This document shows, piece after piece, positions 1 to 58,278 of a stretch of 58,278 nt of DNA. The DNA comes from a virus. Taxonomy: Duplodnaviria; Caudoviricetes. Within the stretch, counting starts at the first letter, position 1; each line of letters starts with the position of its first letter. Both the position numbers and the translations under genes were made by a program. The notes beneath the pieces were generated by a model. The model was not told the DNA's origin. It made no database searches and was given only the letters and a program-made list of their open reading frames with translations. Where the stretch lies: the IMG/VR virus record IMGVR_UViG_3300032069_000867, positions 1-58,278 of that record. The stretch is one strand, 5' to 3'.

Positions 1-192
1 GTGCGCAACCCGCTCGAACCTGAGTCAATGACCCCGGCCCAGCGCCTGGAGGAGGTGGCGGGCCTGCTCGCCACCGGCTTTCTGCGCCTCCGACTGCGGG
101 GCGCGGACGGGAGAAAGAAACCTCTTGATGTTCTTCGGGAACCGAGGGATGAATGTGTCGAACCCGAGTCGGAGGCAGAGACAGATGAGTGA
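1..192 (+). CDS. Small hypothetical protein preceding DUF2924
   Basis: GTG start; 'MTPAQRLEEVAGLLATGFLRL' resembles small ORFs found before DUF2924-recombinase modules; overlaps next start. Confidence 0.55.
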   Translation: MRNPLEPESMTPAQRLEEVAGLLATGFLRLRLRGADGRKKPLDVLREPRDECVEPESEAETDE

Positions 193-658
193 CAGCATCC
201 TGAAGCAGATCGCGGATCTGGGGCGGCTACCAGCCCGAGACCTGCAAGACCGTTGGCGAGAACTGCATGGCAGCGAGCCGCCGGGGTACAACCGCACCTT
301 CCTGACCAAGCGGCTCGCTTACCGCCTCCAGGAGCTCGCACACGGCGGTCTGTCCGACACTACCCGCAGCCAGATGGCCGACGTCCTGCGAGTGGCGAAG
401 CTGAACGAGGACGGTGCCATCGGCGGAAACGGGCGGCAGGGGAAGCGCGACCGCGACCTTCCGACAGCCGGCACGCGCCTGGTGCGAGAGTGGAACGGCA
501 GGCGCTATGAGGTGACGGTGCTCGTGAAGGGCTTTGAGTTCGAGGGGCGGCGCTACCGGTCGCTTACGGCAATCACCAAGGCTATCACGGGCACCCACTG
601 GAATGGCCGCGCCTTCTTTGGCCTGCGGCCACCTAACGGAGGTGAGAGAGCGCGATGA
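185..658 (+). CDS. DUF2924 domain protein (recombinase-associated)
   Basis: ATG 185 after GGAGG; motifs LAYRLQE...GG and GTRLVREWNG...YRSLTAITKAITGTHWNGRAFFGL. Confidence 0.9.
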   Translation: MSDSILKQIADLGRLPARDLQDRWRELHGSEPPGYNRTFLTKRLAYRLQELAHGGLSDTTRSQMADVLRVAKLNEDGAIGGNGRQGKRDRDLPTAGTRLVREWNGRRYEVTVLVKGFEFEGRRYRSLTAITKAITGTHWNGRAFFGLRPPNGGERAR

Positions 659-2244
659 GACGAGAAGAGCGAGCGCCCACCAACCCGCGGCCTGTCCGCT
701 GTGCAATCTACACGCGCAAGAGTACCGAGGAGAATCTGGACAACGAGTTCAACAGCCTGGATGCCCAACGTGAGGCGGGGGAGGCTTACATTGCGAGCCA
801 GCGCCACGAGGGGTGGGTAGCTCTGCCTGCCCGTTATGATGACGGCGGATTCTCCGGCGGCACCTTGGAGCGGCCCGCCTTGCAGCGCTTGCTGCAAGAC
901 GTGGAGGCGGGGCTTGTCGACTGCGTCATGGTCTACAAGGTGGACCGCCTCTCCCGGTCGCTGCTGGACTTCGCCAGAATCGTTGAGGCTTTCGACCGGC
1001 GGGAGGTCTCATTCGTCTCGGTCACCCAGCAGTTCAACACTACCACCTCGATGGGCCGACTCACCCTGAATATCTTGCTGTCTTTCGCCCAGTTCGAGCG
1101 CGAAATCATCGGCGAGCGCATTCGGGACAAGGTGGCGGCTACCAAGCGCAAGGGCAAGTACTGCGGTGGCATGCCGGTGCTCGGCTATGACGTGGACCGC
1201 GACCGAAAGCGCCTCGTCGTCAACGAAGAGGAGGCCAGGCTTGTCCGCCACGTCTTCGCTCGTTTCGTCCAGGCGGGCTCGACGACGCTGCTGGCGCAGG
1301 AGATGAATGCCCAGGGGCACACCACCAAGTCTTGGGTCACGAAGGCCGCAAGGCTTCACGCCGGCCGCCCCTGGAGCAAAGCGGACATCTACCGGGTGCT
1401 CAACAATCCCCTCTACATCGGCGAGGTTACCCACAAGGGAGAACGCTTTCCCGGCGAGCAGGACCCCATCGTGCCCCTCCACCTGTGGGAAGAGGCGCAT
1501 GCGATCCTGGCGCGCAACTACCGGGCGCGGGCGGCGCAGACGCGAGCCGAGACGCCTGCGCTGCTGCGGGGTATTCTCCACTGCGGCCACTGCCACTGCG
1601 CCATGGGGCCGACGTTCACGAAGCGCCGCGGCAAGCTCTACCGCTACTACCTCTGCGTCCACGCCTCGAAGAACGGCTATGGCTCCTGCCCCACGAAGAC
1701 GCTGGCCGCGGCTGAGGTCGAGCAGGCGGTAGTGGACCAGCTTCGCGGTATCTTCCGCTCGCCGGAGGTGGTCGCCAGGACCTTCCGCGCCGCTCGGCAG
1801 CAAATGACTGAACACCTCGACCATCTCTCCCGACGGCGCGCCGATGCAGAGCTGGCGCTCCACGCGGTGAAGGAAGAGGCCGCGCGCTTAGTCGCTGCCA
1901 AGGGCGACGAGGGAGCATCCTTGCCTATTGCCCGCCGCCTGGGTGAACTGCGCGGCCTCATCGAGGAACAGGAGCAGACCCTGGACAGAGTTGCCTCCCA
2001 GATGCACCAGGCCGAGCAGGCCGCCTTCAGCGAACAAGAGGTGGTCGAAGCGTTGTCCTCGCTTGACCCCGTCTGGGAGGAACTCTTCCCCGATGAACAG
2101 TCGCGCATTCTCCATCTCCTGGTAGAACGAGTGGACATCCAGCCCGACGGGGCCGAGGTGCGCATCCGGGCTGACGGGCTGCGCTGCCTGGTTGCGGAAC
2201 TGCGTGATGGCGCCCGAATCAGGTCACAGGCGGTGGCACGATGA
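655..2244 (+). CDS. Large serine recombinase (integrase)
   Basis: IYTRKST catalytic Ser, DGGFSGG..ERPAL, VDRLSRS, recombinase domain, Zn ribbon CGHC...YYLC...C, coiled coil. Confidence 0.96.
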   Translation: MRREERAPTNPRPVRCAIYTRKSTEENLDNEFNSLDAQREAGEAYIASQRHEGWVALPARYDDGGFSGGTLERPALQRLLQDVEAGLVDCVMVYKVDRLSRSLLDFARIVEAFDRREVSFVSVTQQFNTTTSMGRLTLNILLSFAQFEREIIGERIRDKVAATKRKGKYCGGMPVLGYDVDRDRKRLVVNEEEARLVRHVFARFVQAGSTTLLAQEMNAQGHTTKSWVTKAARLHAGRPWSKADIYRVLNNPLYIGEVTHKGERFPGEQDPIVPLHLWEEAHAILARNYRARAAQTRAETPALLRGILHCGHCHCAMGPTFTKRRGKLYRYYLCVHASKNGYGSCPTKTLAAAEVEQAVVDQLRGIFRSPEVVARTFRAARQQMTEHLDHLSRRRADAELALHAVKEEAARLVAAKGDEGASLPIARRLGELRGLIEEQEQTLDRVASQMHQAEQAAFSEQEVVEALSSLDPVWEELFPDEQSRILHLLVERVDIQPDGAEVRIRADGLRCLVAELRDGARIRSQAVAR

Positions 2245-2660
2245 CCGAAATCCAGAGTCCAGAGCTTGTCGAGGAGGGCGACCACCTGGTCGTTCGGATT
2301 CCCCTGACCTTCAAGCGCCGGGGCGGGCGCAAAGAGATCATCACAACCGGCTGCCAGACCTCAGAGCCGCCCCGACCCTGTCGAACCAACAAGCCCCTGG
2401 TGGTGGCCATCGCGCGAGCGCATCGGTGGAAGGAACTCGTTGAGAGCGGGCGTTACGCGACCGTCGCGGAGATGGCGGCCGCCATGGGCATGGATGTTTC
2501 CTACGTGGCGCGGATTCTTCGTCTGTCCCTGCTGGCCCCGGATATCGCCGAGTCGATCATGCGGGGCGATGAGCCGAGCGGACTCTCCCTGGCTCGTCTG
2601 CTCGACATTCCGCCCTACTGGCCCGAGCAGCGGACGAAATGGGGGTTCCGGTCCCGATAG
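2241..2660 (+). CDS. HTH-containing accessory protein of the recombinase module
   Basis: ATGA overlap with recombinase; LVVAIARAHRW...SYVARILRLSLLAPDI. Confidence 0.8.
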   Translation: MTEIQSPELVEEGDHLVVRIPLTFKRRGGRKEIITTGCQTSEPPRPCRTNKPLVVAIARAHRWKELVESGRYATVAEMAAAMGMDVSYVARILRLSLLAPDIAESIMRGDEPSGLSLARLLDIPPYWPEQRTKWGFRSR

Positions 2661-2818
2661 CGCCCGCAGCGCCTGTGCCCGACTGAGCGCCCACAAGTGG
2701 CCCCGTTGCGGGCGAATAGCCGGTCAGTGGGGCAAGGACGCCTACCTCTCCCTTCTTGCGGCACACAGGGGCTTCAGGGGCGGACAAAGGGGCAACCTGA
2801 GGCGGTCGCCGATGGGTC

Positions 2819-2847
2819 TTGACCCCTAACAAAGATTCGGTTATACT
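2819..2847 (+). promoter_or_regulatory. Sigma70 promoter of lexA operon
   Basis: TTGACC(2819-24)-17 nt-TATACT(2842-47); TAAC-N9-GTTA inverted repeat (2827-2843) lies in the spacer and touches the -10. Confidence 0.8.
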
Positions 2848-2852
2848 CTAGC

Positions 2853-2881
2853 CCTCTTCGCCTTCTCGGCGAGGAGGTTTT
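2853..2881 (+). terminator. Terminator-like hairpin in lexA 5' leader
   Basis: CCTCTTCGCC-ttctc-GGCGAGGAGG (10 bp, one G:U) followed by TTTT. Confidence 0.45.
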
Positions 2882-2901
2882 CTCTTCCTTGGAGACCTGC
2901 C

Positions 2902-3531
2902 ATGAGACTGCCACGGAGACAGCAGGAGACGCTGGAATGGATCAGGGCCTACATGAGGATGCATGGCAAGCCGCCCACCATGCGGGAGATAGGGGATCAC
3001 TTCGGAAGGGCGTCCTCATCGGTCTTCGAGGTGATCACGGCCCTTGAACACAAGGGCTTTCTCACCCGCGCCGACCGCCTCTCGCGTGGTATCACGCTGA
3101 CACCCAAGGCCGGTGGCGGAAGAAAGAATACTGTTCACGTCCCCATCGTCGGTCACATCGCAGCGGGGCAGCCGATTCTGGCTACTGAGAACCTGGAGGG
3201 CACGGTGCCAGTGGATCGCCGACTGGCGGCTGGGCGGCTGCTATTCGCTCTGCGGGTGCAGGGCGACAGCATGATCGAGGCGGGCATACTGGAAGGCGAC
3301 CTGGTGATCGCCGCACAGCAGGAAGATGCCCAGGAAGGCGACATCGTGGTGGCCCTGGTTGACGACGAGGCGACGGTCAAGCGGTTCCACCGCAGACCGG
3401 ACGGGGCCGTGGAACTGCGACCCGAAAACCCGGAACACAAGCCCATCGTCATCAAGGAACCGCCGTTCATGATTCAAGGTAAGGTCGTGGCAGTACACCG
3501 CGAGGTGGAAACACCCGCGGAGGAGACATAA
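2902..3531 (+). CDS. lexA: LexA-family repressor
   Basis: N-terminal wHTH (PPTMREIG), Ala-Gly cleavage site (IAAGQP), catalytic Ser (GDSM) and Lys (ATVKR). Confidence 0.93.
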   Translation: MRLPRRQQETLEWIRAYMRMHGKPPTMREIGDHFGRASSSVFEVITALEHKGFLTRADRLSRGITLTPKAGGGRKNTVHVPIVGHIAAGQPILATENLEGTVPVDRRLAAGRLLFALRVQGDSMIEAGILEGDLVIAAQQEDAQEGDIVVALVDDEATVKRFHRRPDGAVELRPENPEHKPIVIKEPPFMIQGKVVAVHREVETPAEET

Positions 3532-3547
3532 CAGGAAGGAGAGAGGG

Positions 3548-4747
3548 GTGGTCCGACACGTCAAGCGCTTCGCCAACAAGAAGTTCATCCACACGGTAGA
3601 CCTGACTCTGCTGAAGAGATTCCTGGAACGGTATCGTGAGGAGATCACTCTCGATCTGGATGCTTTGGGCGAGGACAACAAACAGACTCGCACTCGGCTG
3701 TACGAATACTTCCTGGCCGCCGACGAGAGCTACTCGCCCCAGATGCTCGACGACCTGCACCGCATCGCGGAGCTCAGCACCGAGGTGGGTGTTGCTCATC
3801 TGCGCCACCGTGCCGAAGTGGTGGGAGCGGAACTGATACCTGCCGCGGAGCTGGAGGAAAAGGACGGCCTGCGTTTCAACTGCCGCTATCTGGCAGTGCG
3901 CGCGTTCCTGGATCACCCCGATATCTTCGAGGCTGCGCTTGACTGGATGACGTTCGAGGATCACCAGAGTCCGGCCGAGTTCGTCGGGGTAGACGAGGAT
4001 GTCAAGCCCCACGTCGGAAAGCCGGCCCGCGATGCCTTCGAGCAGCAGGCGAGCGCGTTCTTCAACACCCGCTACCAGGGTCGTTACTGCAGGGCTCGCC
4101 TGTACCATGACGAGGACGGCGTCAACATCCTGGTCATCCACGGCAAGCAGCCGGTCAGCACCCTGGTGATCGTCGGAGATCAAGAGCGGCCCTTGACTTT
4201 CCGCGAGACCAAGCAGGACACCCTGACCTACGATCAGGCTACAGGTCGGCTGAAGGTTACGGCCAGGACTGAGGAGGAAAAGCAGCGGCTGTGCGCGATC
4301 TTTGCCACCACCATTCTCGGAAAGCCGAAGTTCTTCGACCACGGCGAGTGCCGGCGGCTCTACACGCTCGATCCCATCGCCAAGGCGGGCGCGGACTTCC
4401 GCCTCGACGGCGAATGGGACCCCGATCTTGTGGAAGCCGCGGTGGTCGAGATCCAGTTCTACAACCAGCCGCGCGGGGGCTGGGTAATGACTATCCGCGA
4501 TGCCAAGGATGCCATCGCCCGGCTGTACGAGAAATGCCCGGACACCGACCTGGCAGAAACGGAGATCAACTACGTGAGGCTGCGCTTCACCTTCCTGCTG
4601 AACGGCAAGAAGCGCAAGCGAACCGTGAAGATCAAGCCGCCCAGCCTGGCCAGTTTCGACCGGGCTTCCCTGGAAGACAAGGTGATGGAGCACCTGAAAC
4701 GCAATGGCTTCTGTCTCTCCCGACGCGCTGCTGCGGCTGCTGCTTGA
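3548..4747 (+). CDS. Hypothetical protein, 399 aa
   Basis: GTG start after AGGAG-rich RBS; long ORF with coding-like composition; no motif recognised. Confidence 0.8.
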   Translation: MVRHVKRFANKKFIHTVDLTLLKRFLERYREEITLDLDALGEDNKQTRTRLYEYFLAADESYSPQMLDDLHRIAELSTEVGVAHLRHRAEVVGAELIPAAELEEKDGLRFNCRYLAVRAFLDHPDIFEAALDWMTFEDHQSPAEFVGVDEDVKPHVGKPARDAFEQQASAFFNTRYQGRYCRARLYHDEDGVNILVIHGKQPVSTLVIVGDQERPLTFRETKQDTLTYDQATGRLKVTARTEEEKQRLCAIFATTILGKPKFFDHGECRRLYTLDPIAKAGADFRLDGEWDPDLVEAAVVEIQFYNQPRGGWVMTIRDAKDAIARLYEKCPDTDLAETEINYVRLRFTFLLNGKKRKRTVKIKPPSLASFDRASLEDKVMEHLKRNGFCLSRRAAAAAA

Positions 4748-5735
4748 CCGACTGGACGCGGAACAGGCCCCGGTTCTATCCGGGATAGAGGTGGCGCGCT
4801 ATCCCGCGGCAGAGCGGGACCACTTGGTCGAACTCCGCCTGGTGACCGAGACCGCGCAGCTTGATGAGCTCGGGCCCTGCGAGTGCGGCACCGATGGTTG
4901 CTACCAGACTGTCCATCGTGACACGGGTGGATTGTGGGCAGTCTGCCCGAGCGCCAGTCTCAAGCCGCGGGCAATAGCTGAGGACGAGATTCGCCAGTTC
5001 CGCATAGAGGTCGGGAACTTTCACGAACGCCTGCGAGAGGCCAACCGACTGGACGGCGATGCGATCACTGAGTTCACGCGCACGATCTGCTTCCTGGGGC
5101 GCGCCAGTGTCGCGGGGCGGAAAGTTCCGGTGGTGCTAGCCCGCTGCCTGAGCGCCCGTTCCGCCGAGAGCGCCCGCTTCGAGATCCGCGGCCGCTTGTC
5201 CGACAAGCCGTTGTTCATTCTCACCCCGACGCCGCGTGCCCTGGACCTGCATACCCAACACCACCTCAAGGCCGACGGCCTGGTGCTGGTGTCGCTTGCC
5301 GACTCCCTTCTTGAGGCAGATAGAATCGCGCTTGACCGGCAGGCGCTGGAATCGCTGCTTCGGCCTGAGGAGGCCACCGGGGTATCCACTGCTGCGCTGC
5401 GGATAGACATTGGGCGCAGCCTCTGCTGTTTTCGCAGTGCCAACGTGACTTTGGCGAAGAGACCGTTCGACGTGCTTGTGCTCCTGGCAAAGGAAGCCCA
5501 GTGCGGGCCGGGCTGGGCGTCGCGTGACCGAATCTTTGAGACATGCTGGCGCGAGGATTGGGAGAGAGGCGTGGCGCCAAATGAAGAGCAGATCACGAAA
5601 ATGGTCAGCGAGGTCCGCAAGGGTTTCCGGATCGCGACTCGCCTGTCCGACAGAGAGGCACGTTCATTAGTCGTGAGCAAGAGCAAGACTGGCTATCGGC
5701 TCAACCTTCGCCCGGATGAGATCGAAGTGATCTGA
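4704..5735 (+). CDS. Putative transcriptional regulator with C-terminal OmpR/PhoB-type winged helix
   Basis: C-terminus LAKRPFDVLVLLA...SRDRIFETCW...VSEVRK...KTGYRLN; N-terminal Cys cluster; overlaps upstream gene. Confidence 0.75.
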   Translation: MASVSPDALLRLLLDRLDAEQAPVLSGIEVARYPAAERDHLVELRLVTETAQLDELGPCECGTDGCYQTVHRDTGGLWAVCPSASLKPRAIAEDEIRQFRIEVGNFHERLREANRLDGDAITEFTRTICFLGRASVAGRKVPVVLARCLSARSAESARFEIRGRLSDKPLFILTPTPRALDLHTQHHLKADGLVLVSLADSLLEADRIALDRQALESLLRPEEATGVSTAALRIDIGRSLCCFRSANVTLAKRPFDVLVLLAKEAQCGPGWASRDRIFETCWREDWERGVAPNEEQITKMVSEVRKGFRIATRLSDREARSLVVSKSKTGYRLNLRPDEIEVI

Positions 5736-5764
5736 TTCCGCAACCCTGCTCAGACCATCTCCTC

Positions 5765-5792
5765 GGACCGCCTCCAGGCGGTTCTTTCGTTT
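5765..5792 (+). terminator. Intrinsic terminator of lexA operon
   Basis: GGACCGCC-tcca-GGCGGTTC then TTTCGTTT. Confidence 0.7.
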
Positions 5793-5814
5793 GGATCTGC
5801 CGCCTTTCCTTAGT

Positions 5815-5863
5815 CAGCTTTTCGCCGGAAACTTACCAGCTTTTCGCCAGGCTATTTCCCGCC
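5815..5863 (+). repeat. 11-bp phased direct repeats (candidate activator sites)
   Basis: CAGCTTTTCGCC at 5815 and 5837 (22 bp apart), with degenerate units between and after. Confidence 0.65.
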
Positions 5864-5927
5864 GCCTCTGCGACCATGAGAGCTGAGAGCCAAACGGCTC
5901 CACAACTCTCAGTCATGGAGGTGGCGT

Positions 5928-6242
5928 ATGCGAAAAAGCGATCTCTCCCCCGCCCGGCAGCGCCTGCTTGAGATCTGCCAGGAACTCGGCTTCGGCCGCA
6001 TCGAGAACCTGCGGATCGTCGGCGGCGAGCCGGCCCTCGACCCCCCGCCCCACGTCGTGCGTGATATCGCGTTCGGCAAGGAGAACGGCCCTCGCCCCGA
6101 GCGCGAGGCTGGGGACTTCATCCTCAAGATCCACGCCGTGGAGTTCTTCGCCTCCCTCGATGAGATAGGCGACGCCGTGATCGAAGTCCTGACTGTCAAG
6201 CACGGACTTCCGTTCCAGATGAGTGTTCCGGTTCCGGTCTGA
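5928..6242 (+). CDS. Small protein with two DUF2292/YezD-like repeats (candidate antiterminator)
   Basis: GGAGGT RBS; repeats 'LLEICQELGFGRIENLRIVGGEP' and 'FFASLDEIGDAVIEVLTVKHGLP'; directly precedes a structured leader. Confidence 0.7.
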   Translation: MRKSDLSPARQRLLEICQELGFGRIENLRIVGGEPALDPPPHVVRDIAFGKENGPRPEREAGDFILKIHAVEFFASLDEIGDAVIEVLTVKHGLPFQMSVPVPV

Positions 6243-6267
6243 GACCGGAGCCATATTCCGTCACCAG

Positions 6268-6347
6268 ACAACGTACTGGCCGCAGAGCGGAGGTCGTTGT
6301 GGGTGTCGCCTAAGCCGGCGAACTCGCAACGACCTCTGATCGTTTCT
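6268..6347 (+). ncRNA. Structured leader/attenuator RNA, copy 1 (before sigma gene)
   Basis: ACAACG(t)ACT-GG-CCGC-AGA-GCGG-A-GGTCGTTGT fold overlaps a ~22-bp hairpin at 6288-6338. Confidence 0.65.
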
Positions 6348-6411
6348 CGATGCTTCTCCGGAGCTGGGCGGCACCCGCCACGGGCTCCTCCTCGGCCGCG
6401 AGGAGGAAAGG

Positions 6412-7029
6412 ATGGGTTCCGATTCCAGCCGCAAGGAACTCGACGCGGAGGCATTTCAGATCATCCGGCGCAAGGCGCTGCAATTGATAGGCCGGGCCGG
6501 CGTCAGCACGGACGACAGGGAGGACATCGAAGGGGACCTGACCCTTCACGTCTTGGAGCAACTCGCCAAGTTCGACCCCACACGGGGGAGACTCGGAGCG
6601 TTCGTCACCCGCGTCGTCGAACACAAAGCCGAAGACATCCTCGATGCCCGCTGCACCGCTCGCCGCGACTACCGGCTCGACGTCTGCTCGCTCTCGGATA
6701 CCGTCCAGACCGCCAACGGCGAGGAGGTGTCCATCGAGGACATTGCCCATGAGGACGCCGTTCGCAGCCAACACAGCGTCGGCGAGTTGTCCCTCGAAGA
6801 GCAAGTCGCGCGCAAGGTTGACCTGGAGCGTCTCCTTGCCCACCTCCCCGCGGAGCAGCAAGACCTCTGCCGGCGGCTGATGAGCGCGACCGTCTCGGAA
6901 GTCGCGGCTGCCCTGGGGGTTCCGCGCACCACCCTCTATGGGCCGCTCGCCAGACTCCGGGCGATCTTCGAAGAGGCAGGTCTCCGGGAGTACCTCCAGC
7001 CGCCGTCACTTTCGCGCGAGTTCCCGTAG
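6412..7029 (+). CDS. Phage-encoded sigma70/ECF-like sigma factor
   Basis: Region 2-like 'DREDIEGDL...KFDPTRG...FVTRVV' and region 4 HTH 'LAHLP...TVSEVAAALGVPRTTLY'; strong RBS. Confidence 0.85.
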   Translation: MGSDSSRKELDAEAFQIIRRKALQLIGRAGVSTDDREDIEGDLTLHVLEQLAKFDPTRGRLGAFVTRVVEHKAEDILDARCTARRDYRLDVCSLSDTVQTANGEEVSIEDIAHEDAVRSQHSVGELSLEEQVARKVDLERLLAHLPAEQQDLCRRLMSATVSEVAAALGVPRTTLYGPLARLRAIFEEAGLREYLQPPSLSREFP

Positions 7030-7032
7030 GTA
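7003..7032 (+). promoter_or_regulatory. Candidate phage-sigma promoter A
   Basis: CCGTCACTTTCGCGCGAGTTCCCGTAGGTA; 26/30 identical to 16321-16350. Confidence 0.6.
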
Positions 7033-7073
7033 TGAAGTGGGCAAGGTTGAGCCACCCCAGGATGGAGAGACCG

Positions 7074-7382
7074 ATGACACCGGAGATCTACCGCTTTCGC
7101 TTCGAGCCCGGCGCGTGCATGAAGGAGGTGCACGAGTCGCTCTTGCTCTCCATCTTCGCGGCCGAGGGCCTTCACGGCCGCTCCTGTATCCGCCTGGATG
7201 TTTCCTTCTGCGCCGACGACGACAAGCGCGCCCTCGTGGTGGACGCCCGCACGGAAGCGGGTCACACGGTGGCCCGTATCTTCACCAACTTCCTCATCCG
7301 ACAGTTCGGCGAGGAAGCTTTCCGCATCGAGCGCGTCGGACGCCAGCGCGAGGACGCCCTGGTGGCGGAGGCTCGAAGATGA
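7074..7382 (+). CDS. Hypothetical protein
   Basis: ATG after GGAG; overlaps next gene (ATGA). Confidence 0.7.
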   Translation: MTPEIYRFRFEPGACMKEVHESLLLSIFAAEGLHGRSCIRLDVSFCADDDKRALVVDARTEAGHTVARIFTNFLIRQFGEEAFRIERVGRQREDALVAEARR

Positions 7383-8314
7383 CGCCTCGCATGACCACCA
7401 CCTATTCCATGTGGAGCCTGTTTCGGAACTGCCGGAAGGCCTGCTACTGGCGCTATATCCGGGAACTTGCCCCGATCAGGCGTGACCCGCGCCTGGGCTT
7501 CGGCACGCTGATCCACGAGTGCCTGGAGCTATGGCACCGCGACCGCGACCTCGCAGCGGTGCTGGAGCACGTCGCCCAGAGGCTGCCGGCCCGAGTCCAG
7601 GATGATGAGCGGCAACGAGACTGGCAACTGGCCAGGGCCATGATGGCCGGCTACGCGAATCGCTACCCGGCCGAGGAGTTCGAGGTTCTCGCCCTTGAGC
7701 ACACCTTCGAAGGCGAGATCATCAACCCGGCCACCAGGGCGCGCTCTCGCAGCTTCGTGCTGGCTGGCAAGGTGGATGGCCTGGTGCGCATCGGGGACGA
7801 GCACTACGTGCTGGAGCACAAGACCGCCTCCAGCCTCGACGCCGATTACCTTGAGCGCCTGTGGACTGACTTCCAGATCACCCTCTACGCCTATTACCTG
7901 GAGCAGGCGCTCAGTGTCCGCATCAACGGCGTGCTCTACAACGTGTTGGTGAAGGCGCGGCTGAAGCAGCGCCGCACGGAGAGCGAGGCCGAGTTCGCGG
8001 AGCGCCTGGCGGCCAAGTATGCTCAGCCGGCCATGTTTCACCGGGAGATGCTCTACCTCTCCCGAGACCAGTTCACCGTGCTGCGCGCCGAGTTGTGGGA
8101 GCTGACCCAGGCCTTCCTCGACGCCAGGCGACGCAACACCTGGTACCAGAACACCGCCTTCTGCTTTCACCACTACCGGCCGTGTGCCTACTTCGCGCTC
8201 TGCCGCTCCGGCGGCAGCCCCAACGTGATTGACAACTTCTACCAGCGCGTTCCCCCGCACGAAGAGCTGCGGGAACAGCAGGGGCCTTCCATGAGCGAGG
8301 CTCCTGCATTTTGA
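7379..8314 (+). CDS. PD-(D/E)XK RecB/Cas4-like exonuclease
   Basis: FGTLIHECLE, GKVDGL...LEHKT, Q...Y, one N-terminal and three C-terminal Cys (CFHHYRPCAYFALC). Confidence 0.9.
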   Translation: MTPRMTTTYSMWSLFRNCRKACYWRYIRELAPIRRDPRLGFGTLIHECLELWHRDRDLAAVLEHVAQRLPARVQDDERQRDWQLARAMMAGYANRYPAEEFEVLALEHTFEGEIINPATRARSRSFVLAGKVDGLVRIGDEHYVLEHKTASSLDADYLERLWTDFQITLYAYYLEQALSVRINGVLYNVLVKARLKQRRTESEAEFAERLAAKYAQPAMFHREMLYLSRDQFTVLRAELWELTQAFLDARRRNTWYQNTAFCFHHYRPCAYFALCRSGGSPNVIDNFYQRVPPHEELREQQGPSMSEAPAF

Positions 8315-8330
8315 CGAGAGGAGAACCGAC

Positions 8331-9176
8331 ATGCTTCCAACTGAAAAAACGCCGCCCAAACAAGACCTTGCCGACCTGACCCTGTTGATTTACGGGTCGA
8401 GCAAGATCGGGAAGTCGACCTGGTGCTCGCAGGCCGAGGGAGCGGTCTTCCTGGCGACCGAAGCGGGCCTGAACAACCTGGAGGTTTTCCAGGTGCCGAT
8501 CACCAGGTGGGAAGAGTTTCTGCTGGCCTGCCGCGAGATCGCCGAGGGCAAGCACCCGTTCAGGACGGTGGTCATCGACACCGTGGACAACGCCTACCGG
8601 ATGTGCGCCGATTACATCTGCGCCAAGTTCAAGATCGACCACGAGAGCGACCTGGGATTTGGCAAGGGCTACGCCCTGATCAACAACGAGTTTCACCGCG
8701 TCATCACGAAGGTCTCGCTGCTGCCCTACGGTCTCTTCCTGGTCTCCCACTCCCAGGAGCGGGAGATCGAGACTCGCACCGGCAAGCACACCCGGATCGT
8801 CCCCACCCTTCCCGACAAGGTGCGCAAGGTCGTGCTGGGGATGGTGGACCTGATTCTCTACTGCGACCTTGAGATGACCGCAGGCCCCGATGGCAGCGTG
8901 GCGGGTCGGCGGGTGATGCGCACCAAGCCGCACGTCAACTACGAGGCCGGCGACCGCACGGGACGCTTGCCCGAAGTGATCGATCTGGACTTCGGCAAGT
9001 TCCTCGAGGCGTTCAACCGGGGCGCACCCGCTCAGGCTCAGGCACAACAGCCAGTCGGTCGAGCGCCGAGCGCAGAGCGGCCCGACAAAGCCCCTACTCC
9101 GTCCCAACCAGCCGCGGACAGCTCGCGGCCGAAAGCCCGCCCCGGCGGGCAAACAACCCACTCACAAGGAGAGTGA
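8331..9176 (+). CDS. AAA_24 / Sak4-like ATPase
   Basis: Walker A YGSSKIGKST, Walker B TVVIDT; sits between nuclease and DUF669. Confidence 0.85.
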   Translation: MLPTEKTPPKQDLADLTLLIYGSSKIGKSTWCSQAEGAVFLATEAGLNNLEVFQVPITRWEEFLLACREIAEGKHPFRTVVIDTVDNAYRMCADYICAKFKIDHESDLGFGKGYALINNEFHRVITKVSLLPYGLFLVSHSQEREIETRTGKHTRIVPTLPDKVRKVVLGMVDLILYCDLEMTAGPDGSVAGRRVMRTKPHVNYEAGDRTGRLPEVIDLDFGKFLEAFNRGAPAQAQAQQPVGRAPSAERPDKAPTPSQPAADSSRPKARPGGQTTHSQGE

Positions 9177-9179
9177 AAG

Positions 9180-9665
9180 ATGAGCACCCATGAACCCGGC
9201 ACCGCAACCCATGACCCCGACATCGACCTGGCGCAGTTCGACGACGACTTCGCCGAGGCGCCGATCGAGGAGCGCGACTTCGAGCCGGTGCCCGATGGCA
9301 AGTACCAGGTCGTCGTCGAGAAGGTCGAACTCACCCGCGCCCAGAGCTCGGGCAACCCCATGCTCAAATGGACGCTACGGGTGCTCGGTCCCCAGCACAA
9401 GGGCCGGCTGCTCTGGCGCAACAGCGTGATGGCCAGCCGCGAGAACCTCAAGTGGTTGAAGACCGACCTGCACACCTGCGGGCTGGACCTCCCGCGCCTC
9501 TCCGAACTGCCGGCCAACCTGGAGAGGCTGTTGGACGTCCGCCTCGAGATCACCAAGCGCACGAAGGATGAGAGCGAGAACGTCTACTTCAACCGGCGCA
9601 TCGTGACCGAGGACGAGGGCCAGGGATACGACGCAACCGCTCAGGACGCTCTGAACCCATTCTGA
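9180..9665 (+). CDS. DUF669 (SSB-like) protein
   Basis: FEPVPDGKY.V...SSGNPMLK motif, acidic tail ending in PF. Confidence 0.85.
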   Translation: MSTHEPGTATHDPDIDLAQFDDDFAEAPIEERDFEPVPDGKYQVVVEKVELTRAQSSGNPMLKWTLRVLGPQHKGRLLWRNSVMASRENLKWLKTDLHTCGLDLPRLSELPANLERLLDVRLEITKRTKDESENVYFNRRIVTEDEGQGYDATAQDALNPF

Positions 9666-9666
9666 C

Positions 9667-10113
9667 ATGCCAGCCGTGATAGTGGTGGACACCCGTGAGA
9701 TCGAGCCTTACTCCTTCGACCCCGAGCGCGTGGCGGTGGTGCGCCGCGCGCTCCCCGCCGGAGACTACTCCCTCGAAGGGCTTGAGGATCGAGTCGCGGT
9801 GGAGCGCAAGACGCTGGATGATCTCGTTACCACCGTGATCCGAAGCAGAGACCGATTCCGCCGCGAGTTGCTCCGGCTGAGGAAGTGCGAGGCGGCCTGC
9901 ATCGTGGTCGAAGCCGACTTTGCCGACCTCCTCGCGGGTCGCTACCGCGCCGGCGTTCATCCGAACGCAGTGCTCGGGGCGGTGGTCTCCATCGTGATCG
10001 ATCACGGCGTTCCGGTGTTTTTCTGTTCAGAGCGGCAAGTCGCCCGTCTGTTCACCGAGTGCTACCTGCTGCGATTCTACCGAAAGGTTCAGGCTGCATG
10101 CGAAGTGCCTTGA
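9667..10113 (+). CDS. ERCC4-domain nuclease
   Basis: VDTRE, L..GDYS, VERKT..DL motifs. Confidence 0.92.
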   Translation: MPAVIVVDTREIEPYSFDPERVAVVRRALPAGDYSLEGLEDRVAVERKTLDDLVTTVIRSRDRFRRELLRLRKCEAACIVVEADFADLLAGRYRAGVHPNAVLGAVVSIVIDHGVPVFFCSERQVARLFTECYLLRFYRKVQAACEVP

Positions 10114-12299
10114 GAGAACCAGTGGCCACGGTGCGGGGCCGCGTTGAGGAAGTCTTCTATTCGAGCCCGCGCTTCTCTGCCGGACGACTTCGCACCGCGG
10201 AGGGGAGGACCATCTCCTTTGCCGGGCCAGTCATGATCCGCGAGCACGAGCCGGTCATCCTGCACGGTGCTTGGGAAGAGCATCCAAAATACGGGCGCCA
10301 ACTCAAGGTCGAGTCGTTGGAATACGACACTCGCCTTGATGCTGAGGGGCTGGCCAACTACCTCGCCAACCATCCTGACATCAAGGGCATCGGCCCGGTC
10401 AAGGCCCGCCAGATCGCGGAGCGCTTCGGCAAGGACTTCGACCGGGTGCTCTCCGAGGAGCCGGAAGCCATCGCCGAGGCGGTTCATCTGCCGCTGGAGT
10501 CGGTGCACGCCTTGCGCGGGGAATGGCTCCGCACCAAGGCTGTCAACGGTGCGCTCACGTGGCTGGCGGCGTTCGGCCTCACTCACCACCAGGTGAAGAC
10601 GCTGGTCGAGCGGTTCGGCAACAACGTCGTCGCCCTGCTCCAGACCGACCCCTATCTGATCGCCCGCGAGGTCCCGGGCTTCGCCTTCAAGCGGGTGGAC
10701 AAGATCGCCCGCAAGATGGGTTCAGCGAAGGATCATCCCTCCCGGATTCGCGCCGGCGTCCTGCACTGCGTGCAAGAGCGCGTCGAGCAAGGGGACTGCT
10801 GGGTCGAGTACGAGGAGCTGATTGACCAGTCGAACGCGCTGCTGGTGATGGACACCCTCGACAGCCGCGCCCGGATCGAGAAGGCGCTGGATGCCCTGAT
10901 CGAAGAGAAGCAGCTCTCGTGCGCTTCCTATGGCGGGCGGTTCCTGGTGGCCAGGCCTGACCTGCGAGCGATGGAGGAGCAACTCGGGGAACTGTTTCGG
11001 CGCGGGGACGAGGCGAACTGCCACCTGACGGACGAAGACGACCTGGAAGGTCTGTTGGACGAGAATGCGCCCGACCTCAACGCTGGCCAGCGCCAGGCCG
11101 TGCTGACTGCACTGCGGCATCAGATCACCGTCATCTGCGGCGGCGCGGGCAGCGGTAAGACCTACACCATCGCGGCGATAACCCGCCTCTGCCGCAAGTG
11201 CGACCTTCGAGTCGTGCTTTGTGCGCCCACCGGCAAGGCGGCGAAACGGCTCGAGCAGGTGGTGGGCCAGGAGGCGTTCACCATCCACCGCTTGCTCGGC
11301 TATGACGGCCGCGAATTCAGGCGAACGGCGGAAGACCCTATCGCGGCCGACGTGGTGATCATTGACGAGGTCTCGATGGTTGACGTGCCCCTCGGCTGGC
11401 ACCTCTTTCAGGCGGTAGACCTTGAGCGAACCGCCGTCGTGCTGGTGGGCGACCACAATCAACTCCCGCCCGTTGGGCCGGGCAACATCCTGCGCGACCT
11501 AATCGACACGCGAGCGGTGCCGACGGTCATCCTGGATGAGATCGTGCGCCAGGCGGGCGCGCTCAAAGAGAACTCCATCGCCATCCTGCATGGCGAGGTG
11601 CGCAAGACTGCCCCCGACGACGAAGGTAAGCGCCGCCCCTGGTACCTGGTGGATCAGTTCACCGATGTCTGGGACGTGCAACGCTTCCTGCTCGACCTCT
11701 TTGAATCAGTGCTCGTTGGGCGACTGGGTCTCGACCTGGTGGAGGATGTGCAGGTGCTTACGCCGACGCGCAAGGGGCCTCTGGGCGTCGAGGAGCTCAA
11801 CGTCGAGTTGCAGCGCCTGGTTCAGAAGAAGCTGTGGGCAGTGGATGTCTCTGCTCCCAGACCCGGACGCCGCCCGCGTTTCCTGCTGCACGACAAGGTG
11901 ATCCAGACTCGGAACAACTACGACCTCGGCGTCATGAACGGGGCGGTCGGTCGGGTGACAGTAGTCGAAAGCGACGGGGCGATGGAAGTCTCCTTCAATG
12001 GTCAGGCTGTGACCGTCACCCCTGAGTCCGGCCACCTCTCTGACCTGTCGCTCGCCTACGCTTTGACCATCCACAAGGCCCAGGGCTCCGAGTTTCCCTG
12101 CGCCATCGTGCTCGTGCACAAGTCTCACTCGTTCATGCACCATCGGAACTTGTTCTACACCGGTGTGACCCGCGCCCAGGAGGTCGCCATCGTCATCGGC
12201 GACCGCTGGGGGTTACGCAACTGCGCCCAGCGGCGACACCTCGAACAGCGCAAGACTTTCCTCTCACTTCTCGGCCAGCGTGACAGGAGTAGGCGATGA
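10098..12299 (+). CDS. recD2: RecD2-like SF1B helicase
   Basis: HhH IKGIGP, GGAGSGKT, TIHRLL, DEVSMVD, GDHNQLPPVGPG, YALTIHKAQGSEF, YTGVTRA. Confidence 0.95.
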   Translation: MRSALREPVATVRGRVEEVFYSSPRFSAGRLRTAEGRTISFAGPVMIREHEPVILHGAWEEHPKYGRQLKVESLEYDTRLDAEGLANYLANHPDIKGIGPVKARQIAERFGKDFDRVLSEEPEAIAEAVHLPLESVHALRGEWLRTKAVNGALTWLAAFGLTHHQVKTLVERFGNNVVALLQTDPYLIAREVPGFAFKRVDKIARKMGSAKDHPSRIRAGVLHCVQERVEQGDCWVEYEELIDQSNALLVMDTLDSRARIEKALDALIEEKQLSCASYGGRFLVARPDLRAMEEQLGELFRRGDEANCHLTDEDDLEGLLDENAPDLNAGQRQAVLTALRHQITVICGGAGSGKTYTIAAITRLCRKCDLRVVLCAPTGKAAKRLEQVVGQEAFTIHRLLGYDGREFRRTAEDPIAADVVIIDEVSMVDVPLGWHLFQAVDLERTAVVLVGDHNQLPPVGPGNILRDLIDTRAVPTVILDEIVRQAGALKENSIAILHGEVRKTAPDDEGKRRPWYLVDQFTDVWDVQRFLLDLFESVLVGRLGLDLVEDVQVLTPTRKGPLGVEELNVELQRLVQKKLWAVDVSAPRPGRRPRFLLHDKVIQTRNNYDLGVMNGAVGRVTVVESDGAMEVSFNGQAVTVTPESGHLSDLSLAYALTIHKAQGSEFPCAIVLVHKSHSFMHHRNLFYTGVTRAQEVAIVIGDRWGLRNCAQRRHLEQRKTFLSLLGQRDRSRR

Positions 12300-15200
12300 G
12301 CGAGAGCAGGGCTGTGCCCCCTTCGGAAAAGGCCGTTGGACTGCTGCGCCGCTACTTCTTGTGTCGCACTGACACAGTCGCCTTTCTTGCTCCTTGGGAA
12401 CGGCCTTCTCCAGCCAGGGCAGATGGTCAGCTCGACGAGCTGCTGCTTGCCCACCTCAAAGGCAGTAAGGCACCGAAGGTCACCGTCCACTATCGCAACT
12501 CCCGTGGGGAAGGTGTGGTCAAGGGCAACTTCCGCATCGGGGCCTACGCTCCCGCGCCCGATGGCACGACCCGATGGCTGTGCCTCGACTTCGATGGCGG
12601 CGACCACGCGGAGGCGCTCGCTGACCCCACTGCCACCGCACTGGCCGTCTATCGGATCTTCGAGTCAGTAGGCACGCGCCCTTACCTGGAACGGTCTGGC
12701 GGCGGACATGGCTGGCACCTGTGGTGCTTTTTCGAGCCGCCCGTCTCTGCGCGCAAGGCGCGGGCGATGGCGAAGGTGCTGCTGCCCGAAGAGGTAACCC
12801 TCGCCAACGGAGAGCGGGCGCTGCCGCAGACCGGTCGAGGAATCGAGGTCTTCCCGAAGCAGCCGAAGATCGAGCGCAATGGCTTCGGGAACTTGGTCTG
12901 GCTTCCCTGGTGGTCGGAAGCAGACGGAGCCGCGAACCAGTTTCACCGGCCCGACGAGAAGGGCGAGCTGGTTCCGTTCGTACCGGAAGAGTTCGAAACC
13001 GCCGACGAGTCGCGGGTTGACGCGGTCATCGCTCAGGCGAACACATCGGGCAAGTATCAACCACGGGCAAGCCCACAGTCCGCGAAGGCACAGGAAGCGA
13101 CTGACGAGGCATGGCGCGAGTGGCGAGAGAAAGCGCTCGCCGCCTTGTCGCTCGAAGCAATCTACGGGCAATGGCTGACCGGCAAGACATGCGCTGACGG
13201 CTGGCTGCAATGCCGAGATCCATGGTCGCCGACGGGAGATCGTGATCCTTCTGCTGGTGTGGCAGATGGATCAGGGCAAGCCGAGCGCGGCGAGTTTCAT
13301 TCCTTCATCTCCGGCAAATCATTGTCGGTGTTTGACTTCTTGGTGGAGCGGGGTGAGGTAGCCGACTTCCGCGCCGCCTGCGCGCGTGTCGCCCAAATGT
13401 CGGACGTGCCCTTACCAGCCACGGCGCGAGACTCCCCCAGGCACGTGAGTCCGCACGGCCGCCCGACGATCCAGGTCAACAACCGTCAACTGCGCGATGT
13501 TGTTGCTGACGTCTGGCGCGCAGTACATGCTGCCAATCGCCCACCCACGCTCTTCGTGCGTTCCGGCGCGCTCGTCCGACTTCAGCACGCAGACGACGGC
13601 TGCCGCATCGAGGCGACCGATGAGGCCGCCATCTACGGGTTCCTGGCCCGCTCTGCCGATTGGGTGAAGGTAACTGACACCGGAGTGACCAGCGTCAGCC
13701 CGGTGCGCGACGTCGCGCGGGACATGCTTGCCTACCCCGATGAGCAGGTTCCCCAGTTGGAAGCCGTGGTGTGTGCGCCGGTCTTTGACCGCCAGGGCAA
13801 ACTGATCAGTGAGCCTGGATACCATCCGGCGGCACGGCTCTGGTATCACCGCCTTTCCGGTTTCTCGATAGAGGCAGTGCACGAGCGGCCTACGCCGGAG
13901 CAGGCTGGCGCAGCCAGGGATCTGCTGCTCGATGATCTGCTCGTGGACTTCCCTTTTGCCTCCGAGGCAGATCGCGCCCATGCCGTGGCCGCGCTTTTTC
14001 TTCCCTTCGTCCGACGCATTGTGGACGGGTGCACTCCCATCCACCTGATCGAGGCGCACACCCCTGGCTCCGGGAAGGGGCTGCTCGCAGACGTGGTGGC
14101 CCTGATCGCCCTGGGACGGTGCTGCGAGCCAACCACGGTCACGCCTGACGAGGAGGAGGCGCGCAAGAAGATCACCTCCCTGCTTGCCCGGGCGCAGCCA
14201 GTCATCCTGCTTGACAACATTCGCACCGGCATCGAGTCGGCACAGCTCGCCGCAGCACTCACGGCCGAGGTCTGGTCGGACCGCATTCTCGGGCAGACCC
14301 GGATGATCGACCTGCCCAACCGCGCCACCTGGTTGGTCACCGCGAACAACCCGCGACTCTCGTTGGAGATCGCCCGGCGCTGCGCCCGCATTCGCCTCGA
14401 CCCCAGAACCGACCGGCCCTGGCAGCGGACTGCCTTCAAGCATGCGCCGTTGAGGGAATGGATCAGGGCAAACCGGGCGCGGCTGGTGCACGCTCTCCTG
14501 GTGCTGGTGCAGGCGTGGAACGCCGCCGGAAAGCCCCAGGGACAGAGGGTGCTCGGTTCTTTCGAGGGCTGGTCTCGCGTGGTCGGCGGCATCCTGGGCA
14601 ACGCCGGCATTGACCACTTCCTGGGAAACACCGAGGAACTCTACGAGACCGCCGACGCCGAGGGGAACGAGTGGCGCGAGTTCGTGGCTGCCTGGTGGGA
14701 TGCGTATCACGACAACTGGGTGTCGGCGAAAGATCTGCTCAAACTCGCCCTCGAGCGTGACCTTCTCGGCGGGACGATCGGTGACAAATCGGCGCGCTCA
14801 CAGCAGACTCGCCTGGGCAGAGCGCTCGCGACTGTGCGTGACCGACAGTTCGGAGAGTGGCGCATCGTTATCCGTCGAGACGCGCACTCCAAGAGCGCCG
14901 GGTACCGGCTGCTCCTGGCCGAAACCCGCGGGACGTCTTGCGGGACCTGCGGGACTTCCTGCGGGACGTCAGACCCCCACGTCCCGCAGCAAGAAGCCAG
15001 TCCTGGTGCGGAGTCTTTGCCCTTCGCGGAACATTGCGGGACATCTGGCCTACCCTCCCCTCACGCGCGCGAGGACTTATATGATGGTGATAACGCCTCC
15101 CCTCGCGCGGGGCGAACCCCCGAAGAAGTCCCGCAACGTCCCGCAAATGCGTCAGAGGGGCTTCCAGGGCCGTCAGAAACGAAATTCGACGCGGGACATG

Positions 15201-15307
15201 ACCAGGACACGTCCCGCAAGACGTCCCGCACACGTCCCGCGGCTAGCCTTGACGAACCCATCGATCTGGCCCAGATACCAGATTGCGAGGAGGACGATCT
15301 GCAATGA
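12296..15307 (+). CDS. AEP primase fused to helicase and C-terminal winged helix
   Basis: WLCLDFD, ERSGGGHGWHLW (AEP); PGSGKGLL, ILLDNI, TANN (P-loop helicase). Confidence 0.9.
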   Translation: MSESRAVPPSEKAVGLLRRYFLCRTDTVAFLAPWERPSPARADGQLDELLLAHLKGSKAPKVTVHYRNSRGEGVVKGNFRIGAYAPAPDGTTRWLCLDFDGGDHAEALADPTATALAVYRIFESVGTRPYLERSGGGHGWHLWCFFEPPVSARKARAMAKVLLPEEVTLANGERALPQTGRGIEVFPKQPKIERNGFGNLVWLPWWSEADGAANQFHRPDEKGELVPFVPEEFETADESRVDAVIAQANTSGKYQPRASPQSAKAQEATDEAWREWREKALAALSLEAIYGQWLTGKTCADGWLQCRDPWSPTGDRDPSAGVADGSGQAERGEFHSFISGKSLSVFDFLVERGEVADFRAACARVAQMSDVPLPATARDSPRHVSPHGRPTIQVNNRQLRDVVADVWRAVHAANRPPTLFVRSGALVRLQHADDGCRIEATDEAAIYGFLARSADWVKVTDTGVTSVSPVRDVARDMLAYPDEQVPQLEAVVCAPVFDRQGKLISEPGYHPAARLWYHRLSGFSIEAVHERPTPEQAGAARDLLLDDLLVDFPFASEADRAHAVAALFLPFVRRIVDGCTPIHLIEAHTPGSGKGLLADVVALIALGRCCEPTTVTPDEEEARKKITSLLARAQPVILLDNIRTGIESAQLAAALTAEVWSDRILGQTRMIDLPNRATWLVTANNPRLSLEIARRCARIRLDPRTDRPWQRTAFKHAPLREWIRANRARLVHALLVLVQAWNAAGKPQGQRVLGSFEGWSRVVGGILGNAGIDHFLGNTEELYETADAEGNEWREFVAAWWDAYHDNWVSAKDLLKLALERDLLGGTIGDKSARSQQTRLGRALATVRDRQFGEWRIVIRRDAHSKSAGYRLLLAETRGTSCGTCGTSCGTSDPHVPQQEASPGAESLPFAEHCGTSGLPSPHAREDLYDGDNASPRAGRTPEEVPQRPANASEGLPGPSETKFDAGHDQDTSRKTSRTRPAASLDEPIDLAQIPDCEEDDLQ
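14928..15240. repeat. GCGGGAC iteron-like cluster, candidate replication origin
   Basis: Six forward copies (14928, 14940, 14949, 14961, 15036, 15191) and six reverse copies (14981, 15128, 15138, 15211, 15223, 15234). Confidence 0.75.
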
Positions 15308-15624
15308 CGGATTTCTGCAGCCCCTGCACACTCAGTCCCACGCCAGAGTTCGAGTTGTCCGATTTCCTGTCTTCATGGTGGGAACGCTTTCAGGACAGGT
15401 GGGTGACGGCTGATGAACTCGCGGCCCTGGCGATGATAGAGGGCAGCGTGCTGGGGCAAGTCGGCCATCCTGGTTTTCGGGCTCGCCGAAGAACGCTGGG
15501 CCGCATCCTCTATGGGGCGCGCGATGCCCGCGTCCAGGGCTGGCACCTCCGTTGGCATGGTGGCAGCCAAGGCAGACCGCAGAGGTTTCGCCTTGAGCCA
15601 ATCGAGGAGGAATGCTCGACGTGA
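15304..15624 (+). CDS. Stand-alone paralog of the primase-helicase C-terminal domain
   Basis: DFLSSWWERFQDRWVTADEL...TLGRIL...RDARVQGWHL aligns with EFVAAWWDAYHDNWVSAKDL...RLGRAL...RDRQFGEWRI. Confidence 0.75.
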   Translation: MTDFCSPCTLSPTPEFELSDFLSSWWERFQDRWVTADELAALAMIEGSVLGQVGHPGFRARRRTLGRILYGARDARVQGWHLRWHGGSQGRPQRFRLEPIEEECST

Positions 15625-16355
15625 CCGCCGAGGCCAGGATTCGAGATGAGGCGCAGCTCTATGTCGCCACCAACCTGGAGACCTGGGAGGCGAGGCCGCC
15701 CGTCCGGCCCGACCAGGACGCGATCTGCGAACCGTGCGGGTTCCGGCGGCTCGACCCTGAGTACTATGCCTGGCTGCGGTCCAGGATGGCGCTGGCGCAG
15801 AAGCGCTACGAGAGGGGCCGGCTTCCCTCCAGGCAGTACGAAGACTTGCGCGACCGGTTCAATGCGGTTCACTTCTGGGCGGTCGAGCGGTTCGGCGAGC
15901 AGGTTCTTCTGGAGGCGATGAGGTCGCTCGACCCGACGCGCTACGCGCCTCCGATGGTGCAGGAGCCGGGGGAGCCATCACCTCCACCGTCTCACAGCTA
16001 CCCGGCGGATGGTGACTGGCGCTTCACAGAACCTATCTCAGCCGAGGCAGTCGCCAAGGTTGACGCCGTCCGCGAGCAGGCCTTGGCGGCCGGCTGGTCG
16101 GAGGCGCAACTCTACCAGAACCGCGGGCGCTGCAGTTTCCCCTGCGGCCAAGACTACGGACTGGTCTGCTTCCTGCACGGCGATGATCGGGTAGGCGAGA
16201 TCACCAGCCAGTTCATCGAGATCATTAGCCCACGTGGCAGCCACCTGCGGTTCCACAACCACAAAGTCGAACAGCCGTGGCTCCGTCGGGTGAGCCAGAG
16301 CGAAGGCCTGCAGGGCGATCCCGACGCTTTCGCGCGCTTTCCCGTAGGTAGTTAG
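15612..16355 (+). CDS. Hypothetical protein
   Basis: GAGGAGG RBS, 247-aa ORF in the operon. Confidence 0.75.
   Translation: MLDVTAEARIRDEAQLYVATNLETWEARPPVRPDQDAICEPCGFRRLDPEYYAWLRSRMALAQKRYERGRLPSRQYEDLRDRFNAVHFWAVERFGEQVLLEAMRSLDPTRYAPPMVQEPGEPSPPPSHSYPADGDWRFTEPISAEAVAKVDAVREQALAAGWSEAQLYQNRGRCSFPCGQDYGLVCFLHGDDRVGEITSQFIEIISPRGSHLRFHNHKVEQPWLRRVSQSEGLQGDPDAFARFPVGS
16321..16350 (+). promoter_or_regulatory. Candidate phage-sigma promoter B
   Basis: CCGACGCTTTCGCGCGCTTTCCCGTAGGTA; near-copy of 7003-7032 in a different reading frame. Confidence 0.6.
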
Positions 16356-16664
16356 TGGAGAGCCATGACAGCGGCGAGCACACACAACCTGGCGAGCCCG
16401 AGAGGCATGGAGGCCGTGTTTGCGGGCATTTCACGGCCCAAGAGTCGCCATATCCGCCTGCTTGCGAGAATACCTGCGAACATGCCTCGACATTCGCCAA
16501 CTCAGGCCTTGATTACTTCGCCCTTCCGAGGAAACATTCACCCAACGGCTGTGAGCGCCGCTCCAGCCGAAATCAGGGCCGGAAGGGCCTCGGGCAACTC
16601 ACAACAGGCGCTCGTCGCAGGAACGCTCGCGGCCTGCCCTCCGGCAGAACGAGGAGGTAGTGCT

Positions 16665-17954
16665 GTGAGTACCACGCTGACGCCTGCTCCCAGCCAAGTG
16701 GCGAGCAGGCAAGAACCCCTGGGGGAGAACGGCCACGCCGAAGGACGGGCAAGCCTGGACCTGTCGAGCTATGACTCGCAGGCCTACAACATCCTCTCCC
16801 CCGTCCTCCGACTGGACACGGCCGCTCCCTACCTGCGCTTCCGCGCGGTGGAGGTGCGGCTCGACCCCGATGCGAACCGGGGCGACTGCTATGCTGCGCC
16901 GAGCACGAAGTGGACGAGGGATCGCCGAACGGGCGAACTCCTGCCCACCCACGTCGCCCCCGCCAAGCCCGGCCTGCTGAAGATTGCCTCAGCAACCGGG
17001 TTGGTCATTGACCCCCACAACTCCCGCCGCATCAAGCCCGACTCCTGCGAGCGCTGCATCGACATGGCTCGCGCCACTGGCCAGGCGGTGCGCTGCGGGG
17101 ATTGCCCATCCCGCTATGACGTCGCCTACCAGCACATCGGTGCGGTGCGCGCCGACACCGGCTGGCGCATCGTCAAGGCGTCCTACGAGTGGAACTTGGA
17201 TGCGCAGCGACGCAAGATTGTCCGCGAGGCTAAGAAGCGTGTTGCCAAGGCCCAGGAAGAGGGCAAGTCCTTCGACTTGGAGGGCTACGTCGAGGACCGC
17301 CTCGACCAAGTCATCACCGAGCGCTACGGCCTGGCCGAGACGAAGTCGCTGTTGCGGCTGGTGAGGGCGATCTGTCACCTGCGGCAGGCCTACCTGCGGG
17401 AGGAGATGGCTCGCCCGTTCGTGGTGGTGCGCACCGAACTGGCCCCCGACTTCGCTGACCCCGCGGTCCGCCATGCGCTGGCCGAGAAGGCCCTCGCCAG
17501 CGGCGCGGAGATATTCGCGCCGGCGCACGAGGAGGCACCCGCGGTGACGCTGCGCGCTGCTGCCGTGGACGCCCAGGTCGTGGAGCAACTGGCCAGCGAG
17601 CCGGACTTCACGGATGCCGAGGCCAAAGCGGAGGAAGCGACGGCTCCTGTAGATGACGAGTCCGCTCCCGACAACGGACAGACGCACGTCACAGACGACG
17701 GGCCAACCGCTTCTGCTGATTCGCCGGTGGCAGATCCGCCAGCCGAGGAATCCTCTGCTGACCACGAGTCACGCGAGACCCCCGAGGAGGAATCGGACGC
17801 CGTCCGCTGCGACGAGTGCAACGCCGTGCTGCCAGCCAACGTAGTCGCCTACTGCCAGAGCGCCAAAGGCCGGCAGGCTTTCGGCGGTGCCAACTACTGC
17901 TTCAAGTGCCAGAACAAGCGCCGAGGCAAGGGCGAGAGAGGTGAAGCGCAATGA
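16665..17954 (+). CDS. Putative single-strand annealing protein with Zn fingers
   Basis: GTG after GAGGAGGT; AETKSLLRLVRA core, acidic linker, C-terminal CxxC...CxxCQ; coupled to sbcDC. In-frame ATG at 16365 is an alternative start. Confidence 0.6.
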   Translation: MSTTLTPAPSQVASRQEPLGENGHAEGRASLDLSSYDSQAYNILSPVLRLDTAAPYLRFRAVEVRLDPDANRGDCYAAPSTKWTRDRRTGELLPTHVAPAKPGLLKIASATGLVIDPHNSRRIKPDSCERCIDMARATGQAVRCGDCPSRYDVAYQHIGAVRADTGWRIVKASYEWNLDAQRRKIVREAKKRVAKAQEEGKSFDLEGYVEDRLDQVITERYGLAETKSLLRLVRAICHLRQAYLREEMARPFVVVRTELAPDFADPAVRHALAEKALASGAEIFAPAHEEAPAVTLRAAAVDAQVVEQLASEPDFTDAEAKAEEATAPVDDESAPDNGQTHVTDDGPTASADSPVADPPAEESSADHESRETPEEESDAVRCDECNAVLPANVVAYCQSAKGRQAFGGANYCFKCQNKRRGKGERGEAQ

Positions 17955-19174
17955 AGTTCGTTCACACCGCGGACTGGCACCTTTCCTCGCAACGGAGCAG
18001 GCTCGACTCCGAAACCGGCCTCAACGCGAGGCTCATGGACTTCTATCGCTGCGCGCGGTTCACCGTCGAGGATGGTCTCGCTCGCGGCGCGCAGGCGATC
18101 CTGCATGCGGGCGATGCGTTTCACGGCTGTCGGCCCACGCCCACGGAAGTGCGGCTCTTCCGCGAGGCGGTCGGGCCGGCCCTGGAGGCCGGGGTGCCCG
18201 TGGTGCTGCTTCTCGGCAACCACGACGCGCCCCGGTCTCCTGTGGAACGGCATGCCCTCGATCTGCTGAGGGAGACCGAGGGGCTGGCAGTGATAGACCA
18301 GCCCACGCTGCTGTTCTTCCAGCACCTGGAGACCGAACAGCGCGACTTCCTGCGCTCGTGCGCGGCAAAGCAGGCTGACCTTCAGGTAGCGTGCCTGCCC
18401 TGGCCCAACAAGCAACTCCTCCTTGCGAGCGAAGAGAACCGCAAACTCGACCCGGGCCAGCTCAACGAACTGGTACGGGAGAAGATGATGGACTGCCTGC
18501 GTGGACTGGCCGCGCAGCTCACTCCTGACATTCCCGCGATGCTGCTGGGCCACTTCTCGGTTGATCTGGCGCGGGCGGGCGGGCAGAACCGGCTCATGAT
18601 GCTCGGAGGCGAGTGGACGCTGAACGCTCACGATCTGTCCGCGCTCCCCTTCTGCTACTTCGCACTCGGCCACATACACAAGCCGCAGATGGTCGACGGG
18701 CTGCCGCACGTCTGGTACTGCGGCTCGCCCGAAGCGGTCACCTTCGGGGAAGAGGGAGAGGACAAAGGCTATCTCCTTGTGTCCCTCGAGCGCGAGGGCA
18801 TCGGGGATGTCAAACGCATCAGCACGCCCTACCGCCGATTCGTCACCGTGGAACTCGGTGACGGCGCGGCCCTGCCTCCAGCAGAGGAGCTCGCCGGCGC
18901 AATCGTGCGGGTGCGGATTCCACAGGCTAACGACGTGGACTTCAACGCGCTGCGCCGCGACCTCGAAGCCGCCGGAGTCCACGAGTACCAGGTTGAGACA
19001 CAGCGCGCCGAGACCGTCCGCCGCAGGGCCGTCGACGTCTCCTCCGAGATGGCGCTGGAGGAGGCGATCAAAGCGTGGCTGGAGCAGCGGCCTGACCTGC
19101 AACCGATGACGGAGGCTCTCCTTACCGAAGCGCGCACCGTAGAGCAGGCGCTGCAGGAAGGGGGTGCCGCATGA
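17951..19174 (+). CDS. sbcD: SbcD/Mre11 nuclease
   Basis: HTADWH, AGDAF, GNHD, ALGHIH, YCGS metallophosphoesterase motifs. Confidence 0.95.
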   Translation: MKFVHTADWHLSSQRSRLDSETGLNARLMDFYRCARFTVEDGLARGAQAILHAGDAFHGCRPTPTEVRLFREAVGPALEAGVPVVLLLGNHDAPRSPVERHALDLLRETEGLAVIDQPTLLFFQHLETEQRDFLRSCAAKQADLQVACLPWPNKQLLLASEENRKLDPGQLNELVREKMMDCLRGLAAQLTPDIPAMLLGHFSVDLARAGGQNRLMMLGGEWTLNAHDLSALPFCYFALGHIHKPQMVDGLPHVWYCGSPEAVTFGEEGEDKGYLLVSLEREGIGDVKRISTPYRRFVTVELGDGAALPPAEELAGAIVRVRIPQANDVDFNALRRDLEAAGVHEYQVETQRAETVRRRAVDVSSEMALEEAIKAWLEQRPDLQPMTEALLTEARTVEQALQEGGAA

Positions 19175-21492
19175 GACCGCTCCGGCTGACCCTTGACAAC
19201 TTCTTGTCCTATCGCGGCGAGCACTCCATCGAGTTCGACGGCGTGTCGCTCGCAGTGCTCTCCGGCCAGAACGGGGCAGGCAAATCGAGCGTTGTGGACG
19301 CGATGCGCTTTGCCCTCTTCGGCCACACCCGCGGCGGCCTCGATGGAGTCATCACCGAAGGCGAGCAGGCCTGCCGCGTTGAGTTTGCCTTCGCCCTGGG
19401 CGAGGGCACCTACCTGGTCTCTCGCCAGCGCAGCCGCAAGGGAAGTGGCAGCACGCTGCTCTCTTTCCAGATGCTTGCCCGCCATAGCCTTGGCGACGGC
19501 GGGTCGAGCGGCGATGGCTCCGCGGTACTGGATGGCAAGAGCGTGGCCGAGACCCAGCGGCGCATCGAGCAACTCCTGCGCCTGACCGACGACCTGTTCA
19601 CCGTCACCGCCTGCGCCAATCAGGGCAATGTTGCCGCCTTCAGTCAAGCCAAGCCCGCGGAGCGCAAGCAGGTGCTCTCCGATATTCTCGACCTCGCCGC
19701 CTGGGAGCGGCGGGCCGAGATGACGCGGCAGATAGGGCGCGACCTGGCGGCGCGGATCGAGGGCGAGAAGACGCGCCACGAGGCGCTACGTGCGGCGGCG
19801 GCTGGGGTGGACGGCTTACGGGAGCAGATAGCCCAGAACGACGCGACACAGGGCGACGTGGCGCGCCAATCGGCGCAAGCCGAGGGCGACCTCGCCCAGG
19901 CGCAGGAGGCCAAAGAGGCGCTTCTGCGCGACCGCGAGGCTGACCGTGCTCGCCGCAAGGAACTCGACGACCTTGCATCTCGCGCCCAACAGACGCAGGC
20001 GACCGTCAACGAGGTGGCTTCTCGCCTCGAGGTATTGCGTCGCACGGCGAAGGACAAGCCTGCGCTCATGCAGGGTCTGCGGCGCGCCGAAGAGGCGCAC
20101 ACCTACGCGCAAGAACTCGAGGCCAAACGCCAGGAAGATGAGCGGCTGCGACATGAGGGTGAACTCGTTCGCCAGCGCCAGCAGTCGGCTGTGGCAGAGC
20201 ACGCCCGCAAGGTAGAGGCGCTCAAAGAGCGCGTGGCCCACTTGCGCAGCGCCCACGAGCGCGAGGCCAATAGCCTGAAACAGCAGGTCGCGCTGCTTGG
20301 CAAGCAGAGCGAAGTCCTTGACCAGGTGCCCTGCGCCAATCCGGTTGACGAGGCCACGCGACCATCCTTCTTCGCCATTCGAGACAAGTGCCCGCTGATC
20401 GCCCAGGCGCGAGACGCCCGGACGGCGCTGCCCGCGCTCGAAGAGCGAATGCGGAAGTTGCAGTCAGAGCAGCCGTGGTCTGAAGACGAGCGTCGGCTCA
20501 AAGGACTGCAGGCGCAGACGGCTGGTGATGAAGAGGCTGCCCGCCTGCGGGAGATCGCTGAGCAGCGCAAGGAGATCGCCTACGCCCCGAAGGAGCACGC
20601 GGAAGCCAAGCGCCAGGCGGGGCGACTCCAGGAAATCCAACAGGCACTTCGTGGAGTCGAACGCGCCGAAGCCCAGATGGTCGAGGTGCAAGCCAACCTC
20701 GACGCGATCCAGGCCGAGGCGAAGCAGATCGCAGAGCGCAAGGCCACCTTGGAGAAGGAACTCGGCCCGCAACGCAACTGGGACACGATGCTCGTCCAGG
20801 TGGAGCGCAGCATCAAGGATGCGCGATCGGCGATTGGAGACCTCCAGGCTCGTACCCAATCCCTGCGGCAGGAGCGCGGCAGCCTCGAGGAGCGCCTTCG
20901 CACTGCTGAGCAGGCAGCAAAGGAAGCCGAAGAGATAGCGGCCGCGTTGCGCGAGAGCGAGCGTCGTCTGCAGGTGCTCAAGGTGCTCGCGCAGGCCTTC
21001 GGCAAGCAAGGAATACCTGCCTTGCTGATCGAGAAGGCCGTGCCTGACCTGGAGGCCGTCGCCAACGACGTGCTTTCGGTGCTCAGCGACGGCCGCATGT
21101 CCCTGGAGCTTCGCAGCCAGAGGGAGACGAAGGCGAAGACGCTCCAGGAGACGCTGGACATCATCATCGCCGACGAGCGCGGCTCGCGGTCCTACGAGAA
21201 CTTCTCCGGCGGCGAGGCGATGAGAGTCGACCTCGCCCTGCGCATCGCGCTCTCGGTGCTCCTCGCGAGCCGGGCCGGCGCGCGGTGCGAACTGCTTGTG
21301 CTGGACGAAACCTGCGCTCCGCTCGATGCCCAGGGGCGGGCGCTGTTCGTCGAGTCTCTCCAGAAGATCGCAGACCACTTCGCCACCATCCTGGTGATAA
21401 CCCATGTCGAAGAGCTCAAGGACTTGTTTCCCTTCCGCTTCGACGTCACGAAGAACGCGGAAGGCAGCCGCGTGAACCTGGTCGCCGCGTGA
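19171..21492 (+). CDS. sbcC: SbcC/Rad50 SMC-like ATPase
   Basis: GQNGAGKSS, long coiled coil, FSGGE signature, LLVLDE, ITH. Confidence 0.95.
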   Translation: MRPLRLTLDNFLSYRGEHSIEFDGVSLAVLSGQNGAGKSSVVDAMRFALFGHTRGGLDGVITEGEQACRVEFAFALGEGTYLVSRQRSRKGSGSTLLSFQMLARHSLGDGGSSGDGSAVLDGKSVAETQRRIEQLLRLTDDLFTVTACANQGNVAAFSQAKPAERKQVLSDILDLAAWERRAEMTRQIGRDLAARIEGEKTRHEALRAAAAGVDGLREQIAQNDATQGDVARQSAQAEGDLAQAQEAKEALLRDREADRARRKELDDLASRAQQTQATVNEVASRLEVLRRTAKDKPALMQGLRRAEEAHTYAQELEAKRQEDERLRHEGELVRQRQQSAVAEHARKVEALKERVAHLRSAHEREANSLKQQVALLGKQSEVLDQVPCANPVDEATRPSFFAIRDKCPLIAQARDARTALPALEERMRKLQSEQPWSEDERRLKGLQAQTAGDEEAARLREIAEQRKEIAYAPKEHAEAKRQAGRLQEIQQALRGVERAEAQMVEVQANLDAIQAEAKQIAERKATLEKELGPQRNWDTMLVQVERSIKDARSAIGDLQARTQSLRQERGSLEERLRTAEQAAKEAEEIAAALRESERRLQVLKVLAQAFGKQGIPALLIEKAVPDLEAVANDVLSVLSDGRMSLELRSQRETKAKTLQETLDIIIADERGSRSYENFSGGEAMRVDLALRIALSVLLASRAGARCELLVLDETCAPLDAQGRALFVESLQKIADHFATILVITHVEELKDLFPFRFDVTKNAEGSRVNLVAA
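19474..19503 (-). repeat. REP-like hairpin inserted in frame in sbcC
   Basis: Reverse complement matches 38366-38392 over 27/27 nt; encodes LARHSLGDGG. Confidence 0.8.
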
Positions 21493-21505
21493 TGGGCGGC
21501 GACCC

Positions 21506-21537
21506 GCCCCAGCTTTCGGGCCGGGGCTGTTCTTCTT
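21506..21537 (+). terminator. Possible terminator after sbcC
   Basis: GCCCCAGCT-TTCG-GGCCGGGGC (one mismatch) followed by TGTTCTTCTT. Confidence 0.5.
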
Positions 21538-21551
21538 CACGAGGGAGCATC

Positions 21552-21905
21552 ATGCACACGTCATCGCAAAGGACGATCCGCCGGCTGCGTTGGGGACGCA
21601 TCGCCCAGACTGCTTTCCTCGCTCTCATGCTCTTCTACGTGTTCGGCTACGTCTACTGGCAGTTCTGGGCGTTCATCTTCTCGCCTGCGGCGGCCTGGGT
21701 GATCACCACGCTCGTGTGTGGCGGGCTGCCAGCGGCGTTTGTGTGCGGCAGGCTCCGGCGCGCCTCCTGCCGCGGGTGCCGTGAGCGGGACGCCACCGTC
21801 GCTCTGCTTGAGGATCGAGTGGTCGAGTTGCTCAGAGAGCGAGATCGCCTGCGCTTTCGGATACACAACAAGCTCGCCGAGACCGTATGCGGGAAGTCCG
21901 AATAG
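21552..21905 (+). CDS. Small membrane protein
   Basis: GGGAG RBS; two hydrophobic segments then a coiled coil. Confidence 0.65.
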   Translation: MHTSSQRTIRRLRWGRIAQTAFLALMLFYVFGYVYWQFWAFIFSPAAAWVITTLVCGGLPAAFVCGRLRRASCRGCRERDATVALLEDRVVELLRERDRLRFRIHNKLAETVCGKSE

Positions 21906-23647
21906 GCCATTGCGTAGAGGTGCTGCGGGAAATGGAGCCGGAGTCGGTCCAGTGTGTGGTCACGTCTCCTCCCTACTATGGCAAACGCTGCTATGACGGG
22001 GAGCAGACGGCGGCCTGGGGAGGCGATCCCGACTGTGAACACGACTGGGTCTCTCGCCGCTACTACACCGAACGGTCCGCCGGAAAGAGTGACAAGGAAG
22101 CCTTCGCGGAAGCCGGCGAGGCGAATCGCGAACGGCTGAAAGCCGCCCGCTGGCGGCAGGACGCGGTCTGCACCAGGTGCGGGGCCTGGCTCGGGGCCTA
22201 CGGGTTGGAACCAACCATCGACCTGTACGTGCAGCACACCGCGGAGATCCTGCAGGCGATCCGGCGCGTGCTCCGGCCCGACGGAATCGTTTGGTGGAAT
22301 CTCGGAGATTCCCGGGCGGGAAGCGGCGGGGCCCATGCCGCGCATCACCGGAACCCAGGGGTCTCCAATTCCTGGAAGCGCCGGGGCGTCCCCCATTGGG
22401 GAGCGCTTGGCCAGCCAGGGAACTACCTCGCGCCAAAGGGCCTCAAGCCCAAAGACTTGTGCCTGATTCCCTTCCGGGTCGCGCTGGCCGCGCAGGGTCT
22501 TGCTGTGGTCTCCGGCGCGGAGATCCTCAAGGCGGCCGATCTCCTGGGAGAGGCGGGCCGGCTCGAAGACTGGAGCCTCGTCCAGATAGTGGAAGACCTG
22601 CTCCGGCATTGGGCACGAGTCTGTCTCATAGCGCCGGAGACGCAGTGGGTCAGGTCGGTAGTAATCTGGAGCAAGCCAAACCCCTTACCGGAATCGACGG
22701 ATGATAGGCCGACTGATGCTCATGAATACATCCTGCTACTGGCGAAGAGCGAGCGCTACTTCTACGACGCGGATGCGGTGCGGCAACCCTACTCGGAACA
22801 GACAACCTGGGAACCCTATGTCGCTCGACACCAGAAGGATACGGCGGGAACTCTCGCTCAGTCTCCCGGCAATACGAAGAGTCGCATCCGGGAGAAGGGT
22901 CCGAATCCGCTTGGGGCAAACCTGCGCTCTGTCTGGCGCTTCGGGACTGTCGGCTATCCTGGCAACCATTTCGCCGTCTTCCCACCCGAACTCCCGCGGA
23001 GATGCATCCTGGCCGGCTCGCCGCCAAAGGTCTGCGCAACCTGTGGTTTTCCTTGGAAGCGGCAGACCCAACGGGAACCCGATAACACCGGCTATCCCAA
23101 GGGCCCGGGCGGAAACTACACGGCCAAGGGTCGCCCGCCCGGCGGCCAGGAGAACGCCGACTCTAGCACGCTCGGCAAAGTCGCCCGTTACCGGGTGACA
23201 ACGCTCGGCTGGCAGCCGACGTGCCGCTGCCACGGCGAGCCGAAGATGGTGACCGTGCGGTGTGAAGACTGCGACGGCGCCGGTCAGGAACTCGCTTATC
23301 CGGATGAAGGCGCGAACACGGCCGGCCGCAACAAGGATCCCTACCAGAGGAATAATCCCCATCTCCTGCGACTGGAGAAGGAGCCAATCGGAGAACCGTG
23401 CCCGATCTGTACTGGCACTGGACAGGTGGAGACGGAAGTGTGGTCTCCCGAAGTTCTGGAACGATGGCCGACCCGGCCGGCCATCGTGCTCGATCCCTTC
23501 GCCGGCAGCGGCACGACGCTTATGGTCGCCGAGGAACTGGGGCGCTGGTGGATCGGCATAGACATTTGCGAAGACTACCTGCCGCAGATCCAGAAGCGGA
23601 CTGCACAGCGATCACTCGCCGAAGCTTTCGAGAATGCGACACACTGA
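21887..23647 (+). CDS. N4/N6 DNA methyltransferase (beta class) with Cys-rich insertions
   Basis: VTSPPY, HFAVFP, LDPFAGSGTT; several CxxC pairs including CEDCDGAG / CPICTGTG. Confidence 0.92.
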   Translation: MREVRIGHCVEVLREMEPESVQCVVTSPPYYGKRCYDGEQTAAWGGDPDCEHDWVSRRYYTERSAGKSDKEAFAEAGEANRERLKAARWRQDAVCTRCGAWLGAYGLEPTIDLYVQHTAEILQAIRRVLRPDGIVWWNLGDSRAGSGGAHAAHHRNPGVSNSWKRRGVPHWGALGQPGNYLAPKGLKPKDLCLIPFRVALAAQGLAVVSGAEILKAADLLGEAGRLEDWSLVQIVEDLLRHWARVCLIAPETQWVRSVVIWSKPNPLPESTDDRPTDAHEYILLLAKSERYFYDADAVRQPYSEQTTWEPYVARHQKDTAGTLAQSPGNTKSRIREKGPNPLGANLRSVWRFGTVGYPGNHFAVFPPELPRRCILAGSPPKVCATCGFPWKRQTQREPDNTGYPKGPGGNYTAKGRPPGGQENADSSTLGKVARYRVTTLGWQPTCRCHGEPKMVTVRCEDCDGAGQELAYPDEGANTAGRNKDPYQRNNPHLLRLEKEPIGEPCPICTGTGQVETEVWSPEVLERWPTRPAIVLDPFAGSGTTLMVAEELGRWWIGIDICEDYLPQIQKRTAQRSLAEAFENATH

Positions 23648-23969
23648 GGTTGGCCCGGCAATGACTCGGAGGGAGTTCAAACGCGCCCTGGCTGAGCAGA
23701 TCGAGGCTGTCGCCATGCTGGTGAGTCAGCGGAACGCCGCCTACGCCGGGGCCGATGCTCTCAAGTGCTGGCGGAAGCGGGGCCTCGCCGGCCTGCTGGT
23801 TCGGCTGGAGGACAAGCTCGCGCGCTTCGACACGTTCATCGAACGGGGCGGAGCGACCGAGTCGGAATGGCGAGAGTTGCTGAGCGACATTGCCGGTTAC
23901 GCCCTGTGCGGGCTGGTGTGGCTCGCGCATGGTAGCGATCTGAGCGTCAAGAGCGGCGATGATGAATAG
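23634..23969 (+). CDS. Nucleotide-modification-associated domain (DUF1599/Nmad1-like)
   Basis: RNAAYAG...GLLVRLEDKLAR...LLSDIAGYA; start may be 23661. Confidence 0.7.
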   Translation: MRHTEVGPAMTRREFKRALAEQIEAVAMLVSQRNAAYAGADALKCWRKRGLAGLLVRLEDKLARFDTFIERGGATESEWRELLSDIAGYALCGLVWLAHGSDLSVKSGDDE

Positions 23970-24168
23970 ACGCCGCAATCGGAAAACCGAATGCGCCCAA
24001 TGCCGATACCAGGGGCCGAGGGTGCATGTGAACGGAGCAGTCTACGCGACCTGTCTGCGGCACCGCATGGATGGAGAGGCGCACGCGTTGCCGCAGGAGT
24101 GGTTGGATGCCCTGGCTTCGGAGGAAGCGCGCTGCGAACTCTTTCAGCCGCGGCGGGAGGTCGCCTGA
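23959..24168 (+). CDS. Small Cys-rich protein
   Basis: CxxC...C...C; overlaps both neighbours. Confidence 0.55.
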   Translation: MMNRRRNRKTECAQCRYQGPRVHVNGAVYATCLRHRMDGEAHALPQEWLDALASEEARCELFQPRREVA

Positions 24169-25205
24169 TGCCCTGGCGTGGTTTCGAGGCCCTGCCGCCC
24201 TATTTCGGCGGGAAGAGGCGGCTCTGCCCGCGCATCTTCCGCGAGATCGCGCGGGTGCATCCACGCGAGACCTGGTCGTCGCTGCGACTGGTCGACCCGT
24301 TCCTGGGCGGGGGCAGCGTGAGCCTCTATGCCAAGGCGCAGGGCTTCGGCGTGCTGTGCGGCGACCTGGCCGAGCGGAGCGTGATCATCGGGGAAGCGCT
24401 GATCGAGAACGATAGCGTGAAGCTGAACCAGGAAGACCTGCTGCGGCTGTTCGTGCCTGCTGAGGACAATCGGCACGTGATCGAGGAGAACTATGTGCCG
24501 GACTGCTTTGCGCTTGCCTCGGCGCGCTTCCTCGACAACGCCTTCGCGGTGGTGGTGGAGGTCGAGGACGGAATGAAACGATCGCTGCTTCGCCTGCTGC
24601 TGGTGAAGTACATCTACTGGCTGCGGCCGCACTCGAAGTTTTCGTCACCGGGCGCCTTCAACCGCCCCTTTGCCGAGCAGCGGTGGGATGACATTAAGGC
24701 GACCTACAAGCACGCCATCGCCGCCAATGCGAGCCACCCGCTGCCCGCGCTGCGCTCCCTGGCCAGGTATATCAACCGGGCGGTGGCGCGTGGCGCGCAG
24801 CCCTGCCAAGCAATGAAGGGCGAAGCGCTGGACACCATCCGCGCCGGCGAGGGGGCAGAGGTGCTGTACCTCGACCCGCCTTACAGCGGCACGCTTTCCT
24901 ACGAGGAAGAGTATCGCGTGCTCGACGAGATACTGGGAGAGCGCCACGAGCCGAGCGCGTTCTCCGAGCGCGATGGGCTGAACCACTTCGCTTCGGTGCT
25001 GGAGCAGTGTGGTGCCTACCCGCTCTGGGTCATCTCCTACGGGAACGCGGTGGCGGACCTTGATGCGGTGCGCGCCCGCGTCGAGCGCTTCCGCCCGACG
25101 CGAGCAGTGGAGATCGCTTACTCGCACATGAACGCGGTGGCCACCCAGGCGAAGCGAGAGGCAAACCGGGAGTTCATCATACTTGCTGGAGGAATGCTTG
25201 CATGA
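24168..25205 (+). CDS. DNA adenine methyltransferase (D12/Dam-like)
   Basis: PYFGGKRRL, DPFLGGGSVS, YLDPPY. Confidence 0.9.
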   Translation: MPWRGFEALPPYFGGKRRLCPRIFREIARVHPRETWSSLRLVDPFLGGGSVSLYAKAQGFGVLCGDLAERSVIIGEALIENDSVKLNQEDLLRLFVPAEDNRHVIEENYVPDCFALASARFLDNAFAVVVEVEDGMKRSLLRLLLVKYIYWLRPHSKFSSPGAFNRPFAEQRWDDIKATYKHAIAANASHPLPALRSLARYINRAVARGAQPCQAMKGEALDTIRAGEGAEVLYLDPPYSGTLSYEEEYRVLDEILGERHEPSAFSERDGLNHFASVLEQCGAYPLWVISYGNAVADLDAVRARVERFRPTRAVEIAYSHMNAVATQAKREANREFIILAGGMLA

Positions 25206-25576
25206 AGGTCTACGTAGCAGGCCCATACACCCCGGATGACGGGCGGGAGGAGACACGCCTGGCGAACATTCGCTGCGCCAGCGAGGCGGCTCAGCAACTG
25301 CTCAAGGCAGGGCACACGCCGTTCTGTCCGCACACGATGACCGCTGGGTGGGAGCAGACGTGTGACTACGACGATTTCCTCCGGCTGGGCATGGAGTGGC
25401 TGGCGGCCTGCGACGCCATCCTGCTGCTGCCGGGCTGGGAGCAGAGCCAGGGAGCGCGGCGAGAGCATGAGGAGGCTGTGACGTTGGGTCTGTTGATCGT
25501 GCATGACCTGGAGAGTCTGGTTTCCGCCTCCGCCCAGGCTATGGCGGACAAGTCGGGAGGTGTGGACCGTGCCTGA
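25202..25576 (+). CDS. DUF4406-like (nucleoside deoxyribosyltransferase fold) protein
   Basis: VYVAGPY...CDAILLLPGWEQSQGARREH. Confidence 0.85.
   Translation: MKVYVAGPYTPDDGREETRLANIRCASEAAQQLLKAGHTPFCPHTMTAGWEQTCDYDDFLRLGMEWLAACDAILLLPGWEQSQGARREHEEAVTLGLLIVHDLESLVSASAQAMADKSGGVDRA
25514..25567 (+). repeat. REP-like hairpin plus flanks, duplicated at 34414-34466
   Basis: AGTCTGGTTTCCGCCTCCGCCCAGGCTATGGCGGACAAGTCGGGAGGTGTGGAC. Confidence 0.8.
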
Positions 25577-26234
25577 GATGATCTCGCGAGAGCGCATTCG
25601 ACCGAATGAGTGGAACGCCAACGCCTTCGACCCGGCCAACTACCCCAAGCTGGTGGAGAGCATCCGGGAGAAGGGCATCATGGAGCCGCTCAAGGTCATG
25701 CCCGATCCGGAGCATGAGGGTGACTTCCTGCTGGTCGACGGCTATCATCGCTGGAAGGCGGTCGGCGATCTTGGCCTGGAGGAACTGCCCTGTGAGGTCT
25801 GGCACATCTCGCCTGAAGAAGCGAAAGTCAGAGGACTGCAACTGAACTACCTGCGCGGCCAGCCGGTCCCGGTCCGGCTCGCCAACCTGGTGCATGATCT
25901 GAATCGCACCTACTCGGTGGATGACCTGGCGAACATGCTGCCCTGGTCGGAGAGCCAACTGCGGGATTCGTTGGAGTTGCTGAAGCTTCCGGCCGACCTG
26001 CAGGGCAAGCTGGAGGAACAGGCCAGGCAGGAGGCGGCGGAAGCGCCCATACCCGTCACAGTCGTGCTGCTGGGCAAGGAGCATGACTCCTTCGAAGCGG
26101 CGATGCAGCAGGCAAAACAGCGACTGGGCAAGGGCGCACGGCGGGGAGAGTGCCTGGCGGCGATCTGCAGCCACTACGTCATGGGCCCCGCCTCTTCAGA
26201 AGACAACGCAGAGACGGAGACGGCGGATGACTGA
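25569..26234 (+). CDS. ParB/Srx-like protein
   Basis: PNEWNAN...LVESIREKG...LVDGYHRWKA; GTG after GGAGGT. Confidence 0.88.
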   Translation: MPEMISRERIRPNEWNANAFDPANYPKLVESIREKGIMEPLKVMPDPEHEGDFLLVDGYHRWKAVGDLGLEELPCEVWHISPEEAKVRGLQLNYLRGQPVPVRLANLVHDLNRTYSVDDLANMLPWSESQLRDSLELLKLPADLQGKLEEQARQEAAEAPIPVTVVLLGKEHDSFEAAMQQAKQRLGKGARRGECLAAICSHYVMGPASSEDNAETETADD

Positions 26235-27570
26235 GCGATTGGCGCCAGCGAGCGCTGAAGAGTATGAGGTGGAACTCTGGCCCATCGCGCGCCTGCAGGC
26301 CAACCCTCGCAACTACCGCTCGCATCCGCCGGAGCAGATACAGGTGCTGCGAGCGAGTCTGCTGCGCCACGGGCAGCAAAAGCCCATCGTTGTCGCCCCG
26401 GACGGTGTGATCCTGGCCGGGCACGGGGTGCTGGAGGGGGCAGAAGCGGCCGGCTGGCAGGAGGTGGCGGTCAAGGTCTACACCGGCAGCAATCCGGGAG
26501 CCTACCTGCTCGATGATAACGAGACAGTCCGTCTCGCAGTTGACGACGAGCAGATCCTGGCTCGTCTGCTGCAAGAGCGCCAGGAAGCCGGGACACTGGA
26601 TTCCACCGGCTGGGATGAAGATTCGCTGCGTGAGTTTCTCTCCCGCTTGGAGACAGGACAGGAATCCGGACTGGTCGACCCGGGCCCGGGCGAGCCGCCA
26701 GCCGAGCCTTTCACGCGGGCCGGTGATGTCTGGCAGTTGGGAGAGCATCGGTTAGTCTGCGGGGATGCACGCGACCCGGCGATACTGGACTTGCTTCTGG
26801 AAGGCAGCAAAGCACAACTGGCTATCACCTCGCCTCCCTACGGCGTCGGCAAGGAGTACGAAGAGAAAGGGATCACGCCCTGGTTCGAGACAGTCAAGCC
26901 GGTGATCGAGAACCTGGGCCGGTGTGCCGAGATCGTCTGCTGGCAGATGGTGGACCTGTATGCCACCGGCACCCAGTTCATCGAGCCCACGCTCGCCTAT
27001 TCCATCCAACTCTTCATGCAGGCGGGGATGCGGCCCATCTGGATTCGTATCTGGGAAAAGCAGGGCTTGAACTTCGGGGTGGGGCCTTATCACCTCGTCT
27101 CCAACAAGCCGGCCCAGCAGTATGAATATGTGGCGACCTTCGCGGACGAGCACGCCGCGTTGGACATGCCGGAAGAGAGGCCTTATGCCTTCGTGACCGC
27201 CTTCGCCCGGGCGCAGCATCGCTTTGTGCAACGGCTGACCCAGGCGGAGCGCAAGGCCTGGGGATATGCAGGCGTCTGGAAGATCAACACCGTGCCCGCG
27301 AACGACGTGCATCCGGCGATGTTCCCGGTTGAGCTGCCAGAGCGCTGCTTGAAGATGCACTCGGATGTGGGTGGACTGATCCTGGAGCCATTCTGCGGGG
27401 CGGGAACGACCTTGATTGCGTCCGAACGGCTGGGACGGCGTTGCCGTGCGGTGGAACTGCAGCCGGCCTACTGCGATGTCACCATCGAGCGCTGGCAACG
27501 GATGACAGGCAAGATGGCGGTACGCGTCTCTGATGGCGCGCGGTTTCCCAGGCGTGCGGAGGCGGGATAA
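26227..27570 (+). CDS. ParB-like N-terminus fused to N4/N6 DNA methyltransferase
   Basis: NPRN...ILAGHG; GDVWQLGEHRLVCGD, TSPPY, HPAMFP, EPFCGAGTT. Confidence 0.93.
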   Translation: MTERLAPASAEEYEVELWPIARLQANPRNYRSHPPEQIQVLRASLLRHGQQKPIVVAPDGVILAGHGVLEGAEAAGWQEVAVKVYTGSNPGAYLLDDNETVRLAVDDEQILARLLQERQEAGTLDSTGWDEDSLREFLSRLETGQESGLVDPGPGEPPAEPFTRAGDVWQLGEHRLVCGDARDPAILDLLLEGSKAQLAITSPPYGVGKEYEEKGITPWFETVKPVIENLGRCAEIVCWQMVDLYATGTQFIEPTLAYSIQLFMQAGMRPIWIRIWEKQGLNFGVGPYHLVSNKPAQQYEYVATFADEHAALDMPEERPYAFVTAFARAQHRFVQRLTQAERKAWGYAGVWKINTVPANDVHPAMFPVELPERCLKMHSDVGGLILEPFCGAGTTLIASERLGRRCRAVELQPAYCDVTIERWQRMTGKMAVRVSDGARFPRRAEAG

Positions 27571-27607
27571 TGGCGCAAAATGACGCGCCCAGGGGGATGA
27601 TGAGCTG

Positions 27608-28177
27608 ATGCCGCGAGGGACGCCGGAAGAACGAGAGGCGATTGCGCGCCGGCAGGAGCGGGTCTGGCACTTGCGCGTGGTGCGCAAACTGACCGAACAC
27701 GAGGTCAGCCAGCTCATGAGCATCTCGCGGCGCACCATCACCCGCGACCTGGCGGCGATGCGAGCGCGAGGGCAGTCCGCGGTAGCCCTCTCGGCGGCTT
27801 CAGAGAAAGCGGTGGTGGACGCGGGTCTGCAGGCGGTCTCGGAGTTGGATGCCATCGTGCGGCAGGCCTGGACGGACTGCATGGCCGCTCCCGACGGATC
27901 GCTGGCGCGGGTGGGCTATCTCAACCTCGTTCTCAAATCCATCGGGGAACGGCTGCGCATCCTGCAGTCCCTTGGACTGATGAAGAAGGTTCCGGAGGAG
28001 GTGTTGCTTGGTGACCTCGATTTGCGACAACTCAGCGACAGCGAGGCCGAATCTGCCCTTACCTTCCTCCGCGCGTGTGCGAGAGGCGCTGGAGGCCCGG
28101 CTGGCGGCCCTGCTCGAGGAGCGGCGGAATCCCAGGCCGTGGATCGAAGCGAACCTGTGGATTCGCACGAAGGATAG
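27608..28177 (+). CDS. Putative terminase small subunit (HTH)
   Basis: N-terminal HTH (EVSQLMSISRRTITRDL); directly upstream of terL. Confidence 0.7.
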   Translation: MPRGTPEEREAIARRQERVWHLRVVRKLTEHEVSQLMSISRRTITRDLAAMRARGQSAVALSAASEKAVVDAGLQAVSELDAIVRQAWTDCMAAPDGSLARVGYLNLVLKSIGERLRILQSLGLMKKVPEEVLLGDLDLRQLSDSEAESALTFLRACARGAGGPAGGPARGAAESQAVDRSEPVDSHEG

Positions 28178-29633
28178 GCGAGTGATTCCGTTCCTGCTCA
28201 ACGCGGCCCAGGTAGATTACTGGGATCACCGTACGCTTCGGGACATGATTCTGAAGCCGCGGCAACTCGGCTTCACGACGCTGATCTGCGGCCTGTTCTT
28301 CGCGGACACTTTGCTGCGACTGAATACGACTTCGGTGATCGTGGCGCACGATACCGATTCCAGCGAGAAGATCTTCCGCATCGTGCAGTTGTTCTGGGAG
28401 CGGCTGCCAGAGGAGGAGCGACGGCGGGTGGGGCCGCCGCGTTTCTCCAACCGCCGAGAGTTCCTGTGGCCGAAGATCAACAGCCAGTTCTACGTGGGCA
28501 CCGCCGGCAGCCTGACCTTCGGACGGGGACAGACCATCAACAACCTGCACTGCTCGGAGTTCGCCTTCTGGCCGAAGCCTGAAGAAGCCCTGACTGCGCT
28601 GACGGAAGCGGTGCCCACCGGTGGCCGAATCGTCATCGAGTCCACCGCGAATGGGATGGGCAACTTCTTTCACAGCCTTTGGACCGAGGCCAAAAGCGGC
28701 GGCAATGACTTTGCGACAGCGTTCTATGTCTGGTGGGAAGACCCGGCCTATCGGATCGCGGGCGAGCCACTGACCGACCTCAGCCAGGAGGAGACGCGGC
28801 TCAAGCGCGCGTGGAGCCTTGACGACGATCAGATTCGTTGGCGGCGCGATAAGCAGCGGCAGCTTCGAGACCGCTTCAAGGCCGAATACCCTGAGGATGA
28901 TGTGACTTGCTTCCTCGCCAGCGGGCGCTGCTGCTTTGATATCAGCGCGCTTGTCGCTGCGCAGGCGCGCATCGCCGCCGAGCCCGCGCCGGTTGTGCTT
29001 GCTTCGCTCAAGGGCACCAGGAGCAGCGACCTCAGCGTCGCTCCTGCGCGTTTGTCGATCTGGAAAAGGCCGGAGGCGGGTCGGCAGTATGTCGTCGGCG
29101 CGGACGTGGGCGAAGGGCTGGCGGGTGGCGATGCATCATCTGCCTGTGTGCTTGACCGGGAGAGTGGGGAGCAGGTCGCCGAACTCCACGGGCGCATCCC
29201 GCCGGATCGTTTTGGCCACCTGCTGGATGCCCTGGGCCGCTTCTACAACCTGGCGACGGTGGCGGTGGAGCGCAATAACCACGGTCACTCCACGCTCAAC
29301 ACGCTGCGGAATGTCTGCCGCTACCCGCGGCTCTACTACCACGTGCGCTACGACCAGACGGGCAAAGGGAAGCCCATGCTCGGCTGGCCGACCGACCAGG
29401 CCACCAAGCCGATCCTGGTGGATGACCTGGCGGCGGCGATCGCGGGCGGGCACCTGCTGATCCATTCGCCCGACCTGGTGGACGAGTGCTTGACCTTTGT
29501 AACCACGGATACCGGCTCTCAGGAGGCGCAGGAGGGCAAGTTCGATGACCGGGTGATGGCGGCCGGCATCGCCTGGCAGGCGCGCAAGCGGGGCGTGTCG
29601 CGCGGCACGACACAACGGCCGGCGGGGTGGTAG
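28077..29633 (+). CDS. terL: Terminase large subunit (start uncertain, 28008-28077)
   Basis: LKPRQLGFTT, LHCSEFAFW, ESTANG, GADVGEG, VERNNHG, DDRVMA. Confidence 0.93.
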   Translation: MREALEARLAALLEERRNPRPWIEANLWIRTKDRRVIPFLLNAAQVDYWDHRTLRDMILKPRQLGFTTLICGLFFADTLLRLNTTSVIVAHDTDSSEKIFRIVQLFWERLPEEERRRVGPPRFSNRREFLWPKINSQFYVGTAGSLTFGRGQTINNLHCSEFAFWPKPEEALTALTEAVPTGGRIVIESTANGMGNFFHSLWTEAKSGGNDFATAFYVWWEDPAYRIAGEPLTDLSQEETRLKRAWSLDDDQIRWRRDKQRQLRDRFKAEYPEDDVTCFLASGRCCFDISALVAAQARIAAEPAPVVLASLKGTRSSDLSVAPARLSIWKRPEAGRQYVVGADVGEGLAGGDASSACVLDRESGEQVAELHGRIPPDRFGHLLDALGRFYNLATVAVERNNHGHSTLNTLRNVCRYPRLYYHVRYDQTGKGKPMLGWPTDQATKPILVDDLAAAIAGGHLLIHSPDLVDECLTFVTTDTGSQEAQEGKFDDRVMAAGIAWQARKRGVSRGTTQRPAGW

Positions 29634-29643
29634 GGAAGAGGCA

Positions 29644-29904
29644 ATGCAAACGTTGAAAGCACCAGCCACGAGTCTCAAGTCTCTGGGAGAGGCCCTCCTC
29701 CAGATCAGCGACGAGTTGCCGGTGAAACTGCCCGCGGGTTGTGAGTTGCGCGTCGTCTCCGCCGCCCAGGCGGCGCTGCTCGACTTCTTCGCCGAGAATC
29801 CCTACTGCACCATCGAGGAACTCGACGTGCACGCGGGCGACCCAGACCTGGTGCGGCTGCGGTTGTCGGAGGCGGCGGTAAAGAAGATCAAGCTCGTCAG
29901 GTGA
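29644..29904 (+). CDS. Small DUF2292/YezD-like protein (candidate late antiterminator)
   Basis: LLDFFAENPYCTIEELDVHAGDP...KKIKL matches the repeat pattern of 5928-6242. Confidence 0.65.
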   Translation: MQTLKAPATSLKSLGEALLQISDELPVKLPAGCELRVVSAAQAALLDFFAENPYCTIEELDVHAGDPDLVRLRLSEAAVKKIKLVR

Positions 29905-29966
29905 CGGCAATCACGCGGGCCTGCATACCTGGCTCCCAATTCCCTGCCCGCCCTGATACGGCCATC

Positions 29967-30015
29967 TTGACCATTGTTTCGGTATATGGTATAGTTTCAC
30001 CGCAACGGTGAAACT
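29967..30015 (+). promoter_or_regulatory. Promoter and palindromic operator of the AbiE cassette
   Basis: TTGACC-17-TATAGT with TGn extension; perfect AGTTTCACCG-caa-CGGTGAAACT at 29993-30015. Confidence 0.85.
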
Positions 30016-30083
30016 GGCGACTTGGCGAAACACCTCGGTGGTTCGCCAGGGCGGCTATGTTTACCGTCAGGTTGGAGCAAACC

Positions 30084-31184
30084 ATGCCAGCGATCAAAGA
30101 GAGAGATCTGACAGCACAGACCGCCCAGCGCCTTCGGCAGGTGCTGGAGGAAGTGCCATTCGTGGATGTGCTGCGGATCGAGCAGCAGGTACCCATCGCG
30201 CCCGGCCGCGTGTCCGACCTGGTGGTGGAGATTCAGACGCCCGTCGGAGCGCGCCGGCTCCTGGTGGAGGTGAAGACAGAGGGTCTTCCGAGGACCCTGC
30301 GTGACGCCGGAGAGCAGCTCAAGGCTTATGTCACGAGTCTGCCAGATGCCTACGGGGTGGTGGCTGCTCCCTACATAAGCGACCGGGGCCGGGCTCTCTG
30401 CCAGCAGCTCGGGGTCGGCTGTCTCGATCTCGCTGGGAATGTTCTGCTCGCCTTTGACCAAGTGTTCATTGAGAAGACCGGATACCCCAATCCCTCGCCC
30501 GTGCGGAAACTTCGGAGGGCGCTGTTCTCACCGCGGTCCACGCGGGTCTTGCGTGTCCTGCTCGCCGACCCTGCGCGGCGGTGGTACGTCCGCGACCTGG
30601 CGGCCGAAGCGCGGATCAGTCTTGCGCAGACCTCCAACTTGAAGCGGGTGCTGCTCGAACAAGACCTGCTGGGCGAAGAGCGCCGCCGCTTCTGGCTGGC
30701 GAAACCTGACGACCTCCTTCGCGATTGGGCGCAGGCCTACACCTACGAAGTGAACGACGTGCGGTCTCTGTACTCGATGCTCCGCATTCCAGAGGTGGAG
30801 GAGCGCCTTGCCGCGGAGTGTGAACGGAGAGGCATGCGCTACGGCTTGGCCCTGTTCTCGGGTGCAAGCCGGGTTGCCCCTTTCGCTCGCTATGACCGCG
30901 CCTTTGCATTCGTTGATGAGAGACCTGACGAGATTGCAGCGGCATTGGAGTTGAAGGCGGTCCCCACGGGGGCCAACGTGATCCTGCTCCGCCCCTACGA
31001 TGAGGGCGTCTTCTACGCGCTCCAGGACGTCGGGGGAGCGAAGGTCGTGTCGGACATCCAACTTTACCTCGACTTGAGGAGCTACAAGGGCCGTGGCGAA
31101 GAGGCCGCAGACTTCCTCTACGAAAGGCGCATCAAGCCGCGATGGAACCCAGAACCCGATCAGACTACACAGCCAGAGCAGTAG
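30084..31184 (+). CDS. Type IV TA antitoxin, AbiEi-like
   Basis: N-terminal D...EVK segment, central wHTH, C-terminal VSDIQLYLDL...GRGEEAA. Confidence 0.85.
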   Translation: MPAIKERDLTAQTAQRLRQVLEEVPFVDVLRIEQQVPIAPGRVSDLVVEIQTPVGARRLLVEVKTEGLPRTLRDAGEQLKAYVTSLPDAYGVVAAPYISDRGRALCQQLGVGCLDLAGNVLLAFDQVFIEKTGYPNPSPVRKLRRALFSPRSTRVLRVLLADPARRWYVRDLAAEARISLAQTSNLKRVLLEQDLLGEERRRFWLAKPDDLLRDWAQAYTYEVNDVRSLYSMLRIPEVEERLAAECERRGMRYGLALFSGASRVAPFARYDRAFAFVDERPDEIAAALELKAVPTGANVILLRPYDEGVFYALQDVGGAKVVSDIQLYLDLRSYKGRGEEAADFLYERRIKPRWNPEPDQTTQPEQ

Positions 31185-31999
31185 ACGCCGCCTTTTCGGT
31201 GCTCATCGAGTTGTTCGGCATGCTCGGCGAGTTCCGCGAACACATCGCGGTCATCGGCGGCTGGGTGCCGCACCTGATCCTCCGCGATGCAGACACAGAG
31301 CCAGCGGGCACCTTGGACGTGGATCTGGCCATAGACTTTGCGCACATCTCGGACGATACCTACAGCACGTTCCTCAAGGCGCTTGAGACGCGCGGCTACC
31401 GACAAGACCACGAGCAGCCCTTCCGATTCTTCAAGGCGGTCACCATCGGAGATGGCCCGCCGGTCGAGGTCGAAGTTGATCTCCTGGCCGGAGAGTACGG
31501 GGGGACCGGGAAGGGCCGCCGCACGCAGGTCGTCCAGGATGTCCGAGCCCGCAAAGCACGTGGGGCTGACTTGGTCTTCGACCACTGCGTCCAGGTTCGC
31601 GTCGAGGGACGGCTGCCGAACGGTGCGCTTGACACGGTGACCGTGAAGGTCGCAGACGTGGTGGCCTTCCTCGTGATGAAGGGAATGGCTCTTCATGACC
31701 GGCGCAAGGAGAAGGATTGCTACGACATCTTCTACTGCGTCGCCAACTACCCAGGAGGTGTTGCTGCCTTGGTAGAGGCCTTCCGGCCTCATATCGACAA
31801 GCGGCTGGTGGCTGAAGGCTTGTCGAAGATACGGAGCAAGTTCCTCTCACCTGAGCATTTCGGGCCGGTCGCGGTCGCTGAGTTTCTTGAGATCGCCGAT
31901 CCGGAGGAGCGTGCCATCGTGACTCGCGATGCCTATGAGCGCCTGAATGCGCTCCTGGAGCAACTGCAAGTCAGGCTCTGGGAGGATTCCCCGGCGTAA
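31142..31999 (+). CDS. AbiEii-like nucleotidyltransferase toxin
   Basis: VIGGW...TLDVDL; MKGMAL.DR..EKD.YDI. Confidence 0.85.
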   Translation: MEPRTRSDYTARAVDAAFSVLIELFGMLGEFREHIAVIGGWVPHLILRDADTEPAGTLDVDLAIDFAHISDDTYSTFLKALETRGYRQDHEQPFRFFKAVTIGDGPPVEVEVDLLAGEYGGTGKGRRTQVVQDVRARKARGADLVFDHCVQVRVEGRLPNGALDTVTVKVADVVAFLVMKGMALHDRRKEKDCYDIFYCVANYPGGVAALVEAFRPHIDKRLVAEGLSKIRSKFLSPEHFGPVAVAEFLEIADPEERAIVTRDAYERLNALLEQLQVRLWEDSPA

Positions 32000-32000
32000 C

Positions 32001-32732
32001 ATGATCAGATTTGGGATCAGGCAATCATTTAACACCCTCGACCAGTTTGCCGCACGCTATCGCGAGCGTCGGATTCCTCTCGAGCTGGCGCTGCCTTACA
32101 GGATGACGGACTACGAACTGATCCGCCCTCACCTCACTGAACTCGCCGACTTGCTCGTGCAGTGGCAGACGCCGATCCTCAGCCTTCATGCTCCACAGGG
32201 CAGGCTCGCCGAGCCAGGTTTCCGGATCTGGGCGGAGGAGGTGGGGCGGTTCGCTGCTGCACTGCGAGTCCGTGAGATCACCCTCCACCCCAGCCGGTTT
32301 CAGAAGGATCGGCCCGTGCATGAACTCCAGCACACGGTATTGCGCATCTGCCAAGAGATTGAAGCAGCATATTCGGTGATCTTTTGCCTGGAAACCTTCA
32401 CGGGAGGCAAGCGACTCTTCAGTATCGACGACATCATGCGATTCGAACGTCCGATGACGCTGGATGTTGCCCACCTTCATGACACGGAAGTGGTGTGGCG
32501 GATCGTGCATCAGTACCATCCGCATATCTCCACCGTCCATCTCTCCGGCAAGGGCGGCGACAGAACGCATCACCTGCCCATCGATGACGAGTGCTTGCAG
32601 GTTGTGGAAGCCTTGGTCAGGTATGGCTGGCAGGGAAATGTCATCCTCGAATATCTTCCCGACTATCATGATCGCCTGGAGGAGGACTTTCAGTTGCTGC
32701 AACAGAGATTCTGTGGCACAACCACTGCTTGA
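32001..32732 (+). CDS. AP-endonuclease-2 / xylose-isomerase-like TIM-barrel protein
   Basis: SLHAP, TLHP, CLET, TLDVAH, VHLS, HLP, ILEY metal-ligand pattern; starts 1 nt after the toxin stop. Confidence 0.85.
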   Translation: MIRFGIRQSFNTLDQFAARYRERRIPLELALPYRMTDYELIRPHLTELADLLVQWQTPILSLHAPQGRLAEPGFRIWAEEVGRFAAALRVREITLHPSRFQKDRPVHELQHTVLRICQEIEAAYSVIFCLETFTGGKRLFSIDDIMRFERPMTLDVAHLHDTEVVWRIVHQYHPHISTVHLSGKGGDRTHHLPIDDECLQVVEALVRYGWQGNVILEYLPDYHDRLEEDFQLLQQRFCGTTTA

Positions 32733-32757
32733 CGCTGGGAGGCTCCGGGCATAGAAT
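32729..32757 (+). promoter_or_regulatory. Sigma70 promoter for the portal operon
   Basis: TTGACG-17-TAGAAT. Confidence 0.8.
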
Positions 32758-32763
32758 GCTGAC

Positions 32764-32843
32764 AATCGAATAGACGCTCGGCGACCGGATAACCGGAGGC
32801 GAGCCGCAGGTTCCCTGACAGGACCTCGGCTCGCTTTTGCTTT
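32764..32843 (+). ncRNA. Leader attenuator RNA, copy 2 (before portal)
   Basis: GAATAG-N9-GA-CCGG-ATAA-CCGG-AGGCG overlapping terminator hairpin 32797-32836 with TTTTGCTTT. Confidence 0.75.
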
Positions 32844-32865
32844 CCCAGCGGAAAGGAGATATGTA

Positions 32866-34368
32866 GTGGCACTTGACCTGAGCACTTACCCGCCCAAGGG
32901 GCACCAGGAGCGCATCGCCACTTACCAGCGGTATGAGCGGCTGTTCCTGGGGCAGCACAAGCTGGTCTTTGCGGTGGTGCCGCAGCCCTACCAGATGAAG
33001 CGCTATATCGTGGCCAACTTCGCCGGGCTGATCTCGCGGCTTTCCGCTGACCTGCTTTTCGGGGAGCAGCCAGACTTCCTTTCGGCTTCGCTCAAGGCAG
33101 GCCTGGCAACACAGGAGGATGAGAAGGCGCAGGAAGCGCTGGCCCAGGTCGTCAGTCGCAATAACCTGCACGCCGTCAACTACGAATCGGCTCTGTCCAA
33201 CTCGTTTCGCGGGGACGCAGTCTACAAGGTTCGCTGGGGCAAGCGGACTCCGACGGCGGAGGCACCAGAGTCTATCATCGAGGAGGTGCCTGCCAGCATC
33301 TACTTCCCAGAACTGGATGACGATGATGTGCGGCGCGTGCTGCGGGTGACGCTGGCCTGGGTGAAGCGTGATCCGAAGGATACCAAGCGTGCCTACCTGC
33401 GGGCCGAGGTGCACGAGCCAGGTGTCATCCGGCATCAACTGTTTGACCTGGGCAGCGTCTCCACTCTGTCCGTCGCTGGAGGCCAGGCCGCGACGATCAC
33501 GATTGGCGGTAAGGCGCTCCAGCAGATTCCTCTGAAGACCCTCGAGGCCTACCAGGACTTGCCAGAGGAGGAACAGACCGGTCTGGATCACGTCCCGATC
33601 TTCCACGTGCCCAACTTCCGCTATGGCTCCCGTTTCTGGGGGATCAGCGACTACGAGGGGCTGGAGTCGCTCTTCGAGTCCCTGAACAACCGCGTCTCCC
33701 AGATCGACGAGGTGCTGGACAAGCACGTGGCTCCGAAGATCGTGGTGCCGCCCGGCTTCGTGGACGAAGATGGGAAGATTCGCTTCGACCACATGGAGAC
33801 CATCGAGCTGGGGCCGGGCGATCAGCCGCCCTCCTACATCACCTGGGACGCCCACCTGACCGCGGCCTTCACGCAGTTCGAGAAACTCCTTGATCTGCTG
33901 TTCATGCTCTCCGAGACCGCGCCGTCGGCTTTCGGGCTGGACAAGTTCGGAGTCGCCGAAAGCGGCCGGGCGCTGCGGCTTCGCCTGCTGCGCACGCTGG
34001 CGAAGATCAACCGGAAGCGGCTCTACTACGATACCGCGCTGAAGGCGGCGCTGCTCACCGCCCAGGTTCTCGACGTGACCCACGGCTCTGGCGAATACGA
34101 ACCTGCCGAGCCAACCATCCAGTGGGCGGACGGGCTGCCGGAGGACATGGTCGAGATGGTGGAGATCGAGAGCCAGCGGCTGGCGGCAGGCAACACGTCG
34201 GTTGAATCCTCGGTGCGTCGGCTGGACGGCCCAGACGCCGTGGAGGCCGAGATGGCGCGGATCGGGGAGGAGACGGGACAGGCAACTACTCTCACCGGGG
34301 CGGCTGGCGGTAAGGGGCAGGAAGCCCGCACTGAGGACCAGCCGGAGGCCGGGGCAGAGGGCGCCTGA
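32866..34368 (+). CDS. Portal protein (SPP1 gp6-like)
   Basis: VANFAGLI...ADLLFGE, HVPN...WGISDY, ESGRAL; position after terminase. Confidence 0.92.
   Translation: MALDLSTYPPKGHQERIATYQRYERLFLGQHKLVFAVVPQPYQMKRYIVANFAGLISRLSADLLFGEQPDFLSASLKAGLATQEDEKAQEALAQVVSRNNLHAVNYESALSNSFRGDAVYKVRWGKRTPTAEAPESIIEEVPASIYFPELDDDDVRRVLRVTLAWVKRDPKDTKRAYLRAEVHEPGVIRHQLFDLGSVSTLSVAGGQAATITIGGKALQQIPLKTLEAYQDLPEEEQTGLDHVPIFHVPNFRYGSRFWGISDYEGLESLFESLNNRVSQIDEVLDKHVAPKIVVPPGFVDEDGKIRFDHMETIELGPGDQPPSYITWDAHLTAAFTQFEKLLDLLFMLSETAPSAFGLDKFGVAESGRALRLRLLRTLAKINRKRLYYDTALKAALLTAQVLDVTHGSGEYEPAEPTIQWADGLPEDMVEMVEIESQRLAAGNTSVESSVRRLDGPDAVEAEMARIGEETGQATTLTGAAGGKGQEARTEDQPEAGAEGA
33078..33102 (+). repeat. Possible REP-like insertion in portal
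   Basis: CCTTTCGGCTTCGCTCAAGGCAGGC, hairpin-like; reads LSASLKAG in frame; single copy in the window. Confidence 0.45.
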
Positions 34369-34413
34369 GGTGCCCATGCGGTGGATCTGTGTCATCCGAC
34401 ATGTTGCGCCTGC

Positions 34414-34466
34414 AGTCTGGTTTCCGCCTTCGCCGAGGCTACGGCGGACAAGTCGGGGCTGTGGAC
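34414..34466 (+). repeat. REP-like hairpin plus flanks, duplicate of 25514-25567
   Basis: AGTCTGGTTTCCGCCTTCGCCGAGGCTACGGCGGACAAGTCGGGGCTGTGGAC. Confidence 0.8.
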
Positions 34467-34501
34467 ATGGTCTCAGCACCTGTCGTGAGGAGCGTTGAGG
34501 C

Positions 34502-36568
34502 GTGCCTCCACCCATCGGGCGTCGACGCATTGAGGAATTCCGGCGGGCATTCACCGGCGAGATTGACTCGCTGGCTGCCCTCTACCGCGACGCGGCCGCA
34601 GACATGATGGACGTTCTCGCGGACGCGGCGACGCTCGCTGGACAGCGGGGCCGGGCGGTCGCCCTGCTGCGGCAGTACCAGACCATCCTCGCCGACCTGG
34701 GCGATGAGGCTGCGGCGTGGATAGAGTTTAACATCCCGCGCGCTTACGATATCGGGCTGGAGTTCGGCGACGAGGGGATTCGCAACATCCGCCGTGCCGG
34801 AATCAACCTGCGACGTCGAGGCACGACGATAACGGGTCGCAGGGAGCGGGAGGTGTTCTCCCAGGTGCACCGGGAAGCGGCGCGGGCAATCACGGAGTCC
34901 ATGCTGCAGACCACCAATGCGGCGCTTGCTCAGATTGGCCGCCGCGTGGATGATGTCTTCCGCCGCGAAGGAATGCTGGCTGTCGCCAGGGGGATCGCAG
35001 CAGGCCGCGCCCGAGTCGAGGTGAGTCGGGAACTGGAGCAGCGGCTGATTGCTGCGGGCAGGCCGACGTTCGTGGATGCGCTGGGGCGGCAATGGCCCCT
35101 CGACCGCTATGCCGAGATGGTAGCCCGCACCACCACCCGCGAGGCCATGACCCAGGGCACCATCAACCGGCTGCGCGAGCACAGCGTCACCCTCGCTCAA
35201 GTATCGGCGCACAATGCGGAAGACTTCTGCCGCTACTACGAAAACGCCATTGTCTCCCTGGACGGCTCGCACCCTGTCTACCCGCCGATCTCGGCGATCA
35301 ACGGCCCCCCGCCCTGGCATCCGAACTGTATCCACGTGCTCACGCCCTTCGTGGAGCGCCTAGCGACTGACGAGGAGAAGAAACGGGGCATCATCTCGCC
35401 CGACCTGCTCAACAAGCCTCCGGCCGAACTCCAGCGGCGCTTCCGCAAGGAGTTTCCTGGCGTGGCCCGGGCCGCGGGAAAGCGAGGGCTTGCACGGGCG
35501 GGGCGGGCAAGGGTTGCCGCGGCGCGAGGGCGGCCCAAGCCCACACGGGCGCATGCCCCCGAGCCTGAGCTGCGCGCCCTGGAGGAGGGGACTGTCCTGC
35601 GCCGCACCTACAAGGGCCGCGAGTACCTCGTCCAGGTGGTGGAGGGAGGCAAGGTCTACTTCGAGGGCGGCGTCTATCACTCGCTGACCGATGTCGCCCG
35701 GATCATCACTGGGCAGAGGGCAATCAGCGGGCCGGCTTTCTTCGGCGTGGCGGAGCGCGGCAAGCGCACCGGGCAGGCCGTGGCCGCCGCGCGGCCCGTC
35801 GCTGCTCCGCCCAAGCTGCCGAAGCCGAAGACAGACCTGGAACTGACGGGGCGCACTTGCGATGACTTGGCTGAGATGATGGGCGCGAAGCATGGATGGA
35901 ATGGAGACTTGCGCACCGGTCGAGGCGCCTTCGGCGGGCACAAGGACTGGGACTGCGCCATCAGCATCGGCTCGGAGGCAAGGGATCGCGTGGATGCGAT
36001 GCTGAAGCACGATGCAGCTTCCTGGGCAAAGCTTTCCCGGAACCAGAAGATGGAAATGACCTCTTCCTTCAACACCCTGGTGCATGAGGCGACTCATGCT
36101 ATGGGGGTGGAGGGGGCAATCAAGACCCACGAGTACGCGACGGCGGCGCAGCGGTGGATAGAGGAAGGCCTTACCGCCGCGGGGGCCGACGAGACGGCGC
36201 CGAAGCTCTTCGAGCGGATCATGGGGTTCCCCTCCGGCCTGGACAAGCGCGACTTTGCCGGGATGGCAAGCTACAGCGATTACCAGCAGGCCCTGGCGAA
36301 GGCGCTCGGCGGGCCTTATGCCGGGCGCTCGATGTCTGAGCCAATGCGGGGGATTGACCCGAAGCTCTACCTGGACTTGGCCTACCGCACGCCTCGCGAC
36401 CAGCGGCTCTGGGAGCTATCGAAGCGCATGGAGAGCTACTACGGACGAACAGAGCGCGGCGTGAGAACGGCGGTGGAGATAGAAGCCATCGTAGGGCACT
36501 CGGCAGACCACAAAGTGGTGGTGAATTTCGCCGAAGAGGCCCTGGCACTACAGCAAGCGAGGCCGTAA
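34502..36568 (+). CDS. MuF-type minor capsid protein fused to a DUF2924-like domain and an HExxH metallopeptidase
   Basis: DALGRQW.LDRYAEMVART and PPWHPNCIH (minor capsid); GTVLRRTYKG...YHSLTDVARIITG...GPAFFG; LVHEATH...IEEG. Confidence 0.85.
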   Translation: MPPPIGRRRIEEFRRAFTGEIDSLAALYRDAAADMMDVLADAATLAGQRGRAVALLRQYQTILADLGDEAAAWIEFNIPRAYDIGLEFGDEGIRNIRRAGINLRRRGTTITGRREREVFSQVHREAARAITESMLQTTNAALAQIGRRVDDVFRREGMLAVARGIAAGRARVEVSRELEQRLIAAGRPTFVDALGRQWPLDRYAEMVARTTTREAMTQGTINRLREHSVTLAQVSAHNAEDFCRYYENAIVSLDGSHPVYPPISAINGPPPWHPNCIHVLTPFVERLATDEEKKRGIISPDLLNKPPAELQRRFRKEFPGVARAAGKRGLARAGRARVAAARGRPKPTRAHAPEPELRALEEGTVLRRTYKGREYLVQVVEGGKVYFEGGVYHSLTDVARIITGQRAISGPAFFGVAERGKRTGQAVAAARPVAAPPKLPKPKTDLELTGRTCDDLAEMMGAKHGWNGDLRTGRGAFGGHKDWDCAISIGSEARDRVDAMLKHDAASWAKLSRNQKMEMTSSFNTLVHEATHAMGVEGAIKTHEYATAAQRWIEEGLTAAGADETAPKLFERIMGFPSGLDKRDFAGMASYSDYQQALAKALGGPYAGRSMSEPMRGIDPKLYLDLAYRTPRDQRLWELSKRMESYYGRTERGVRTAVEIEAIVGHSADHKVVVNFAEEALALQQARP

Positions 36569-36570
36569 GC

Positions 36571-36798
36571 ATGTCCGATTTCATCGACGAACTACTGCGT
36601 GGAAGGAGGAAAGGGCACCGCATCCGGCCCGGCTTCATGGAAGAGGCGAGCGCCGCGATTATGCGGGCCGCTGGCACGCCGGAGGCCCGGCGGACCCTCC
36701 AGCGCTATCTCCGACGAGCCCGAGGCGGCCTGGAGCGCGCCCAGCTCATGCGCATGGAGGAGATGCTTGTCATGGCGGAGGGCGCCGGCGAGGATTGA
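36571..36798 (+). CDS. Small hypothetical protein (candidate immunity partner)
   Basis: 75 aa, starts 2 nt after the MuF stop; next promoter lies downstream. Confidence 0.6.
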   Translation: MSDFIDELLRGRRKGHRIRPGFMEEASAAIMRAAGTPEARRTLQRYLRRARGGLERAQLMRMEEMLVMAEGAGED

Positions 36799-36890
36799 CA
36801 AGCCCCCTCGGATCAGGTCAGGGGCGGACAGCAAGGCGCTGGCACGCAGCAGACCACCCCGCCCGGGACACAGGCCGCGGGAAGAGGGTA

Positions 36891-36918
36891 TTGACACCTG
36901 GCCCGGGTGCGATAGAAT
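36891..36918 (+). promoter_or_regulatory. Sigma70 promoter for scaffold/capsid/tail operon
   Basis: TTGACA-16-TAGAAT. Confidence 0.8.
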
Positions 36919-36924
36919 AGGGTG

Positions 36925-37027
36925 AACTGAATAGCATACCGCCGACTCGATAACGAGAGGCGGGCTTTCTGAGAGCTGTGCCTGGTAGCCCCAGGCGGCT
37001 CAGAGAAAGCCCGCCTCTTTGCTTTTT
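36925..37027 (+). ncRNA. Leader attenuator RNA, copy 3 (before head genes)
   Basis: GAATAG-N9-GA-CTCG-ATAA-CGAG-AGGCG; perfect 15-bp stem 36956-70/37004-18 followed by TTGCTTTTT. Confidence 0.78.
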
Positions 37028-37042
37028 CAGGAGATGCTGGAG

Positions 37043-37396
37043 ATGGCGATCCGGATTGACAACTCGACGGTTTCGGACAAGGCGTGGGGCGACGTGGACA
37101 AGGCCGCCCTGGCGCGGCGGCTTGCTGAGAACGGCGACGCCGCCGTGATACGGGAAGCCTTTGCCTACGTGCCTGACCTGGAGAACCGCAGCGAGTGGGG
37201 CGGGCCGCACCACGAACTCCAGGGAGACACCCTGGTCGTGAACCGCAACGGCGTGCATGCGTTGGCCGCTGCCCTGTCCGGCGCGCGCGGCGGAGTGAAG
37301 TGGCCTCCTTCGGCGCGGGTGGCCGCGCTGGCCCACGTGCGCAAGCACTACGGCGCAATGGATGAGGAGCCGCCGGAGGGCATGAGTGCCGAGTAA
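37043..37396 (+). CDS. Head-module hypothetical protein
   Basis: PHH...GVHALAAALSGARGG...AHVRKHY; GGAG RBS; first gene of the head operon. Confidence 0.75.
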   Translation: MAIRIDNSTVSDKAWGDVDKAALARRLAENGDAAVIREAFAYVPDLENRSEWGGPHHELQGDTLVVNRNGVHALAAALSGARGGVKWPPSARVAALAHVRKHYGAMDEEPPEGMSAE

Positions 37397-37397
37397 C

Positions 37398-37487
37398 GGC
37401 TTCCCGCCATAGGCGGGAAAGCCTCTGAGATAACCGCCCGCCGGAGCGATATCCGGCGCACCCGCCGCGGGGCGTTAAACCGGAGGG
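37398..37487 (+). promoter_or_regulatory. Structured leader of the scaffold gene
   Basis: TTCCCGCC-ata-GGCGGGAA hairpin; CGCCGGA/TCCGGCG stem; CGCC-GCGG-GGCG-TTAAA-CCG pseudoknot-like unit abutting the RBS. Confidence 0.5.
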
Positions 37488-37492
37488 AGACC

Positions 37493-38356
37493 ATGAGCGA
37501 AGGAACCGAGAATCAGCAGGGACAGCAAGGAACTGGCAGCCAGGGTCAGGCCGACGCCCAGTCGGTCGGCTCAGAGCAGGCCGTCCAGGGCGCTAACGCC
37601 GCTCAGTCGGCAAGCGCCGGGCAGGCGGGCCAGCCCGCCGCGCAGACAGGCCAGTCCAGCACAGGCGGACAGCAACCTGCCCAGGGACAGCAAGCCGAGG
37701 GTGCCCAGACCCGCCAGACTGAGGGCGGGCAAGCTCAATCGCAAACGCCGGCGACACAGGCGAAGGGCATTCAGGTGAAGCTGAGCCAGGAGCAGATCGA
37801 CCGCCTGGTCAAGGACGGCACCCTGGAGTTGAGCGACGACACGTTCACCGGCGCGGTGCGGGATCGCATTGCGCAGTTGACTGCCCGCGCGAAGGGCGCC
37901 GAGCGGCGGCTGGCCGAGATCGCCGCCGCCCAGGAAGAGGCCGAACGCAAGGCCCTCGTGGAGCAGGAGCGGTTCAAGGAGCTCTACGAGAAGGAGCGCC
38001 AGGCGCGGGAGAAAGAGGCATCGGGCCGCAAGGACGACGCCATCCGCGCTCGCTTCCTGCTCGCCGCCCAGTCCAAGGGCGTCGTCGATCCCGATGTCGC
38101 CTTCATCATCGCTAGGTCGCTGCCCCCCTTCGGCGCGGTGCAGGTGGATGATGAGGGCAAGGTGACCGGCATCGACGAGGTCGTCGAGACGCTGGTCAAG
38201 GAGAAGCCCTACCTGGTCTCCCAGCCACAACAGCAACCGAAACCGCAAAGCGTGGGGGCGGCAAGCAACCCGGCTGAACAGAGCCCGCCGCCTCCCAAGA
38301 ATCTCGCCGAGGCTGGAGATCGCCTGGAGCAAGCACTGCGCACCGGCGTGACCTGA
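37493..38356 (+). CDS. Capsid scaffolding protein
   Basis: Low-complexity Q/G/A N-terminus, coiled coil, LVKEKPYL; precedes capsid gene. Confidence 0.85.
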   Translation: MSEGTENQQGQQGTGSQGQADAQSVGSEQAVQGANAAQSASAGQAGQPAAQTGQSSTGGQQPAQGQQAEGAQTRQTEGGQAQSQTPATQAKGIQVKLSQEQIDRLVKDGTLELSDDTFTGAVRDRIAQLTARAKGAERRLAEIAAAQEEAERKALVEQERFKELYEKERQAREKEASGRKDDAIRARFLLAAQSKGVVDPDVAFIIARSLPPFGAVQVDDEGKVTGIDEVVETLVKEKPYLVSQPQQQPKPQSVGAASNPAEQSPPPPKNLAEAGDRLEQALRTGVT

Positions 38357-38365
38357 CCCGGCACA

Positions 38366-38392
38366 CCCGCCGTCGCCAAGGCTATGGCGGGC
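38366..38392 (+). repeat. REP-like hairpin (intergenic)
   Basis: CCCGCCGTCGCCAAGGCTATGGCGGGC. Confidence 0.8.
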
Positions 38393-38409
38393 TAAAGAAG
38401 GAGTGAGAA

Positions 38410-39321
38410 ATGGCTGCGACCACAACCACGCTGGCCGAACTGATCGTCCAGCTATACAAGGGGCCGTGGGTGGAGGCCCTGTTCACCAACACTTTCCTGC
38501 TCACCCGCATCCAGCAGAAGCAGGGCGCGGGCGAGGGAGTCCGCTGGCCGGTGCGCTATGGCGGGAACACCTCCGCCGGCTCCTACGCGGAGACTGACAC
38601 CGGCGCGGGGGCAGGAAACCAGGGCTTCAAGAAAGCCTTCCTCGGCTGGAAGCTCAACAAGGTCGAGGTGGAGGTCTCCGGCCTGGCGCAGGCAGTCGGT
38701 GATGCGGGCGGGATGATCGTCCCCGCGCTGCGCACCGAACTCGACCTGGGTCTGTCGGATATGCGGGGCAACATCAACACCCAGTTGATGTCAGACGGCA
38801 CCGGCAACTCCGGCAAGGACGTCACCGGGCTGTTCGCAGCGATCGCCGACACCGGCACCTACGCCGGCCTTGACCGTGGGACTTATACCTGGTGGAAGTC
38901 CTACGTCAGCGCCAACGGCGGAACCCCGCGCAACCTCACCGAGGAACTAATACGCACCGTCAAGTCCGCGGTCGAGGCGCGAGGCGGTCGGGTGACGGAG
39001 ATCTACTGTGGCTCCACTCAGTGGTATCGCTACGGCGATCTGCTGAGGGCGGAGCGGCGCCAGCAGAATCCCACCAGTCTGACTGGAGGTTACCAGGCGC
39101 TCGACTTCGAGGGTGTCCCGGTGATCAAGGTGCCCGGCTACCCGCAGACACGCATGGACTTCGTGGACAAGGAGCTCCTGGAGTACGTCGTGCTCAAGGA
39201 CTTCGAGGCCAAGCCCATGGCGAAGACCAAGGACTCCGACGTGATCTGGGTCACTCATTACAGCCAGCTGGTCTGCCGCAACCCCTACCGCATGGGGAGC
39301 CTGCAAGACCTGGCGCAGTAG
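38410..39321 (+). CDS. Major capsid protein
   Basis: 303 aa after scaffold; DGTGNSGKDVTGL, YAGLDR, LDFEGVPVI, SQLVCRNP. Confidence 0.88.
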   Translation: MAATTTTLAELIVQLYKGPWVEALFTNTFLLTRIQQKQGAGEGVRWPVRYGGNTSAGSYAETDTGAGAGNQGFKKAFLGWKLNKVEVEVSGLAQAVGDAGGMIVPALRTELDLGLSDMRGNINTQLMSDGTGNSGKDVTGLFAAIADTGTYAGLDRGTYTWWKSYVSANGGTPRNLTEELIRTVKSAVEARGGRVTEIYCGSTQWYRYGDLLRAERRQQNPTSLTGGYQALDFEGVPVIKVPGYPQTRMDFVDKELLEYVVLKDFEAKPMAKTKDSDVIWVTHYSQLVCRNPYRMGSLQDLAQ

Positions 39322-39331
39322 GAGGTGACCG

Positions 39332-39634
39332 ATGAGTAGCGTCGCGCGGATCATCTCTGACTGTCGGGACGGGCGCAAGATCGCCCGCGGGGTGACATCG
39401 GTCACCGGGTCGGCCACCAACATCGCCACCGGGCTTTCCCAGGTGGAGGATGTGCTGGTCTCGATCAAGCGGTCGACCGCTCCGGCCCTGGAGGTCGTAT
39501 TGGCGACTTGGGGCCTGGGTGCAGCCGCAGGTCAGATCAACCTCTACTGCTGGAAGCACACGGCGGCGAACGACTGCACGCTGATCGCCGCCACAGTTGC
39601 CGTGGACGTGGAGTGGCTGGCGATCGGTAAGTGA
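39332..39634 (+). CDS. Putative capsid decoration protein
   Basis: Small beta-rich protein ending WLAIG, right after capsid; GGAGGT RBS. Confidence 0.6.
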   Translation: MSSVARIISDCRDGRKIARGVTSVTGSATNIATGLSQVEDVLVSIKRSTAPALEVVLATWGLGAAAGQINLYCWKHTAANDCTLIAATVAVDVEWLAIGK

Positions 39635-39638
39635 ACGA

Positions 39639-39664
39639 CCGGGGCCGGCTCAGCCCGGCCCCGG
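39639..39664 (+). other. Perfect 10-bp hairpin without U-tract
   Basis: CCGGGGCCGG-ctcagc-CCGGCCCCGG just after the capsid/decoration genes. Confidence 0.6.
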
Positions 39665-39684
39665 AGTAACTGTGGGAGGTCAAG

Positions 39685-40059
39685 ATGCGAAAGGAAACGA
39701 GTGGCTTGTCGGTTGAGGGAGATGCCCCGACCGAGTCCAGCTCGCCACCAGGCGGTGGAGGGGCAGTGGATCTGGCTGATGCCGGCCTGACTGGCCCTGC
39801 GCCTGCTCCGGCATCCGCGAACCCAGGGAAGCTTACGGCGCTCCTGGCGCTGTCGGAGCCCGCGCGCACCGAGGCGCTGGAGAAGATCACGAACTCTGGC
39901 ATAACAGTGAACCTACGCAGCAAGACGGGTGAGGAGGTGCGGTGGCGCTACGGCGAGCACATCCTGGTCGTGCCGCCGACGCCCAAGCCGTTCGCCGCTC
40001 CGCACGCGATCCACCTGCTCTTCTGCGCAGCCGGCCTGGTGGAGGAAGTCGAGGAGTAG
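39685..40059 (+). CDS. Hypothetical protein
   Basis: GGAGGT RBS; fills the operon gap. Confidence 0.65.
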   Translation: MRKETSGLSVEGDAPTESSSPPGGGGAVDLADAGLTGPAPAPASANPGKLTALLALSEPARTEALEKITNSGITVNLRSKTGEEVRWRYGEHILVVPPTPKPFAAPHAIHLLFCAAGLVEEVEE

Positions 40060-40062
40060 CGG

Positions 40063-40653
40063 GTGGCCATCGAGGCGACAGTAGGAGGCGAGAACAGCAA
40101 CTCCTACGTGACTCTGACGGAAGCGAACGTCTACTTCGCCAACCGGCTGCGTGCCGAGGCATGGACGAGCGCGAGCGACGCGGACAAGGAGAAAGCCGTA
40201 CTCACGGCCTGCCGCCACATCGAGGCTTGCCGCATTCGGGTTCATCGGCGGCCCTACGGCTATCCCGGCGAGCCGCCGGACGCGATGGGCCGGCCCTATG
40301 ACCCGCTCGCTCCTTCCAACTCCGATCAGGTGCTCTCTTTCCCGCGCCAGCGGGACAAGGACACCGATGGCAACTACGCCATCCCGAAGCGCGTGAAGGA
40401 CGCTCAGTGCGAGGAGGCGCTCGCCCTGCTGGCGAGAGGCGCAGAGCAGGAGCGCCGCCGCGCTCTGCAAGCGGCGGGCGTGACCTCCTTCTCGGTGGAT
40501 GGGCTGAGTGAATCGTATGGCGCATCAACCGCGGGCCATCCGCTGGAGAGCGCTGAGGCGAGGGCGTTGCTCGCTCCCTTCATTGACAAGGGCGGAGTGC
40601 TCGCCACTTCAGATCACCCTGACGGCGAGTGGTCGCCAGGGAGCGCGACGTGA
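40063..40653 (+). CDS. Head-tail adaptor
   Basis: NSYVTLTEANVYF...QVLSFPR...IPKRVKDAQCEEAL...LSESY. Confidence 0.85.
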   Translation: MAIEATVGGENSNSYVTLTEANVYFANRLRAEAWTSASDADKEKAVLTACRHIEACRIRVHRRPYGYPGEPPDAMGRPYDPLAPSNSDQVLSFPRQRDKDTDGNYAIPKRVKDAQCEEALALLARGAEQERRRALQAAGVTSFSVDGLSESYGASTAGHPLESAEARALLAPFIDKGGVLATSDHPDGEWSPGSAT

Positions 40654-40955
40654 TCAACGACTACCTGGCCCAGGATGTATGGCGCAAGCCGAGGACTGGC
40701 GTTGACGGCTACGGACAACCGACCTTCGGAGCAGCCGCGCAGACGAAAGGCCGCTGGCTTGAGAAGCGCCGCCTGGTGCGCAATGCCGAGGGAGAGCAGG
40801 TGATCTCGGAGGTGACGGTCACACTGGGGCCGGATGAGCTATTGGCGGTGGGTGATCAACTCTCCGCCGACGGGACGACTTACCTGGATGTAATCGCCGT
40901 CTCGGTCTCCCGAGGACTGGGAGGCGAGGCGGCTCTGAAGCGGGCCTATCTCTAG
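40650..40955 (+). CDS. Head closure protein
   Basis: DGYGQPTF...RLVRNAEGEQVIS; GTGA overlap. Confidence 0.8.
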   Translation: MINDYLAQDVWRKPRTGVDGYGQPTFGAAAQTKGRWLEKRRLVRNAEGEQVISEVTVTLGPDELLAVGDQLSADGTTYLDVIAVSVSRGLGGEAALKRAYL

Positions 40956-40974
40956 GCTCATGAAGGAGGAAGAC

Positions 40975-41169
40975 GTGAACTGGAAACTGACCCTGACCAA
41001 GGGGCTTGTTGTAGGAGCGCTGGCTGCACTGGGAGTCTGGGCTGCCGATATTCAGTCGGTGTCCGCCTGGTGGGCCGGCGCGGCGGTGCTGGCTATCGAG
41101 GCCGTGCGCGATCTGGTCAAGGCGCGCTTCGGGAGTTTCCCTGGCCGGGCAGGCGTTCCGAACGGGTAA
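40975..41169 (+). CDS. Small two-TM membrane protein (holin-like)
   Basis: GTG after AGGAGGA; two hydrophobic helices. Confidence 0.6.
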   Translation: MNWKLTLTKGLVVGALAALGVWAADIQSVSAWWAGAAVLAIEAVRDLVKARFGSFPGRAGVPNG

Positions 41170-41173
41170 TCCC

Positions 41174-41677
41174 ATGCCCACCATTCGCCGCCAGACCTAC
41201 GGCAAGTTCGGAGTCGCCCTCAAGGGGCTGGAGGAACTCTCGCGCCAGATCGCCCGCGACGGCGAGGTGTGGCAGCGCGTCCAGCAGGCCGCGGTTCGCG
41301 GCATGACCGAGAACACTGAGGACCTGCTGGGCCGGGCCATGCGGGACGCTCCGGTTGATGAGGGAACGCTGCGCGCCAGCGGTTCAGCCGCGGTCTACGC
41401 GAATGGCCGGGCGGTCGCCCGGCGCGGGTTCCGCGAGGTTAGCGGACAGCCCGAGGCTCCGGAGATGGTGGAGCGCAAGGTGGTCGAGGGCGGCCTGGGC
41501 GACGCGGTGGTAGGCGAGGTGGGTTTCAGCACACCCTACGCGCTCGTCCAGCACGAGCGCCTGGACTTCAACCATCCCAAGGGCGGGAAGGCCAAGTACC
41601 TCGAGGATAACCTCAAGGAGCAGGCCGACCGCTACCAGGGCAACCTCAACGACCATCTGCGAGGGGCCCTTGCATGA
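41174..41677 (+). CDS. HK97 gp10-like neck protein
   Basis: APVDEGTLRAS...TPYALVQHE...HPKGGKAKYLE. Confidence 0.88.
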   Translation: MPTIRRQTYGKFGVALKGLEELSRQIARDGEVWQRVQQAAVRGMTENTEDLLGRAMRDAPVDEGTLRASGSAAVYANGRAVARRGFREVSGQPEAPEMVERKVVEGGLGDAVVGEVGFSTPYALVQHERLDFNHPKGGKAKYLEDNLKEQADRYQGNLNDHLRGALA

Positions 41678-42075
41678 GCCTGCTGATTGATCAACTCGCG
41701 CTCTACCTGGAGAGCCAGGGCGAGGGAACGGTGGGGACGGATCTGTTCAGGCTCCACCGGCCCTCCTCGCCGCTTGCCTGCGTCAGCCTGCATGCGACCG
41801 GGGGCTATCCGCCTGACCGATACACGGAGCGCGAGCACCCCACAGTGATGCTCTTCGCGCGGGCGGCGACTCCTGATGCAGCCCTGCGAAAGGCCTACGG
41901 TCTCTACGGCAAGCTGCACCGCAAGCAGAACCTGGACCTGGGCGGGGGCCTGTGGGCGCTCACCATCGAGGCGGTGGCCAGCCCCGCATACACAGGCACC
42001 GAGCAGGCCGCCAACCAGACTGCGCACCTTGCATCTTTCAACATCGCCCTTGACCTGCGGAGGCCGTCTTCGTAG
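41674..42075 (+). CDS. Tail terminator
   Basis: Size, position before tail tube, GTVGTDLF motif. Confidence 0.75.
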   Translation: MSLLIDQLALYLESQGEGTVGTDLFRLHRPSSPLACVSLHATGGYPPDRYTEREHPTVMLFARAATPDAALRKAYGLYGKLHRKQNLDLGGGLWALTIEAVASPAYTGTEQAANQTAHLASFNIALDLRRPSS

Positions 42076-42096
42076 GCGGGGCAGGGAGGAAACAAC

Positions 42097-42915
42097 GTGG
42101 CAACCATCACGGATGTGTATCCGAGTTACGCGAAAGCGGGAGACTCGGCAATCAAAGTCATCGGCACCGGCTTCCTGGACGCCCCGAGCGAGACCAAGGT
42201 CTACCACCGCAAACACGGTCAGACCGCCTGGGAGAATGTTGACCCGTCGCGGGTGACCTACGTCTCGGCGACCGAACTCACCGTCGCCATCGACGCGGCC
42301 AACCTTGATGGCTGGGACAGCGGGCTGAACGACGTGGGCGTTTCTGATTCCGGAGAGAGCACGCCGGACGGTTCCGTCGCCCAGGCGCTGTTCTTCTTCA
42401 CGGCGGGGTCGTTCTCGCCAGACGATGTCATCAAAGGCGCGGTGGAGGAACTCTACATCGAGGGGCTGTTCATGGGGCACACCCACGGCTCCCTCGATGT
42501 GGAGCATGGCGTCGAGACCTCGGACATCGAGGTCGATCAGTCACTGCTCCCGGTGCGCACCATCAAGGCCGGCGAGACCTTCTCGCTCGCGGTGCCGCTG
42601 GCGGAAGTGACGCTCGAGCACATCAAGGAGGTGTGGGGTATCTCGGCCTCCATTGAGGACCTGGGCACCGGACGCCGGCGTTTGACCTTCGGCGGCGACA
42701 CCGCGATCACCGAGAAGTCGGTGATGCTGGTGCTGCCGGCCGGTTCGGGCAAGAAGTTCGCCCTCACCTTCTACCGCTGCGCGGTGCTGGCCTCGGGCAC
42801 GCTCTCCTGGAGCAAGGAGGAGCAGGTTGACCTGCCCATCCAGCTCACCGTGCTGGCCGATACCAGCCGGCCCGCGGGCGACCAGGTTGGACGGTGGGAG
42901 GAGTACACGGCGTAG
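42097..42915 (+). CDS. Major tail (tube) protein with N-terminal IPT/TIG-like domain
   Basis: TITDVYPS...IKVIGTGF...VSATELTV; then MGHTHGSL...VDQ...LAEVTLE tube core. Confidence 0.82.
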   Translation: MATITDVYPSYAKAGDSAIKVIGTGFLDAPSETKVYHRKHGQTAWENVDPSRVTYVSATELTVAIDAANLDGWDSGLNDVGVSDSGESTPDGSVAQALFFFTAGSFSPDDVIKGAVEELYIEGLFMGHTHGSLDVEHGVETSDIEVDQSLLPVRTIKAGETFSLAVPLAEVTLEHIKEVWGISASIEDLGTGRRRLTFGGDTAITEKSVMLVLPAGSGKKFALTFYRCAVLASGTLSWSKEEQVDLPIQLTVLADTSRPAGDQVGRWEEYTA

Positions 42916-42956
42916 CGTGAACGCATGACCAGATGAGCCGAGAGCAGCCGGGCTTC

Positions 42957-42984
42957 GCACTCCGTCGCCAAGGCTATGGAGTGT
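42957..42984 (+). repeat. REP-like hairpin variant
   Basis: GCACTCCGTCGCCAAGGCTATGGAGTGT; same core, compensated outer stem. Confidence 0.75.
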
Positions 42985-43053
42985 CTACGACAGGCGGCTC
43001 GCAGCAACGCCTGGCTGTCCCCCGGCCAGAGACCTGTGGAGGCAGCAGAACAC

Positions 43054-43467
43054 ATGACAGACACAGACATCAAGGCACCGACTCCAGACGAAGTCGTGAT
43101 GCCCCAGGAGCGCCGCTTTCAGGTTGGCGAGCGTGAGATCGTAGTGCGGCCCCTGGTGATCGGGGATTACAAGCGCATCGCCGCCGATCTGGGCGCGATA
43201 GCGCAGCGAGTGGCACGGGAGCATCCAGAGATTGATCTCGCCAAACCGGACGAGCACCTGGAGGCGATCTTCCCGATCCTGGGCGAGGCCGTCGGGCGGC
43301 TGTTCCAGCGTCTCTTCGGGGTCGAGGAATCCTACCTGGACGAGCACCTGACCCTGGCGCAGGCGGCGCAGATCATCGCCGCCGCGCTGGAGGTCAACCA
43401 GCTCCCGGACATCCGAAAAAACGTGGGGCGCGCCCTCCAGCTCGCGAAGACGACGGCGATTCCGTAA
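43054..43467 (+). CDS. Tail assembly chaperone (gpG-like)
   Basis: Between tube and tape measure; slippery A AAA AAC at 43416-43422. Confidence 0.85.
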   Translation: MTDTDIKAPTPDEVVMPQERRFQVGEREIVVRPLVIGDYKRIAADLGAIAQRVAREHPEIDLAKPDEHLEAIFPILGEAVGRLFQRLFGVEESYLDEHLTLAQAAQIIAAALEVNQLPDIRKNVGRALQLAKTTAIP

Positions 43468-43790
43468 GTCTGGGCTGGGCGGGCGCGTTCGACTTATTGC
43501 AGAGCGAGTACGGGTGGACGCACAAGTACATCCTCTGGCACGTGACCCCGGCGCAGGCGCTGGTGTGGGCGGAATGCATCCGCAGAAGGCGTGCGCTTCG
43601 ACTGGCCGAGGAGGCGGAACTGGCCTACATCGCAGCCGCGGCGGCACAGGGAGGCAAGAAGGCTTACCAGGCGCTGCGCTCTGCAGTGCGCAGACTGCGC
43701 AGGGAGGCGGGCGTGGATAGGCGAGCGGAACCGGAGGAACTGGCGCGATCAATGGGGCTGACTGATCGGAGACGCGAGAAGCACGAATGA
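43416..43790 (+). CDS. Tail chaperone -1 frameshift extension (gpGT-like)
   Basis: The -1 frame is open from the slippery site to TGA 43790, which overlaps the tape-measure ATG. Confidence 0.8.
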   Translation, partial: KKRGARPPAREDDGDSVSLGWAGAFDLLQSEYGWTHKYILWHVTPAQALVWAECIRRRRALRLAEEAELAYIAAAAAQGGKKAYQALRSAVRRLRREAGVDRRAEPEELARSMGLTDRRREKHE

Positions 43791-46700
43791 CCGTCGGAGC
43801 CATCACCGCACAACTGCGGCTGGACATGACCAACTTCCGGGAGGGGCTGGGAAAGGCCAATTCCCTCCTGGAGCAATACAGCGGCGCAACCATGAGGGCC
43901 AGCGCGATGCTGGCCGGCTTCGGCGCGGCGGTGGCCGGCGGGATGGGCATGGCGGTCAAGGCCTCGGCGGAGTTCGAGGCCGAGATGCGCAACGTCAACT
44001 CGATCCTCAAGGAGAGCGAGCCGGCATTCCGCGCGCTGTCGGAATCGGTGCTCGCGCTTTCCGGCAAGGTGGGACAAGCGCCCGAGGTCCTGGCGCGCGG
44101 CCTCTACGACATCGCCTCTTCGGGGTTCAATGGCGCTGCGGGTCTGAAGGTGCTGGAGGCCTCCGCGGTCGCCGCCACTGCGGGAATCACTGACACCGCC
44201 ACTGCGAGCCGGGCGATCACCGCCGTGCTCAACGCCTACGGCCTGAGCGCGGATGACGCAGGCCGGGTTTCGGACGTGCTCTTCAAGACGGTGGAGCGAG
44301 GCGTGCTCACCTTCGGGGAACTCGCCCAGAACATCGGCGATGTGATCTCCACTGCCGCGCAGGCGAAGGTTCCCATCGAGGATGTGGGCGCGGCGATTGC
44401 CACCATGACCCGCGCCGGCGTCGTGCCAGCAGAGGCGGTCACCTCCTTGAACCAGGTGTTGTTGTCGTTCATCTCGCCGTCGGAGCAGGCCAAGGCTGCC
44501 GCCACCAAGCTCGGCATCCAGCTGACCGCCACCAACCTCGCCGCCAAGGGGCTGGGCGGCGTAGTGCAGGAGATGGCGGCTGCGCTGAAGCTCGGCGGAG
44601 ACGACTTGGAGGCGATGCAGAAGGCCGGGGCCTCCGACGCGGAGGTCATGGCCCTGGTGGCGCAGCGCTCCGGCGTGGCGACCGAGCAGCTGGCGGAACT
44701 TTTCCCGAACGTGCGGGCCTTGCGGGGCGCGCTGGTTCTCGCCGCCCAGGGAGGGCGCGAGTTCTCCGAGGACGTGCAGGCGATGGCGCAGGCAACCGGG
44801 GCGTCAGCCGCTGCTTTCGCCGAGCAGAGCAAGTCTTTCCAGGTGCAGTGGGCCAAGACCTGGGCCGGCATGCGGGCCTTCATGGTGCAAGTAGGCTCGG
44901 CCTTCCTGCCAGTGCTCAAGGTGCTGGCGGAGGTACTGAAGACCGTCGTGCAAATGGCCGAGGCCATCCCTGCGCCGCTGCGTGCCATCCTGGCGGTAGT
45001 CGCGCTGCTGGCGGCCGGGTTCGCGTCGCTCACCGCCTCCTTCATCCTCTACAACGCCTATTTGAAGGAGGCCGTCGTTCTCTCCGGCGGATTGGTTGGC
45101 GCGATGCGCCAGATGATGACGAGTATGTCAGCGGCCAATGTCCAAATCAGCCTGACTGGACTGTCGCTCGGCAAACTGGCAGCAGGCGCGAAGACGGCTG
45201 GGGCAGCCCTGCTCGCCAGCCTGCGGGGCGGGGCGCTGGGATTCGCGGCGATCACTGTCGGCCTGGGACTGCTCTACCGCCAGTTCTCCGAGGCCGACCG
45301 CATGGGCAAGGAGTTCGTGCAGACACTCCTTGACCTCGACCGGCGTGCCTTCAAGGTGAAGGTGCGCTTGGAGGACATCAAGACGCCCTCTTTCTGGAGC
45401 CGGATGATGGAGTGGGCCGGCTACCGCACCCAGGACATGGACCGCTTCCTCGCCCAGATGAACCAGTACAAGCAGAAGGTCGAGGGAGCAGAGAAGGCCC
45501 AGCAAAGCCAGGAGGCGCGCACCGCCAAGCTTAAGCAGATCGAGCAGGAGCTGGCGCGTTTCCGCGGCGAGGCGCACGCCGCCCGCATGAAGCAGATCGC
45601 CGAGGAGGCGCAGACGCTGGAGAAAGACCTCGCCGAGGCCGGCATGAAGCCCGAAGAGGCAAGGGCGCAGGCCGCCAGGTGGGCGGCTGCGGCACGATCT
45701 GCGGCGGAGCGAGAAGCCAGCAAGGACATCCAGGAAGCCGAGATCAAGCTGCTCGAACTGCAGAGCCGCAACCATGAAGCCCGAATGCGCCAGATCGAAC
45801 TCGAGGCCCAGGCAGTCAAGGAGAAGTACCTGGCCGCCGGACGAGGCGAGGAGGCAGAGGAAGCGGCCAGGCAATACCGGCTCGCGGCTATCGCTGCCTA
45901 TGAGCGAGAGCGCAAGGACATCGTCCTCCAGGCTGAGCAGAAACTCGTCGAGGCGCTGATCGGCCACGAAGATCAGATCGCTGGCGCACGAGAGCGCATC
46001 CACCGCGTCCGCCTCCAGCAGATCCAGTCGGAAGCCGAGGCGATCAAGAATCAGTTGATCGCCGCGGGCGAGGATGCGACGAAGGCCGAACTCGCGCGGA
46101 AGCAATTCCTCGCGGCGAAGACAGCCGAACTCGCCAAGCAGGAAGCGACAGAGAGGGCTCGCATCTTCGAGCAAGGCGCGGAGGCCATCGTTTCGGCCTG
46201 GATTGCCGCGGTGGAGGGGATGCGCCAGGCCGACCGACTGCAGACGGGCGAATATCTCTCGCAGCTCTCTCGGGTTCTCGAGCTGATTCGCCAGGTCAAT
46301 GCTGCGCGGACAGACGCTGGCCAGGGCCGTCTCTTCCAGCAGGAGGAACTTCGCCTGGCCCAGACCATCTTCTCCGAGCGCCAGCGAATGCAGCGCGAAC
46401 TGACGGTGGATGAGAAGAAGCTCGCGGATGAGCGCAAGCAGTGGGCGCAGGAGGAACTGGAGCAGCGCACTCGCCTGCATGCCTACGAAATGTCCCTGAT
46501 CGACCTCACCTTCCAGCATCGCCGCGACCTGGCGCGCGTAACGGGCGAGGAAGACCAGCAGACAATGGCCCGCATCGCGGCCGACGAGCTTGCCGCGCTG
46601 CAGCAGCGACGCGCCGAGGAGCAGCTTAGCGCGCAGGAGCGACTGGATTCCCTGGAGCGCGAGCGCCAACTGATCCTGGAGATGGCGCAGGCCGGGGAGA

Positions 46701-47131
46701 TGCCAGAGCCTGCCGCGACCGCGGCGCTGGAGTCAACCTTCGCCGAGATGCAGCGGGCGAAGGAGGAACTGGCGGCGCAGGACAGAGCCGCCTTCGAGGA
46801 GCGCAAGAAGCAGCACGACGAGACGCTCAAGCAGATCGAGACCGAGCAGAAGACCCTGCGCGACCAACTCTCCCAGACCGGCGGCCAAATTGTGCAGGTC
46901 GCCCAGCAGGTCTTCGATGCTCTCCAGCAGCGGCTCCAGGCGCTTGCCTCGGTGAGATTGCAGCCCGCGCTTGCGGGCGCAGTGGCGGCGGTGGGGCCGG
47001 CGTCTGCGGCCGGGCGCACCTACAACTTCTACATCGGCGGTCGGCAGGTCACTGCGGGTACGGACATCAGCCGCATCGCTGACCAACTCGCCGAGATGCT
47101 GGAGCGCGAGCACACCTATGCGAGGGACTGA
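43787..47131 (+). CDS. Tape measure protein (TP901-type core)
   Basis: FEAEMRNV...GLYDIASSG...DVLFKTV..G.LTFGELA; Ala-rich, then long coiled coil; 1114 aa. Confidence 0.95.
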   Translation: MTVGAITAQLRLDMTNFREGLGKANSLLEQYSGATMRASAMLAGFGAAVAGGMGMAVKASAEFEAEMRNVNSILKESEPAFRALSESVLALSGKVGQAPEVLARGLYDIASSGFNGAAGLKVLEASAVAATAGITDTATASRAITAVLNAYGLSADDAGRVSDVLFKTVERGVLTFGELAQNIGDVISTAAQAKVPIEDVGAAIATMTRAGVVPAEAVTSLNQVLLSFISPSEQAKAAATKLGIQLTATNLAAKGLGGVVQEMAAALKLGGDDLEAMQKAGASDAEVMALVAQRSGVATEQLAELFPNVRALRGALVLAAQGGREFSEDVQAMAQATGASAAAFAEQSKSFQVQWAKTWAGMRAFMVQVGSAFLPVLKVLAEVLKTVVQMAEAIPAPLRAILAVVALLAAGFASLTASFILYNAYLKEAVVLSGGLVGAMRQMMTSMSAANVQISLTGLSLGKLAAGAKTAGAALLASLRGGALGFAAITVGLGLLYRQFSEADRMGKEFVQTLLDLDRRAFKVKVRLEDIKTPSFWSRMMEWAGYRTQDMDRFLAQMNQYKQKVEGAEKAQQSQEARTAKLKQIEQELARFRGEAHAARMKQIAEEAQTLEKDLAEAGMKPEEARAQAARWAAAARSAAEREASKDIQEAEIKLLELQSRNHEARMRQIELEAQAVKEKYLAAGRGEEAEEAARQYRLAAIAAYERERKDIVLQAEQKLVEALIGHEDQIAGARERIHRVRLQQIQSEAEAIKNQLIAAGEDATKAELARKQFLAAKTAELAKQEATERARIFEQGAEAIVSAWIAAVEGMRQADRLQTGEYLSQLSRVLELIRQVNAARTDAGQGRLFQQEELRLAQTIFSERQRMQRELTVDEKKLADERKQWAQEELEQRTRLHAYEMSLIDLTFQHRRDLARVTGEEDQQTMARIAADELAALQQRRAEEQLSAQERLDSLERERQLILEMAQAGEMPEPAATAALESTFAEMQRAKEELAAQDRAAFEERKKQHDETLKQIETEQKTLRDQLSQTGGQIVQVAQQVFDALQQRLQALASVRLQPALAGAVAAVGPASAAGRTYNFYIGGRQVTAGTDISRIADQLAEMLEREHTYARD

Positions 47132-47134
47132 TAC

Positions 47135-47509
47135 GTGGCTGCCTGCTACATGAGCAAGCCTGACGATACCGAGAAGACCTACCTGGACGAGGACCCGGTC
47201 TCCTATGACGACGGGCCGGCAGAGAGACGGGCCTCCTCCCACGCCACCTTCGGCGGCAGCCGCGTCTGGCAGGACTTCGGGGCCAGGGATGTTGACCGGC
47301 AGATCAGGCTGCGGACGGACTGGATGAGCCAGGCGACGCTGGACGCGCTCAAGGCCAAGTTCGCAGTGACCGCCCAGGTCTGGAAGTGGGTGGATCACAA
47401 GGGACACGAGTATCGAGTCTTCTTTCGGGCGCTCAACCCGGAGCGCATCCGCGGCCACGCCGCCTACCGGGTGGAGATGCTGCTGGATGTGGTGCAGGTG
47501 GTGACGTGA
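47135..47509 (+). CDS. Putative distal tail protein
   Basis: 124 aa directly after tape measure. Confidence 0.6.
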   Translation: MAACYMSKPDDTEKTYLDEDPVSYDDGPAERRASSHATFGGSRVWQDFGARDVDRQIRLRTDWMSQATLDALKAKFAVTAQVWKWVDHKGHEYRVFFRALNPERIRGHAAYRVEMLLDVVQVVT

Positions 47510-47526
47510 GATCAGGGAGGTAGCAG

Positions 47527-48042
47527 ATGAACAGAAGCAATGGGCTTTCAGCGATGATGTTGGTTGCATGCGCTACGGTCATCTTGGTGCTGGCGGGATG
47601 CAAGCCTGAGCGTGTGACGGTCTTCAAGCCTGGTGTGGCCTATGCCTCGGCTGTCGGCGGCGCTGATCCCACGGTCAGTCTCTCTGCTGATCGCACATCC
47701 GTCACGACCGGCGACGCGGTGAGCCTGACCAGCGTGATCGCAGTGCCTTCTGCCGAGACGCAGGCTGCCAAGCAGGTGACTTGGCGCTATCAGATTCCAT
47801 CCGGCTTCTCTCTTCTGGAAGCGATTGGGCCGCGGCCCATCGGCAACCAGGCCACCGTGACCTGGACGAATCCTGATGGCTCGCAAGGCTCGGCCACCAG
47901 CAACACTGTGACCGTGGTTGTGCTCGGGGCATCGCTCTCCCTGCAACCGGATGCGAACCGCTATGTCAGCGTGCAGTGCGGGGACATCAAGCCAGGCGAG
48001 GAGCGGGCAATCACCCTGACGTTGCGCTACGTGGGAGAGTAG
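47527..48042 (+). CDS. Lipoprotein with DUF11-like beta domain
   Basis: Signal peptide with lipobox VLAG-C; ADRTSVTTGDAVS...IPSGFS...GDIKPGEERAIT. Confidence 0.75.
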   Translation: MNRSNGLSAMMLVACATVILVLAGCKPERVTVFKPGVAYASAVGGADPTVSLSADRTSVTTGDAVSLTSVIAVPSAETQAAKQVTWRYQIPSGFSLLEAIGPRPIGNQATVTWTNPDGSQGSATSNTVTVVVLGASLSLQPDANRYVSVQCGDIKPGEERAITLTLRYVGE

Positions 48043-48090
48043 GCGGCGATGCTATGCAGCGGTGACATGATGAAACAGCATTGGGCAGGC

Positions 48091-48378
48091 TCAGCGATAA
48101 CTGGTGCTGCGGGGCCGCATCGAGTGCAGGACGACCTCGTCGCCTACCACGTCATAGCGGAGGCGGTAATCGCCAATGCGCAGGCGAAACTGGCCTTCTC
48201 CGGCGGGGACGTCCACCAGCTTGCGGATGTTCCCCCGCCCTTCCAGGTTGAACGGGTCGGTCTCCAGCAACTCGACGGCCTCAAGCAGACTCTCGTAGAT
48301 GCGCGGCAGACGCTTGCGGAGGCGTCGCACCTCTCGCTCGAAGGCAGGAGCCGCGACCACTCGGTAGCGGCGCGGCAT
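48091..48378 (-). CDS. RelE/ParE-family toxin
   Basis: IRKL...FRLRIGDYRLRY...RPRSTSYR. Confidence 0.92.
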   Translation of the reverse strand: MPRRYRVVAAPAFEREVRRLRKRLPRIYESLLEAVELLETDPFNLEGRGNIRKLVDVPAGEGQFRLRIGDYRLRYDVVGDEVVLHSMRPRSTSYR

Positions 48379-48382
48379 GGGG

Positions 48383-48679
48383 CTACCTGGACTCCTCTTT
48401 CAGCTCGCCAAGGAATTCCCGCACCGGACGGGTGCGCCCGGCGCGATGGGCCTTCATGCTTGCCCGAAGGCGCTTGCGCAGCGCCGGGTCCTGCGCCTCC
48501 AGATAGTCCTCCACGGCATCAATGTCAAGCAACCCGGCTACCGGGATACCGTCTTTCTCAAGCACCACCACGTCGCCGTCCACATGCACGCTTCGAACGA
48601 GCGACCCCAGGTTGGTGCGAGCCTTTGTCATCGGCATGCGCAGCACTCGGTTTGCCACTGGCTTGTCCTCCTGATTCAT
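48383..48679 (-). CDS. Phd/YefM-family antitoxin
   Basis: MTKARTNLGSLV...VVLEKDGIPVAGLL; upstream of toxin. Confidence 0.9.
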   Translation of the reverse strand: MNQEDKPVANRVLRMPMTKARTNLGSLVRSVHVDGDVVVLEKDGIPVAGLLDIDAVEDYLEAQDPALRKRLRASMKAHRAGRTRPVREFLGELKEESR

Positions 48680-48691
48680 GCTCCCTAATGC

Positions 48692-48720
48692 ATGTTAATC
48701 AATTCACGAGCGACTGTCAA
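48692..48720 (-). promoter_or_regulatory. Promoter of the TA operon
   Basis: Minus strand TTGACA-17-TAACAT. Confidence 0.7.
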
Positions 48721-48756
48721 TACCCACAGGTGACCATTTCGTAGCGAGGAGACGCG

Positions 48757-49467
48757 ATGGCGAAGCAGGTCACGAAATACGAGAGCGACGGGGTGACCCC
48801 CGCCCAGAGTTCCTATGACGAGGGGAGCGTGCTCGACGGTGCGCAGACCACGCCGCGGCGCATCTGGTGGAAGAACACCTCCACCGCCTCCGAGACGCTT
48901 CAGAACTGCCGATTCCGACGCGTGCAGAGCGGGGCGAACGACGGGCTGAACTTCCTGCAGATCGCCCAGGATAGCCCGCTCTCGCCGCCCGGCGCGCCGA
49001 CTCTGGCGCTGGCAGCCGGAACCGAACTCGGCATTGGCCTCTACCAGTACGCCATCACCTTCGTGACCGCAAACGGCGAGACCACGCCGGGGACGCAGGC
49101 GGAGATCACCACAACCTCGGGCAATCAGCGAGTGCAGCTCTCCAACATCCCCATCGGGCCGAGCGGCACCACTGCCAGGAGAATCTACCGCAGCGCCGTG
49201 GGCGGGGGCCAGAAGAAACTGGTGGCCACCATCAACGACAACAGCACGACCTCCTACCTCGACCAGATTCCCGACGCGAGCCTGGGAGCGAACGCGCCCA
49301 CGCTGAATACTTCCGGCTCGCCGGGCACGTGGCAGACCGCCAACATCACCATCGGCAACATGGCCGTCGGCGACTACGCGCCCTGCTGGATGCGCTACAA
49401 CGTGCCGAGCGGGACGACCCAGGTAGGCAATCCGCGCAGAGCCTACGTGCAGTTCGAGGAGGCATAG
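48757..49467 (+). CDS. Tail protein with FN3-like 'RRIYR' module
   Basis: YQYAITFV..GET...NIPIGPSGTTARRIYRS; T/S/G-rich. Confidence 0.7.
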   Translation: MAKQVTKYESDGVTPAQSSYDEGSVLDGAQTTPRRIWWKNTSTASETLQNCRFRRVQSGANDGLNFLQIAQDSPLSPPGAPTLALAAGTELGIGLYQYAITFVTANGETTPGTQAEITTTSGNQRVQLSNIPIGPSGTTARRIYRSAVGGGQKKLVATINDNSTTSYLDQIPDASLGANAPTLNTSGSPGTWQTANITIGNMAVGDYAPCWMRYNVPSGTTQVGNPRRAYVQFEEA

Positions 49468-49650
49468 ATGAACGAAGTGCTCGCGGCCCCGAAGATCATC
49501 CTGCCTCCAGGCTATGTAGACAGAGATGGCAAGGTGCGATTTGCAGAGAGCACCCCAGTCACTATCACCTGGCCGGAGGAAATCAAGGAGGCCGCAAGAC
49601 GGCTTAAGGAGATCGCTGCGTGCCTGGACTCACTGATCAACTCGAACTGA
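49468..49650 (+). CDS. Small hypothetical protein
   Basis: Abuts upstream stop; GAGGAGG RBS. Confidence 0.5.
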   Translation: MNEVLAAPKIILPPGYVDRDGKVRFAESTPVTITWPEEIKEAARRLKEIAACLDSLINSN

Positions 49651-49862
49651 TCGTCTCCGTCATCCCGAAGTTGACCGACCAGGTGCGCCTGGATGTGGAG
49701 GTGTTCCAGGACCGGGTGACAGATGCGGTGCTGCTGGAAGCAAACGTGACTCCGAAGGTGGCCGACGGGGTGCTCCTGCTGACCAACGTGGTGAACCAGA
49801 ACTTCGAGGCCGAGGCGCAGGCGCGGGTGCTTGCGCCGACCGCAGAGGTGACTTTCCTGTAA
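49620..49862 (+). CDS. Small hypothetical tail-region protein
   Basis: AAGGAG RBS, GTG start; stop abuts next ATG. Confidence 0.6.
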   Translation: MPGLTDQLELIVSVIPKLTDQVRLDVEVFQDRVTDAVLLEANVTPKVADGVLLLTNVVNQNFEAEAQARVLAPTAEVTFL

Positions 49863-51491
49863 ATGGCGATCACTGTCAAACCGACAACCTGTGAGATCGA
49901 CTCCCGCCTGGGGAACCTGGCGGATTCCCTCGACCTGTCGCTGGTCGAGGAGGACTCCGCCGCGCCGGCTTCCCCGGTTGCGCAGGCCTGGCGGACCCTC
50001 GACCAGGGTGACCTGATTCGCGTGCGCCTCGGTCTGAGCGGCTCCGGCTTGCTCGATTACGGCCTCTTCCGCGTGGACGAGTGCGCACTGGAGGCGACGG
50101 AGTCGTCCTGGCGGACGCGCATTCACGGACGGGACAAAGCGGCCCTGCTGGTCGAGGAGCGGGCGCAGGAGGGCTATGGCTTCGGGACCTGGCCGGATGA
50201 TGAGCCGAAGGAGTACACCTACCCGTCGGCGCGCAGTCTGGCGAAAAGCATCGCAGCGCGCGTGGGACTGGGGCTGATCTGGGATGCACCCAACTACACG
50301 CTCACCACGTTCGCCCTCCAACCGGAGGAGTCAGCAAGCCAGGCCATTGGACGGCTGCTGGAGCCGCTGCGAGCGAGCCGTCGCTACTACGCGGACGCCT
50401 GGGTGGACGGGGAGAACCTGGTGGTGCGCCGGCGCGGAAACGGATCGGGCGTTGGCACCATTGACTGCTCCCTCGGTCAGGTCAGGAGCATTCGCCGCGC
50501 CCGGTGCTCTTCGGTGGGCGAGGTCAAAGTCTATGGCGCTACCTACGTCTCCCTGACGACCTACGAGCATCAGACCAAGCAGTCCAAGACTGGCTCCGGC
50601 GACACTGGGGAGGGCGAGCCGCAGGCGAGTGTGCGCATCACGGAGGACTCGCCGACGCACCGCGTGGTCGAGACCGGTATTGTCCAAGCGAACGGCGAGT
50701 TCGTGACGATCACCAGGGAGACCGAAGATCTCACCTACCAAGATGTGACCGACGCGGATGGCAACTGGCTGGGCCGCCTGCTGCTCGAAAGCCGAGTGCT
50801 GGAGGAGCGCGACCTGCACAGCGACAAGCCGAAGCGCTCTCGTAAGAAGATCAGCTTCGGCTATGACAGCCAGTGGCGGCTCGTCCTGCGAGATGAGCGC
50901 ACCAGCGAGTACCAGGACGACGGCACCCTGAAGAAGGTCAACCACGTGGTGACTCGCTTCGAGCAGGTCACGCCGACCGATGTGCGCACAGTCACCACCG
51001 AGTTCAAGGTTGCCGCCGACGGCACCGAGACGGTGAAGAAGGGTTTCCCGAAGTGGGAGCAGTCGCCGGGCGTTCTCCAGTCGAGTGTGCGCCAGGCTCC
51101 CGACCCGGAGGGCAAGTGGGACGAGAAGCCAGACGGCAGCGCCCCCGACAACTCCAAGAAAACCGAGTATACGTCGCAGTACCAGGGCACCGCGAACGGC
51201 GGCGGCAGCATGCCCAGAGTCTATCGCAACGAGAACCTGGTCGGCAGCGCCATCTGCCAGCAGATCGCCGACGATCTGGCCGCGGAGAGCGGCAAGTGGC
51301 TCTACACAGTGAGCCTGTTCTGGCCCCGGCCGTTTTCCCATCGCAAGGGCCAGAAGGTCACCCTCAGCAGCCTGCCCGGCGACTGCCCTGACCTGGTGGA
51401 CGTAATCATCGTCGGCGTGCGCACCTACTACGACGAGGGCGAGGGCGTCTGGTCGCACGACGTGGAGTTCGAATGCTGGAGGGATTCGTGA
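49863..51491 (+). CDS. Putative tail hub/baseplate protein
   Basis: GLFRVDE...IHGRDKAALL hub-like N-terminus; 542 aa in tail module. Confidence 0.65.
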   Translation: MAITVKPTTCEIDSRLGNLADSLDLSLVEEDSAAPASPVAQAWRTLDQGDLIRVRLGLSGSGLLDYGLFRVDECALEATESSWRTRIHGRDKAALLVEERAQEGYGFGTWPDDEPKEYTYPSARSLAKSIAARVGLGLIWDAPNYTLTTFALQPEESASQAIGRLLEPLRASRRYYADAWVDGENLVVRRRGNGSGVGTIDCSLGQVRSIRRARCSSVGEVKVYGATYVSLTTYEHQTKQSKTGSGDTGEGEPQASVRITEDSPTHRVVETGIVQANGEFVTITRETEDLTYQDVTDADGNWLGRLLLESRVLEERDLHSDKPKRSRKKISFGYDSQWRLVLRDERTSEYQDDGTLKKVNHVVTRFEQVTPTDVRTVTTEFKVAADGTETVKKGFPKWEQSPGVLQSSVRQAPDPEGKWDEKPDGSAPDNSKKTEYTSQYQGTANGGGSMPRVYRNENLVGSAICQQIADDLAAESGKWLYTVSLFWPRPFSHRKGQKVTLSSLPGDCPDLVDVIIVGVRTYYDEGEGVWSHDVEFECWRDS

Positions 51492-53653
51492 GTCGGCTGT
51501 CCTCCATAGCGCAGCGCATCCTTTCCGCTCACCGAACCTGCGGCTGGGGCAAGGTCTCGCAGGCAGTGCGGCCCGGCGAGGTGCGCCTGGAGAATCGCCA
51601 GGAGCGGGTGCTGGTGGCCGGCAACTGCTCCCCATCAGTCGGCGAGCGCGTCTCCTGGCTGCGGCTCGACCGGGGCACGCTCGTGACTGCTCGCAACATT
51701 CGACCTCGGCCGCCGCTGGTTCTCCCTTCGGGAAAGGCCCTTCCGACTTGGACGGGCGCATGGGGCCGGGTGATCACCTCTTCGTTCGACAACGGGCAAT
51801 ACGACAACGCCTCCCCCTGCTGCGCGGCGGACAGCAACGGGCATGCCTGGACTGCGGTGTGCGAGTCAGTGGGCGATGTGTTTCGCCTGCACTTCTATCG
51901 GGGCGACAAGGACAACCTGCTCGCGCCGGCAGGCTGGGCAAGCAAGGGGCACATCGACTTTTCCTACATCGGCGATCCGTACTATCGCACCAGCGGCCCA
52001 GGCTGGAGGACGCCCTGCCTGCTGGTGGACGACCAGGACAACCTCTTCGCCTGGTGGCACCGGCAGTTCCTCTGGGAGGCGGGACAGCAGACCGCGAACG
52101 CGCTGCAGGGAGTGAAGGGGACGATCAGTCCCGACACCGGCGCGCTCAGCCTGGACTCGCCGGTTGATCTCGGTCTGCCATACGTGGATGGCTTCGGCCC
52201 GGGCTACACCCCCGACTACAACGGCCTGGAGATCGCTCCCGACGGTTATCTCTGGCTCGTCACCTCGCCGAAGGTGACAGTGCAGACGCCGTGGGTGGAC
52301 TTGCTTTATGGCGATGATCTGGGCGTCGGCACCTATAAGTATGCGCTCTCCTACGTCAGCGCGCAGAGCGAACTCGGCTGCGGCTACTATCGCAGCGTTA
52401 CCACGAAGGCGCAGGCCGACTACAAGGGCACGTACTCCGCCAAGGCCAGATCGGGCGGCGGCACCTTCGGCCCTGGCACCCACCTGTTCCGCACGAACTT
52501 CTACAAGCAGGACGGCACCTCGGGCGACGGGGAGAGCATTTACCCCTCCGCCGAGAGCGGCGGGATGGTCACGATCTATGGTGGCAACGACTGGCGAGTC
52601 GAACTCCAAATCAACAAGGGCCTGGCCAACTGCACCGGGCGGCGCATCTACTGCTGGCCGAACTGGCCGGGCGGCCCGGGCGGCTACTTCCTGGTGGCCG
52701 ACATCCCGGACAACGAGACGACGGATGTCACCATCTACAACCCGCCAACCGGAAGCGAACCTCCGTACCCGACTCAGCATACTCTCCCCGCCAAGCGCAC
52801 GCGCGTCTGGAACATCGCCCAGGGGCCGCCGGGCACCACCGCGCGCCGCATCTACCGCACCCAGGCCGGCGGCAGCATCTACGGCCTCGTGCATACCGTC
52901 AATAACAACCAGAATGACGCGGAGTGGGCTGACGACACCGGCGACGGCATAGGCGCGACCCCGCCCAACAACCCGACGAACCAATCCTATCGCTGCCTGG
53001 CCGTGGGCCGCTCGAATGCGCCGCGCTCCTGGGCGAGCGGAGTCACCTGGGAGAAGGTCTTCGGCTGGTATCCCTGGTCGTGGCTGGGAGATCGCTGCGG
53101 CGTCGTCGCCCTGGGCAACGGACTGGCGGCAGTCGTTTACCAGAACACCTCCTGGGGCCTCTCTGCGCAGCGGCGCACGACCGGGGGTTTCTGGGGCAGC
53201 GAAGTCAACCTGGTCACAGAGAGCGGCCGCAGTTTCCGCCTGGGAACCATCCTGCTCCACGAAGGCGAGCCGCACCTGTGCTACCTCGAATCGGGCGGCT
53301 ACCCCAGCCTTGATGAGTGGCACTACGCGCCGCTCTCAGTCAGCGACGACGGCGTCAGCATGGGCAGCCCCGTGCTTGCAGGCGAGGGCTGGCCCTACAG
53401 CGAGGAGCCGCCGCGGCTGTCCTGGGACGAAGACCAGGAAGTCATGGTGATGCACGGCGGCGGCTTCAACGACTACTGCCACATCTTCAACGTGGATGAG
53501 GGCGACGTGGAGAGCGGCGGCGGTGATCTCTCCACTGCCGGCGCGGATATCTCCTGGTGGACGGCTCCGCACCGCGTTCCCGGCCCGAAACTCTGGGGAC
53601 TCTTCATCGACTGGGACGGCTACCACGGAGCCGTGGAGTGGACACCAGAGTGA
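51488..53653 (+). CDS. Putative tail spike/receptor-binding protein
   Basis: OB-fold-like N-terminus, W/G/Y-rich beta structure, two 'RRIY' modules. Confidence 0.7.
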   Translation: MSRLSSIAQRILSAHRTCGWGKVSQAVRPGEVRLENRQERVLVAGNCSPSVGERVSWLRLDRGTLVTARNIRPRPPLVLPSGKALPTWTGAWGRVITSSFDNGQYDNASPCCAADSNGHAWTAVCESVGDVFRLHFYRGDKDNLLAPAGWASKGHIDFSYIGDPYYRTSGPGWRTPCLLVDDQDNLFAWWHRQFLWEAGQQTANALQGVKGTISPDTGALSLDSPVDLGLPYVDGFGPGYTPDYNGLEIAPDGYLWLVTSPKVTVQTPWVDLLYGDDLGVGTYKYALSYVSAQSELGCGYYRSVTTKAQADYKGTYSAKARSGGGTFGPGTHLFRTNFYKQDGTSGDGESIYPSAESGGMVTIYGGNDWRVELQINKGLANCTGRRIYCWPNWPGGPGGYFLVADIPDNETTDVTIYNPPTGSEPPYPTQHTLPAKRTRVWNIAQGPPGTTARRIYRTQAGGSIYGLVHTVNNNQNDAEWADDTGDGIGATPPNNPTNQSYRCLAVGRSNAPRSWASGVTWEKVFGWYPWSWLGDRCGVVALGNGLAAVVYQNTSWGLSAQRRTTGGFWGSEVNLVTESGRSFRLGTILLHEGEPHLCYLESGGYPSLDEWHYAPLSVSDDGVSMGSPVLAGEGWPYSEEPPRLSWDEDQEVMVMHGGGFNDYCHIFNVDEGDVESGGGDLSTAGADISWWTAPHRVPGPKLWGLFIDWDGYHGAVEWTPE

Positions 53654-53892
53654 GCAGACTCTATTCGGCGATCAAGCGTCTGGCGCGGAAGGGGGACCAG
53701 GCAGCAATCGGGGTGGTCGCGGGGTACCTCGGCGGCGGCCGCTATCGCATCAAGATCGCAGGCAGCGAGTACGAAGTGCCGGCCGCGGGAGACGCGCAGG
53801 CGATTGACGGCCAGAGCGTCGCGCTGCTGGTGAGTGGGGAGAACGGGAAGCCCATCGCCATGCTGGGTGCGGTGCGCCAGACGGGAGTGTAG
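53650..53892 (+). CDS. Small protein resembling the N-terminus of 51488-53653
   Basis: Both start VSRL and share a G.V..../V.G..V.L pattern; GTGA overlap. Confidence 0.6.
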   Translation: MSRLYSAIKRLARKGDQAAIGVVAGYLGGGRYRIKIAGSEYEVPAAGDAQAIDGQSVALLVSGENGKPIAMLGAVRQTGV

Positions 53893-53893
53893 G

Positions 53894-55078
53894 GTGGCGA
53901 GCCAACAGATTCTGCTATCAACAAAGTGCTGCAAGATCGCAGGCGGCGCGAACGCCAACAGCAACTATGGCAACATCACGCCCGGAGGGGTGCACTACAA
54001 CTCGGCCAGCGCGAACTGGACTAAGCGTCATCTGGTCGAGTTCGACCTTACGCAGCTCATCCCACAGCAGGCGTCCCAGATCGTCCAGGCGCGCCTGCGC
54101 GTGAGCTTCGACGGATCTCTCAATAACCACAGCGACGCGGCCTTCAACATCGCCTGCCATCGCCTCACCGCCGCGTGGGTCGAGGCGCAGGTCACCTGGA
54201 ACAACCGGCAGACTGGTACACCCTGGGGGACAGCAGGCGGCGACTTCGCCTCGCCCGCGCTGATCACCGTCTCCAGCCCTGACAATCCGAGCGGCTGGGG
54301 AACCGACTACTTCGACATCACCCAGTTGCTCAAGGACTGGCTGAACGGCACGTACCCGAACTCCGGGATCATCCTGAAGTGTGAGACTGAGAGCGGTTCC
54401 ATCAACACGTGGAGTTACTACGAGACCGACGATCAGGCCAGTGACACTTACAAGCCTGCCCTGGTGGTTGACTACGTCGCTCCGCCGACGGCTCCCTCCG
54501 GTCTCTCGGCAGCGCCCAACGGCGCGAACCGGATCGACCTCGCCTGGACTGACAACTCCAATAACGAAAGCGGCTTCAAGATACAGCGCAAACTCGGGGC
54601 AGGCGGCACCTGGAGCCAGATAGACACGGTCGGCGCGAATGTCACCACCTACACGGACACGGCGGTTGTCGGCAACGCGACCTACTACTACCGGGTCTGC
54701 GCCTACAACGCGGACGGCGATTCGAGTTGGAGCAATGAGGCCAGCGCCACCGCGATCCAGGCTGCGCCTACCGGCCTCTCGGCCACGCCGTCGGCCTCGA
54801 CGGTCAACCTGGTGTGGACCGACAATGCCACGGACGAAACCGGCTACAAGGTGGAGCGGAAACCGGAAGGCGGGGCCTATTCCCAGATAGGCACGGCCGG
54901 GCAGAACGCCACTTCCTACGCGGACGAGGGCGTGTCGCCTGGCACTTACTACTACCGCGTCAGTGCCTACAACGACTACGGCAACAGCGCCTACAGCAAC
55001 GAGGCGAGCGCGACCGTTCAGGCCTTGGCTGACAACCTGGCGGACATCACGACGCTGATCCGAAGACGAAGGAGATAA
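53894..55078 (+). CDS. DNRLRE-like domain plus two fibronectin III repeats
   Basis: LVEFDL...WVEAQVTWNN...W...GGD...FDIT.L...W...N.GI; two WTDN..NE/DE.G...YYYRV.AYN repeats. Confidence 0.88.
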   Translation: MASQQILLSTKCCKIAGGANANSNYGNITPGGVHYNSASANWTKRHLVEFDLTQLIPQQASQIVQARLRVSFDGSLNNHSDAAFNIACHRLTAAWVEAQVTWNNRQTGTPWGTAGGDFASPALITVSSPDNPSGWGTDYFDITQLLKDWLNGTYPNSGIILKCETESGSINTWSYYETDDQASDTYKPALVVDYVAPPTAPSGLSAAPNGANRIDLAWTDNSNNESGFKIQRKLGAGGTWSQIDTVGANVTTYTDTAVVGNATYYYRVCAYNADGDSSWSNEASATAIQAAPTGLSATPSASTVNLVWTDNATDETGYKVERKPEGGAYSQIGTAGQNATSYADEGVSPGTYYYRVSAYNDYGNSAYSNEASATVQALADNLADITTLIRRRRR

Positions 55079-55083
55079 CGCAT

Positions 55084-55422
55084 ATGCCTACCTATCACGA
55101 GAGCGTCACAAAGAACGGAGTCTCCCAGGCGGCGCTGGAGGTCATCCTTCCGCCGCGCGACCTGGGCGAGTATCCCATGAAGACCGTGACCTTCAGCAAC
55201 GCGGCCGGCGGAGCAGCCCTGGCGGACGCGAAGATCGAAATCGGCCCGACGGCGAGCGGCCCCTGGTTCGCGGAAGACCTGACGGGAACGGGGATTCCTA
55301 CCCTCGCGGCCGGAGCGAGCGCGGCGTATCGCATGACAAAGGTTGATCGCTGGCTGCGCACGCAGGCGAAAGCGGCGGGAGCTAACTGCAATCTCACCGT
55401 CTACCTGGACGCTGTGGGGTAG
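55084..55422 (+). CDS. Small hypothetical virion-type protein
   Basis: AGGAG RBS; beta-rich 112 aa. Confidence 0.65.
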   Translation: MPTYHESVTKNGVSQAALEVILPPRDLGEYPMKTVTFSNAAGGAALADAKIEIGPTASGPWFAEDLTGTGIPTLAAGASAAYRMTKVDRWLRTQAKAAGANCNLTVYLDAVG

Positions 55423-55426
55423 AGCG

Positions 55427-55669
55427 ATGGTTGAGTACCTGAAATACGGCGCGACGGGCCTGGTGGCGGTCATCATCCTGGCGGTGATGGTGCCGATCAT
55501 CCGCGCCTTCATCGAGGAACTCAAGGAGAGCCGCCGCGAACGTCAGGAGATGAGAAAAGAACACAACGACTTCGTGGTCAACCATGCCCGCCATACCACC
55601 GAGGCGCTGTTGCAGGTGAAGGACGGCCTCGAGCAGGTGTGCCGGCGACTGAATGGAGAGAAGGAATGA
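55427..55669 (+). CDS. Holin-like protein (one TM + coiled coil)
   Basis: N-terminal TM; ATGA overlap with peptidase. Confidence 0.65.
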   Translation: MVEYLKYGATGLVAVIILAVMVPIIRAFIEELKESRRERQEMRKEHNDFVVNHARHTTEALLQVKDGLEQVCRRLNGEKE

Positions 55670-56142
55670 AGCCCTGGAAACCGACGAAAGCAGCCCACCT
55701 GCTGGTGCTTGCCTTGAAGGAAGTCGGCAAGCTATATGTCCTTGGGAGCGAAGGGTCGCCAGAGGAGTCGCTCAAGACCTGGGACTGCTCCGAACTGGTT
55801 CAGCATCTGCTTGCCCAGGTTGGCGTGGAGCAGGTGACGGATTCAGGGGGGCGAGTCACTCCCATCGCCGCCTTCGACGGCGCGGGATTTCAGTGGGAGA
55901 GGACGCGCTCGATTCCGTTTGAGGCTGGCGTGAAACTCCCTGGCGCTCTGCTCTTCATACAGTCGGTCTCTGCCTACCCGCGCAAGCCCCACCAGGTCGG
56001 ACACGTGGCGATCTCGTTGGGCAACGGCTACCTGTTGGAGGCACGCGGCCGCGCTTATGGAGTGACCATCGGGCCGGTGCGTCCGTCCTTCAACCTCGCA
56101 TGCAAGGTAAGAGAGCTGTACGCCCCGGCGTTGCTGGGGTGA
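55666..56142 (+). CDS. NlpC/P60 peptidase (endolysin)
   Basis: VGKLYVLG, WDCSELV, PGALLF, GHVAI. Confidence 0.88.
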   Translation: MKPWKPTKAAHLLVLALKEVGKLYVLGSEGSPEESLKTWDCSELVQHLLAQVGVEQVTDSGGRVTPIAAFDGAGFQWERTRSIPFEAGVKLPGALLFIQSVSAYPRKPHQVGHVAISLGNGYLLEARGRAYGVTIGPVRPSFNLACKVRELYAPALLG

Positions 56143-56163
56143 CAAGCGCCGACAAGAAAGGAG

Positions 56164-56415
56164 GTGATCAAGTTGTGGACATGGATGAAGTACCTGTATC
56201 TGGCGATCAGGTTGGGCACGCTGTTCGAGAACCTGAAGGTGGTTCGCGCAAGCGACCCCGCAGTCACCAGCGAGTCCTACCAGCCGGCCTCGGCCGCCAT
56301 CCTGGATGACCCCGGGGTGCAGCGGTGGCTGGGCCGGCTCTCGCCGGAGGAGCAGGCGCGCTTCACCGAGGGCCTGCCGACTTTCGTTTGGGGACTGGAC
56401 GCGCTCACCGAGTAG
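56164..56415 (+). CDS. Small hypothetical lysis-region protein
   Basis: AAGGAGGT RBS favours a start near 56173. Confidence 0.6.
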   Translation: MIKLWTWMKYLYLAIRLGTLFENLKVVRASDPAVTSESYQPASAAILDDPGVQRWLGRLSPEEQARFTEGLPTFVWGLDALTE

Positions 56416-56442
56416 GGCAGCCGCGGCAGAATCAGGAGGACA

Positions 56443-56476
56443 GGCCCCGCTCAGCCGCGGCGGGGTCTTTCTTTCT
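56443..56476 (+). terminator. Terminator of the late operon
   Basis: GGCCCCGCT-cagccgc-GGCGGGGTC then TTTCTTTCT. Confidence 0.75.
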
Positions 56477-56575
56477 GCCTCACACCCCGCAGAAACCACT
56501 CATTCCGGCCTTGACTTCCCTGCGGAAGCAGGCATGAATGTAATGGCAAACAGGTGTGTGATAGCGAGGCAGAAG

Positions 56576-57532
56576 ATGGCGCAGACGCAGATAGAGAGCA
56601 GCAAGGCAGAGACCTACCGGTGGGGTTGTGAGATCGAGTGCTTCCTGCCCGACCAGGCGATCAGGGAGCTGGGCATCAGCATCGGCTCCTACCACCACGG
56701 TCACCCACTGCCCTCGCCCTTCCCGCAGGGCTGGACGGCGGAGCGGGACGGCAGCCTCCGCAGCGACCGCAGGGGCTACGTCCCCGTCGAGGTAGTGAGC
56801 CCGATACTCCAGGGGCGGGCCGGAATCGAGCAGGTCAAGCAGGTGGCGCAGACGCTCAAGGGCCTGGGGGCAGTCGTGAATACCACAGCGGGGCTCCACG
56901 TGCACTGCTCGGCCGAGGCCGTCGCCGGCGACGGCTTCGCAAAGGTCGCCGAGTGGGTCGCCAAGCTCCTCTACCACGTGGCGATGCATGAGACCGCGCT
57001 CTACGCCTCGACCGGAACGCATCGCAGGGAGAACGGCGGCTACGCCCGCAGCATCAAGGCGCAGAAGAACGCAGCCGACAGGGTGCGCCGCGCTCCTGAT
57101 ACGCGCAAGCGCGAAGCCCTCCAGGATGCGGTCTACGGACTCGCTCGCTACCACACGCTGAACCTCACCAACTTGTTCACTCGCAAGGCCACGGTCGAGT
57201 TCCGCCACGGTGCCGGGACGGTCGAGTGGACGAAGATGGTGGCCCACATCCAAATGGCGCTCGCCCTCTGCGAGCGGGCCACCGAGACCGCAAAGATGGA
57301 CTGGGATGCCCTCGCCAGTGAGCGCACCTACCAGGTGAGGGGCAAGGGTCTGCGGGAACTCAACCGGTTCTTCTACCTCGCGGGCTGGACTCTGGGCCGC
57401 CGAGATGTGGGCAAGCCCCAGGTCGAGATGGCTGGATGGATTGCCGACCTGGCGGACCTGAAGGTGGTGAAACGAGAGCTCAAGCGTTTAGCGCGCAAGT
57501 ATGATTCCACGGCGCGAGAGGGAGCCGCCTGA
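56576..57532 (+). CDS. Amidoligase (COOH-NH2 ligase type 2)
   Basis: WGCEIE, DGSL, EVVSPIL, AGLHVH, RYHTLNL, TVEFRH. Confidence 0.92.
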   Translation: MAQTQIESSKAETYRWGCEIECFLPDQAIRELGISIGSYHHGHPLPSPFPQGWTAERDGSLRSDRRGYVPVEVVSPILQGRAGIEQVKQVAQTLKGLGAVVNTTAGLHVHCSAEAVAGDGFAKVAEWVAKLLYHVAMHETALYASTGTHRRENGGYARSIKAQKNAADRVRRAPDTRKREALQDAVYGLARYHTLNLTNLFTRKATVEFRHGAGTVEWTKMVAHIQMALALCERATETAKMDWDALASERTYQVRGKGLRELNRFFYLAGWTLGRRDVGKPQVEMAGWIADLADLKVVKRELKRLARKYDSTAREGAA

Positions 57533-58278
57533 TGTGCGGGGTCCTCGGCTGGATTGGCAACCCGAAGCACTGGCGCGATTCCCACCGGCTCATGGTGGAA
57601 CTCGCAATTGCCTCCGAGGAGCGAGGGACAGATGCGGCGGGCTATGCCGTGCTCACCGCGAGCGGCGAGTTGCTCTGGCAGCAGCAACCAGGGCCGGCGC
57701 GACTGCTCTTCCGGGACAAAGAGTTCGCGGCGCTTCGGCGGAGGAACGTGGTCATGGCGATCGGCCACACCCGCCTCGCCACCACGGGCGCGCCGGCAGT
57801 CAACGGGAATAACCACCCACACCTGGCAGGCAACCTTGTCGGCGGCAGGCCAGCGTGGGCACTCGTCCACAATGGATTCATACCCCTGCACGAACACAAG
57901 GCGGCCGCGCTCGGCGTGCGCCTCGAGTCCCAGTGCGACTCGGAAATCTTGGCGCAGGTTCTTGACCGATACGGCGAGACGGAAGGGCCGGAGACCTGCC
58001 TGGCGCTCGGCGGGAAGCAATCGGTTCTCGCCATCAACGTCGCCTCCAGAACGATGCTTGCCTGGACGAACGGCGAGATGCCGCTGGTCGCGTTCCGTAT
58101 CGACGGGCTGACCGGAACCTGGTGGGCCTCCACCGCGGCCATCGCGCGACGTGCACTGGAGCGGCTCGGCCTCACCGCCCGCTTCGCCAAGCCCGTACCC
58201 CGGGTGGTGTATCGCCTGGAGTTGGCGGACGGCGAGGTGACGATGACTCAACGGAAGTTGGAGACGCAAATCGGATGA
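57532..58278 (+). CDS. Class II glutamine amidotransferase
   Basis: MCG N-terminus, RGTDAAG, GHTRLATTG, NNHP, HNG, DSE. Confidence 0.93.
   Translation: MCGVLGWIGNPKHWRDSHRLMVELAIASEERGTDAAGYAVLTASGELLWQQQPGPARLLFRDKEFAALRRRNVVMAIGHTRLATTGAPAVNGNNHPHLAGNLVGGRPAWALVHNGFIPLHEHKAAALGVRLESQCDSEILAQVLDRYGETEGPETCLALGGKQSVLAINVASRTMLAWTNGEMPLVAFRIDGLTGTWWASTAAIARRALERLGLTARFAKPVPRVVYRLELADGEVTMTQRKLETQIG

Follow-up and report, generated by a model that had tools for sequence, protein, structure and literature searches.

The DNA analysed here, called the window, is the whole 58,278-nucleotide stretch of IMG/VR record IMGVR_UViG_3300032069_000867, and it belongs to a temperate siphophage (prophage). 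It encodes two sets of small proteins of an unmatched family, and each set has beside it a conserved RNA hairpin in competition with a stop signal for transcription. A first-pass annotation made from the letters alone had proposed two small ORFs (5928-6242 and 29644-29904) and a small hairpin in each of three leaders (at 6268, 32764 and 36925); all five were confirmed, the hairpins at 6268-6300, 32776-32804 and 36939-36963, as were the genes it had placed behind the hairpins, namely an ECF-like sigma gene (6412-7029), an SPP1-type portal gene (32866-34368) and the scaffold, capsid and tail genes (from 37043). The features are as follows.

5928..6242, plus strand: sp104, first gene of the early unit, 104 aa, candidate early RNA-binding factor
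6259..6407, plus strand: early structured RNA (about 150 nt) that separates sp104 from the sigma gene
6268..6300, plus strand: P0/P1 hairpin (copy 1), from RNAalifold and pair counts
6288..6350, plus strand: P2 long hairpin (6288-6338) and its U-poor tail, starting inside the P1 3' strand
6301..6376, plus strand: P3 long-range helix, in which 6301-6308 pairs with 6369-6376
6385..6406, plus strand: hairpin enclosing the RBS of the sigma gene, from folding, alignment A8 and loop comparison
6412..7029, plus strand: divergent ECF-type sigma factor gene, proposed to be gated by the early element
29644..29904, plus strand: sp86, closing gene of the long early/middle unit, immediately behind TerL; candidate RNA-binding factor of the late tier for ATAA-type hairpins
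29967..32732, plus strand: inserted cassette (AbiEi-like protein, nucleotidyltransferase, AP_endonuc_2-like protein)
29967-29995, plus strand: the cassette's own promoter
32729..32757, plus strand: late promoter 1, TTGACG-17-TAGAAT
32764..32845, plus strand: late leader 1, with GAATAG box (32768-32773), hairpin (32776-32804), terminator from 32794 and U-tract (32834-32843)
32866-34368: SPP1-type portal gene, proposed to be gated by late leader 1
36891..36918, plus strand: late promoter 2, TTGACA-16-TAGAAT
36925..37029, plus strand: late leader 2, with GAATAG box (36929-36934), hairpin (36939-36963), terminator (36955-37018) and U-tract to 37029
From 37043: scaffold, capsid and tail genes, proposed to be gated by late leader 2

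The early, late 1 and late 2 leader stretches fold with free energies of −47.9, −39.9 and −57.3 kcal/mol and z-scores of −4.8, −3.5 and −5.8, respectively. In each of them, as the first-pass annotation had noticed, the 3' strand of the small hairpin also forms the 5' arm of another, much more stable hairpin. All three small hairpins are built as a helix, a G(G/A)/A internal loop, a helix of about 4 bp and a small loop. Because a covariance model of the late hairpin did not recover copy 1 (6268-6300) and an HMM of the early element did not match the late leaders, the earlier description of three leaders with one fold is best read as a common architecture across the tiers, without detectable sequence homology. 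Rfam gave no match for either the early or the late RNAs.

The sigma gene behind the early element matches Sigma70_r2 (E=3.4e-5) and phrog_1740, and its match to TIGR02937 (E=1.6e-9, 37.6 bits) lies below the cut-off of 42.9. The order of sp104 homologue, element and sigma gene is kept in 80/80 viral loci, and in 77 of 80 loci from bacterial genomes of many phyla the element again sits between an sp104 homologue and an ECF-like sigma gene. With the window and its 3 nearest relatives left out of the training set, an HMM of 63 relatives matched the window element at E=3.2e-24. P0/P1 reads ACAACG / ACU-GG-CCGC-AGA-GCGG-A-GGU / CGUUGU, with an outer helix (6268-6273/6295-6300), a 3-bp helix (6275-6277/6292-6294) and a 4-bp helix (6280-6283/6287-6290) that are joined by a GG/A internal loop and closed by an apical AGA loop. 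By RNAalifold and pair counts, 98% of its cells are paired, with compensatory changes in 5/7 P1 and 2/3 P0 pairs, and the pairing was replicated on 74 genome sequences. The P3 helix joins columns 106-114 to columns 209-224 of alignment A8, with 93-99% of cells paired and with exchange of pair types (UA 35 and CG 29 at one pair; AU 25, CG 18 and UA 11 at another). Taken over the early element, 97.5% of cells are paired compared with 89.2% in shuffles, both sides have changed in 12/17 pairs (5.4 expected) and in 119 cells (42.5 expected, a value reached by 0/500 shuffles), slid controls gave 28-53% pairing, and an independent set gave 1138 paired cells out of 1191. G.U pairs occur at two positions of the element, in 17/67 and 11/67 sequences. 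The approximately 150-nt extent of this RNA, its long-range helix and the hairpin covering the RBS go beyond what the first-pass annotation had described.

The competing P2 hairpin is predicted at −38.0 kcal/mol in the window, and an equivalent hairpin (mean −36.3) is present in 67/67 relatives, in every case starting inside the P1 3' strand. Its formation excludes both P1 and P3. The support for P2 comes from per-sequence folding and from compensatory differences read by eye, several inner pairs being out of register in the MAFFT columns (22-44 of 67 paired). The early RNA thus has two mutually exclusive folds, one seen through a formal covariation count and the other through per-sequence folding with inspected compensatory changes. 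At least 4 U are present in the 10 nt after P2 in 49/67 early elements; since only 29/67 relatives have at least 5, and some have none, the early switch may act partly on translation or RNA fate. Downstream, the loop of the RBS-enclosing hairpin (GGCCGC) resembles the 5' half of P1 and tracks the variable base of P1 in 45 of 59 sequences carrying the loop motif.

In each of the two late regions (32729-32845 and 36891-37029), a sigma70-like promoter is followed by a conserved box and by a small hairpin that overlaps a strong terminator. The pattern TAGAAT-N10-GAATAG has 2 matches in the window with 0.00 expected, and GANNNNATAANNNNAGG likewise has 2 matches with 0.05 expected. The stems of the two window copies differ (CCGG versus CUCG/CGAG) while the loop is identical. 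Model R1 scores leader 1 at 42.9 bits (E=4.6e-9) and leader 2 at 38.7 bits (E=6.4e-8). Among 25 sources it gave 37 matches at E<=0.002, all on the gene strand and in 24/25 sources, with the next best at E=0.37, and each of the 13 sources that cover both leader positions has two matches. The late layout also recurs in portal-related phages, and sigma70-like promoters are found at the place of late promoter 1 in relatives, with a variable distance from promoter to hairpin and with extra hairpins inserted between them.

The late pair counts were taken from a model-fitted alignment, in which 95.2% of hairpin cells are paired compared with 83.7% in shuffles and 25 cells have changed on both sides (6.6 expected; 0/500 shuffles reach 25), while two of five measures are not above shuffles (42/500 and 389/500). 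Together with the early counts, this supports the hairpins of both tiers as real, conserved cis-elements with compensatory base changes. At one lower-stem pair, U.G occurs in 14/28 sequences, which argues for the late element acting as RNA rather than DNA. The overlapping terminator is present in 31/31 folded late leaders, where it folds at −25 to −51 kcal/mol and the small hairpin at −11 to −19 kcal/mol. In the output of the terminator script the 10-nt tails contain 0-8 U; the script at times draws U's into the stem, and U-tracts were inspected visually as well. A single RNA run was located, which holds only scattered contigs of relatives.

The AF2 model of sp104 (pLDDT 92.9, pTM 0.85) has two tandem modules, each made of a helix and a beta-hairpin (H8-20/E23-31/E34-36/E42-45 and H68-80/E83-91/E94-99). 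The module is found once in one AF2 model and twice in sp104, and sp104 is a fused module pair, while the late proteins probably act as dimers or carry two modules. At E<=1e-3 the sp104 family comprises 1,823 representatives at 50% identity. Pfam, PHROG and NCBIfam gave no match for sp104, the same domain and family searches gave none for sp86, and structure comparison of the small-protein models returned no fold match and no likeness to a known RNA-binding fold. The label DUF2292-like, used in the first-pass annotation, goes back to a match of 1/26 family members, at E=0.019. The helix-plus-motif pattern said to be shared by sp104 and sp86 proved to be a modest likeness, with E=12 in a direct BLASTP comparison of the two proteins and better support in a profile-profile comparison of the two families (E=1.9e-4, probability 48%) that aligned exactly on that motif. 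The late family matches the sp104 family by hhalign (probability 81%, E=1.2e-5); sp86 and late-family profiles show no similarity, so that sp86 is equated with the late family by its position and by a transitive match. Profile comparisons and predicted models thus support one distantly related module family for the proteins of both tiers. The small proteins are mildly acidic to neutral, not basic (median pI 6.1, 6.8 and 6.3 for three families, and 5.3 for both window proteins), and no arginine-rich motif was identified in them.

A small ORF is present in 16/16 examined intervals between TerL and the leader. The hairpin tip is the same in both leaders of each phage and differs between phages, giving 8 types. 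By tblastn, sp86 is found only in the related loci L121, L123 and L133, whose late hairpins match the ATAA type of the window, and all other relatives have a different small ORF at this position. Compared with L124, the window is 94% identical in TerL, 94% in portal and 93% in the minor capsid protein, while the small ORF and both hairpins differ. L131 and L122 have the lower stem and terminator of leader 2 in common and differ in the tip alone, with small ORFs 38% identical. The small ORF after TerL and the tips of both hairpins therefore switch together while flanking and intervening genes stay 93-97% identical, although hitch-hiking with another gene outside the short contigs could in principle produce the same co-variation. 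The first-pass proposal that an AGA versus an ATAA loop sets specificity was too narrow: loop sequence changes freely from one relative to the next, and what stays invariant is the G(G/A)/A internal loop.

We lean, somewhat above even, toward a transcription attenuation switch that depends on proteins and has two tiers assembled from like parts, in which we infer that binding of each small protein to its RNA leads to read-through. By default the stable hairpin would form, a strong intrinsic terminator in the late leaders and a terminator-like hairpin in the early one. Once accumulated, the cognate protein would clamp the small hairpin on the nascent RNA, so that the stable hairpin could not nucleate and RNA polymerase would read on. 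In the early tier, sp104, as the first gene of the induced early unit, would license transcription into the ECF-like sigma gene and the approximately 23 kb unit behind it, the P3 helix then locking the read-through fold. In the late tier, two constitutive sigma70-type promoters would make only short terminated RNAs until sp86, the last gene of that approximately 23 kb unit, opens them and so activates the operons for portal/head and for capsid/tail/lysis. Pairing of protein with RNA hairpin thus probably times the switch-on of the sigma factor and the late genes. Conserved cis-elements, compensatory changes, the overlap and the coupling to the protein favour the protein-RNA antitermination already put forward in the first-pass annotation, and the acidic-neutral proteins and the frequent absence of an early U-tract stand against it.

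An explanation that we regard as unlikely takes the RNAs as genuine attenuators or antiterminators that, like put or conAn2, act on polymerase alone or with host factors, while the small proteins act on polymerase or on the phage sigma factor (as processivity factor, sigma partner or anti-sigma). As described in the consulted part of the pLS20 report, conAn RNA antiterminates alone, the protein encoded upstream adds only processivity, and the gene order is the same as here, with a protein gene, an RNA and the head of a long operon (PMC8191782). The lack of basic character in the small proteins, the adjacency of sp104 to the sigma gene in all 80 viral loci and the conservation of early RNA sequence across phyla, as a conserved host target (RNA polymerase, for instance) would predict, point the same way. 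However, phage-specific tips switch with the small ORF while polymerase and host are unchanged, and a purely processive mechanism needs no overlap with the terminator, which is kept in every case. It is less probable again that the proteins bind the hairpins with an output other than antitermination, be it autoregulatory repression, control of sigma translation through P3 and the RBS hairpin, or control of RNA processing or stability. The early long hairpins that often have no U-tract, the P1-like loop of the conserved hairpin holding the sigma RBS, and the formation of P3 only after the terminator position has been transcribed would fit such an output. By contrast, the late leaders have canonical strong terminators directly after sigma70-like promoters, without a comparable translational element, the overlap of hairpin and terminator is the classic antiterminator geometry, and most early elements do carry at least four U's after P2.

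We consider it very improbable that the hairpins are palindromic DNA operators at which DNA-binding dimers similar to Q or AlpA load onto polymerase near a promoter. In its favour, many late leaders have the element immediately behind the promoter, the protein modules are dimer-like, and Q binds DNA near promoters. The same is described for GafZ in the consulted part of its report (PMC11150451). Against DNA operators, the frequent G.U pairs of both tiers would read as A.C mismatches in the opposite strand, the two window copies keep the loop and differ in the stem, promoter-to-hairpin distance varies with extra hairpins in between, and no promoter was found near the early element (copy 1).

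In the BglG/SacY/LicT systems with their RAT sites, as in HutP and ANTAR passive antiterminators, a trans-acting protein stabilises a small, imperfect hairpin, and the terminator requires the 3' strand of that hairpin. The mutually exclusive geometry is the same here, where stabilisation by protein is what we infer. No CAT, PRD, ANTAR or HutP domain was found in any window protein; the proteins are of another, unmatched fold, one protein would serve two late leaders, and the parts belong to the developmental cascade of a phage instead of a sugar- or nutrient-sensing system. In lambda N/nut, which combines boxA and boxB, lambda, P22 and phi21 have phage-specific N-boxB pairs. The window resembles it in pairing a small phage protein with a two-part RNA site (a single-stranded box and a hairpin), in a hairpin specificity that varies between related phages and co-varies with the protein, and in the proposed action of a first early gene, sp104, on its own unit; it differs in having acidic-neutral proteins without an identified arginine-rich motif, a box unrelated to boxA and a hairpin that directly overlaps the terminator. 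In lambda Q/PR'-tR', the regulator gene stands at the end of the preceding unit, upstream of a constitutive late promoter and terminator, and Q binds DNA and the paused polymerase. The place of sp86 at the end of its unit, just upstream of a sigma70-type late promoter followed by a terminator, is alike; the specific element, by contrast, has RNA-type covariation and G.U pairs, there are two late promoters, and the domain search of window proteins gave no Q-family match.

The consulted part of the conAn report describes ConAn1 as a 172-aa protein and places conAn2, which antiterminates alone and processively, in a 383-bp intergenic region (PMC8191782). What the two share is a protein gene with a structured RNA directly behind it, heading a very long operon; here the RNA spans about 150 nt and contains its own competing hairpin, and tblastn of sp104 against 72,556 plasmid records gave no match. 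GafYZ likewise exerts two-tier control, including an antiterminator, over a phage-like cluster, the Caulobacter gene transfer agent cluster; the consulted part of that report has GafZ using a DNA element between −35 and −10 and forming complexes with Nus factors, and describes no RNA hairpin switch of the kind proposed here (PMC11150451).

Lying between sp86 and late leader 1, the inserted cassette is no part of the switch. Its naming as AbiE in the first-pass annotation is backed by one AbiEi_2 Pfam match and a sub-threshold nucleotidyltransferase match, whereas PADLOC returned no AbiE match for it. In keeping with the first-pass view that sp86 comes before the first late leader once the cassette is removed, the relative L133 is without the cassette and has sp86 about 120 nt from the late promoter.

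The gene map of the window is that of a temperate siphophage with all long ORFs on the plus strand, and the IMG/VR record (58,278 bases) is typed as a provirus. The following features were placed:

655-2244, plus strand, serine integrase
2902-3531, plus strand, LexA-like S24 repressor
5928-6242, plus strand, sp104, an ORF of 104 amino acids without family
6412-7029, plus strand, divergent, probable ECF-type sigma factor
between the sigma and terminase genes, plus strand, recombination, replication and methylase genes
27608-29633, plus strand, small and large terminase
29644-29904, plus strand, sp86, an ORF of 86 amino acids without family
29967-32732, plus strand, cassette with its own promoter and AbiEi-like, nucleotidyltransferase and AP_endonuc_2-like genes
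32866-34368, plus strand, portal, followed by a minor capsid protein
3' of the minor capsid protein, plus strand, scaffold, major capsid, tail and lysis genes

The sigma gene scored 24.0 bits with Sigma70_r2 (cut-off 24), 37.6 bits with TIGR02937 over residues 17-184 (cut-off 42.9) and E=1.5e-12 with phrog_1740. Because no gap or leader was found ahead of the terminase genes in the window, the genes from sigma through sp86 read as a single long unit.

Folding of the window recovered three hairpins, each with a longer hairpin overlapping it, where the first-pass annotation had seen them: one between sp104 and the sigma gene (copy 1, 6268-6300) and one in each of two late leaders, at 32764-32845 before the portal gene and at 36925-37029 before the scaffold, capsid and tail genes. 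The two late leaders are clearly paralogous. Both possess a near-consensus sigma70-type promoter, a GAATAG box positioned ten bases 3' of the −10 element, and a hairpin of the form GA-NNNN-ATAA-NNNN-AGG in which the stems differ between the leaders yet stay complementary. Late leader 1 ends in the U-tract CTTTTGCTTT at 32834-32843 after a hairpin of −30 kcal/mol, and late leader 2 in CTCTTTGCTTTTTC at 37016-37029 after a hairpin of −51 kcal/mol, so that both present the GC-rich hairpin followed by a U-tract of an intrinsic terminator. The proposal that all three leaders share one fold holds for copy 1 in architecture, which is similar, but not in context, given that copy 1 lacks both promoter and box and that the tail behind its long hairpin is U-poor. 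A kink-turn was considered for the internal loop and rejected on inspection, because the 3' strand reads AG rather than GA and no tandem sheared G.A pairs can form.

Using the portal protein as a query we collected 24 related loci (70-97% identity), and a covariance model of the late hairpin, R1, was built from 14 leader sequences. R1 gave 37 matches at E ≤ 0.002 in 24 of the 25 sources, all on the gene strand, with the next best match at E=0.37; the 13 sources spanning both leader positions had two matches each and 11 shorter loci had one each, while a single locus, L143, had none. Every match presented the same order of sigma70-like promoter, AAC(C/T)GAATAG-type box, lower stem, internal loop of the G(A/G)/A type, upper stem of 3-5 bp, loop, and a terminator using the 3' strand of the lower stem as its 5' arm; the distance from promoter to box is variable, and in some leaders an extra hairpin lies between them. 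Covariation among relatives, which the first-pass annotation had made a test of its proposal, was found: in the model-fitted alignment 95.2% of cells were paired against 83.7% in shuffles, changes on both sides occurred in 25 cells against 6.6 expected, and one pair was U.G in 14 of 28 sequences, although two of the five pair-count measures did not rise above shuffles. R1 run with filters off did not match the early elements, and an HMM of the early element did not match the late leaders at E ≤ 10. Of 23 longer records carrying the early cassette, only the near relative G003 was matched by R1, and the late leader as modelled is therefore restricted to close kin of the window. A broad DNA-pattern scan of viral contigs returned mostly chance matches, and filtering 120 loci for stem complementarity left one related contig. 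One metatranscriptome run (0.06 of sampled words) yielded short scattered contigs of 88-99% likeness.

The upper stem and loop are identical in both leaders within a phage and different among phages, with eight types counted, and this change is shared by a small ORF. All 16 intervals examined between the large terminase and the leader contained an ORF of 69-86 amino acids, two of them being sp86 (in the window and in the related locus L133) and 14 belonging to another family with the motif W..L..A..E..GGFGEL...F.DG.P. By tblastn, sp86 was found only in L121, L123 and L133, which are the three loci with an ATAA hairpin. The window and L124 are 94% identical in large terminase, 94% in portal and 93% in minor capsid protein, whereas the small ORF and both hairpins are completely different; conserved genes occupy the roughly 4 kb that separate the second hairpin from the first. 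L131 and L122 have a common lower stem and terminator in the second leader and differ at the tip alone, and their small ORFs are 38% identical. No neighbour other than the small ORF was found to track the hairpin type; the ORF 3' of leader 2 is 68% identical in a phage of the same type and 78% in a phage of a different type. The idea that the AbiE-like cassette had been inserted between sp86 and late leader 1 is supported by L133, in which about 120 nt separate sp86 from the late promoter and the spacer (674-740) keeps the first bases (about 26) of the cassette leader in the absence of the cassette itself. The comparison marks the site between small ORF and late promoter as a recurrent insertion site. 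At the start of the cassette are an extended −10 promoter of its own and a leader with strong structure (29967-30056, z = −4.8).

The early counterpart is an RNA of about 150 nt (6259-6407) between sp104 and the sigma gene. Relatives of sp104 were located in 117 viral contigs (80 kept) and at 171 places in species-representative genomes (80 kept), the latter mostly in Planctomycetota but also in Acidobacteriota, Myxococcota, Desulfobacterota, Chloroflexota, Verrucomicrobia and others. In every one of the 80 viral loci the sp104 homologue was followed, 154-281 nt further on, by a sigma homologue (26-89% identity), and in an alignment of 67 viral sequences (A8) this intervening stretch was more conserved than the proteins on either side of it. 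RNAalifold on A8 gave three helices, namely outer P0, P1 (both in copy 1) and the long-range P3 (6301-6308 with 6369-6376), and the internal loop GG/A of P1 was essentially invariant. The pair counts are strong here, with 97.5% of cells paired against 89.2% in shuffles, changes on both sides at 12 of 17 pairs against 5.4 expected (119 cells against 42.5), none of 500 shuffles reaching the observed value on any of five measures, and controls slid along the alignment paired at 28-53%. Scanning the 80 genome loci with an HMM of the viral set placed the element 3' of the sp104 homologue in 77, the exceptions being L238, the truncated L255 and L307, and in this independent set (74 distinct sequences) 1138 of 1191 cells were paired with the same compensations. 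Zavarzinella formosa DSM 19928 encodes an sp104 homologue, but the HMM gave no match in that genome. When the window and its three closest relatives were left out of the building set, an HMM matched 6259-6407 at E=3.2e-24.

In 67 of 67 sequences the competing hairpin P2 (6288-6338 in the window; mean of −36.3 kcal/mol) starts within the 3' strand of P1 and takes up the 5' strand of P3, so that P2 and the P0/P1/P3 fold exclude each other. By eye the arms of P2 vary in complementary fashion, with the MAFFT columns of the 3' arm out of register. The small hairpin overlaps the 5' arm of a stronger one in each of the three window leaders, in all 31 late leaders folded and in all 67 early elements. 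Over the ten bases that follow P2, U occurs at least five times in only 29 of the 67 sequences, at least four times in 49 and not at all in a few; the window has 5 U with interruptions. A further hairpin (6385-6406; A8 columns of about 233-256) encloses the ribosome-binding site just 5' of the sigma start codon, and its loop, GGCC(R)C, is similar to the 5' half of P1, with the same base as the variable position of P1 in 45 of 59 motif-bearing sequences; it may be a second protein site or may reflect merely shared ancestry.

Upstream of the sp104 homologues, a sigma70-like promoter with at least 9 of 12 matching positions was found in one of 75 sequences. In the window the region 5' of sp104 contains CAGCTTTTCGCC twice as a direct repeat with a spacing of 22 nt (5818-5852) and no sigma70-like promoter; similar repeats occur in L147 (1900-1945), and the gene just 5' of them in the window (4704-5735) has a weak OmpR/PhoB-type winged-helix match. 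The repeats may be activator sites of an early promoter. Most relatives also have a G/C-rich hairpin, GGGG.T.GGC.CCCC, directly 3' of the sp104 stop codon (A8 columns 15-33; L152 1819-1840), which neither the window nor its nearest relatives possess. Among loci L212-L228, 12 (L212 and 11 duplicates) carry one variant of the early element with identical first 120 nt 3' of the sp104 homologue, and several of the contigs bear isolate-genome style identifiers; one prophage lineage is therefore seemingly widespread.

Clustered at 50% identity, the sp104 family comprises 1,823 representatives (E ≤ 1e-3), with no Pfam domain among the annotated matches listed. Given family alignments, AF2 modelled sp104 as a confident tandem duplication of a helix plus beta-hairpin module (pLDDT 92.9, pTM 0.85) and a late-family member as a helix plus beta-hairpin with a disordered tail (pLDDT 77.9). 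In profile comparison with hhalign, the late family aligned with the sp104 family at its N-terminal module (probability 81%, E=1.2e-5). The pattern IExLx(I/V)xxGxP proposed to unite sp104 and sp86 was recovered between the sp104 family and the C-terminal half of sp86 (probability 48%, E=1.9e-4), but the single sequences did not match each other, and direct profile comparison of the late family with sp86 gave no match. The suggested likeness to DUF2292 was not supported, with no match to PF10055 at E ≤ 10 for sp104, sp86 and seven late-family proteins and one below-threshold match (E=0.019) among 26 sp104-family members. No match was obtained with Foldseek for the late-family model in the PDB or for the sp104 model in the PDB and BFVD; VIA-align of the sp104 model over 48,161 chains reached a best Z of 2.9, the protein profiles found nothing meaningful in the PDB, and the ESM Atlas held unnamed clusters only. 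Pfam, NCBIfam and PHROGs contained nothing similar to the small proteins, and tblastn of sp104 found no match in 50,697 phage or 72,556 plasmid records.

Fixed hairpin architecture, conserved overlap with a stronger hairpin, strict synteny with a module protein and concerted switching of the protein and both hairpin tips are, taken together, hard to explain without a specific protein-hairpin interaction. Given the hairpin geometry, antitermination through stabilization of the small hairpin is the most economical output, and we lean towards it; passive and processive action would both be compatible with the data. G.U pairs and differing stems speak against a reading of the hairpins as DNA operators and make it unlikely. 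Attenuation by ribosome position, in the style of a leader peptide, is also unlikely, as the sp104 stop codon lies at least 27 nt 5' of P0. The conAn system of pLS20 resembles the early tier in placing an RNA directly 3' of a protein gene at the start of an operon; in that system the RNA antiterminates by itself and the protein adds processivity (PMC8191782), and by analogy it is possible that the RNA acts on polymerase here with the protein as a co-factor. A post-transcriptional output is possible as well; because of the U counts in the tail of P2 and the hairpin around the ribosome-binding site, the early element may control translation besides termination or, in some phages, in its place.

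The proposed stabilization of the small hairpin by its protein has partial precedents. BglG and SacY share a hairpin overlapping the 5' arm of a terminator, and the likeness to BglG/RAT is one of geometry; however, CAT_RBD and PRD domains were not found in the 57 window proteins (Pfam, E ≤ 0.01) or in the small proteins at E ≤ 10. Phage-specific pairing of a protein with a hairpin recalls lambda N and boxB, but these proteins are not arginine-rich and basic as N is: both window proteins have a pI of 5.3 and the family medians are 6.1-6.8, which speaks against viewing them simply as RNA binders. In the order of its genes and in having constitutive late promoters the system is like lambda Q and PR'-tR', whereas the RNA-type G.U covariation of a specific element is unlike Q, and no window protein has a Q-family domain. 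The novelty for which the first-pass annotation had named Rfam as a check stood: cmscan with Rfam 15 gave no window match at gathering score and none at E ≤ 1 at the elements, four relatives had none at E ≤ 1 at the early element, the runs overall returned only three unrelated weak matches elsewhere, and the protein-RNA-sigma cassette is not in Rfam 15. Literature searches at the level of main texts turned up no description of the small-protein family, the RNAs or the cassette, and two papers name DUF2292, seemingly in passing only. With no earlier description found and the tests applied for each known family having failed, we therefore assign the system to the already known type of protein-controlled attenuation, made of new parts.

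The system may form a class of phage antitermination of its own, distinct and widespread. In the fullest form of this idea, which we offer tentatively and with some doubt, sp104, sp86 and the small ORFs behind the large terminase in related phages would be a large undescribed superfamily of small, sequence-specific RNA-hairpin binders with a fold unlike solved structures. With their cognate hairpin/terminator switches they would constitute a third kind of phage developmental antitermination beside N and Q, modular enough for two uses in one phage, as an early licence for the ECF-like sigma factor and as the late switch, with specificity re-programmable by swapping tip and protein; the early cassette would be among the more widespread uncharacterised prophage regulatory modules in Planctomycetota, Acidobacteriota, Myxococcota, Desulfobacterota and other phyla. 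If true, a new protein fold and two new RNA motifs would be added to the short list of transcription antitermination systems, the early cassette would couple a phage sigma factor with an RNA switch, and the early/middle/late ordering in a large group of uncultivated temperate phages would be explained. At least eight late hairpin types, each with its own small-ORF variant, would then be naturally orthogonal protein-hairpin pairs with potential use as compact switches for synthetic biology, and the hypothesis lends itself to direct testing, since the RNAs are short and the proteins have 75-104 amino acids.

Other features of the genome were also recorded. A near-consensus promoter, TTGACC-17-TATACT, precedes the LexA-like repressor gene within 2819-2901, and directly 3' of this promoter a 10-bp GC-rich hairpin (2853-2877) is followed by the U-tract TTTTCTCTTC ahead of the ATG at 2902; it looks like a terminator within the repressor's own leader and may be an attenuator of that gene. 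The minor capsid protein 2 homologue (34502-36568) contains an internal DUF2924 domain at residues 327-416. Past the lysis region, the right end (56306-58278) carries an amidoligase_2 gene and then a glutamine amidotransferase-like gene running off the window. Among the related loci, tblastn matches of the minor capsid protein in L121 (7432-8543) and L144 (1598-2520) and of the large terminase in L130 (2230-3647) are interrupted by 0.9-1.4 kb of unmatched DNA, which may represent inserted elements such as inteins or homing endonucleases.

Follow-up and report, generated by a model that had tools for sequence, protein, structure and literature searches.

Two putative factor-dependent attenuators, in which a hairpin and a terminator share a strand, precede the morphogenesis operons of an uncultivated phage

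Layout of the two leaders

The window, by which we mean the whole stretch of phage DNA analysed here (58,278 nucleotides; IMG/VR record IMGVR_UViG_3300032069_000867), contains a pair of similar leaders, one lying 5' of the portal gene (32729–32843) and the other 5' of the scaffold and capsid operon (36891–37027). Each copy has a TTGAC-N16/17-TAGAAT promoter. The leader behind it opens with AAYYGAATAG and goes on through a bulged hairpin, termed P1, to a second, strong hairpin that is followed by a TTTGCTTT tail. The individual features are as follows.

32729..32757, plus strand: copy 1 promoter; -35 TTGACG, 17-nt spacer, -10 TAGAAT; 10 of 12 consensus positions
32764..32773, plus strand: copy 1 predicted RNA 5' end and single-stranded box AATCGAATAG; start placed from the -10 spacing
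32776..32804, plus strand: copy 1 P1; lower stem GCTCGGC/GGCGAGC, 5' bulge GA, upper stem CCGG/CCGG, loop ATAA, 3' bulge A
32798..32843, plus strand: copy 1 predicted intrinsic terminator; stem GGCGAGCCG...CGGCTCGCT, reusing the P1 3' strand; tail TTTTGCTTT; -25.0 kcal/mol
32866..36798, plus strand: operon putatively gated by copy 1; portal 32866–34368, minor head protein 34502–36568, 75-aa ORF 36571–36798
36891..36918, plus strand: copy 2 promoter; -35 TTGACA, 16-nt spacer, -10 TAGAAT; 11 of 12 consensus positions
36925..36934, plus strand: copy 2 predicted RNA 5' end and box AACTGAATAG, assigned from the sequence
36939..36963, plus strand: copy 2 P1; lower stem CCGCC/GGCGG, bulge GA, upper stem CTCG/CGAG, loop ATAA, bulge A
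36959..37027, plus strand: copy 2 predicted intrinsic terminator; long stem opening with GGCGGG of P1; tail TCTTTGCTTTTT; -44.5 kcal/mol
37043..39321, plus strand: start of the operon putatively gated by copy 2; 117-aa ORF 37043–37396, scaffold 37493–38356, major capsid protein 38410–39321

Most of these features had been described in the initial annotation, and they stand. Both leader sequences lie where it had placed them, behind promoters of the TTGAC..TAGAAT type; the lower stems pair as proposed (GCTCG(G)C with G(G)CGAGC, and CCGCC with GGCGG), and the upper stems differ at two base pairs, both of them compensated (CCGG/CCGG versus CTCG/CGAG). Each leader ends in a hairpin plus tail, whole-leader folding giving the terminator hairpins at -34.8 kcal/mol for copy 1 (z -2.75) and -57.3 kcal/mol for copy 2 (z -7.8), followed by TTTTGCTTT and TCTTTGCTTTTT, respectively.

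The pattern GAATAG-N8-12-GA-N4-ATAA-N4-AGGCG matches the window exactly twice, at 32768–32801 and 36929–36962, both on the plus strand, and had no match in any of 100 dinucleotide-preserving shuffles. A covariance model run over the window with filters off recovered the two leader copies at E-values of about 1e-7; the third-best match had an E-value of 0.62, and no third copy was thus found in the window. Only four promoter-like sites were located between 24000 and 43000, two of them being the leader promoters. The copy 2 promoter is kept in relatives, and the copy 1 box is conserved in most of them. Searches with Rfam 15 gave no family match at the gathering score in the whole window, while at E <=10 the region 32600–37200 yielded just four matches of chance level (snoRNA, miRNA and intron models), far under their thresholds.

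A strand shared by P1 and the terminator

The initial annotation overlooked that P1 is reused in the terminator, and this is the new element of the present analysis. In all 37 distinct leaders gathered, which come from this phage and some 25 viral and metagenome contigs related to it, the terminator takes its 5' strand from the 3' side of the P1 lower stem. The GGCGx sequence at the 3' end of P1 has at least four of its five nucleotides paired at the terminator base (37/37), and in copy 1 the first five nucleotides of the terminator are all paired (5/5). Copy 1 also displays a three-way compensation across the shared strand. Upstream, a TTGAC-N16-19-TAnnnT sequence is found in 32 of the 37 leaders. 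Since one strand serves both structures, P1 and the terminator are mutually exclusive. Over the distinct leaders the folding energies are -22 to -48 kcal/mol for the terminators and -10 to -16 kcal/mol for P1.

Because the terminators are 10–30 kcal/mol stabler than P1 and a strand displacement of 5–7 bp is enough, one would expect termination by default. The reverse polarity, in which P1 lets polymerase through by default and a factor of the lysogen, from phage or host, binds the box and the P1 5' strand, frees GGCGG and promotes termination in the manner of PyrR or TRAP, would fit these mutually exclusive structures as well; the conserved 5' box does directly adjoin the P1 5' strand. We regard this polarity as quite unlikely in view of the stabilities just given, and since the class-specific part of the leader is the hairpin top (see below), which is present only with P1 folded.

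Perhaps there is no switch at all: P1 could stabilise the 5' end or mark a site of processing, and the terminator could serve as leaky insulation between the operons. Nothing specific speaks for this null view of a promoter followed by a hairpin. An insulator would not put a strong terminator after the promoter with strand sharing kept in 37/37 leaders, and class-matched tops would be left unexplained, which makes it highly improbable.

In a processive element of the nut or put kind, the box and hairpin, whether or not aided by a phage protein and host Nus factors, would load onto RNA polymerase and render it resistant to terminators along the whole operon, the overlap with the first terminator being incidental. 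In its favour are the two copies per phage, each just 3' of a promoter; the conserved single-stranded box followed by a phage-specific hairpin, an arrangement like that of boxA and boxB; and the length of the operon behind copy 2, about 19 kb, in which connector and tail genes come after the major capsid protein. However, no plus strand terminator-like site requiring processivity was found in this operon from 37043 to about 56400, so bypass of one local terminator would suffice. The strand sharing in all 37 leaders and the three-way compensation in copy 1 are hard to call incidental, no N-like or NusG-like protein was found among the approximately 85 window ORFs scanned against Pfam, and a put-like action on the conserved host polymerase alone would not predict phage-specific tops. 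A processive element is therefore unlikely, and we retain competition between P1 and the adjoining terminator as the preferred reading.

Covariation in P1

Folded alone, P1 reaches -17.0 kcal/mol in copy 1 (z -2.7) and -15.6 kcal/mol in copy 2 (z -3.8). Both copies have the loop ATAA, a GA bulge on the 5' side and an A bulge on the 3' side. Among 13 hand-picked leaders, 89.2% of the P1 cells are paired versus 36–51% with the partner strand slid; among 31 distinct rows, taken from 36 model matches, the figures are 91.9% and 36–50%. Three upper-stem pairs occur as 3–4 pair types each, counts which do not represent independent events since the relatives share phylogeny. On the 5' strand of the upper stem only C<->U changes occur, facing an invariant G, with U-G pairs in 15, 12 and 4 rows; these favour this strand as the RNA, since the other strand would have A-C mismatches. 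Covariation, G-U pairs included, supports P1 as a real RNA structure.

RNA, and not DNA, is likewise supported as the level of the signal, because the stems covary with G-U pairs and the shape is kept while the stem sequence changes between copies, and because the GAATAG box stays beside P1 though its distance from the promoter varies. In the copy 2 leaders of hairpin classes B and C (see below) an extra hairpin shifts the box some 35–40 nt from the promoter, and the box still adjoins P1.

These observations bear upon a Q-like mechanism at the DNA level, in which the GAATAG region would cause a sigma-dependent pause and a DNA-binding antiterminator would meanwhile load at the promoter. A short RNA does result where a terminator follows a promoter, as at lambda pR' (see also PMC7547250), and xxGAAT of the box repeats part of the -10 TAGAAT. 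Against this, the box is without an A at position 2 of the -10-like hexamer, the two sites of one phage differ in stem sequence, the stems covary with G-U pairs, the box has moved away from the promoter together with P1 in classes B and C, and no Q-family domain was found by Pfam in the approximately 85 ORFs. We find such a mechanism hardly credible and proceed with an attenuator acting through RNA.

Relatives and hairpin classes

Two strong copies were present in each of the five related records examined, and exactly two in every related record with enough DNA. All 37 matches, from 25 sources, have the orientation of the genes and lie 5' of the portal gene or else 3–4.6 kb further on, before the scaffold operon. 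A first pattern scan of IMG/VR matched 109 stretches, and 12 of the 80 examined passed the model at E <=0.01, these being 10 leaders of the same clade and two plain terminators. The second scan matched at least 118 stretches, of which 80 were examined and five passed, all on known contigs. A search for class B returned eight stretches on contigs of at most 9.85 kb, and a metagenome scan returned 13 loci, the longest contig being 14.3 kb. No host or prophage relative was found in 185,579 species genomes searched with the portal protein, as a single protein and as an alignment.

Within a phage, both copies carry the same hairpin top, that is, bulges and loop. Fourteen records contain both copies; this 15–17-nt top is identical in nine of them, while the tops of the other five differ by two compensated pairs or by 2 loop bases. 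The 35 nt after the top are just 14–29% identical between the copies of the same 14 records, which among them have eight distinct tops. Between phages the tops fall into at least eight classes, even where the portals are 92–97% identical. Class B phages and the window share small and large terminase subunits at 94–98% identity and the portal at 94–97%, and, where visible, the minor head, orf75, orf117, scaffold and capsid proteins at 88–97%. Judged from these identities, hairpin class does not track the neighbouring genes. The blastn homology between the window and L006 ends at the stop codon of the large terminase gene (29640) and restarts at the portal start (32866), and at the copy 2 site the leader alone is replaced, within conserved promoter and coding sequence. 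The region of the leader and small gene would appear to be a swapped cassette. Since the tops are specific to each phage and agree between its two copies, a cognate trans factor is indicated.

The variety of tops also weighs upon a riboswitch or physical sensor, in which the internal loop of P1 would sense a small molecule, an ion or temperature. The leader is compact and conserved, it has an expression platform, and the Pfam scan of approximately 85 ORFs found no domain of a protein factor. Yet the bulges and loop, which would have to form the pocket, vary more than any other part and occur as at least eight tops; the hairpin is very small, and no Rfam family emerged even at E <=10. A sensor is very unlikely in our view, and the text below returns to a trans factor.

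A small gene after the large terminase

The following gene is the candidate for such a factor.

29644..29904, plus strand: sm86, small gene of 86 aa, putative cognate factor; directly 3' of the large terminase gene

In relatives, the small gene directly before leader 1 occupies the corresponding position. Among the genes visible in class B, which include the terminase subunits and reach to the capsid protein, the small gene between the large terminase and leader 1 is alone in changing with hairpin class; a factor encoded in the early region might conceivably switch as well. Because the small gene and leader 1 are physically linked, their co-replacement needs no functional tie, and such a tie is argued only by the matching of copy 2. 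From this we infer, weakly, that sm86 is the best candidate for the factor.

Both small-protein families are genuine and conserved, with 54 homologues for the one and 27 for sm86. One homologue bears the name of an Armatimonadota MAG, which is a lead only. The candidate proteins are slightly acidic by residue count and matched nothing in Pfam, PHROG or PDB; a Pfam scan of the approximately 85 window ORFs gave no RNA-binding or antiterminator domain. The only lead came from a neighbouring cluster in the ESM Atlas, 30% of whose members carry DUF2292 (score 0.79). DUF2292 (YezD-like; Pfam PF10055) gave no match to the small post-terminase proteins, either at E <=10 (7 members) or in the scan at E <=1, and a literature search on DUF2292/YezD was uninformative. 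The class B small protein was modelled as a helix and beta-hairpin (pLDDT 75.6), fold searches with this model returning no informative neighbour (Foldseek best E 2.7; VIA-align best Z 3.4); the structure model of sm86 was unusable (pLDDT 54). Homology of sm86 to the small proteins of other classes was not demonstrable (hhalign probability 0.2–0.9%), the link being just an indirect one via a third ORF.

Two other candidates were set aside. ORF104 (5928–6242) is unlikely to be the hairpin reader, being 42% identical in G001 despite identical hairpins and a 94% identical sm86. For an antisense partner of the loop, 16 degenerate-complement matches (at most one mismatch) were found versus 9.1 expected, and the sole exact one was the element itself.

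Proposed mechanism

We propose that the leaders are two copies of a factor-dependent transcription attenuator gating the morphogenesis genes, with a RAT-like mechanism and nut-like specificity, a reading that we hold to be rather probable on the sequence evidence. Such a switch would probably silence the head and tail genes as long as the hairpin is not bound by a phage-specific factor.

A strong host-type promoter would start an RNA with AAYYGAAUAG as its first 10 nt, the start being predicted from the -10 spacing. Next the predicted 25–29-nt bulged hairpin P1, backed by covariation, would form. Its 3' lower strand (GGCGAGC or GGCGGG) would double as the first strand of the far stabler predicted terminator, which is followed by a U-rich tail. 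By default the terminator would displace the lower stem of P1, and transcription would end after about 80 nt in copy 1 or about 103 nt in copy 2. In the lytic phase a phage-specific trans factor may bind the GA bulge, AUAA loop and A bulge that make up the P1 top, and perhaps the 5' box too, and so hold the lower stem shut, such that the last 5–7 bp of the terminator could not form. RNA polymerase would then continue into the portal/minor-head and scaffold/capsid/tail operons. The factor might conceivably be the 86-aa protein encoded just after the large terminase gene (29644–29904), in which case expression of the terminase operon would feed forward to high expression of the structural genes.

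A bolder and more doubtful proposal is that very small (about 75–86 aa) phage RNA-binding antiterminators, encoded just after the large terminase gene, form a new family. Each would read the loop and bulges of its own class, block the strand exchange that completes the terminator, and switch on two strong constitutive head and tail promoters, protein and hairpin classes being swapped as matched sets among near-identical phages. If true, these matched sets would be the late-gene counterpart of N/boxB specificity, working in a RAT-like manner.

To our knowledge, detailed understanding of how temperate phages control their late genes is confined to a few models, with Q-type antiterminators or late activators such as RinA and ArpU. 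This uncultivated sediment phage clade appears to use a different solution, with structural operons that have strong host-type promoters and are gated by small leaders, the specificity loops of which are matched within and swapped between genomes. If true, abundant 80–105-nt leader RNAs are predicted in lysogens; they might be functional in themselves, if the short RNA of the Shiga-toxin phage late promoter is a guide. Should the trans factor be confirmed, compact orthogonal hairpin/factor pairs, in at least eight classes, would lend themselves to work on the evolution of RNA-protein specificity in linked modules.

Comparison with known systems

A full-text literature search located no paper describing the paired leader. 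In lambda pR'-tR' with Q (6S RNA) and in AlpA control of Pseudomonas aeruginosa, a late promoter has a terminator close by and antitermination turns on the late genes (PMC7547250, PMC7969949). The leaders resemble this arrangement, as judged by sequence and folding, in a terminator lying about 80–105 nt after the promoter and a predicted short default RNA. The initial annotation had suggested an attenuation like that of pR' and directed by RNA, with host-type promoters that would fire constitutively in the lysogen. The sigma70-type promoter, the short predicted leader (about 80 or 103 nt) and the terminator before each operon fit this idea, and covariation supports an RNA signal. Q and AlpA load via DNA sites and a promoter-proximal pause, whereas here an RNA hairpin covaries at a variable distance from the promoter (box to -10 varying by about 35–40 nt), with no Q domain in the ORFs scanned. 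Since the hairpin overlaps the terminator, the arrangement is that of a classical, RAT-like competition between antiterminator and terminator and not of a pR'/Q-like loading site.

HK022 put and conAn of pLS20 are cis-acting RNAs just 3' of mobile-element promoters that suppress termination, and in conAn a small protein gene lies directly before the RNA element (PMC8191782), as one does before leader 1 here. Compared by description only, these are larger RNAs acting processively on polymerase, in the case of put without a protein, whereas here one short hairpin precedes a terminator. Terminator strand sharing, as seen in the present leaders, is not described for either of them in the abstract of PMC8191782.

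With lambda N and nutL/nutR (boxA plus boxB) the leaders share two copies per phage 3' of promoters, as well as a conserved single-stranded box 5' of a small phage-specific hairpin that is matched between copies; the box sequence itself is presumably unrelated to boxA. They differ in preceding late (morphogenesis) operons where nut precedes early ones, in the strand that the hairpin shares with the adjoining terminator, and in that processivity would not be needed. No N-like Pfam match was found here, N proteins being small and divergent.

In ANTAR-regulated leaders, hairpins with hexanucleotide loops come as a tandem pair, of which the second overlaps the terminator. Here there is one hairpin with varied loops of 3–6 nt, and the ORF scan gave no ANTAR domain.

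In the RAT-type mechanism (BglG, SacY and LicT; also HutP, GlpP and ANTAR regulators) a protein-stabilised antiterminator hairpin is set against a stabler terminator. The BglG group controls catabolic operons, whereas head and tail operons of a phage are concerned here, and the approximately 85 window ORFs contain no CAT/PRD, ANTAR or HutP domain by Pfam, though the host might encode a CAT-PRD protein. The present leaders differ further in their single hairpin with 3–6-nt loops and a 2-nt/1-nt asymmetric internal loop, and in having two copies per genome with genome-specific tops. What they have in common with the RAT systems is a short imperfect hairpin, the 3' part of which overlaps the 5' strand of an intrinsic terminator, as in 37 of the 37 leaders compared.

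Genome organization and relatives

The 58,278-bp window, a complete IMG/VR provirus record, has a G+C content of approximately 65%, and nearly all of its genes lie on the + strand. Gene order begins with a serine recombinase and its DUF2924 partner, followed by a LexA-like repressor and then a sigma-like protein, replication/recombination genes, and finally DNA methylases and ParB-like proteins. The terminase and structural region is then arranged as follows:

27608-28177, small terminase subunit
28008-29633, large terminase subunit
29644-29904, 86-aa protein (sm86)
29967-32732, three-gene insert with its own promoter
32729-32843, promoter and leader of copy 1 (leader 1)
32866-34368, portal protein
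34502-36568, minor head protein (DUF2924 at residues 327-416), followed by a 75-aa ORF
36891-37027, promoter and leader of copy 2
37043-37396, 117-aa ORF, followed by scaffold, major capsid, connector, tail and lysis-like genes

Two copies of the DUF2924 domain are present, one on a separate protein (125-658) beside the serine recombinase and one inside the minor head protein. The right provirus end (56306-58278) carries amidoligase-like and glutamine amidotransferase-like genes, with a terminator-like hairpin (56442-56468, + strand) inside the amidoligase ORF.

Portal identity to the nearest GenBank phages is only 28-36%, and a portal-based scan of IMG/VR recovered 24 loci at 70-97%. Among the metagenome runs searched for the stretch, DNA of this clade was found mainly in sediments; one run contained nearly the whole searched stretch, six contained a quarter to half, and 17 small shares. 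Scans of species genomes revealed no prophage relatives.

Anatomy of the two leaders

Both leader sequences quoted in the initial annotation were located in the window; their joint pattern occurs twice there and in none of 100 shuffles. In each copy a near-consensus sigma70-type promoter is present, from which RNA is likely to start at an AA approximately 7 nt downstream of the -10 element; the leaders begin with AATCGAATAG or AACTGAATAG. A small bulged hairpin (P1), preceded by a GAATAG box, comprises a lower stem, a 5' GA, a 4-bp upper stem, an ATAA loop and a 3' A, and after it the leader closes with a long hairpin that is rich in G+C and is followed by a T-rich tail. The computed folds of P1 alone are -17.0 and -15.6 kcal/mol for the two copies, and the minimum-energy fold of the full leader is the terminator (-34.8 and -57.3 kcal/mol).

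A third promoter-then-hairpin layout lies at 2819-2877, immediately 5' of the LexA-like repressor gene (2902-3531). Its promoter (TTGACC-17-TATACT, 10/12) is directly followed by a 10-bp G+C-rich hairpin with the tail TTTTCTCTT; this hairpin does not match the leader model and may be a 5' stem-loop or attenuator of the repressor gene. The sigma-like protein (205 aa, 6412-7029) shows weak matches to sigma-70 region 2 and region 4/HTH and is possibly a phage factor directing middle genes, whereas the late promoters both look host-type.

Conservation and covariation

A promoter, homologous hairpin and terminator precede the portal gene in almost all of the 24 loci with upstream DNA. A covariance model built on 13 hairpins from related portal-upstream regions gave 37 matches in the window and these loci, every one on the gene strand; some of them mark a second copy that lies 3-4.6 kb further downstream, ahead of the gene homologous to the 117-aa ORF. 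Only the two leader copies match in the window, and five related records searched whole yielded two strong matches each and nothing else below E 0.025. The sequence TTGAC-N16-19-TAnnnT lies 5' of 32 of 37 distinct leaders. Among the matches listed, IMG/VR pattern scans returned only members of this clade and one new hairpin class; since species genomes also gave no prophage relatives, the element appears to be restricted to a single clade of uncultivated phages.

In a hand-picked alignment 89.2% of cells are paired, a share that drops to 36-51% once the 3' partners are shifted by 1-3 columns; in a model-fitted alignment with 31 distinct rows, which leans towards the model, the values are 91.9% and 36-50%. 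Each of the three inner upper-stem pairs shows 3 or 4 pair types drawn from AU, UA, CG, GC and UG. The aligned sequences are related, so that the covariation events are not independent, yet eight distinct hairpin tops are present among them. The 3' strand of the lower stem is almost invariant, and on the 5' strand the only substitutions are C for U and U for C, which create U-G pairs in 15, 12 and 4 rows. Read on the opposite strand, such pairs would become mismatches; it is therefore the + strand RNA that folds.

In copy 2 leaders of classes B and C (classes being types of P1 top), a further G+C-rich hairpin separates the predicted start site from the GAATA box (L004:6930-6975, L006, L010, L014 and L016), and there the box keeps its place beside P1, not beside the promoter; copy 2 of the window has no such hairpin. 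Box position, the G-U pairs and the fact that stem sequences differ between both sites of a single phage support the earlier proposal that the signal is RNA-directed, and disfavour a Q-like DNA site or operator.

P1 and the terminator share a strand

In both copies the first terminator strand is the 3' strand of the P1 lower stem (GGCGAGC, 32798-32804; GGCGG, 36959-36963), so P1 and the terminator cannot coexist. The two-leader structure described in the initial annotation is present; this sharing had escaped it. For 37 distinct leaders the segment from GGCG up to the T-tract was folded; in all 37 the terminator foot pairs four or five of the first 5 nt, and the terminators ranged from -22 to -48 kcal/mol versus -10 to -16 for P1 alone. 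Copy 1 of the window displays a three-way compensation: its lower stem is GCTCG..CGAGC instead of CCGCC..GGCGG, and the terminator 3' strand is GCTCGC to match.

Specificity classes

The P1 top (15-17 nt: bulges, upper stem and loop) differs between phages and takes, among others, the following forms:

GA-NNNN-ATAA-NNNN-A, class A (including the window)
AT-CATC-GCGCA-GATA-C, class B
GA-CTCG-ACATC-CGAG-A
AG-CATCG-CAA-CGAT-A
GG-CGTTG-ACA-CGACG-A
GG-CATC-GCGCA-GATG-A
GG-CATC-GAGCAA-GATG-A

In nine of the 14 records showing both copies the tops are the same; in the four class A records, the window included, they differ by two compensated base pairs, and in one record by two loop bases. The 35 nt after the top are merely 14-29% identical between copies. 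Class is independent of the flanking genes, portal identity to the window being 97% in L004 (class B) and 93% in L015 (class A). At copy 2 the leader alone has been swapped, with the promoter and the coding sequences on both sides conserved, as would be expected if the two leaders have to suit a single class-specific trans-acting partner. As an alternative, gene conversion would need to work on a 25-nt tract flanked by 5-7 nt of identity, which we judge unlikely.

A candidate trans factor

Where they are visible in both class A and class B, the small and large terminase subunits and the portal, minor head, orf75, orf117, scaffold and capsid proteins show 88-98% identity. For the small protein encoded after the large terminase gene, no counterpart could be detected from one class to the other. 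Blastn homology between the window and the class B phage L006 stops at 29640 and restarts at 32866; the replaced cassette is thus exactly the small gene, promoter and leader 1, the window additionally holding the three-gene insert. The small proteins of classes B to G (approximately 73-81 aa) have the common motif W..L...GG(F/Y/H)G....G.P and 54 homologues, none annotated; relatives at 80-99% identity accompany the class B hairpin and one at 68% a variant of it. Sm86 belongs to a separate family of 27 homologues, and in L015 its counterpart directly adjoins the leader 1 promoter. The predicted structure of the class B protein is a helix plus beta-hairpin (pLDDT 75.6), for which fold searches gave no informative match; the sm86 model is unusable.

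Direct profile comparison of the two families was negative. A 104-aa early ORF (5928-6242, +) aligns weakly to both (hhalign probability 66% and 48%, 32 columns), and a common origin is possible. The aligned part is its N-terminal 35 residues, and by eye the second half repeats the same motif; the ORF is overlapped by a longer minus-strand ORF and is 90% identical in record G006 and only 42% in G001. The small post-terminase protein is a candidate cognate factor of the leaders, albeit a doubtful one, since linkage to leader 1 alone would explain the co-replacement.

The insert, between the small gene and leader 1, has the promoter TTGACC-17-TATAGT with an upstream TG and encodes AbiEi-like, nucleotidyltransferase-like (NTP_transf_8-like) and xylose-isomerase-like TIM-barrel proteins. 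It is absent from L015 and from class B phages such as L006; L004 (a 516-aa ORF), L160, L161 and L164 carry other DNA at this spot, which looks like a hot spot for accessory or defence gene insertion.

Proposed mechanism and comparison with known systems

We propose that host polymerase would fire both promoters and that the nascent RNA would first fold P1. The upper part of the terminator would form next, and its base would oust the P1 lower stem, causing a stop in the U-rich tail; from the folding energies we infer that termination is the default state. Transcription of the upstream operon, up to and including the large terminase gene, would produce a class-specific factor that clamps P1 and blocks the terminator base, allowing high-level expression of the structural operons. 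Local antitermination would be enough, because no further + strand terminator-like site was found between 37043 and about 56400.

The leader is a genuine cis-regulatory element, conserved and not catalogued before; we found no description of it in those parts of the literature that the search covered. Its cis logic is well supported; the trans factor and the behaviour in cells we infer. By the tests made it is a member of none of the RAT-type, lambda N/nut or lambda pR'/Q systems, since the leader has no match in Rfam, none of their cognate protein domains was found in the ORFs scanned and the hairpin is different. In mechanism it is nearest to the RAT-type protein-stabilised antiterminators, in layout to lambda N/nut (two matched sites, each a conserved box and specific hairpin), and in biological role to lambda pR'/Q, a late promoter with an immediate terminator.

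Follow-up and report, generated by a model that had tools for sequence, protein, structure and literature searches.

A temperate phage encodes, directly 3' of its portal gene, a 688-aa minor head protein that probably belongs with the MuF polymorphic toxins and polyvalent proteins, its cargo being a RAMA-like domain and a predicted zinc peptidase that are accompanied by a small candidate partner gene. The phage is IMG/VR record IMGVR_UViG_3300032069_000867 (Duplodnaviria; Caudoviricetes), and all 58,278 nt of it, hereafter the window, were analysed. The record is a provirus rated 100% complete and the window encodes a serine recombinase and a LexA-like repressor, identifying the phage as temperate. 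Three DNA methyltransferases are also encoded. The virion module runs in the order portal (32866-34368), MuF ORF (34502-36568), scaffold (37493-38356) and major capsid (38410-39321).

The MuF ORF (34502..36568, + strand; GC3 0.80), referred to here as P0001, consists of a MuF domain, a basic linker, a RAMA domain, a second linker and a gluzincin-like domain. Its GTG start at 34502 agrees with the homologues, which open with M/V-PPPIGRR. An earlier note on this DNA had described this ORF and the 75-aa, ATG-initiated ORF that follows it at 36571-36798 (+), and both were recovered as described. Residues 47-292 (34640..35377, +) matched Phage_min_cap2 (PF06152) in Pfam with an E-value of 1.4e-19, and the score of 70.7 bits is well above the cut-off (26.3). 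P0001 also matched phrog_4611, 'minor head protein', with an E-value of 4.9e-37. PF04233 (Phage_Mu_F) reached 17.3 bits, under its cut-off of 29.6. The adjacent portal protein is SPP1 gp6-like (32866..34368, +; PF05133; phrog_533, E 2.8e-47), and the MuF domain would be expected to dock onto it. Together, the two family matches and the portal-adjacent position support the earlier proposal of a MuF head protein with cargo. P0001 shares both its Pfam family and its gene position 3' of the portal gene with SPP1 gp7, which is described in PMC6316719 as binding the portal, being enclosed in the procapsid in few copies and being needed for an efficient start of infection. The toxin-carrying relatives mentioned in the same source are fusions to the gp7 C-terminus, suggesting that gp7 itself is without such an enzymatic extension.

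The MuF domain is followed by an Arg/Ala-rich linker with a net charge of +12 (residues 300-352; 35399..35557, +), which lies partly within a match to DUF2924 (PF11149; residues 327-416, E 5.3e-15, 56.3 bits against a Pfam cut-off of 31.2). This match spans profile positions 48-134 of 135, and residues 353-425 alone (35558..35776, +) matched positions 71-134 with an E-value of 6.9e-15. Since the N-terminal half of the profile is absent, the MuF protein carries a partial DUF2924. A full-length DUF2924 protein is encoded in the integration module (125..658, +; PF11149, E 2e-46), and its gene end is overlapped by that of a large serine recombinase (655..2244, +; Resolvase, Recombinase and Zn_ribbon_recom). 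The same gene pair is found in phage AcaML1. The homology between the MuF piece and the integration-module protein, asserted in the earlier note, was borne out by BLASTP (25/54 residues identical, 46%, E 8e-8). The peptide on which that assertion rested, GTVLRR...FFGV, corresponds to residues 363-416 and nt 35588-35749, so that the end of the range given for it, 35567-35749, was exact and the start was ~21 nt early; its counterpart, GTRLVREWNG..., is located in ORF 125-658.

The fold of this middle piece was examined with AlphaFold2, which modelled residues 353-688 from 13 aligned rows (mean pLDDT 79.2, pTM 0.68; RAMA piece 84-90). Foldseek against the PDB placed the RAMA domain of MPND at ranks 1, 3 and 4 (probability 0.96-0.97, 23-24% identity, TM 0.42-0.46 on the target). 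VIA, a structural search independent of Foldseek, returned MPND at Z 6.2-6.5 and CcrM at Z 6.3, with 70-71 residues aligned. The Pfam RAMA profile (PF18755) scored 12.7 bits (E 0.12) on the piece, below its cut-off of 35.2. Two relatives, P0012 with 25.7 bits and P0016 with 22 bits, likewise stayed under it. RAMA is reported to 'partly match[es] Pfam DUF2924' (PMC11342252). These results predict that the middle piece of the MuF protein adopts a RAMA fold of the DNA-binding type. With DUF2924 proteins and RAMA domains it shares a C-terminal β-rich domain ending in ...ITG...G..FFG, and it differs from the DUF2924 proteins found beside large serine recombinases in having their C-terminal half only. 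Eukaryotic MPND likewise combines RAMA with a metal-dependent peptidase (PMC4738411, PMC9963953), of the JAB/MPN type in MPND whereas the partner in the MuF protein is a predicted zincin.

The C-terminal domain (residues 442-677; 35825..36532, +; residues 90-325 of the model) contains the sole HExxH of P0001, HEATH at residues 528-532. It lies at 36083..36097 (+), exactly where the earlier note had placed it, and supplies H528, E529 and H532 as candidate zinc ligands and catalytic base. A candidate third zinc ligand is provided by E554-E555 (36161..36166, +) within a W-[IL]-E-E motif, which with G556 forms the downstream EEG also reported before (36161-36169). The two motifs sit in consecutive, confidently predicted helices (161-180 and 196-222 of the model, the latter with pLDDT ~90). 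At least one HExxH occurred in 548 of 20,000 composition-preserving shuffles of P0001 (2.7%), making the motif weak evidence when taken alone. LVHExTH followed by W[IL]EE was kept in 13/13 family proteins checked, down to 44-48% identity, and the HExTH and W[IL]EE motifs were also present in two further clades, L012 and L013. The H, E, H and EE positions were invariant across clades sharing 44-58% identity, in which ~70% of columns vary. Another motif, GGHKDWDC (residues 478-485; 35933..35956, +), precedes a predicted β-strand in a region of low model confidence; it was invariant in 8/8 rows of alignment A4, and the remotest members have the relaxed forms GLKQW[DN]C or GAHKDYDC.

The C-terminal domain matched no peptidase family in Pfam, NCBIfam, PHROGs or PDB sequence and profile searches. 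When eight family members were scanned at E <= 10, Peptidase_M10 (0.056) and Aspzincin_M35 (0.11) were each returned for one member only. Modelled alone, the domain had given a pLDDT of 46.2; on the model of residues 353-688, Foldseek found no zincin at E <= 0.001. VIA listed 50 rows, 46 of which align to the C-terminal domain, and among these listed matches 39 of the 46 were zinc metallopeptidases with Z 4.2-7.9. They included M1 aminopeptidases (6.0-7.9), DPP III (6.5), oligoendopeptidase F (6.4), thermolysin (5.4), BepA (5.3), BlaR1 (5.3), abylysin (5.2; 93/105 residues aligned), ArdC (4.4) and Spartan (4.4). A second VIA comparison gave the highest score, Z 8.1 for F3 with 172 residues aligned. 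The VIA values, at most 8.1, lie within the range that the tool calls common for models without a clear match. The structural matches predict a zincin fold of the gluzincin type for the HExxH domain and so agree with the zinc protease claimed previously.

On the predicted model, the best matches to M1/thermolysin-type gluzincins take in the entire catalytic domain (for F3, Z 7.9-8.1 and rmsd 3.8 with 170-172 residues aligned). In both cases, HExxH is succeeded by a Glu in the helix that comes after it, and the W-[IL]-E-E-[GA] motif presumably resembles the M1 'WLNEG' motif. Unlike M1 peptidases, the domain has no GAMEN motif, flanking M1 domains or Pfam match, and identity is 8-15% only. The spacing from the second His to the Glu is 21-22 residues in the P0001 family; in M1 and thermolysin it is 18-19 residues.

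The 75-aa ORF starts 2 nt past the MuF stop with GAGG upstream, and in other clades the start of the small ORF overlaps the MuF stop by 4 nt. Judging from the sequence, it is translationally coupled to the MuF ORF. It had been noted before as an adjoining small gene, and the association proved to be tight: a small ORF was present in 13/13 loci that have the peptidase domain and downstream DNA, and was absent from related MuF loci that do not have the peptidase domain. The 75-aa ORF matched no family, including those of Pfam, PHROGs and NCBIfam. Its linkage to the peptidase domain suggests that the product is most likely a cognate partner, either an inhibitor or an 'immunity' protein.

Nucleotide comparison with the related locus L008 delimited a variable cassette comprising the peptidase domain, the small ORF and the intergenic region (35777..37065, +). 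Identity was 32-67% in the 150-nt bins covering 35716-37065, and 81-95% in the flanking bins except for three indel-containing bins at 71-76%. Relative to clades B and C, the MuF N-domain was 89-93% identical, the peptidase 54-58% and the small ORF 33-42%. At the level of sequence, the peptidase domain and the small ORF appear as a unit that is a fast-diverging cassette. Per-domain amino-acid identities revealed that the RAMA and peptidase parts recombine independently. Divergence of the small ORF tracked that of the domain with r 0.96 (Mantel p ~0.002), a correlation expected for adjacent genes anyway, and substitutions in the small ORF showed a weak preference for third codon positions (12/10/20).

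Proteins whose MuF N-domain shares 57-77% identity with that of P0001 carry ART-like domains, other HExxH domains or both, and some related MuF loci are without any C-terminal extension. These alternative C-termini on close relatives are among the grounds on which we assign the protein to the polymorphic-toxin/polyvalent class. One relative, P0012, has the peptidase domain plus a second HExxH domain, and the variant P0008 has kept the peptidase and lost the RAMA domain. The peptidase domain was always found in MuF fusions or fragments (10/10 matches, 5/5 representatives from 1.84 billion and 13/13 IMG/VR loci). No occurrence outside MuF proteins was detected by single-sequence, word-limited searches, which may miss distant relatives. 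Found fused to MuF only, the domain does not show the sharing among polymorphic-toxin families that marks a toxin domain of that kind. The family is rare: 2.9 million IMG/VR contigs yielded 13 loci and 50,697 records of isolated phages yielded none, so that its ecological weight is small.

In its N-terminal MuF domain, its place in the head/packaging module and the temperate nature of its phage, P0001 is like the MuF polymorphic toxins of Jamet et al. 2017 (PMC5576092), which it also resembles in having a C-terminus that varies among close relatives and a small ORF (<150 aa; here 75 aa) immediately downstream. According to that source, a metallopeptidase is present in 20% of 191 MuF toxins and an ORF of <150 aa follows 89.4%; its supplement includes Peptidase_M10 in gp4 of Listeria phage B054 and Peptidase_M3 in cyanophage MED4-184. 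Unlike these described MuF toxins, P0001 has a peptidase domain that matches no Pfam toxin or peptidase family and a RAMA/DUF2924 piece between MuF and enzyme. DUF2924, PF11149 and RAMA have 0 occurrences in one supplementary file of PMC5576092. According to PMC11699363, the Apk2 proteins, which are (p)ppApp synthetases, were the sole characterised MuF toxins until that study added Bxa, an ADP-ribosyltransferase, so that no metallopeptidase is among the MuF toxins characterised.

MuF and MPTase are hub domains of the polyvalent proteins (Iyer et al. 2017, PMC5512222), whose MPTases are sorted there into 12 clades. P0001 is similar to these proteins in being multi-domain and, by prediction, virion-associated, in its zincin-like MPTase, which may exceed one copy (cf. 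P0012), and in its predicted roles of self-processing or attack on host proteins after injection; it is dissimilar in having three domains only. RAMA is absent as a word from the main text of PMC5512222. The earlier note had called the architecture unrecognised. The combination of MuF, metallopeptidase and small ORF is already in print, and the new parts, judged from portions of PMC5576092 and PMC5512222, appear to be the RAMA insertion and the peptidase family.

Another protein of comparable logic is ArdC of plasmid R388 (PMC7213743), which joins a DNA-binding domain to a C-terminal zincin and serves incoming mobile DNA against restriction. The ArdC structure 6sna was among the structural matches (Z 4.4, 130 aligned). 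The likeness is one of logic only, as the two proteins are without sequence similarity and the structural score is below that of the M1 peptidases. The DNA binder of ArdC is ArdC-N (ssDNA) rather than RAMA and its context is conjugation, not the virion; the ArdC-N Pfam family gave no match on P0001 at E <= 0.1.

We therefore picture a temperate, siphovirus-type phage whose MuF minor head protein would have gained C-terminal cargo. By analogy with gp7 and other MuF proteins, the MuF domain may dock on the portal, so that few copies would be enclosed in the head, and the fusion would exit with the DNA at infection. CcrM and MPND RAMA domains touch the DNA backbone without sequence specificity (PMC9963953), and the RAMA fold, as a sequence-independent binder of dsDNA, could keep the cargo attached to the DNA in the head. 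Once inside a new cell, the thermolysin/M1-like peptidase might cleave a host protein, or might cut the fusion itself and so free its parts. The small protein would hold the peptidase inactive in the producing cell, much as Apk2 and Bxa each have a small immunity protein, encoded alongside, that neutralises them (PMC11699363).

An unlikely alternative is that the domain is a morphogenetic or self-processing protease acting in the producing cell or procapsid only, where it would trim its own MuF fusion, the scaffold or further head proteins, and having nothing to cleave after infection; the small ORF would encode an assembly chaperone. For polyvalent MPTases such as P1 DdrB, Iyer et al. suggest that autoproteolysis takes place either before or after packaging (PMC5512222), and the head module yielded no separate prohead protease. 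A weak match to phrog_595, 'head maturation protease' (E 0.004), points the same way, though it falls on the MuF part of P0001. However, phages with homologous portal, scaffold and ORF-125 have MuF proteins without an extension or with a different C-terminus, which means that the domain is dispensable for this head type, and divergence three- to fourfold faster than that of its substrates is unexpected of a core assembly enzyme. SPP1-type heads with a scaffold are not known to require a protease. It is very unlikely that the cargo is instead non-catalytic, the HExxH domain being a pseudo-enzyme with a structural or DNA-organising role, for example anchoring the last-packaged DNA end at the portal, and the small ORF an unrelated moron. 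The lack of a peptidase family match by sequence and the chance frequency of HExxH given above would fit such cargo, as would a paper cited by PMC6316719 whose title describes gp7 as DNA-binding. The invariant H, E, H and EE at 44-58% identity, a predicted fold that matches active zincins over the entire catalytic domain and the strict co-occurrence of the small ORF all argue against it.

Least probable of all, we think, is a role in the integration or lysogeny module, in which the RAMA piece would act with the DUF2924/serine-integrase pair on incoming DNA, or the protease would steer lysis-lysogeny by cleaving the LexA-like repressor or an AbiE-type antitoxin. One domain family does occur twice in this genome, a serine recombinase accompanies DUF2924 in AcaML1 as it does here, and Jamet et al. 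offer the speculation that MuF peptidases of mild toxicity might influence the choice between lysis and lysogeny (PMC5576092). Against this, the link to integration drawn in the earlier note was not supported: the RAMA piece shows 46% identity to the DUF2924 protein of the same genome and 52% to the DUF2924-like Gp4 of AcaML1, an unrelated Acidithiobacillus phage, so that it has no special closeness to the former, and it is without the N-terminal half of DUF2924. The repressor cleavage and anti-defence role that the earlier note also suggested are conjectural. The retention of the peptidase without RAMA in P0008 and the independent recombination of the two parts also speak against it.

Within the favoured reading of a head-borne toxin or polyvalent protein, we tentatively raise a more specific and, in our estimate, rather doubtful possibility. 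The RAMA-zincin could be a DNA-tethered protease that enters on the phage genome and cleaves DNA-engaging proteins, such as restriction or other defence proteins, nucleoid proteins or repressors; it would represent a new gluzincin family with a dedicated inhibitor of 60-90 aa made in the producing cell. Such a protein would be a phage counterpart of ArdC or of the Spartan/Wss1-type DNA-dependent proteases. Since the phage encodes three DNA methyltransferases and a role in reading m6A has been put forward for RAMA (PMC4738411), the tether might even tell methylated DNA of the phage itself from other DNA. If the protease were active and DNA-dependent, the locus would show a phage aiming a protease at whatever touches the incoming genome, and a peptidase/inhibitor pair would join the catalogue. 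If it were self-processing only, the protein would be an unremarkable polyvalent protein. The fusion of effectors to MuF is a widespread, barely tested route for temperate phages to deliver enzymes with their DNA, and this locus is compact and well delimited, with a head-targeting domain, a putative DNA-binding tether, a predicted zinc protease and a co-varying candidate inhibitor.

Two possible regulatory elements lie in the variable gap downstream of the small ORF. A sigma-70-like promoter match, TTGACA-16-TAGAAT (11/12), is located at 36891..36918 (+), where one was found against 0.3 expected from shuffles. A very stable, terminator-like hairpin with a T-run follows at 36955..37029 (+), at the edge of the conserved ORF 37019-37396. 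It gave no credible Rfam match. Its folding energy of -58.4 kcal/mol (z -5.8) was equalled by 0/200 shuffles, and the exact hairpin arm is found in some clade-A loci only.

The record is a complete provirus of 58,278 bases in which nearly all genes lie on the + strand. An integration and immunity module, made up of a DUF2924 gene (125-658) whose 3' end overlaps a large serine recombinase gene (655-2244) and a LexA-like repressor gene (2902-3531), is followed by genes for replication and recombination and for three DNA methyltransferases. The terminase gene (28008-29633), an AbiEi/AbiEii-like pair and the portal gene (32866-34368) precede a 688-aa ORF (34502-36568) encoding a MuF domain, a RAMA piece and a peptidase-like domain. 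Downstream lie a 75-aa ORF (36571-36798), a conserved ORF (37019-37396) between the MuF gene and the scaffold, the scaffold gene, an SU10-type major capsid protein gene and, last in the gene order, siphovirus-type tail genes. The 688-aa ORF, its HEATH (36083-36097) and EEG (36161-36169) motifs and the small gene all lie where the earlier note on this sequence had placed them.

The same note had called the large protein a MuF head protein, and this is borne out. Residues 47-292 match Pfam Phage_min_cap2 (70.7 bits against a cut-off of 26.3), the MuF part matches phrog_4611 'minor head protein' in PHROGs (4.9e-37), and the gene lies directly after the portal gene, the same position as gene 7 of SPP1. 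According to PMC6316719, gp7 of SPP1 is portal-bound, a few copies of it end up inside the procapsid, and it helps infection to begin; toxins joined to gp7-like proteins are believed to travel by this route. A search with the MuF N-domain returned 39 proteins, and C-termini varied among proteins whose MuF domains are 57-77% identical to that of the window. The C-termini of P0017, P0023 and P0028 carry R-S-ExE-like motifs, a pattern that reads as an ART-like domain, the one backing for this reading being a weak DRAT match in P0023 (E 0.0013). P0018, P0020 and P0033 end in unrelated HExxH domains, and P0036 combines an ART-like domain with a further HExxH domain. P0016 has the same peptidase domain as the window protein, P0008 keeps the peptidase domain and lacks RAMA, and several related loci encode a MuF protein free of any extension. 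P0012 consists of an intein, RAMA, the window-type peptidase domain and a second HExxH domain, a make-up typical of 'polyvalent proteins'. Inteins (Pfam Hint_2/Vint/Intein_splicing) split the MuF domain in P0012, in P0004 (L005, 3571-6756), in L014 (762-2741) and in P0021, P0022, P0025 and P0030. They are inserted within the most conserved motif, FHP(R/N)C | CxHVLTPF, where the window's copy has no intein (…PPPWHPNCIHVLTPF…); intein insertion in minor head genes may point to a site that is critical for function.

The MuF domain is followed by an Arg/Ala-rich basic linker (net +12 over 53 residues) and then by a small domain. Residues 327-416 match PF11149 at 5.3e-15, over profile positions 48-134 only, and the excised piece matches positions 71-134. 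The Pfam RAMA model scored below threshold, at 12.7 bits for the window protein and 22-25.7 bits for its relatives. In an AlphaFold2-type model of residues 353-688 built from a 13-row alignment (mean pLDDT 79.2, pTM 0.68), the RAMA piece has a pLDDT of 84-90. Its best Foldseek matches in the PDB were to the RAMA domain of MPND (prob 0.96-0.97, 23-24% identity), with E-values of just 0.4-0.6 because the domain is small. The independent VIA search returned MPND at Z 6.2-6.5 and CcrM at Z 6.3 over 70-71 residues. The second domain is a partial DUF2924 by sequence and a RAMA domain by its modelled fold. RAMA domains with solved structures are reported in PMC9963953 to make sequence-nonspecific contacts to the DNA backbone. 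In PMC4738411, RAMA was originally proposed to be an m6A-linked reader that occurs in fusions with methylases, nucleases and serine resolvases.

The homology that the earlier note had seen between this piece and the integration-module gene holds, the two proteins aligning over 54 residues with 46% identity (E 8e-8); the start that it gave for the RAMA peptide is displaced by ~21 nt, and the quoted end is otherwise in place. Gp4 of Acidithiobacillus phage AcaML1, a DUF2924-like protein whose gene also adjoins a serine recombinase gene, just upstream of it, matches this stretch at 52% identity. Since AcaML1 Gp4 is closer to the MuF piece than the phage's own copy is, a recent intragenomic duplication of the DUF2924 gene into MuF is rejected. 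A word-indexed search with residues 350-425, an insensitive method for a 76-aa query, gave nine matches, all from the same family.

The C-terminal domain (residues ~442-677) had no match in Pfam, NCBIfam, PHROG or PDB sequences. A Pfam scan of eight family members at E <= 10, a phmmer search of the PDB and two profile searches likewise gave nothing significant. ESM Atlas returned unnamed clusters (scores 0.94-0.95); Peptidase_M78 is annotated in 18% of the members of the rank-7 cluster, which we treat as a lead and nothing more. The best BFVD Foldseek match was an uncharacterised Siphoviridae protein without annotation (E 0.02, prob 1.00, 248 columns). A first AlphaFold2-type model, of residues 431-688 alone from a 14-row alignment, reached a mean pLDDT of 46.2 and was not used for searches; most of the domain reaches pLDDT 80-94 in the second model. 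Among the 50 matches listed by VIA, which searches 48,161 PDB representatives independently of Foldseek, 46 align to the peptidase domain, and 39 of these listed 46 are zinc metallopeptidases by title, including LTA4H, BepA, BlaR1, ACE2, ArdC and 6mdx (Spartan), which we take to be such enzymes. They include M1 aminopeptidases (Z 6.0-7.9), among them F3 (170 residues aligned, rmsd 3.8; Z 8.1 in a second structural look), DPP III (Z 6.5), oligoendopeptidase F (Z 6.4), thermolysin (Z 5.4), BepA and BlaR1 (Z 5.3), the minimal gluzincin abylysin (Z 5.2, 93 of 105 residues aligned), and ArdC and Spartan (Z 4.4). The other seven consist of TFIID, SnPolE, YbeY, a designed repeat and three proteins without a known function. 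The Z values obtained are moderate, and the tool cautions that scores in this range can come from common arrangements; support for the modelled fold lies in the fact that nearly all matches are enzymes of one kind and that they span the entire catalytic domain. An HExxH motif occurred in 2.7% of shuffled sequences and alone is weak evidence. In all 13 family proteins, LVHExTH is followed 21-22 residues on by W[IL]EE, and clades L012 and L013 have both motifs as well; this conservation extends to proteins that are as little as 44-48% identical. The second model confidently places them on consecutive helices, which is the gluzincin arrangement, and W-[IL]-E-E-[GA] is reminiscent of the M1 'WLNEG' motif. 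Collectively, the domain is predicted to be a gluzincin.

The peptidase domain is rare and always linked to MuF. A word-indexed search of 5.8 billion sequences found ten proteins, all with MuF and nine also with DUF2924, and a search of 1.84 billion found five representatives, all MuF fusions or fragments. IMG/VR contains 13 loci with the domain, and none was found in 50,697 isolated-phage records. The sole trace in a 185,579-species genome collection is a truncated remnant on one MAG contig, L001. Its 191-aa ORF (1016-1591) is limited to the RAMA piece and the initial third of the peptidase domain. It lacks a MuF part, has no phage genes nearby and looks like a decayed prophage remnant.

Comparison of related loci revealed that the peptidase domain and the small ORF form a variable cassette. 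Between the window and the clade-B locus L008, nucleotide identity is 81-95% over portal, MuF, RAMA, the conserved ORF and scaffold, except for three indel-containing bins at 71-76%, and falls to 32-67% from ~35716 to 37065, a stretch comprising the peptidase domain, the small ORF and the intergenic gap. Amino acid identity to the window in clade A, clades B and C, and clade D, respectively, is 89-93%, 90-92% and 74% for the MuF N-domain, 75-99%, 92-96% and 73% for RAMA, 90-95%, 54-58% and 48% for the peptidase domain, and 88-96%, 33-42% and 38% for the small protein. RAMA differs most within clade A, where the peptidase domain is near-constant, and thus varies independently of it.

Profile matches to the small protein were confined to the window and 12 other contigs. 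The small ORF was present in 13/13 loci having the peptidase domain and downstream DNA (two loci were left out: L010/L040, which ends at a contig edge, and the truncated L001), and the profile had no match in any remaining locus. Where a MuF gene encodes a different C-terminus, any small ORF after it is an unrelated one, and some such genes have none. The ORF starts 2 nt past the MuF stop codon in the window, with GAGG upstream, and overlaps that stop by 4 nt in the other clades. The protein has a core predicted to be helical; it belongs to no Pfam, PHROGs or NCBIfam family, and ESM Atlas gave no usable match. Its divergence tracks that of the peptidase domain (r 0.96, Mantel p ~0.002), which we read as linkage rather than co-evolution because adjacent genes show the same without interaction. 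Within clades, substitutions show only about twofold third-position enrichment, which is compatible with a fast-evolving coding gene. An overlapping 108-aa ORF (36599-36925) was rejected as a gene: its GC3 is lower (0.72 vs 0.79), L006 and L007 have only a truncated version, and clade B lacks an equivalent.

This locus fits the published MuF polymorphic-toxin pattern: PMC5576092 reports metallopeptidases in 20% of 191 MuF toxins and an ORF under 150 aa after the toxin gene in 89.4%. It also fits the polyvalent-protein concept of PMC5512222, where MPTase and MuF act as hubs of the network and the role proposed for the peptidases is either processing of the fusion or, once injected, attack on host proteins. 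In PMC11699363, small proteins encoded alongside the characterised MuF toxins Apk2 and Bxa neutralise them. The fit to these precedents suggests portal-docked cargo with a cognate inhibitor. The 688-aa protein would be carried in the virion, docked on the portal and tethered to DNA; its zincin domain would act on a target after delivery, and the 75-aa protein may inhibit it in the producing cell.

A purely morphogenetic or self-processing protease is disfavoured, since related heads lack the peptidase domain and the domain diverges much faster than the head genes. The invariant catalytic motif likewise argues against a non-catalytic domain. The earlier note had also proposed a role in integration or repressor cleavage; the MuF piece and the integration-module DUF2924 gene do share a domain family, and nothing beyond this points to such a link. 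The protein, whose three-domain architecture that note did not recognise, belongs to a published class. Neither a RAMA/DUF2924 piece inside a MuF protein nor this peptidase family with a dedicated small partner turned up in the literature searched, which took in the main text of PMC5512222. Three papers mention DUF2924, each in another context, and one supplementary file of PMC5576092 has no RAMA/DUF2924 occurrence.

Several further features were observed. In the clade-B relative L009, a 778-aa UvrD-like helicase gene (2807-5143) is inserted directly after the small ORF, so that the variable gap acts as a moron insertion site. In the window, this gap (36891-37029) contains a near-consensus sigma-70-like promoter (TTGACA-16-TAGAAT) and, ~40 nt downstream, a hairpin of 27 bp (-58 kcal/mol, z -5.8) with a T-run after it, ending where ORF 37019-37396 is called. 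The exact hairpin arms occur in some clade-A loci only and the region has no Rfam match; it could terminate the MuF operon, serve as a promoter-terminator (antitermination) unit or encode a short RNA of ~100 nt. The ORF at 37019-37396 (~117-125 aa) is 89-99% conserved in all related loci, belongs to no Pfam, PHROG or NCBIfam family, and in L025, L026 and L028 is present as a tandem pair of diverged copies. Its called TTG start overlaps the hairpin and its homologues begin MPIRIDN or VAIEIDN; the true start is probably near 37043.

Between terminase and portal, an AbiEi_2-like regulator (30057-31184), an AbiEii-like NTP_transf_8 nucleotidyltransferase (31142-31999) and a xylose-isomerase-like TIM-barrel/AP-endonuclease-2 protein (31947-32732) form an insert that looks like a toxin-antitoxin/defence moron within the packaging module. 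A 1003-aa protein with an AEP-TOTE primase-like domain (PF22548; 12296-15307) and, further on, an SbcD-like phosphoesterase (17951-19174) and an SbcC/Rad50-like ATPase (19171-21492) are uncommon replication/recombination equipment for a temperate siphovirus. The three methyltransferases are an N6_N4_Mtase (21887-23647), a D12-class N6-adenine enzyme (23991-25205) and, after a ParB_N protein (25503-26234), a second N6_N4_Mtase (26083-27570). The phage DNA is probably heavily methylated, which may be relevant to a RAMA-type DNA binder.
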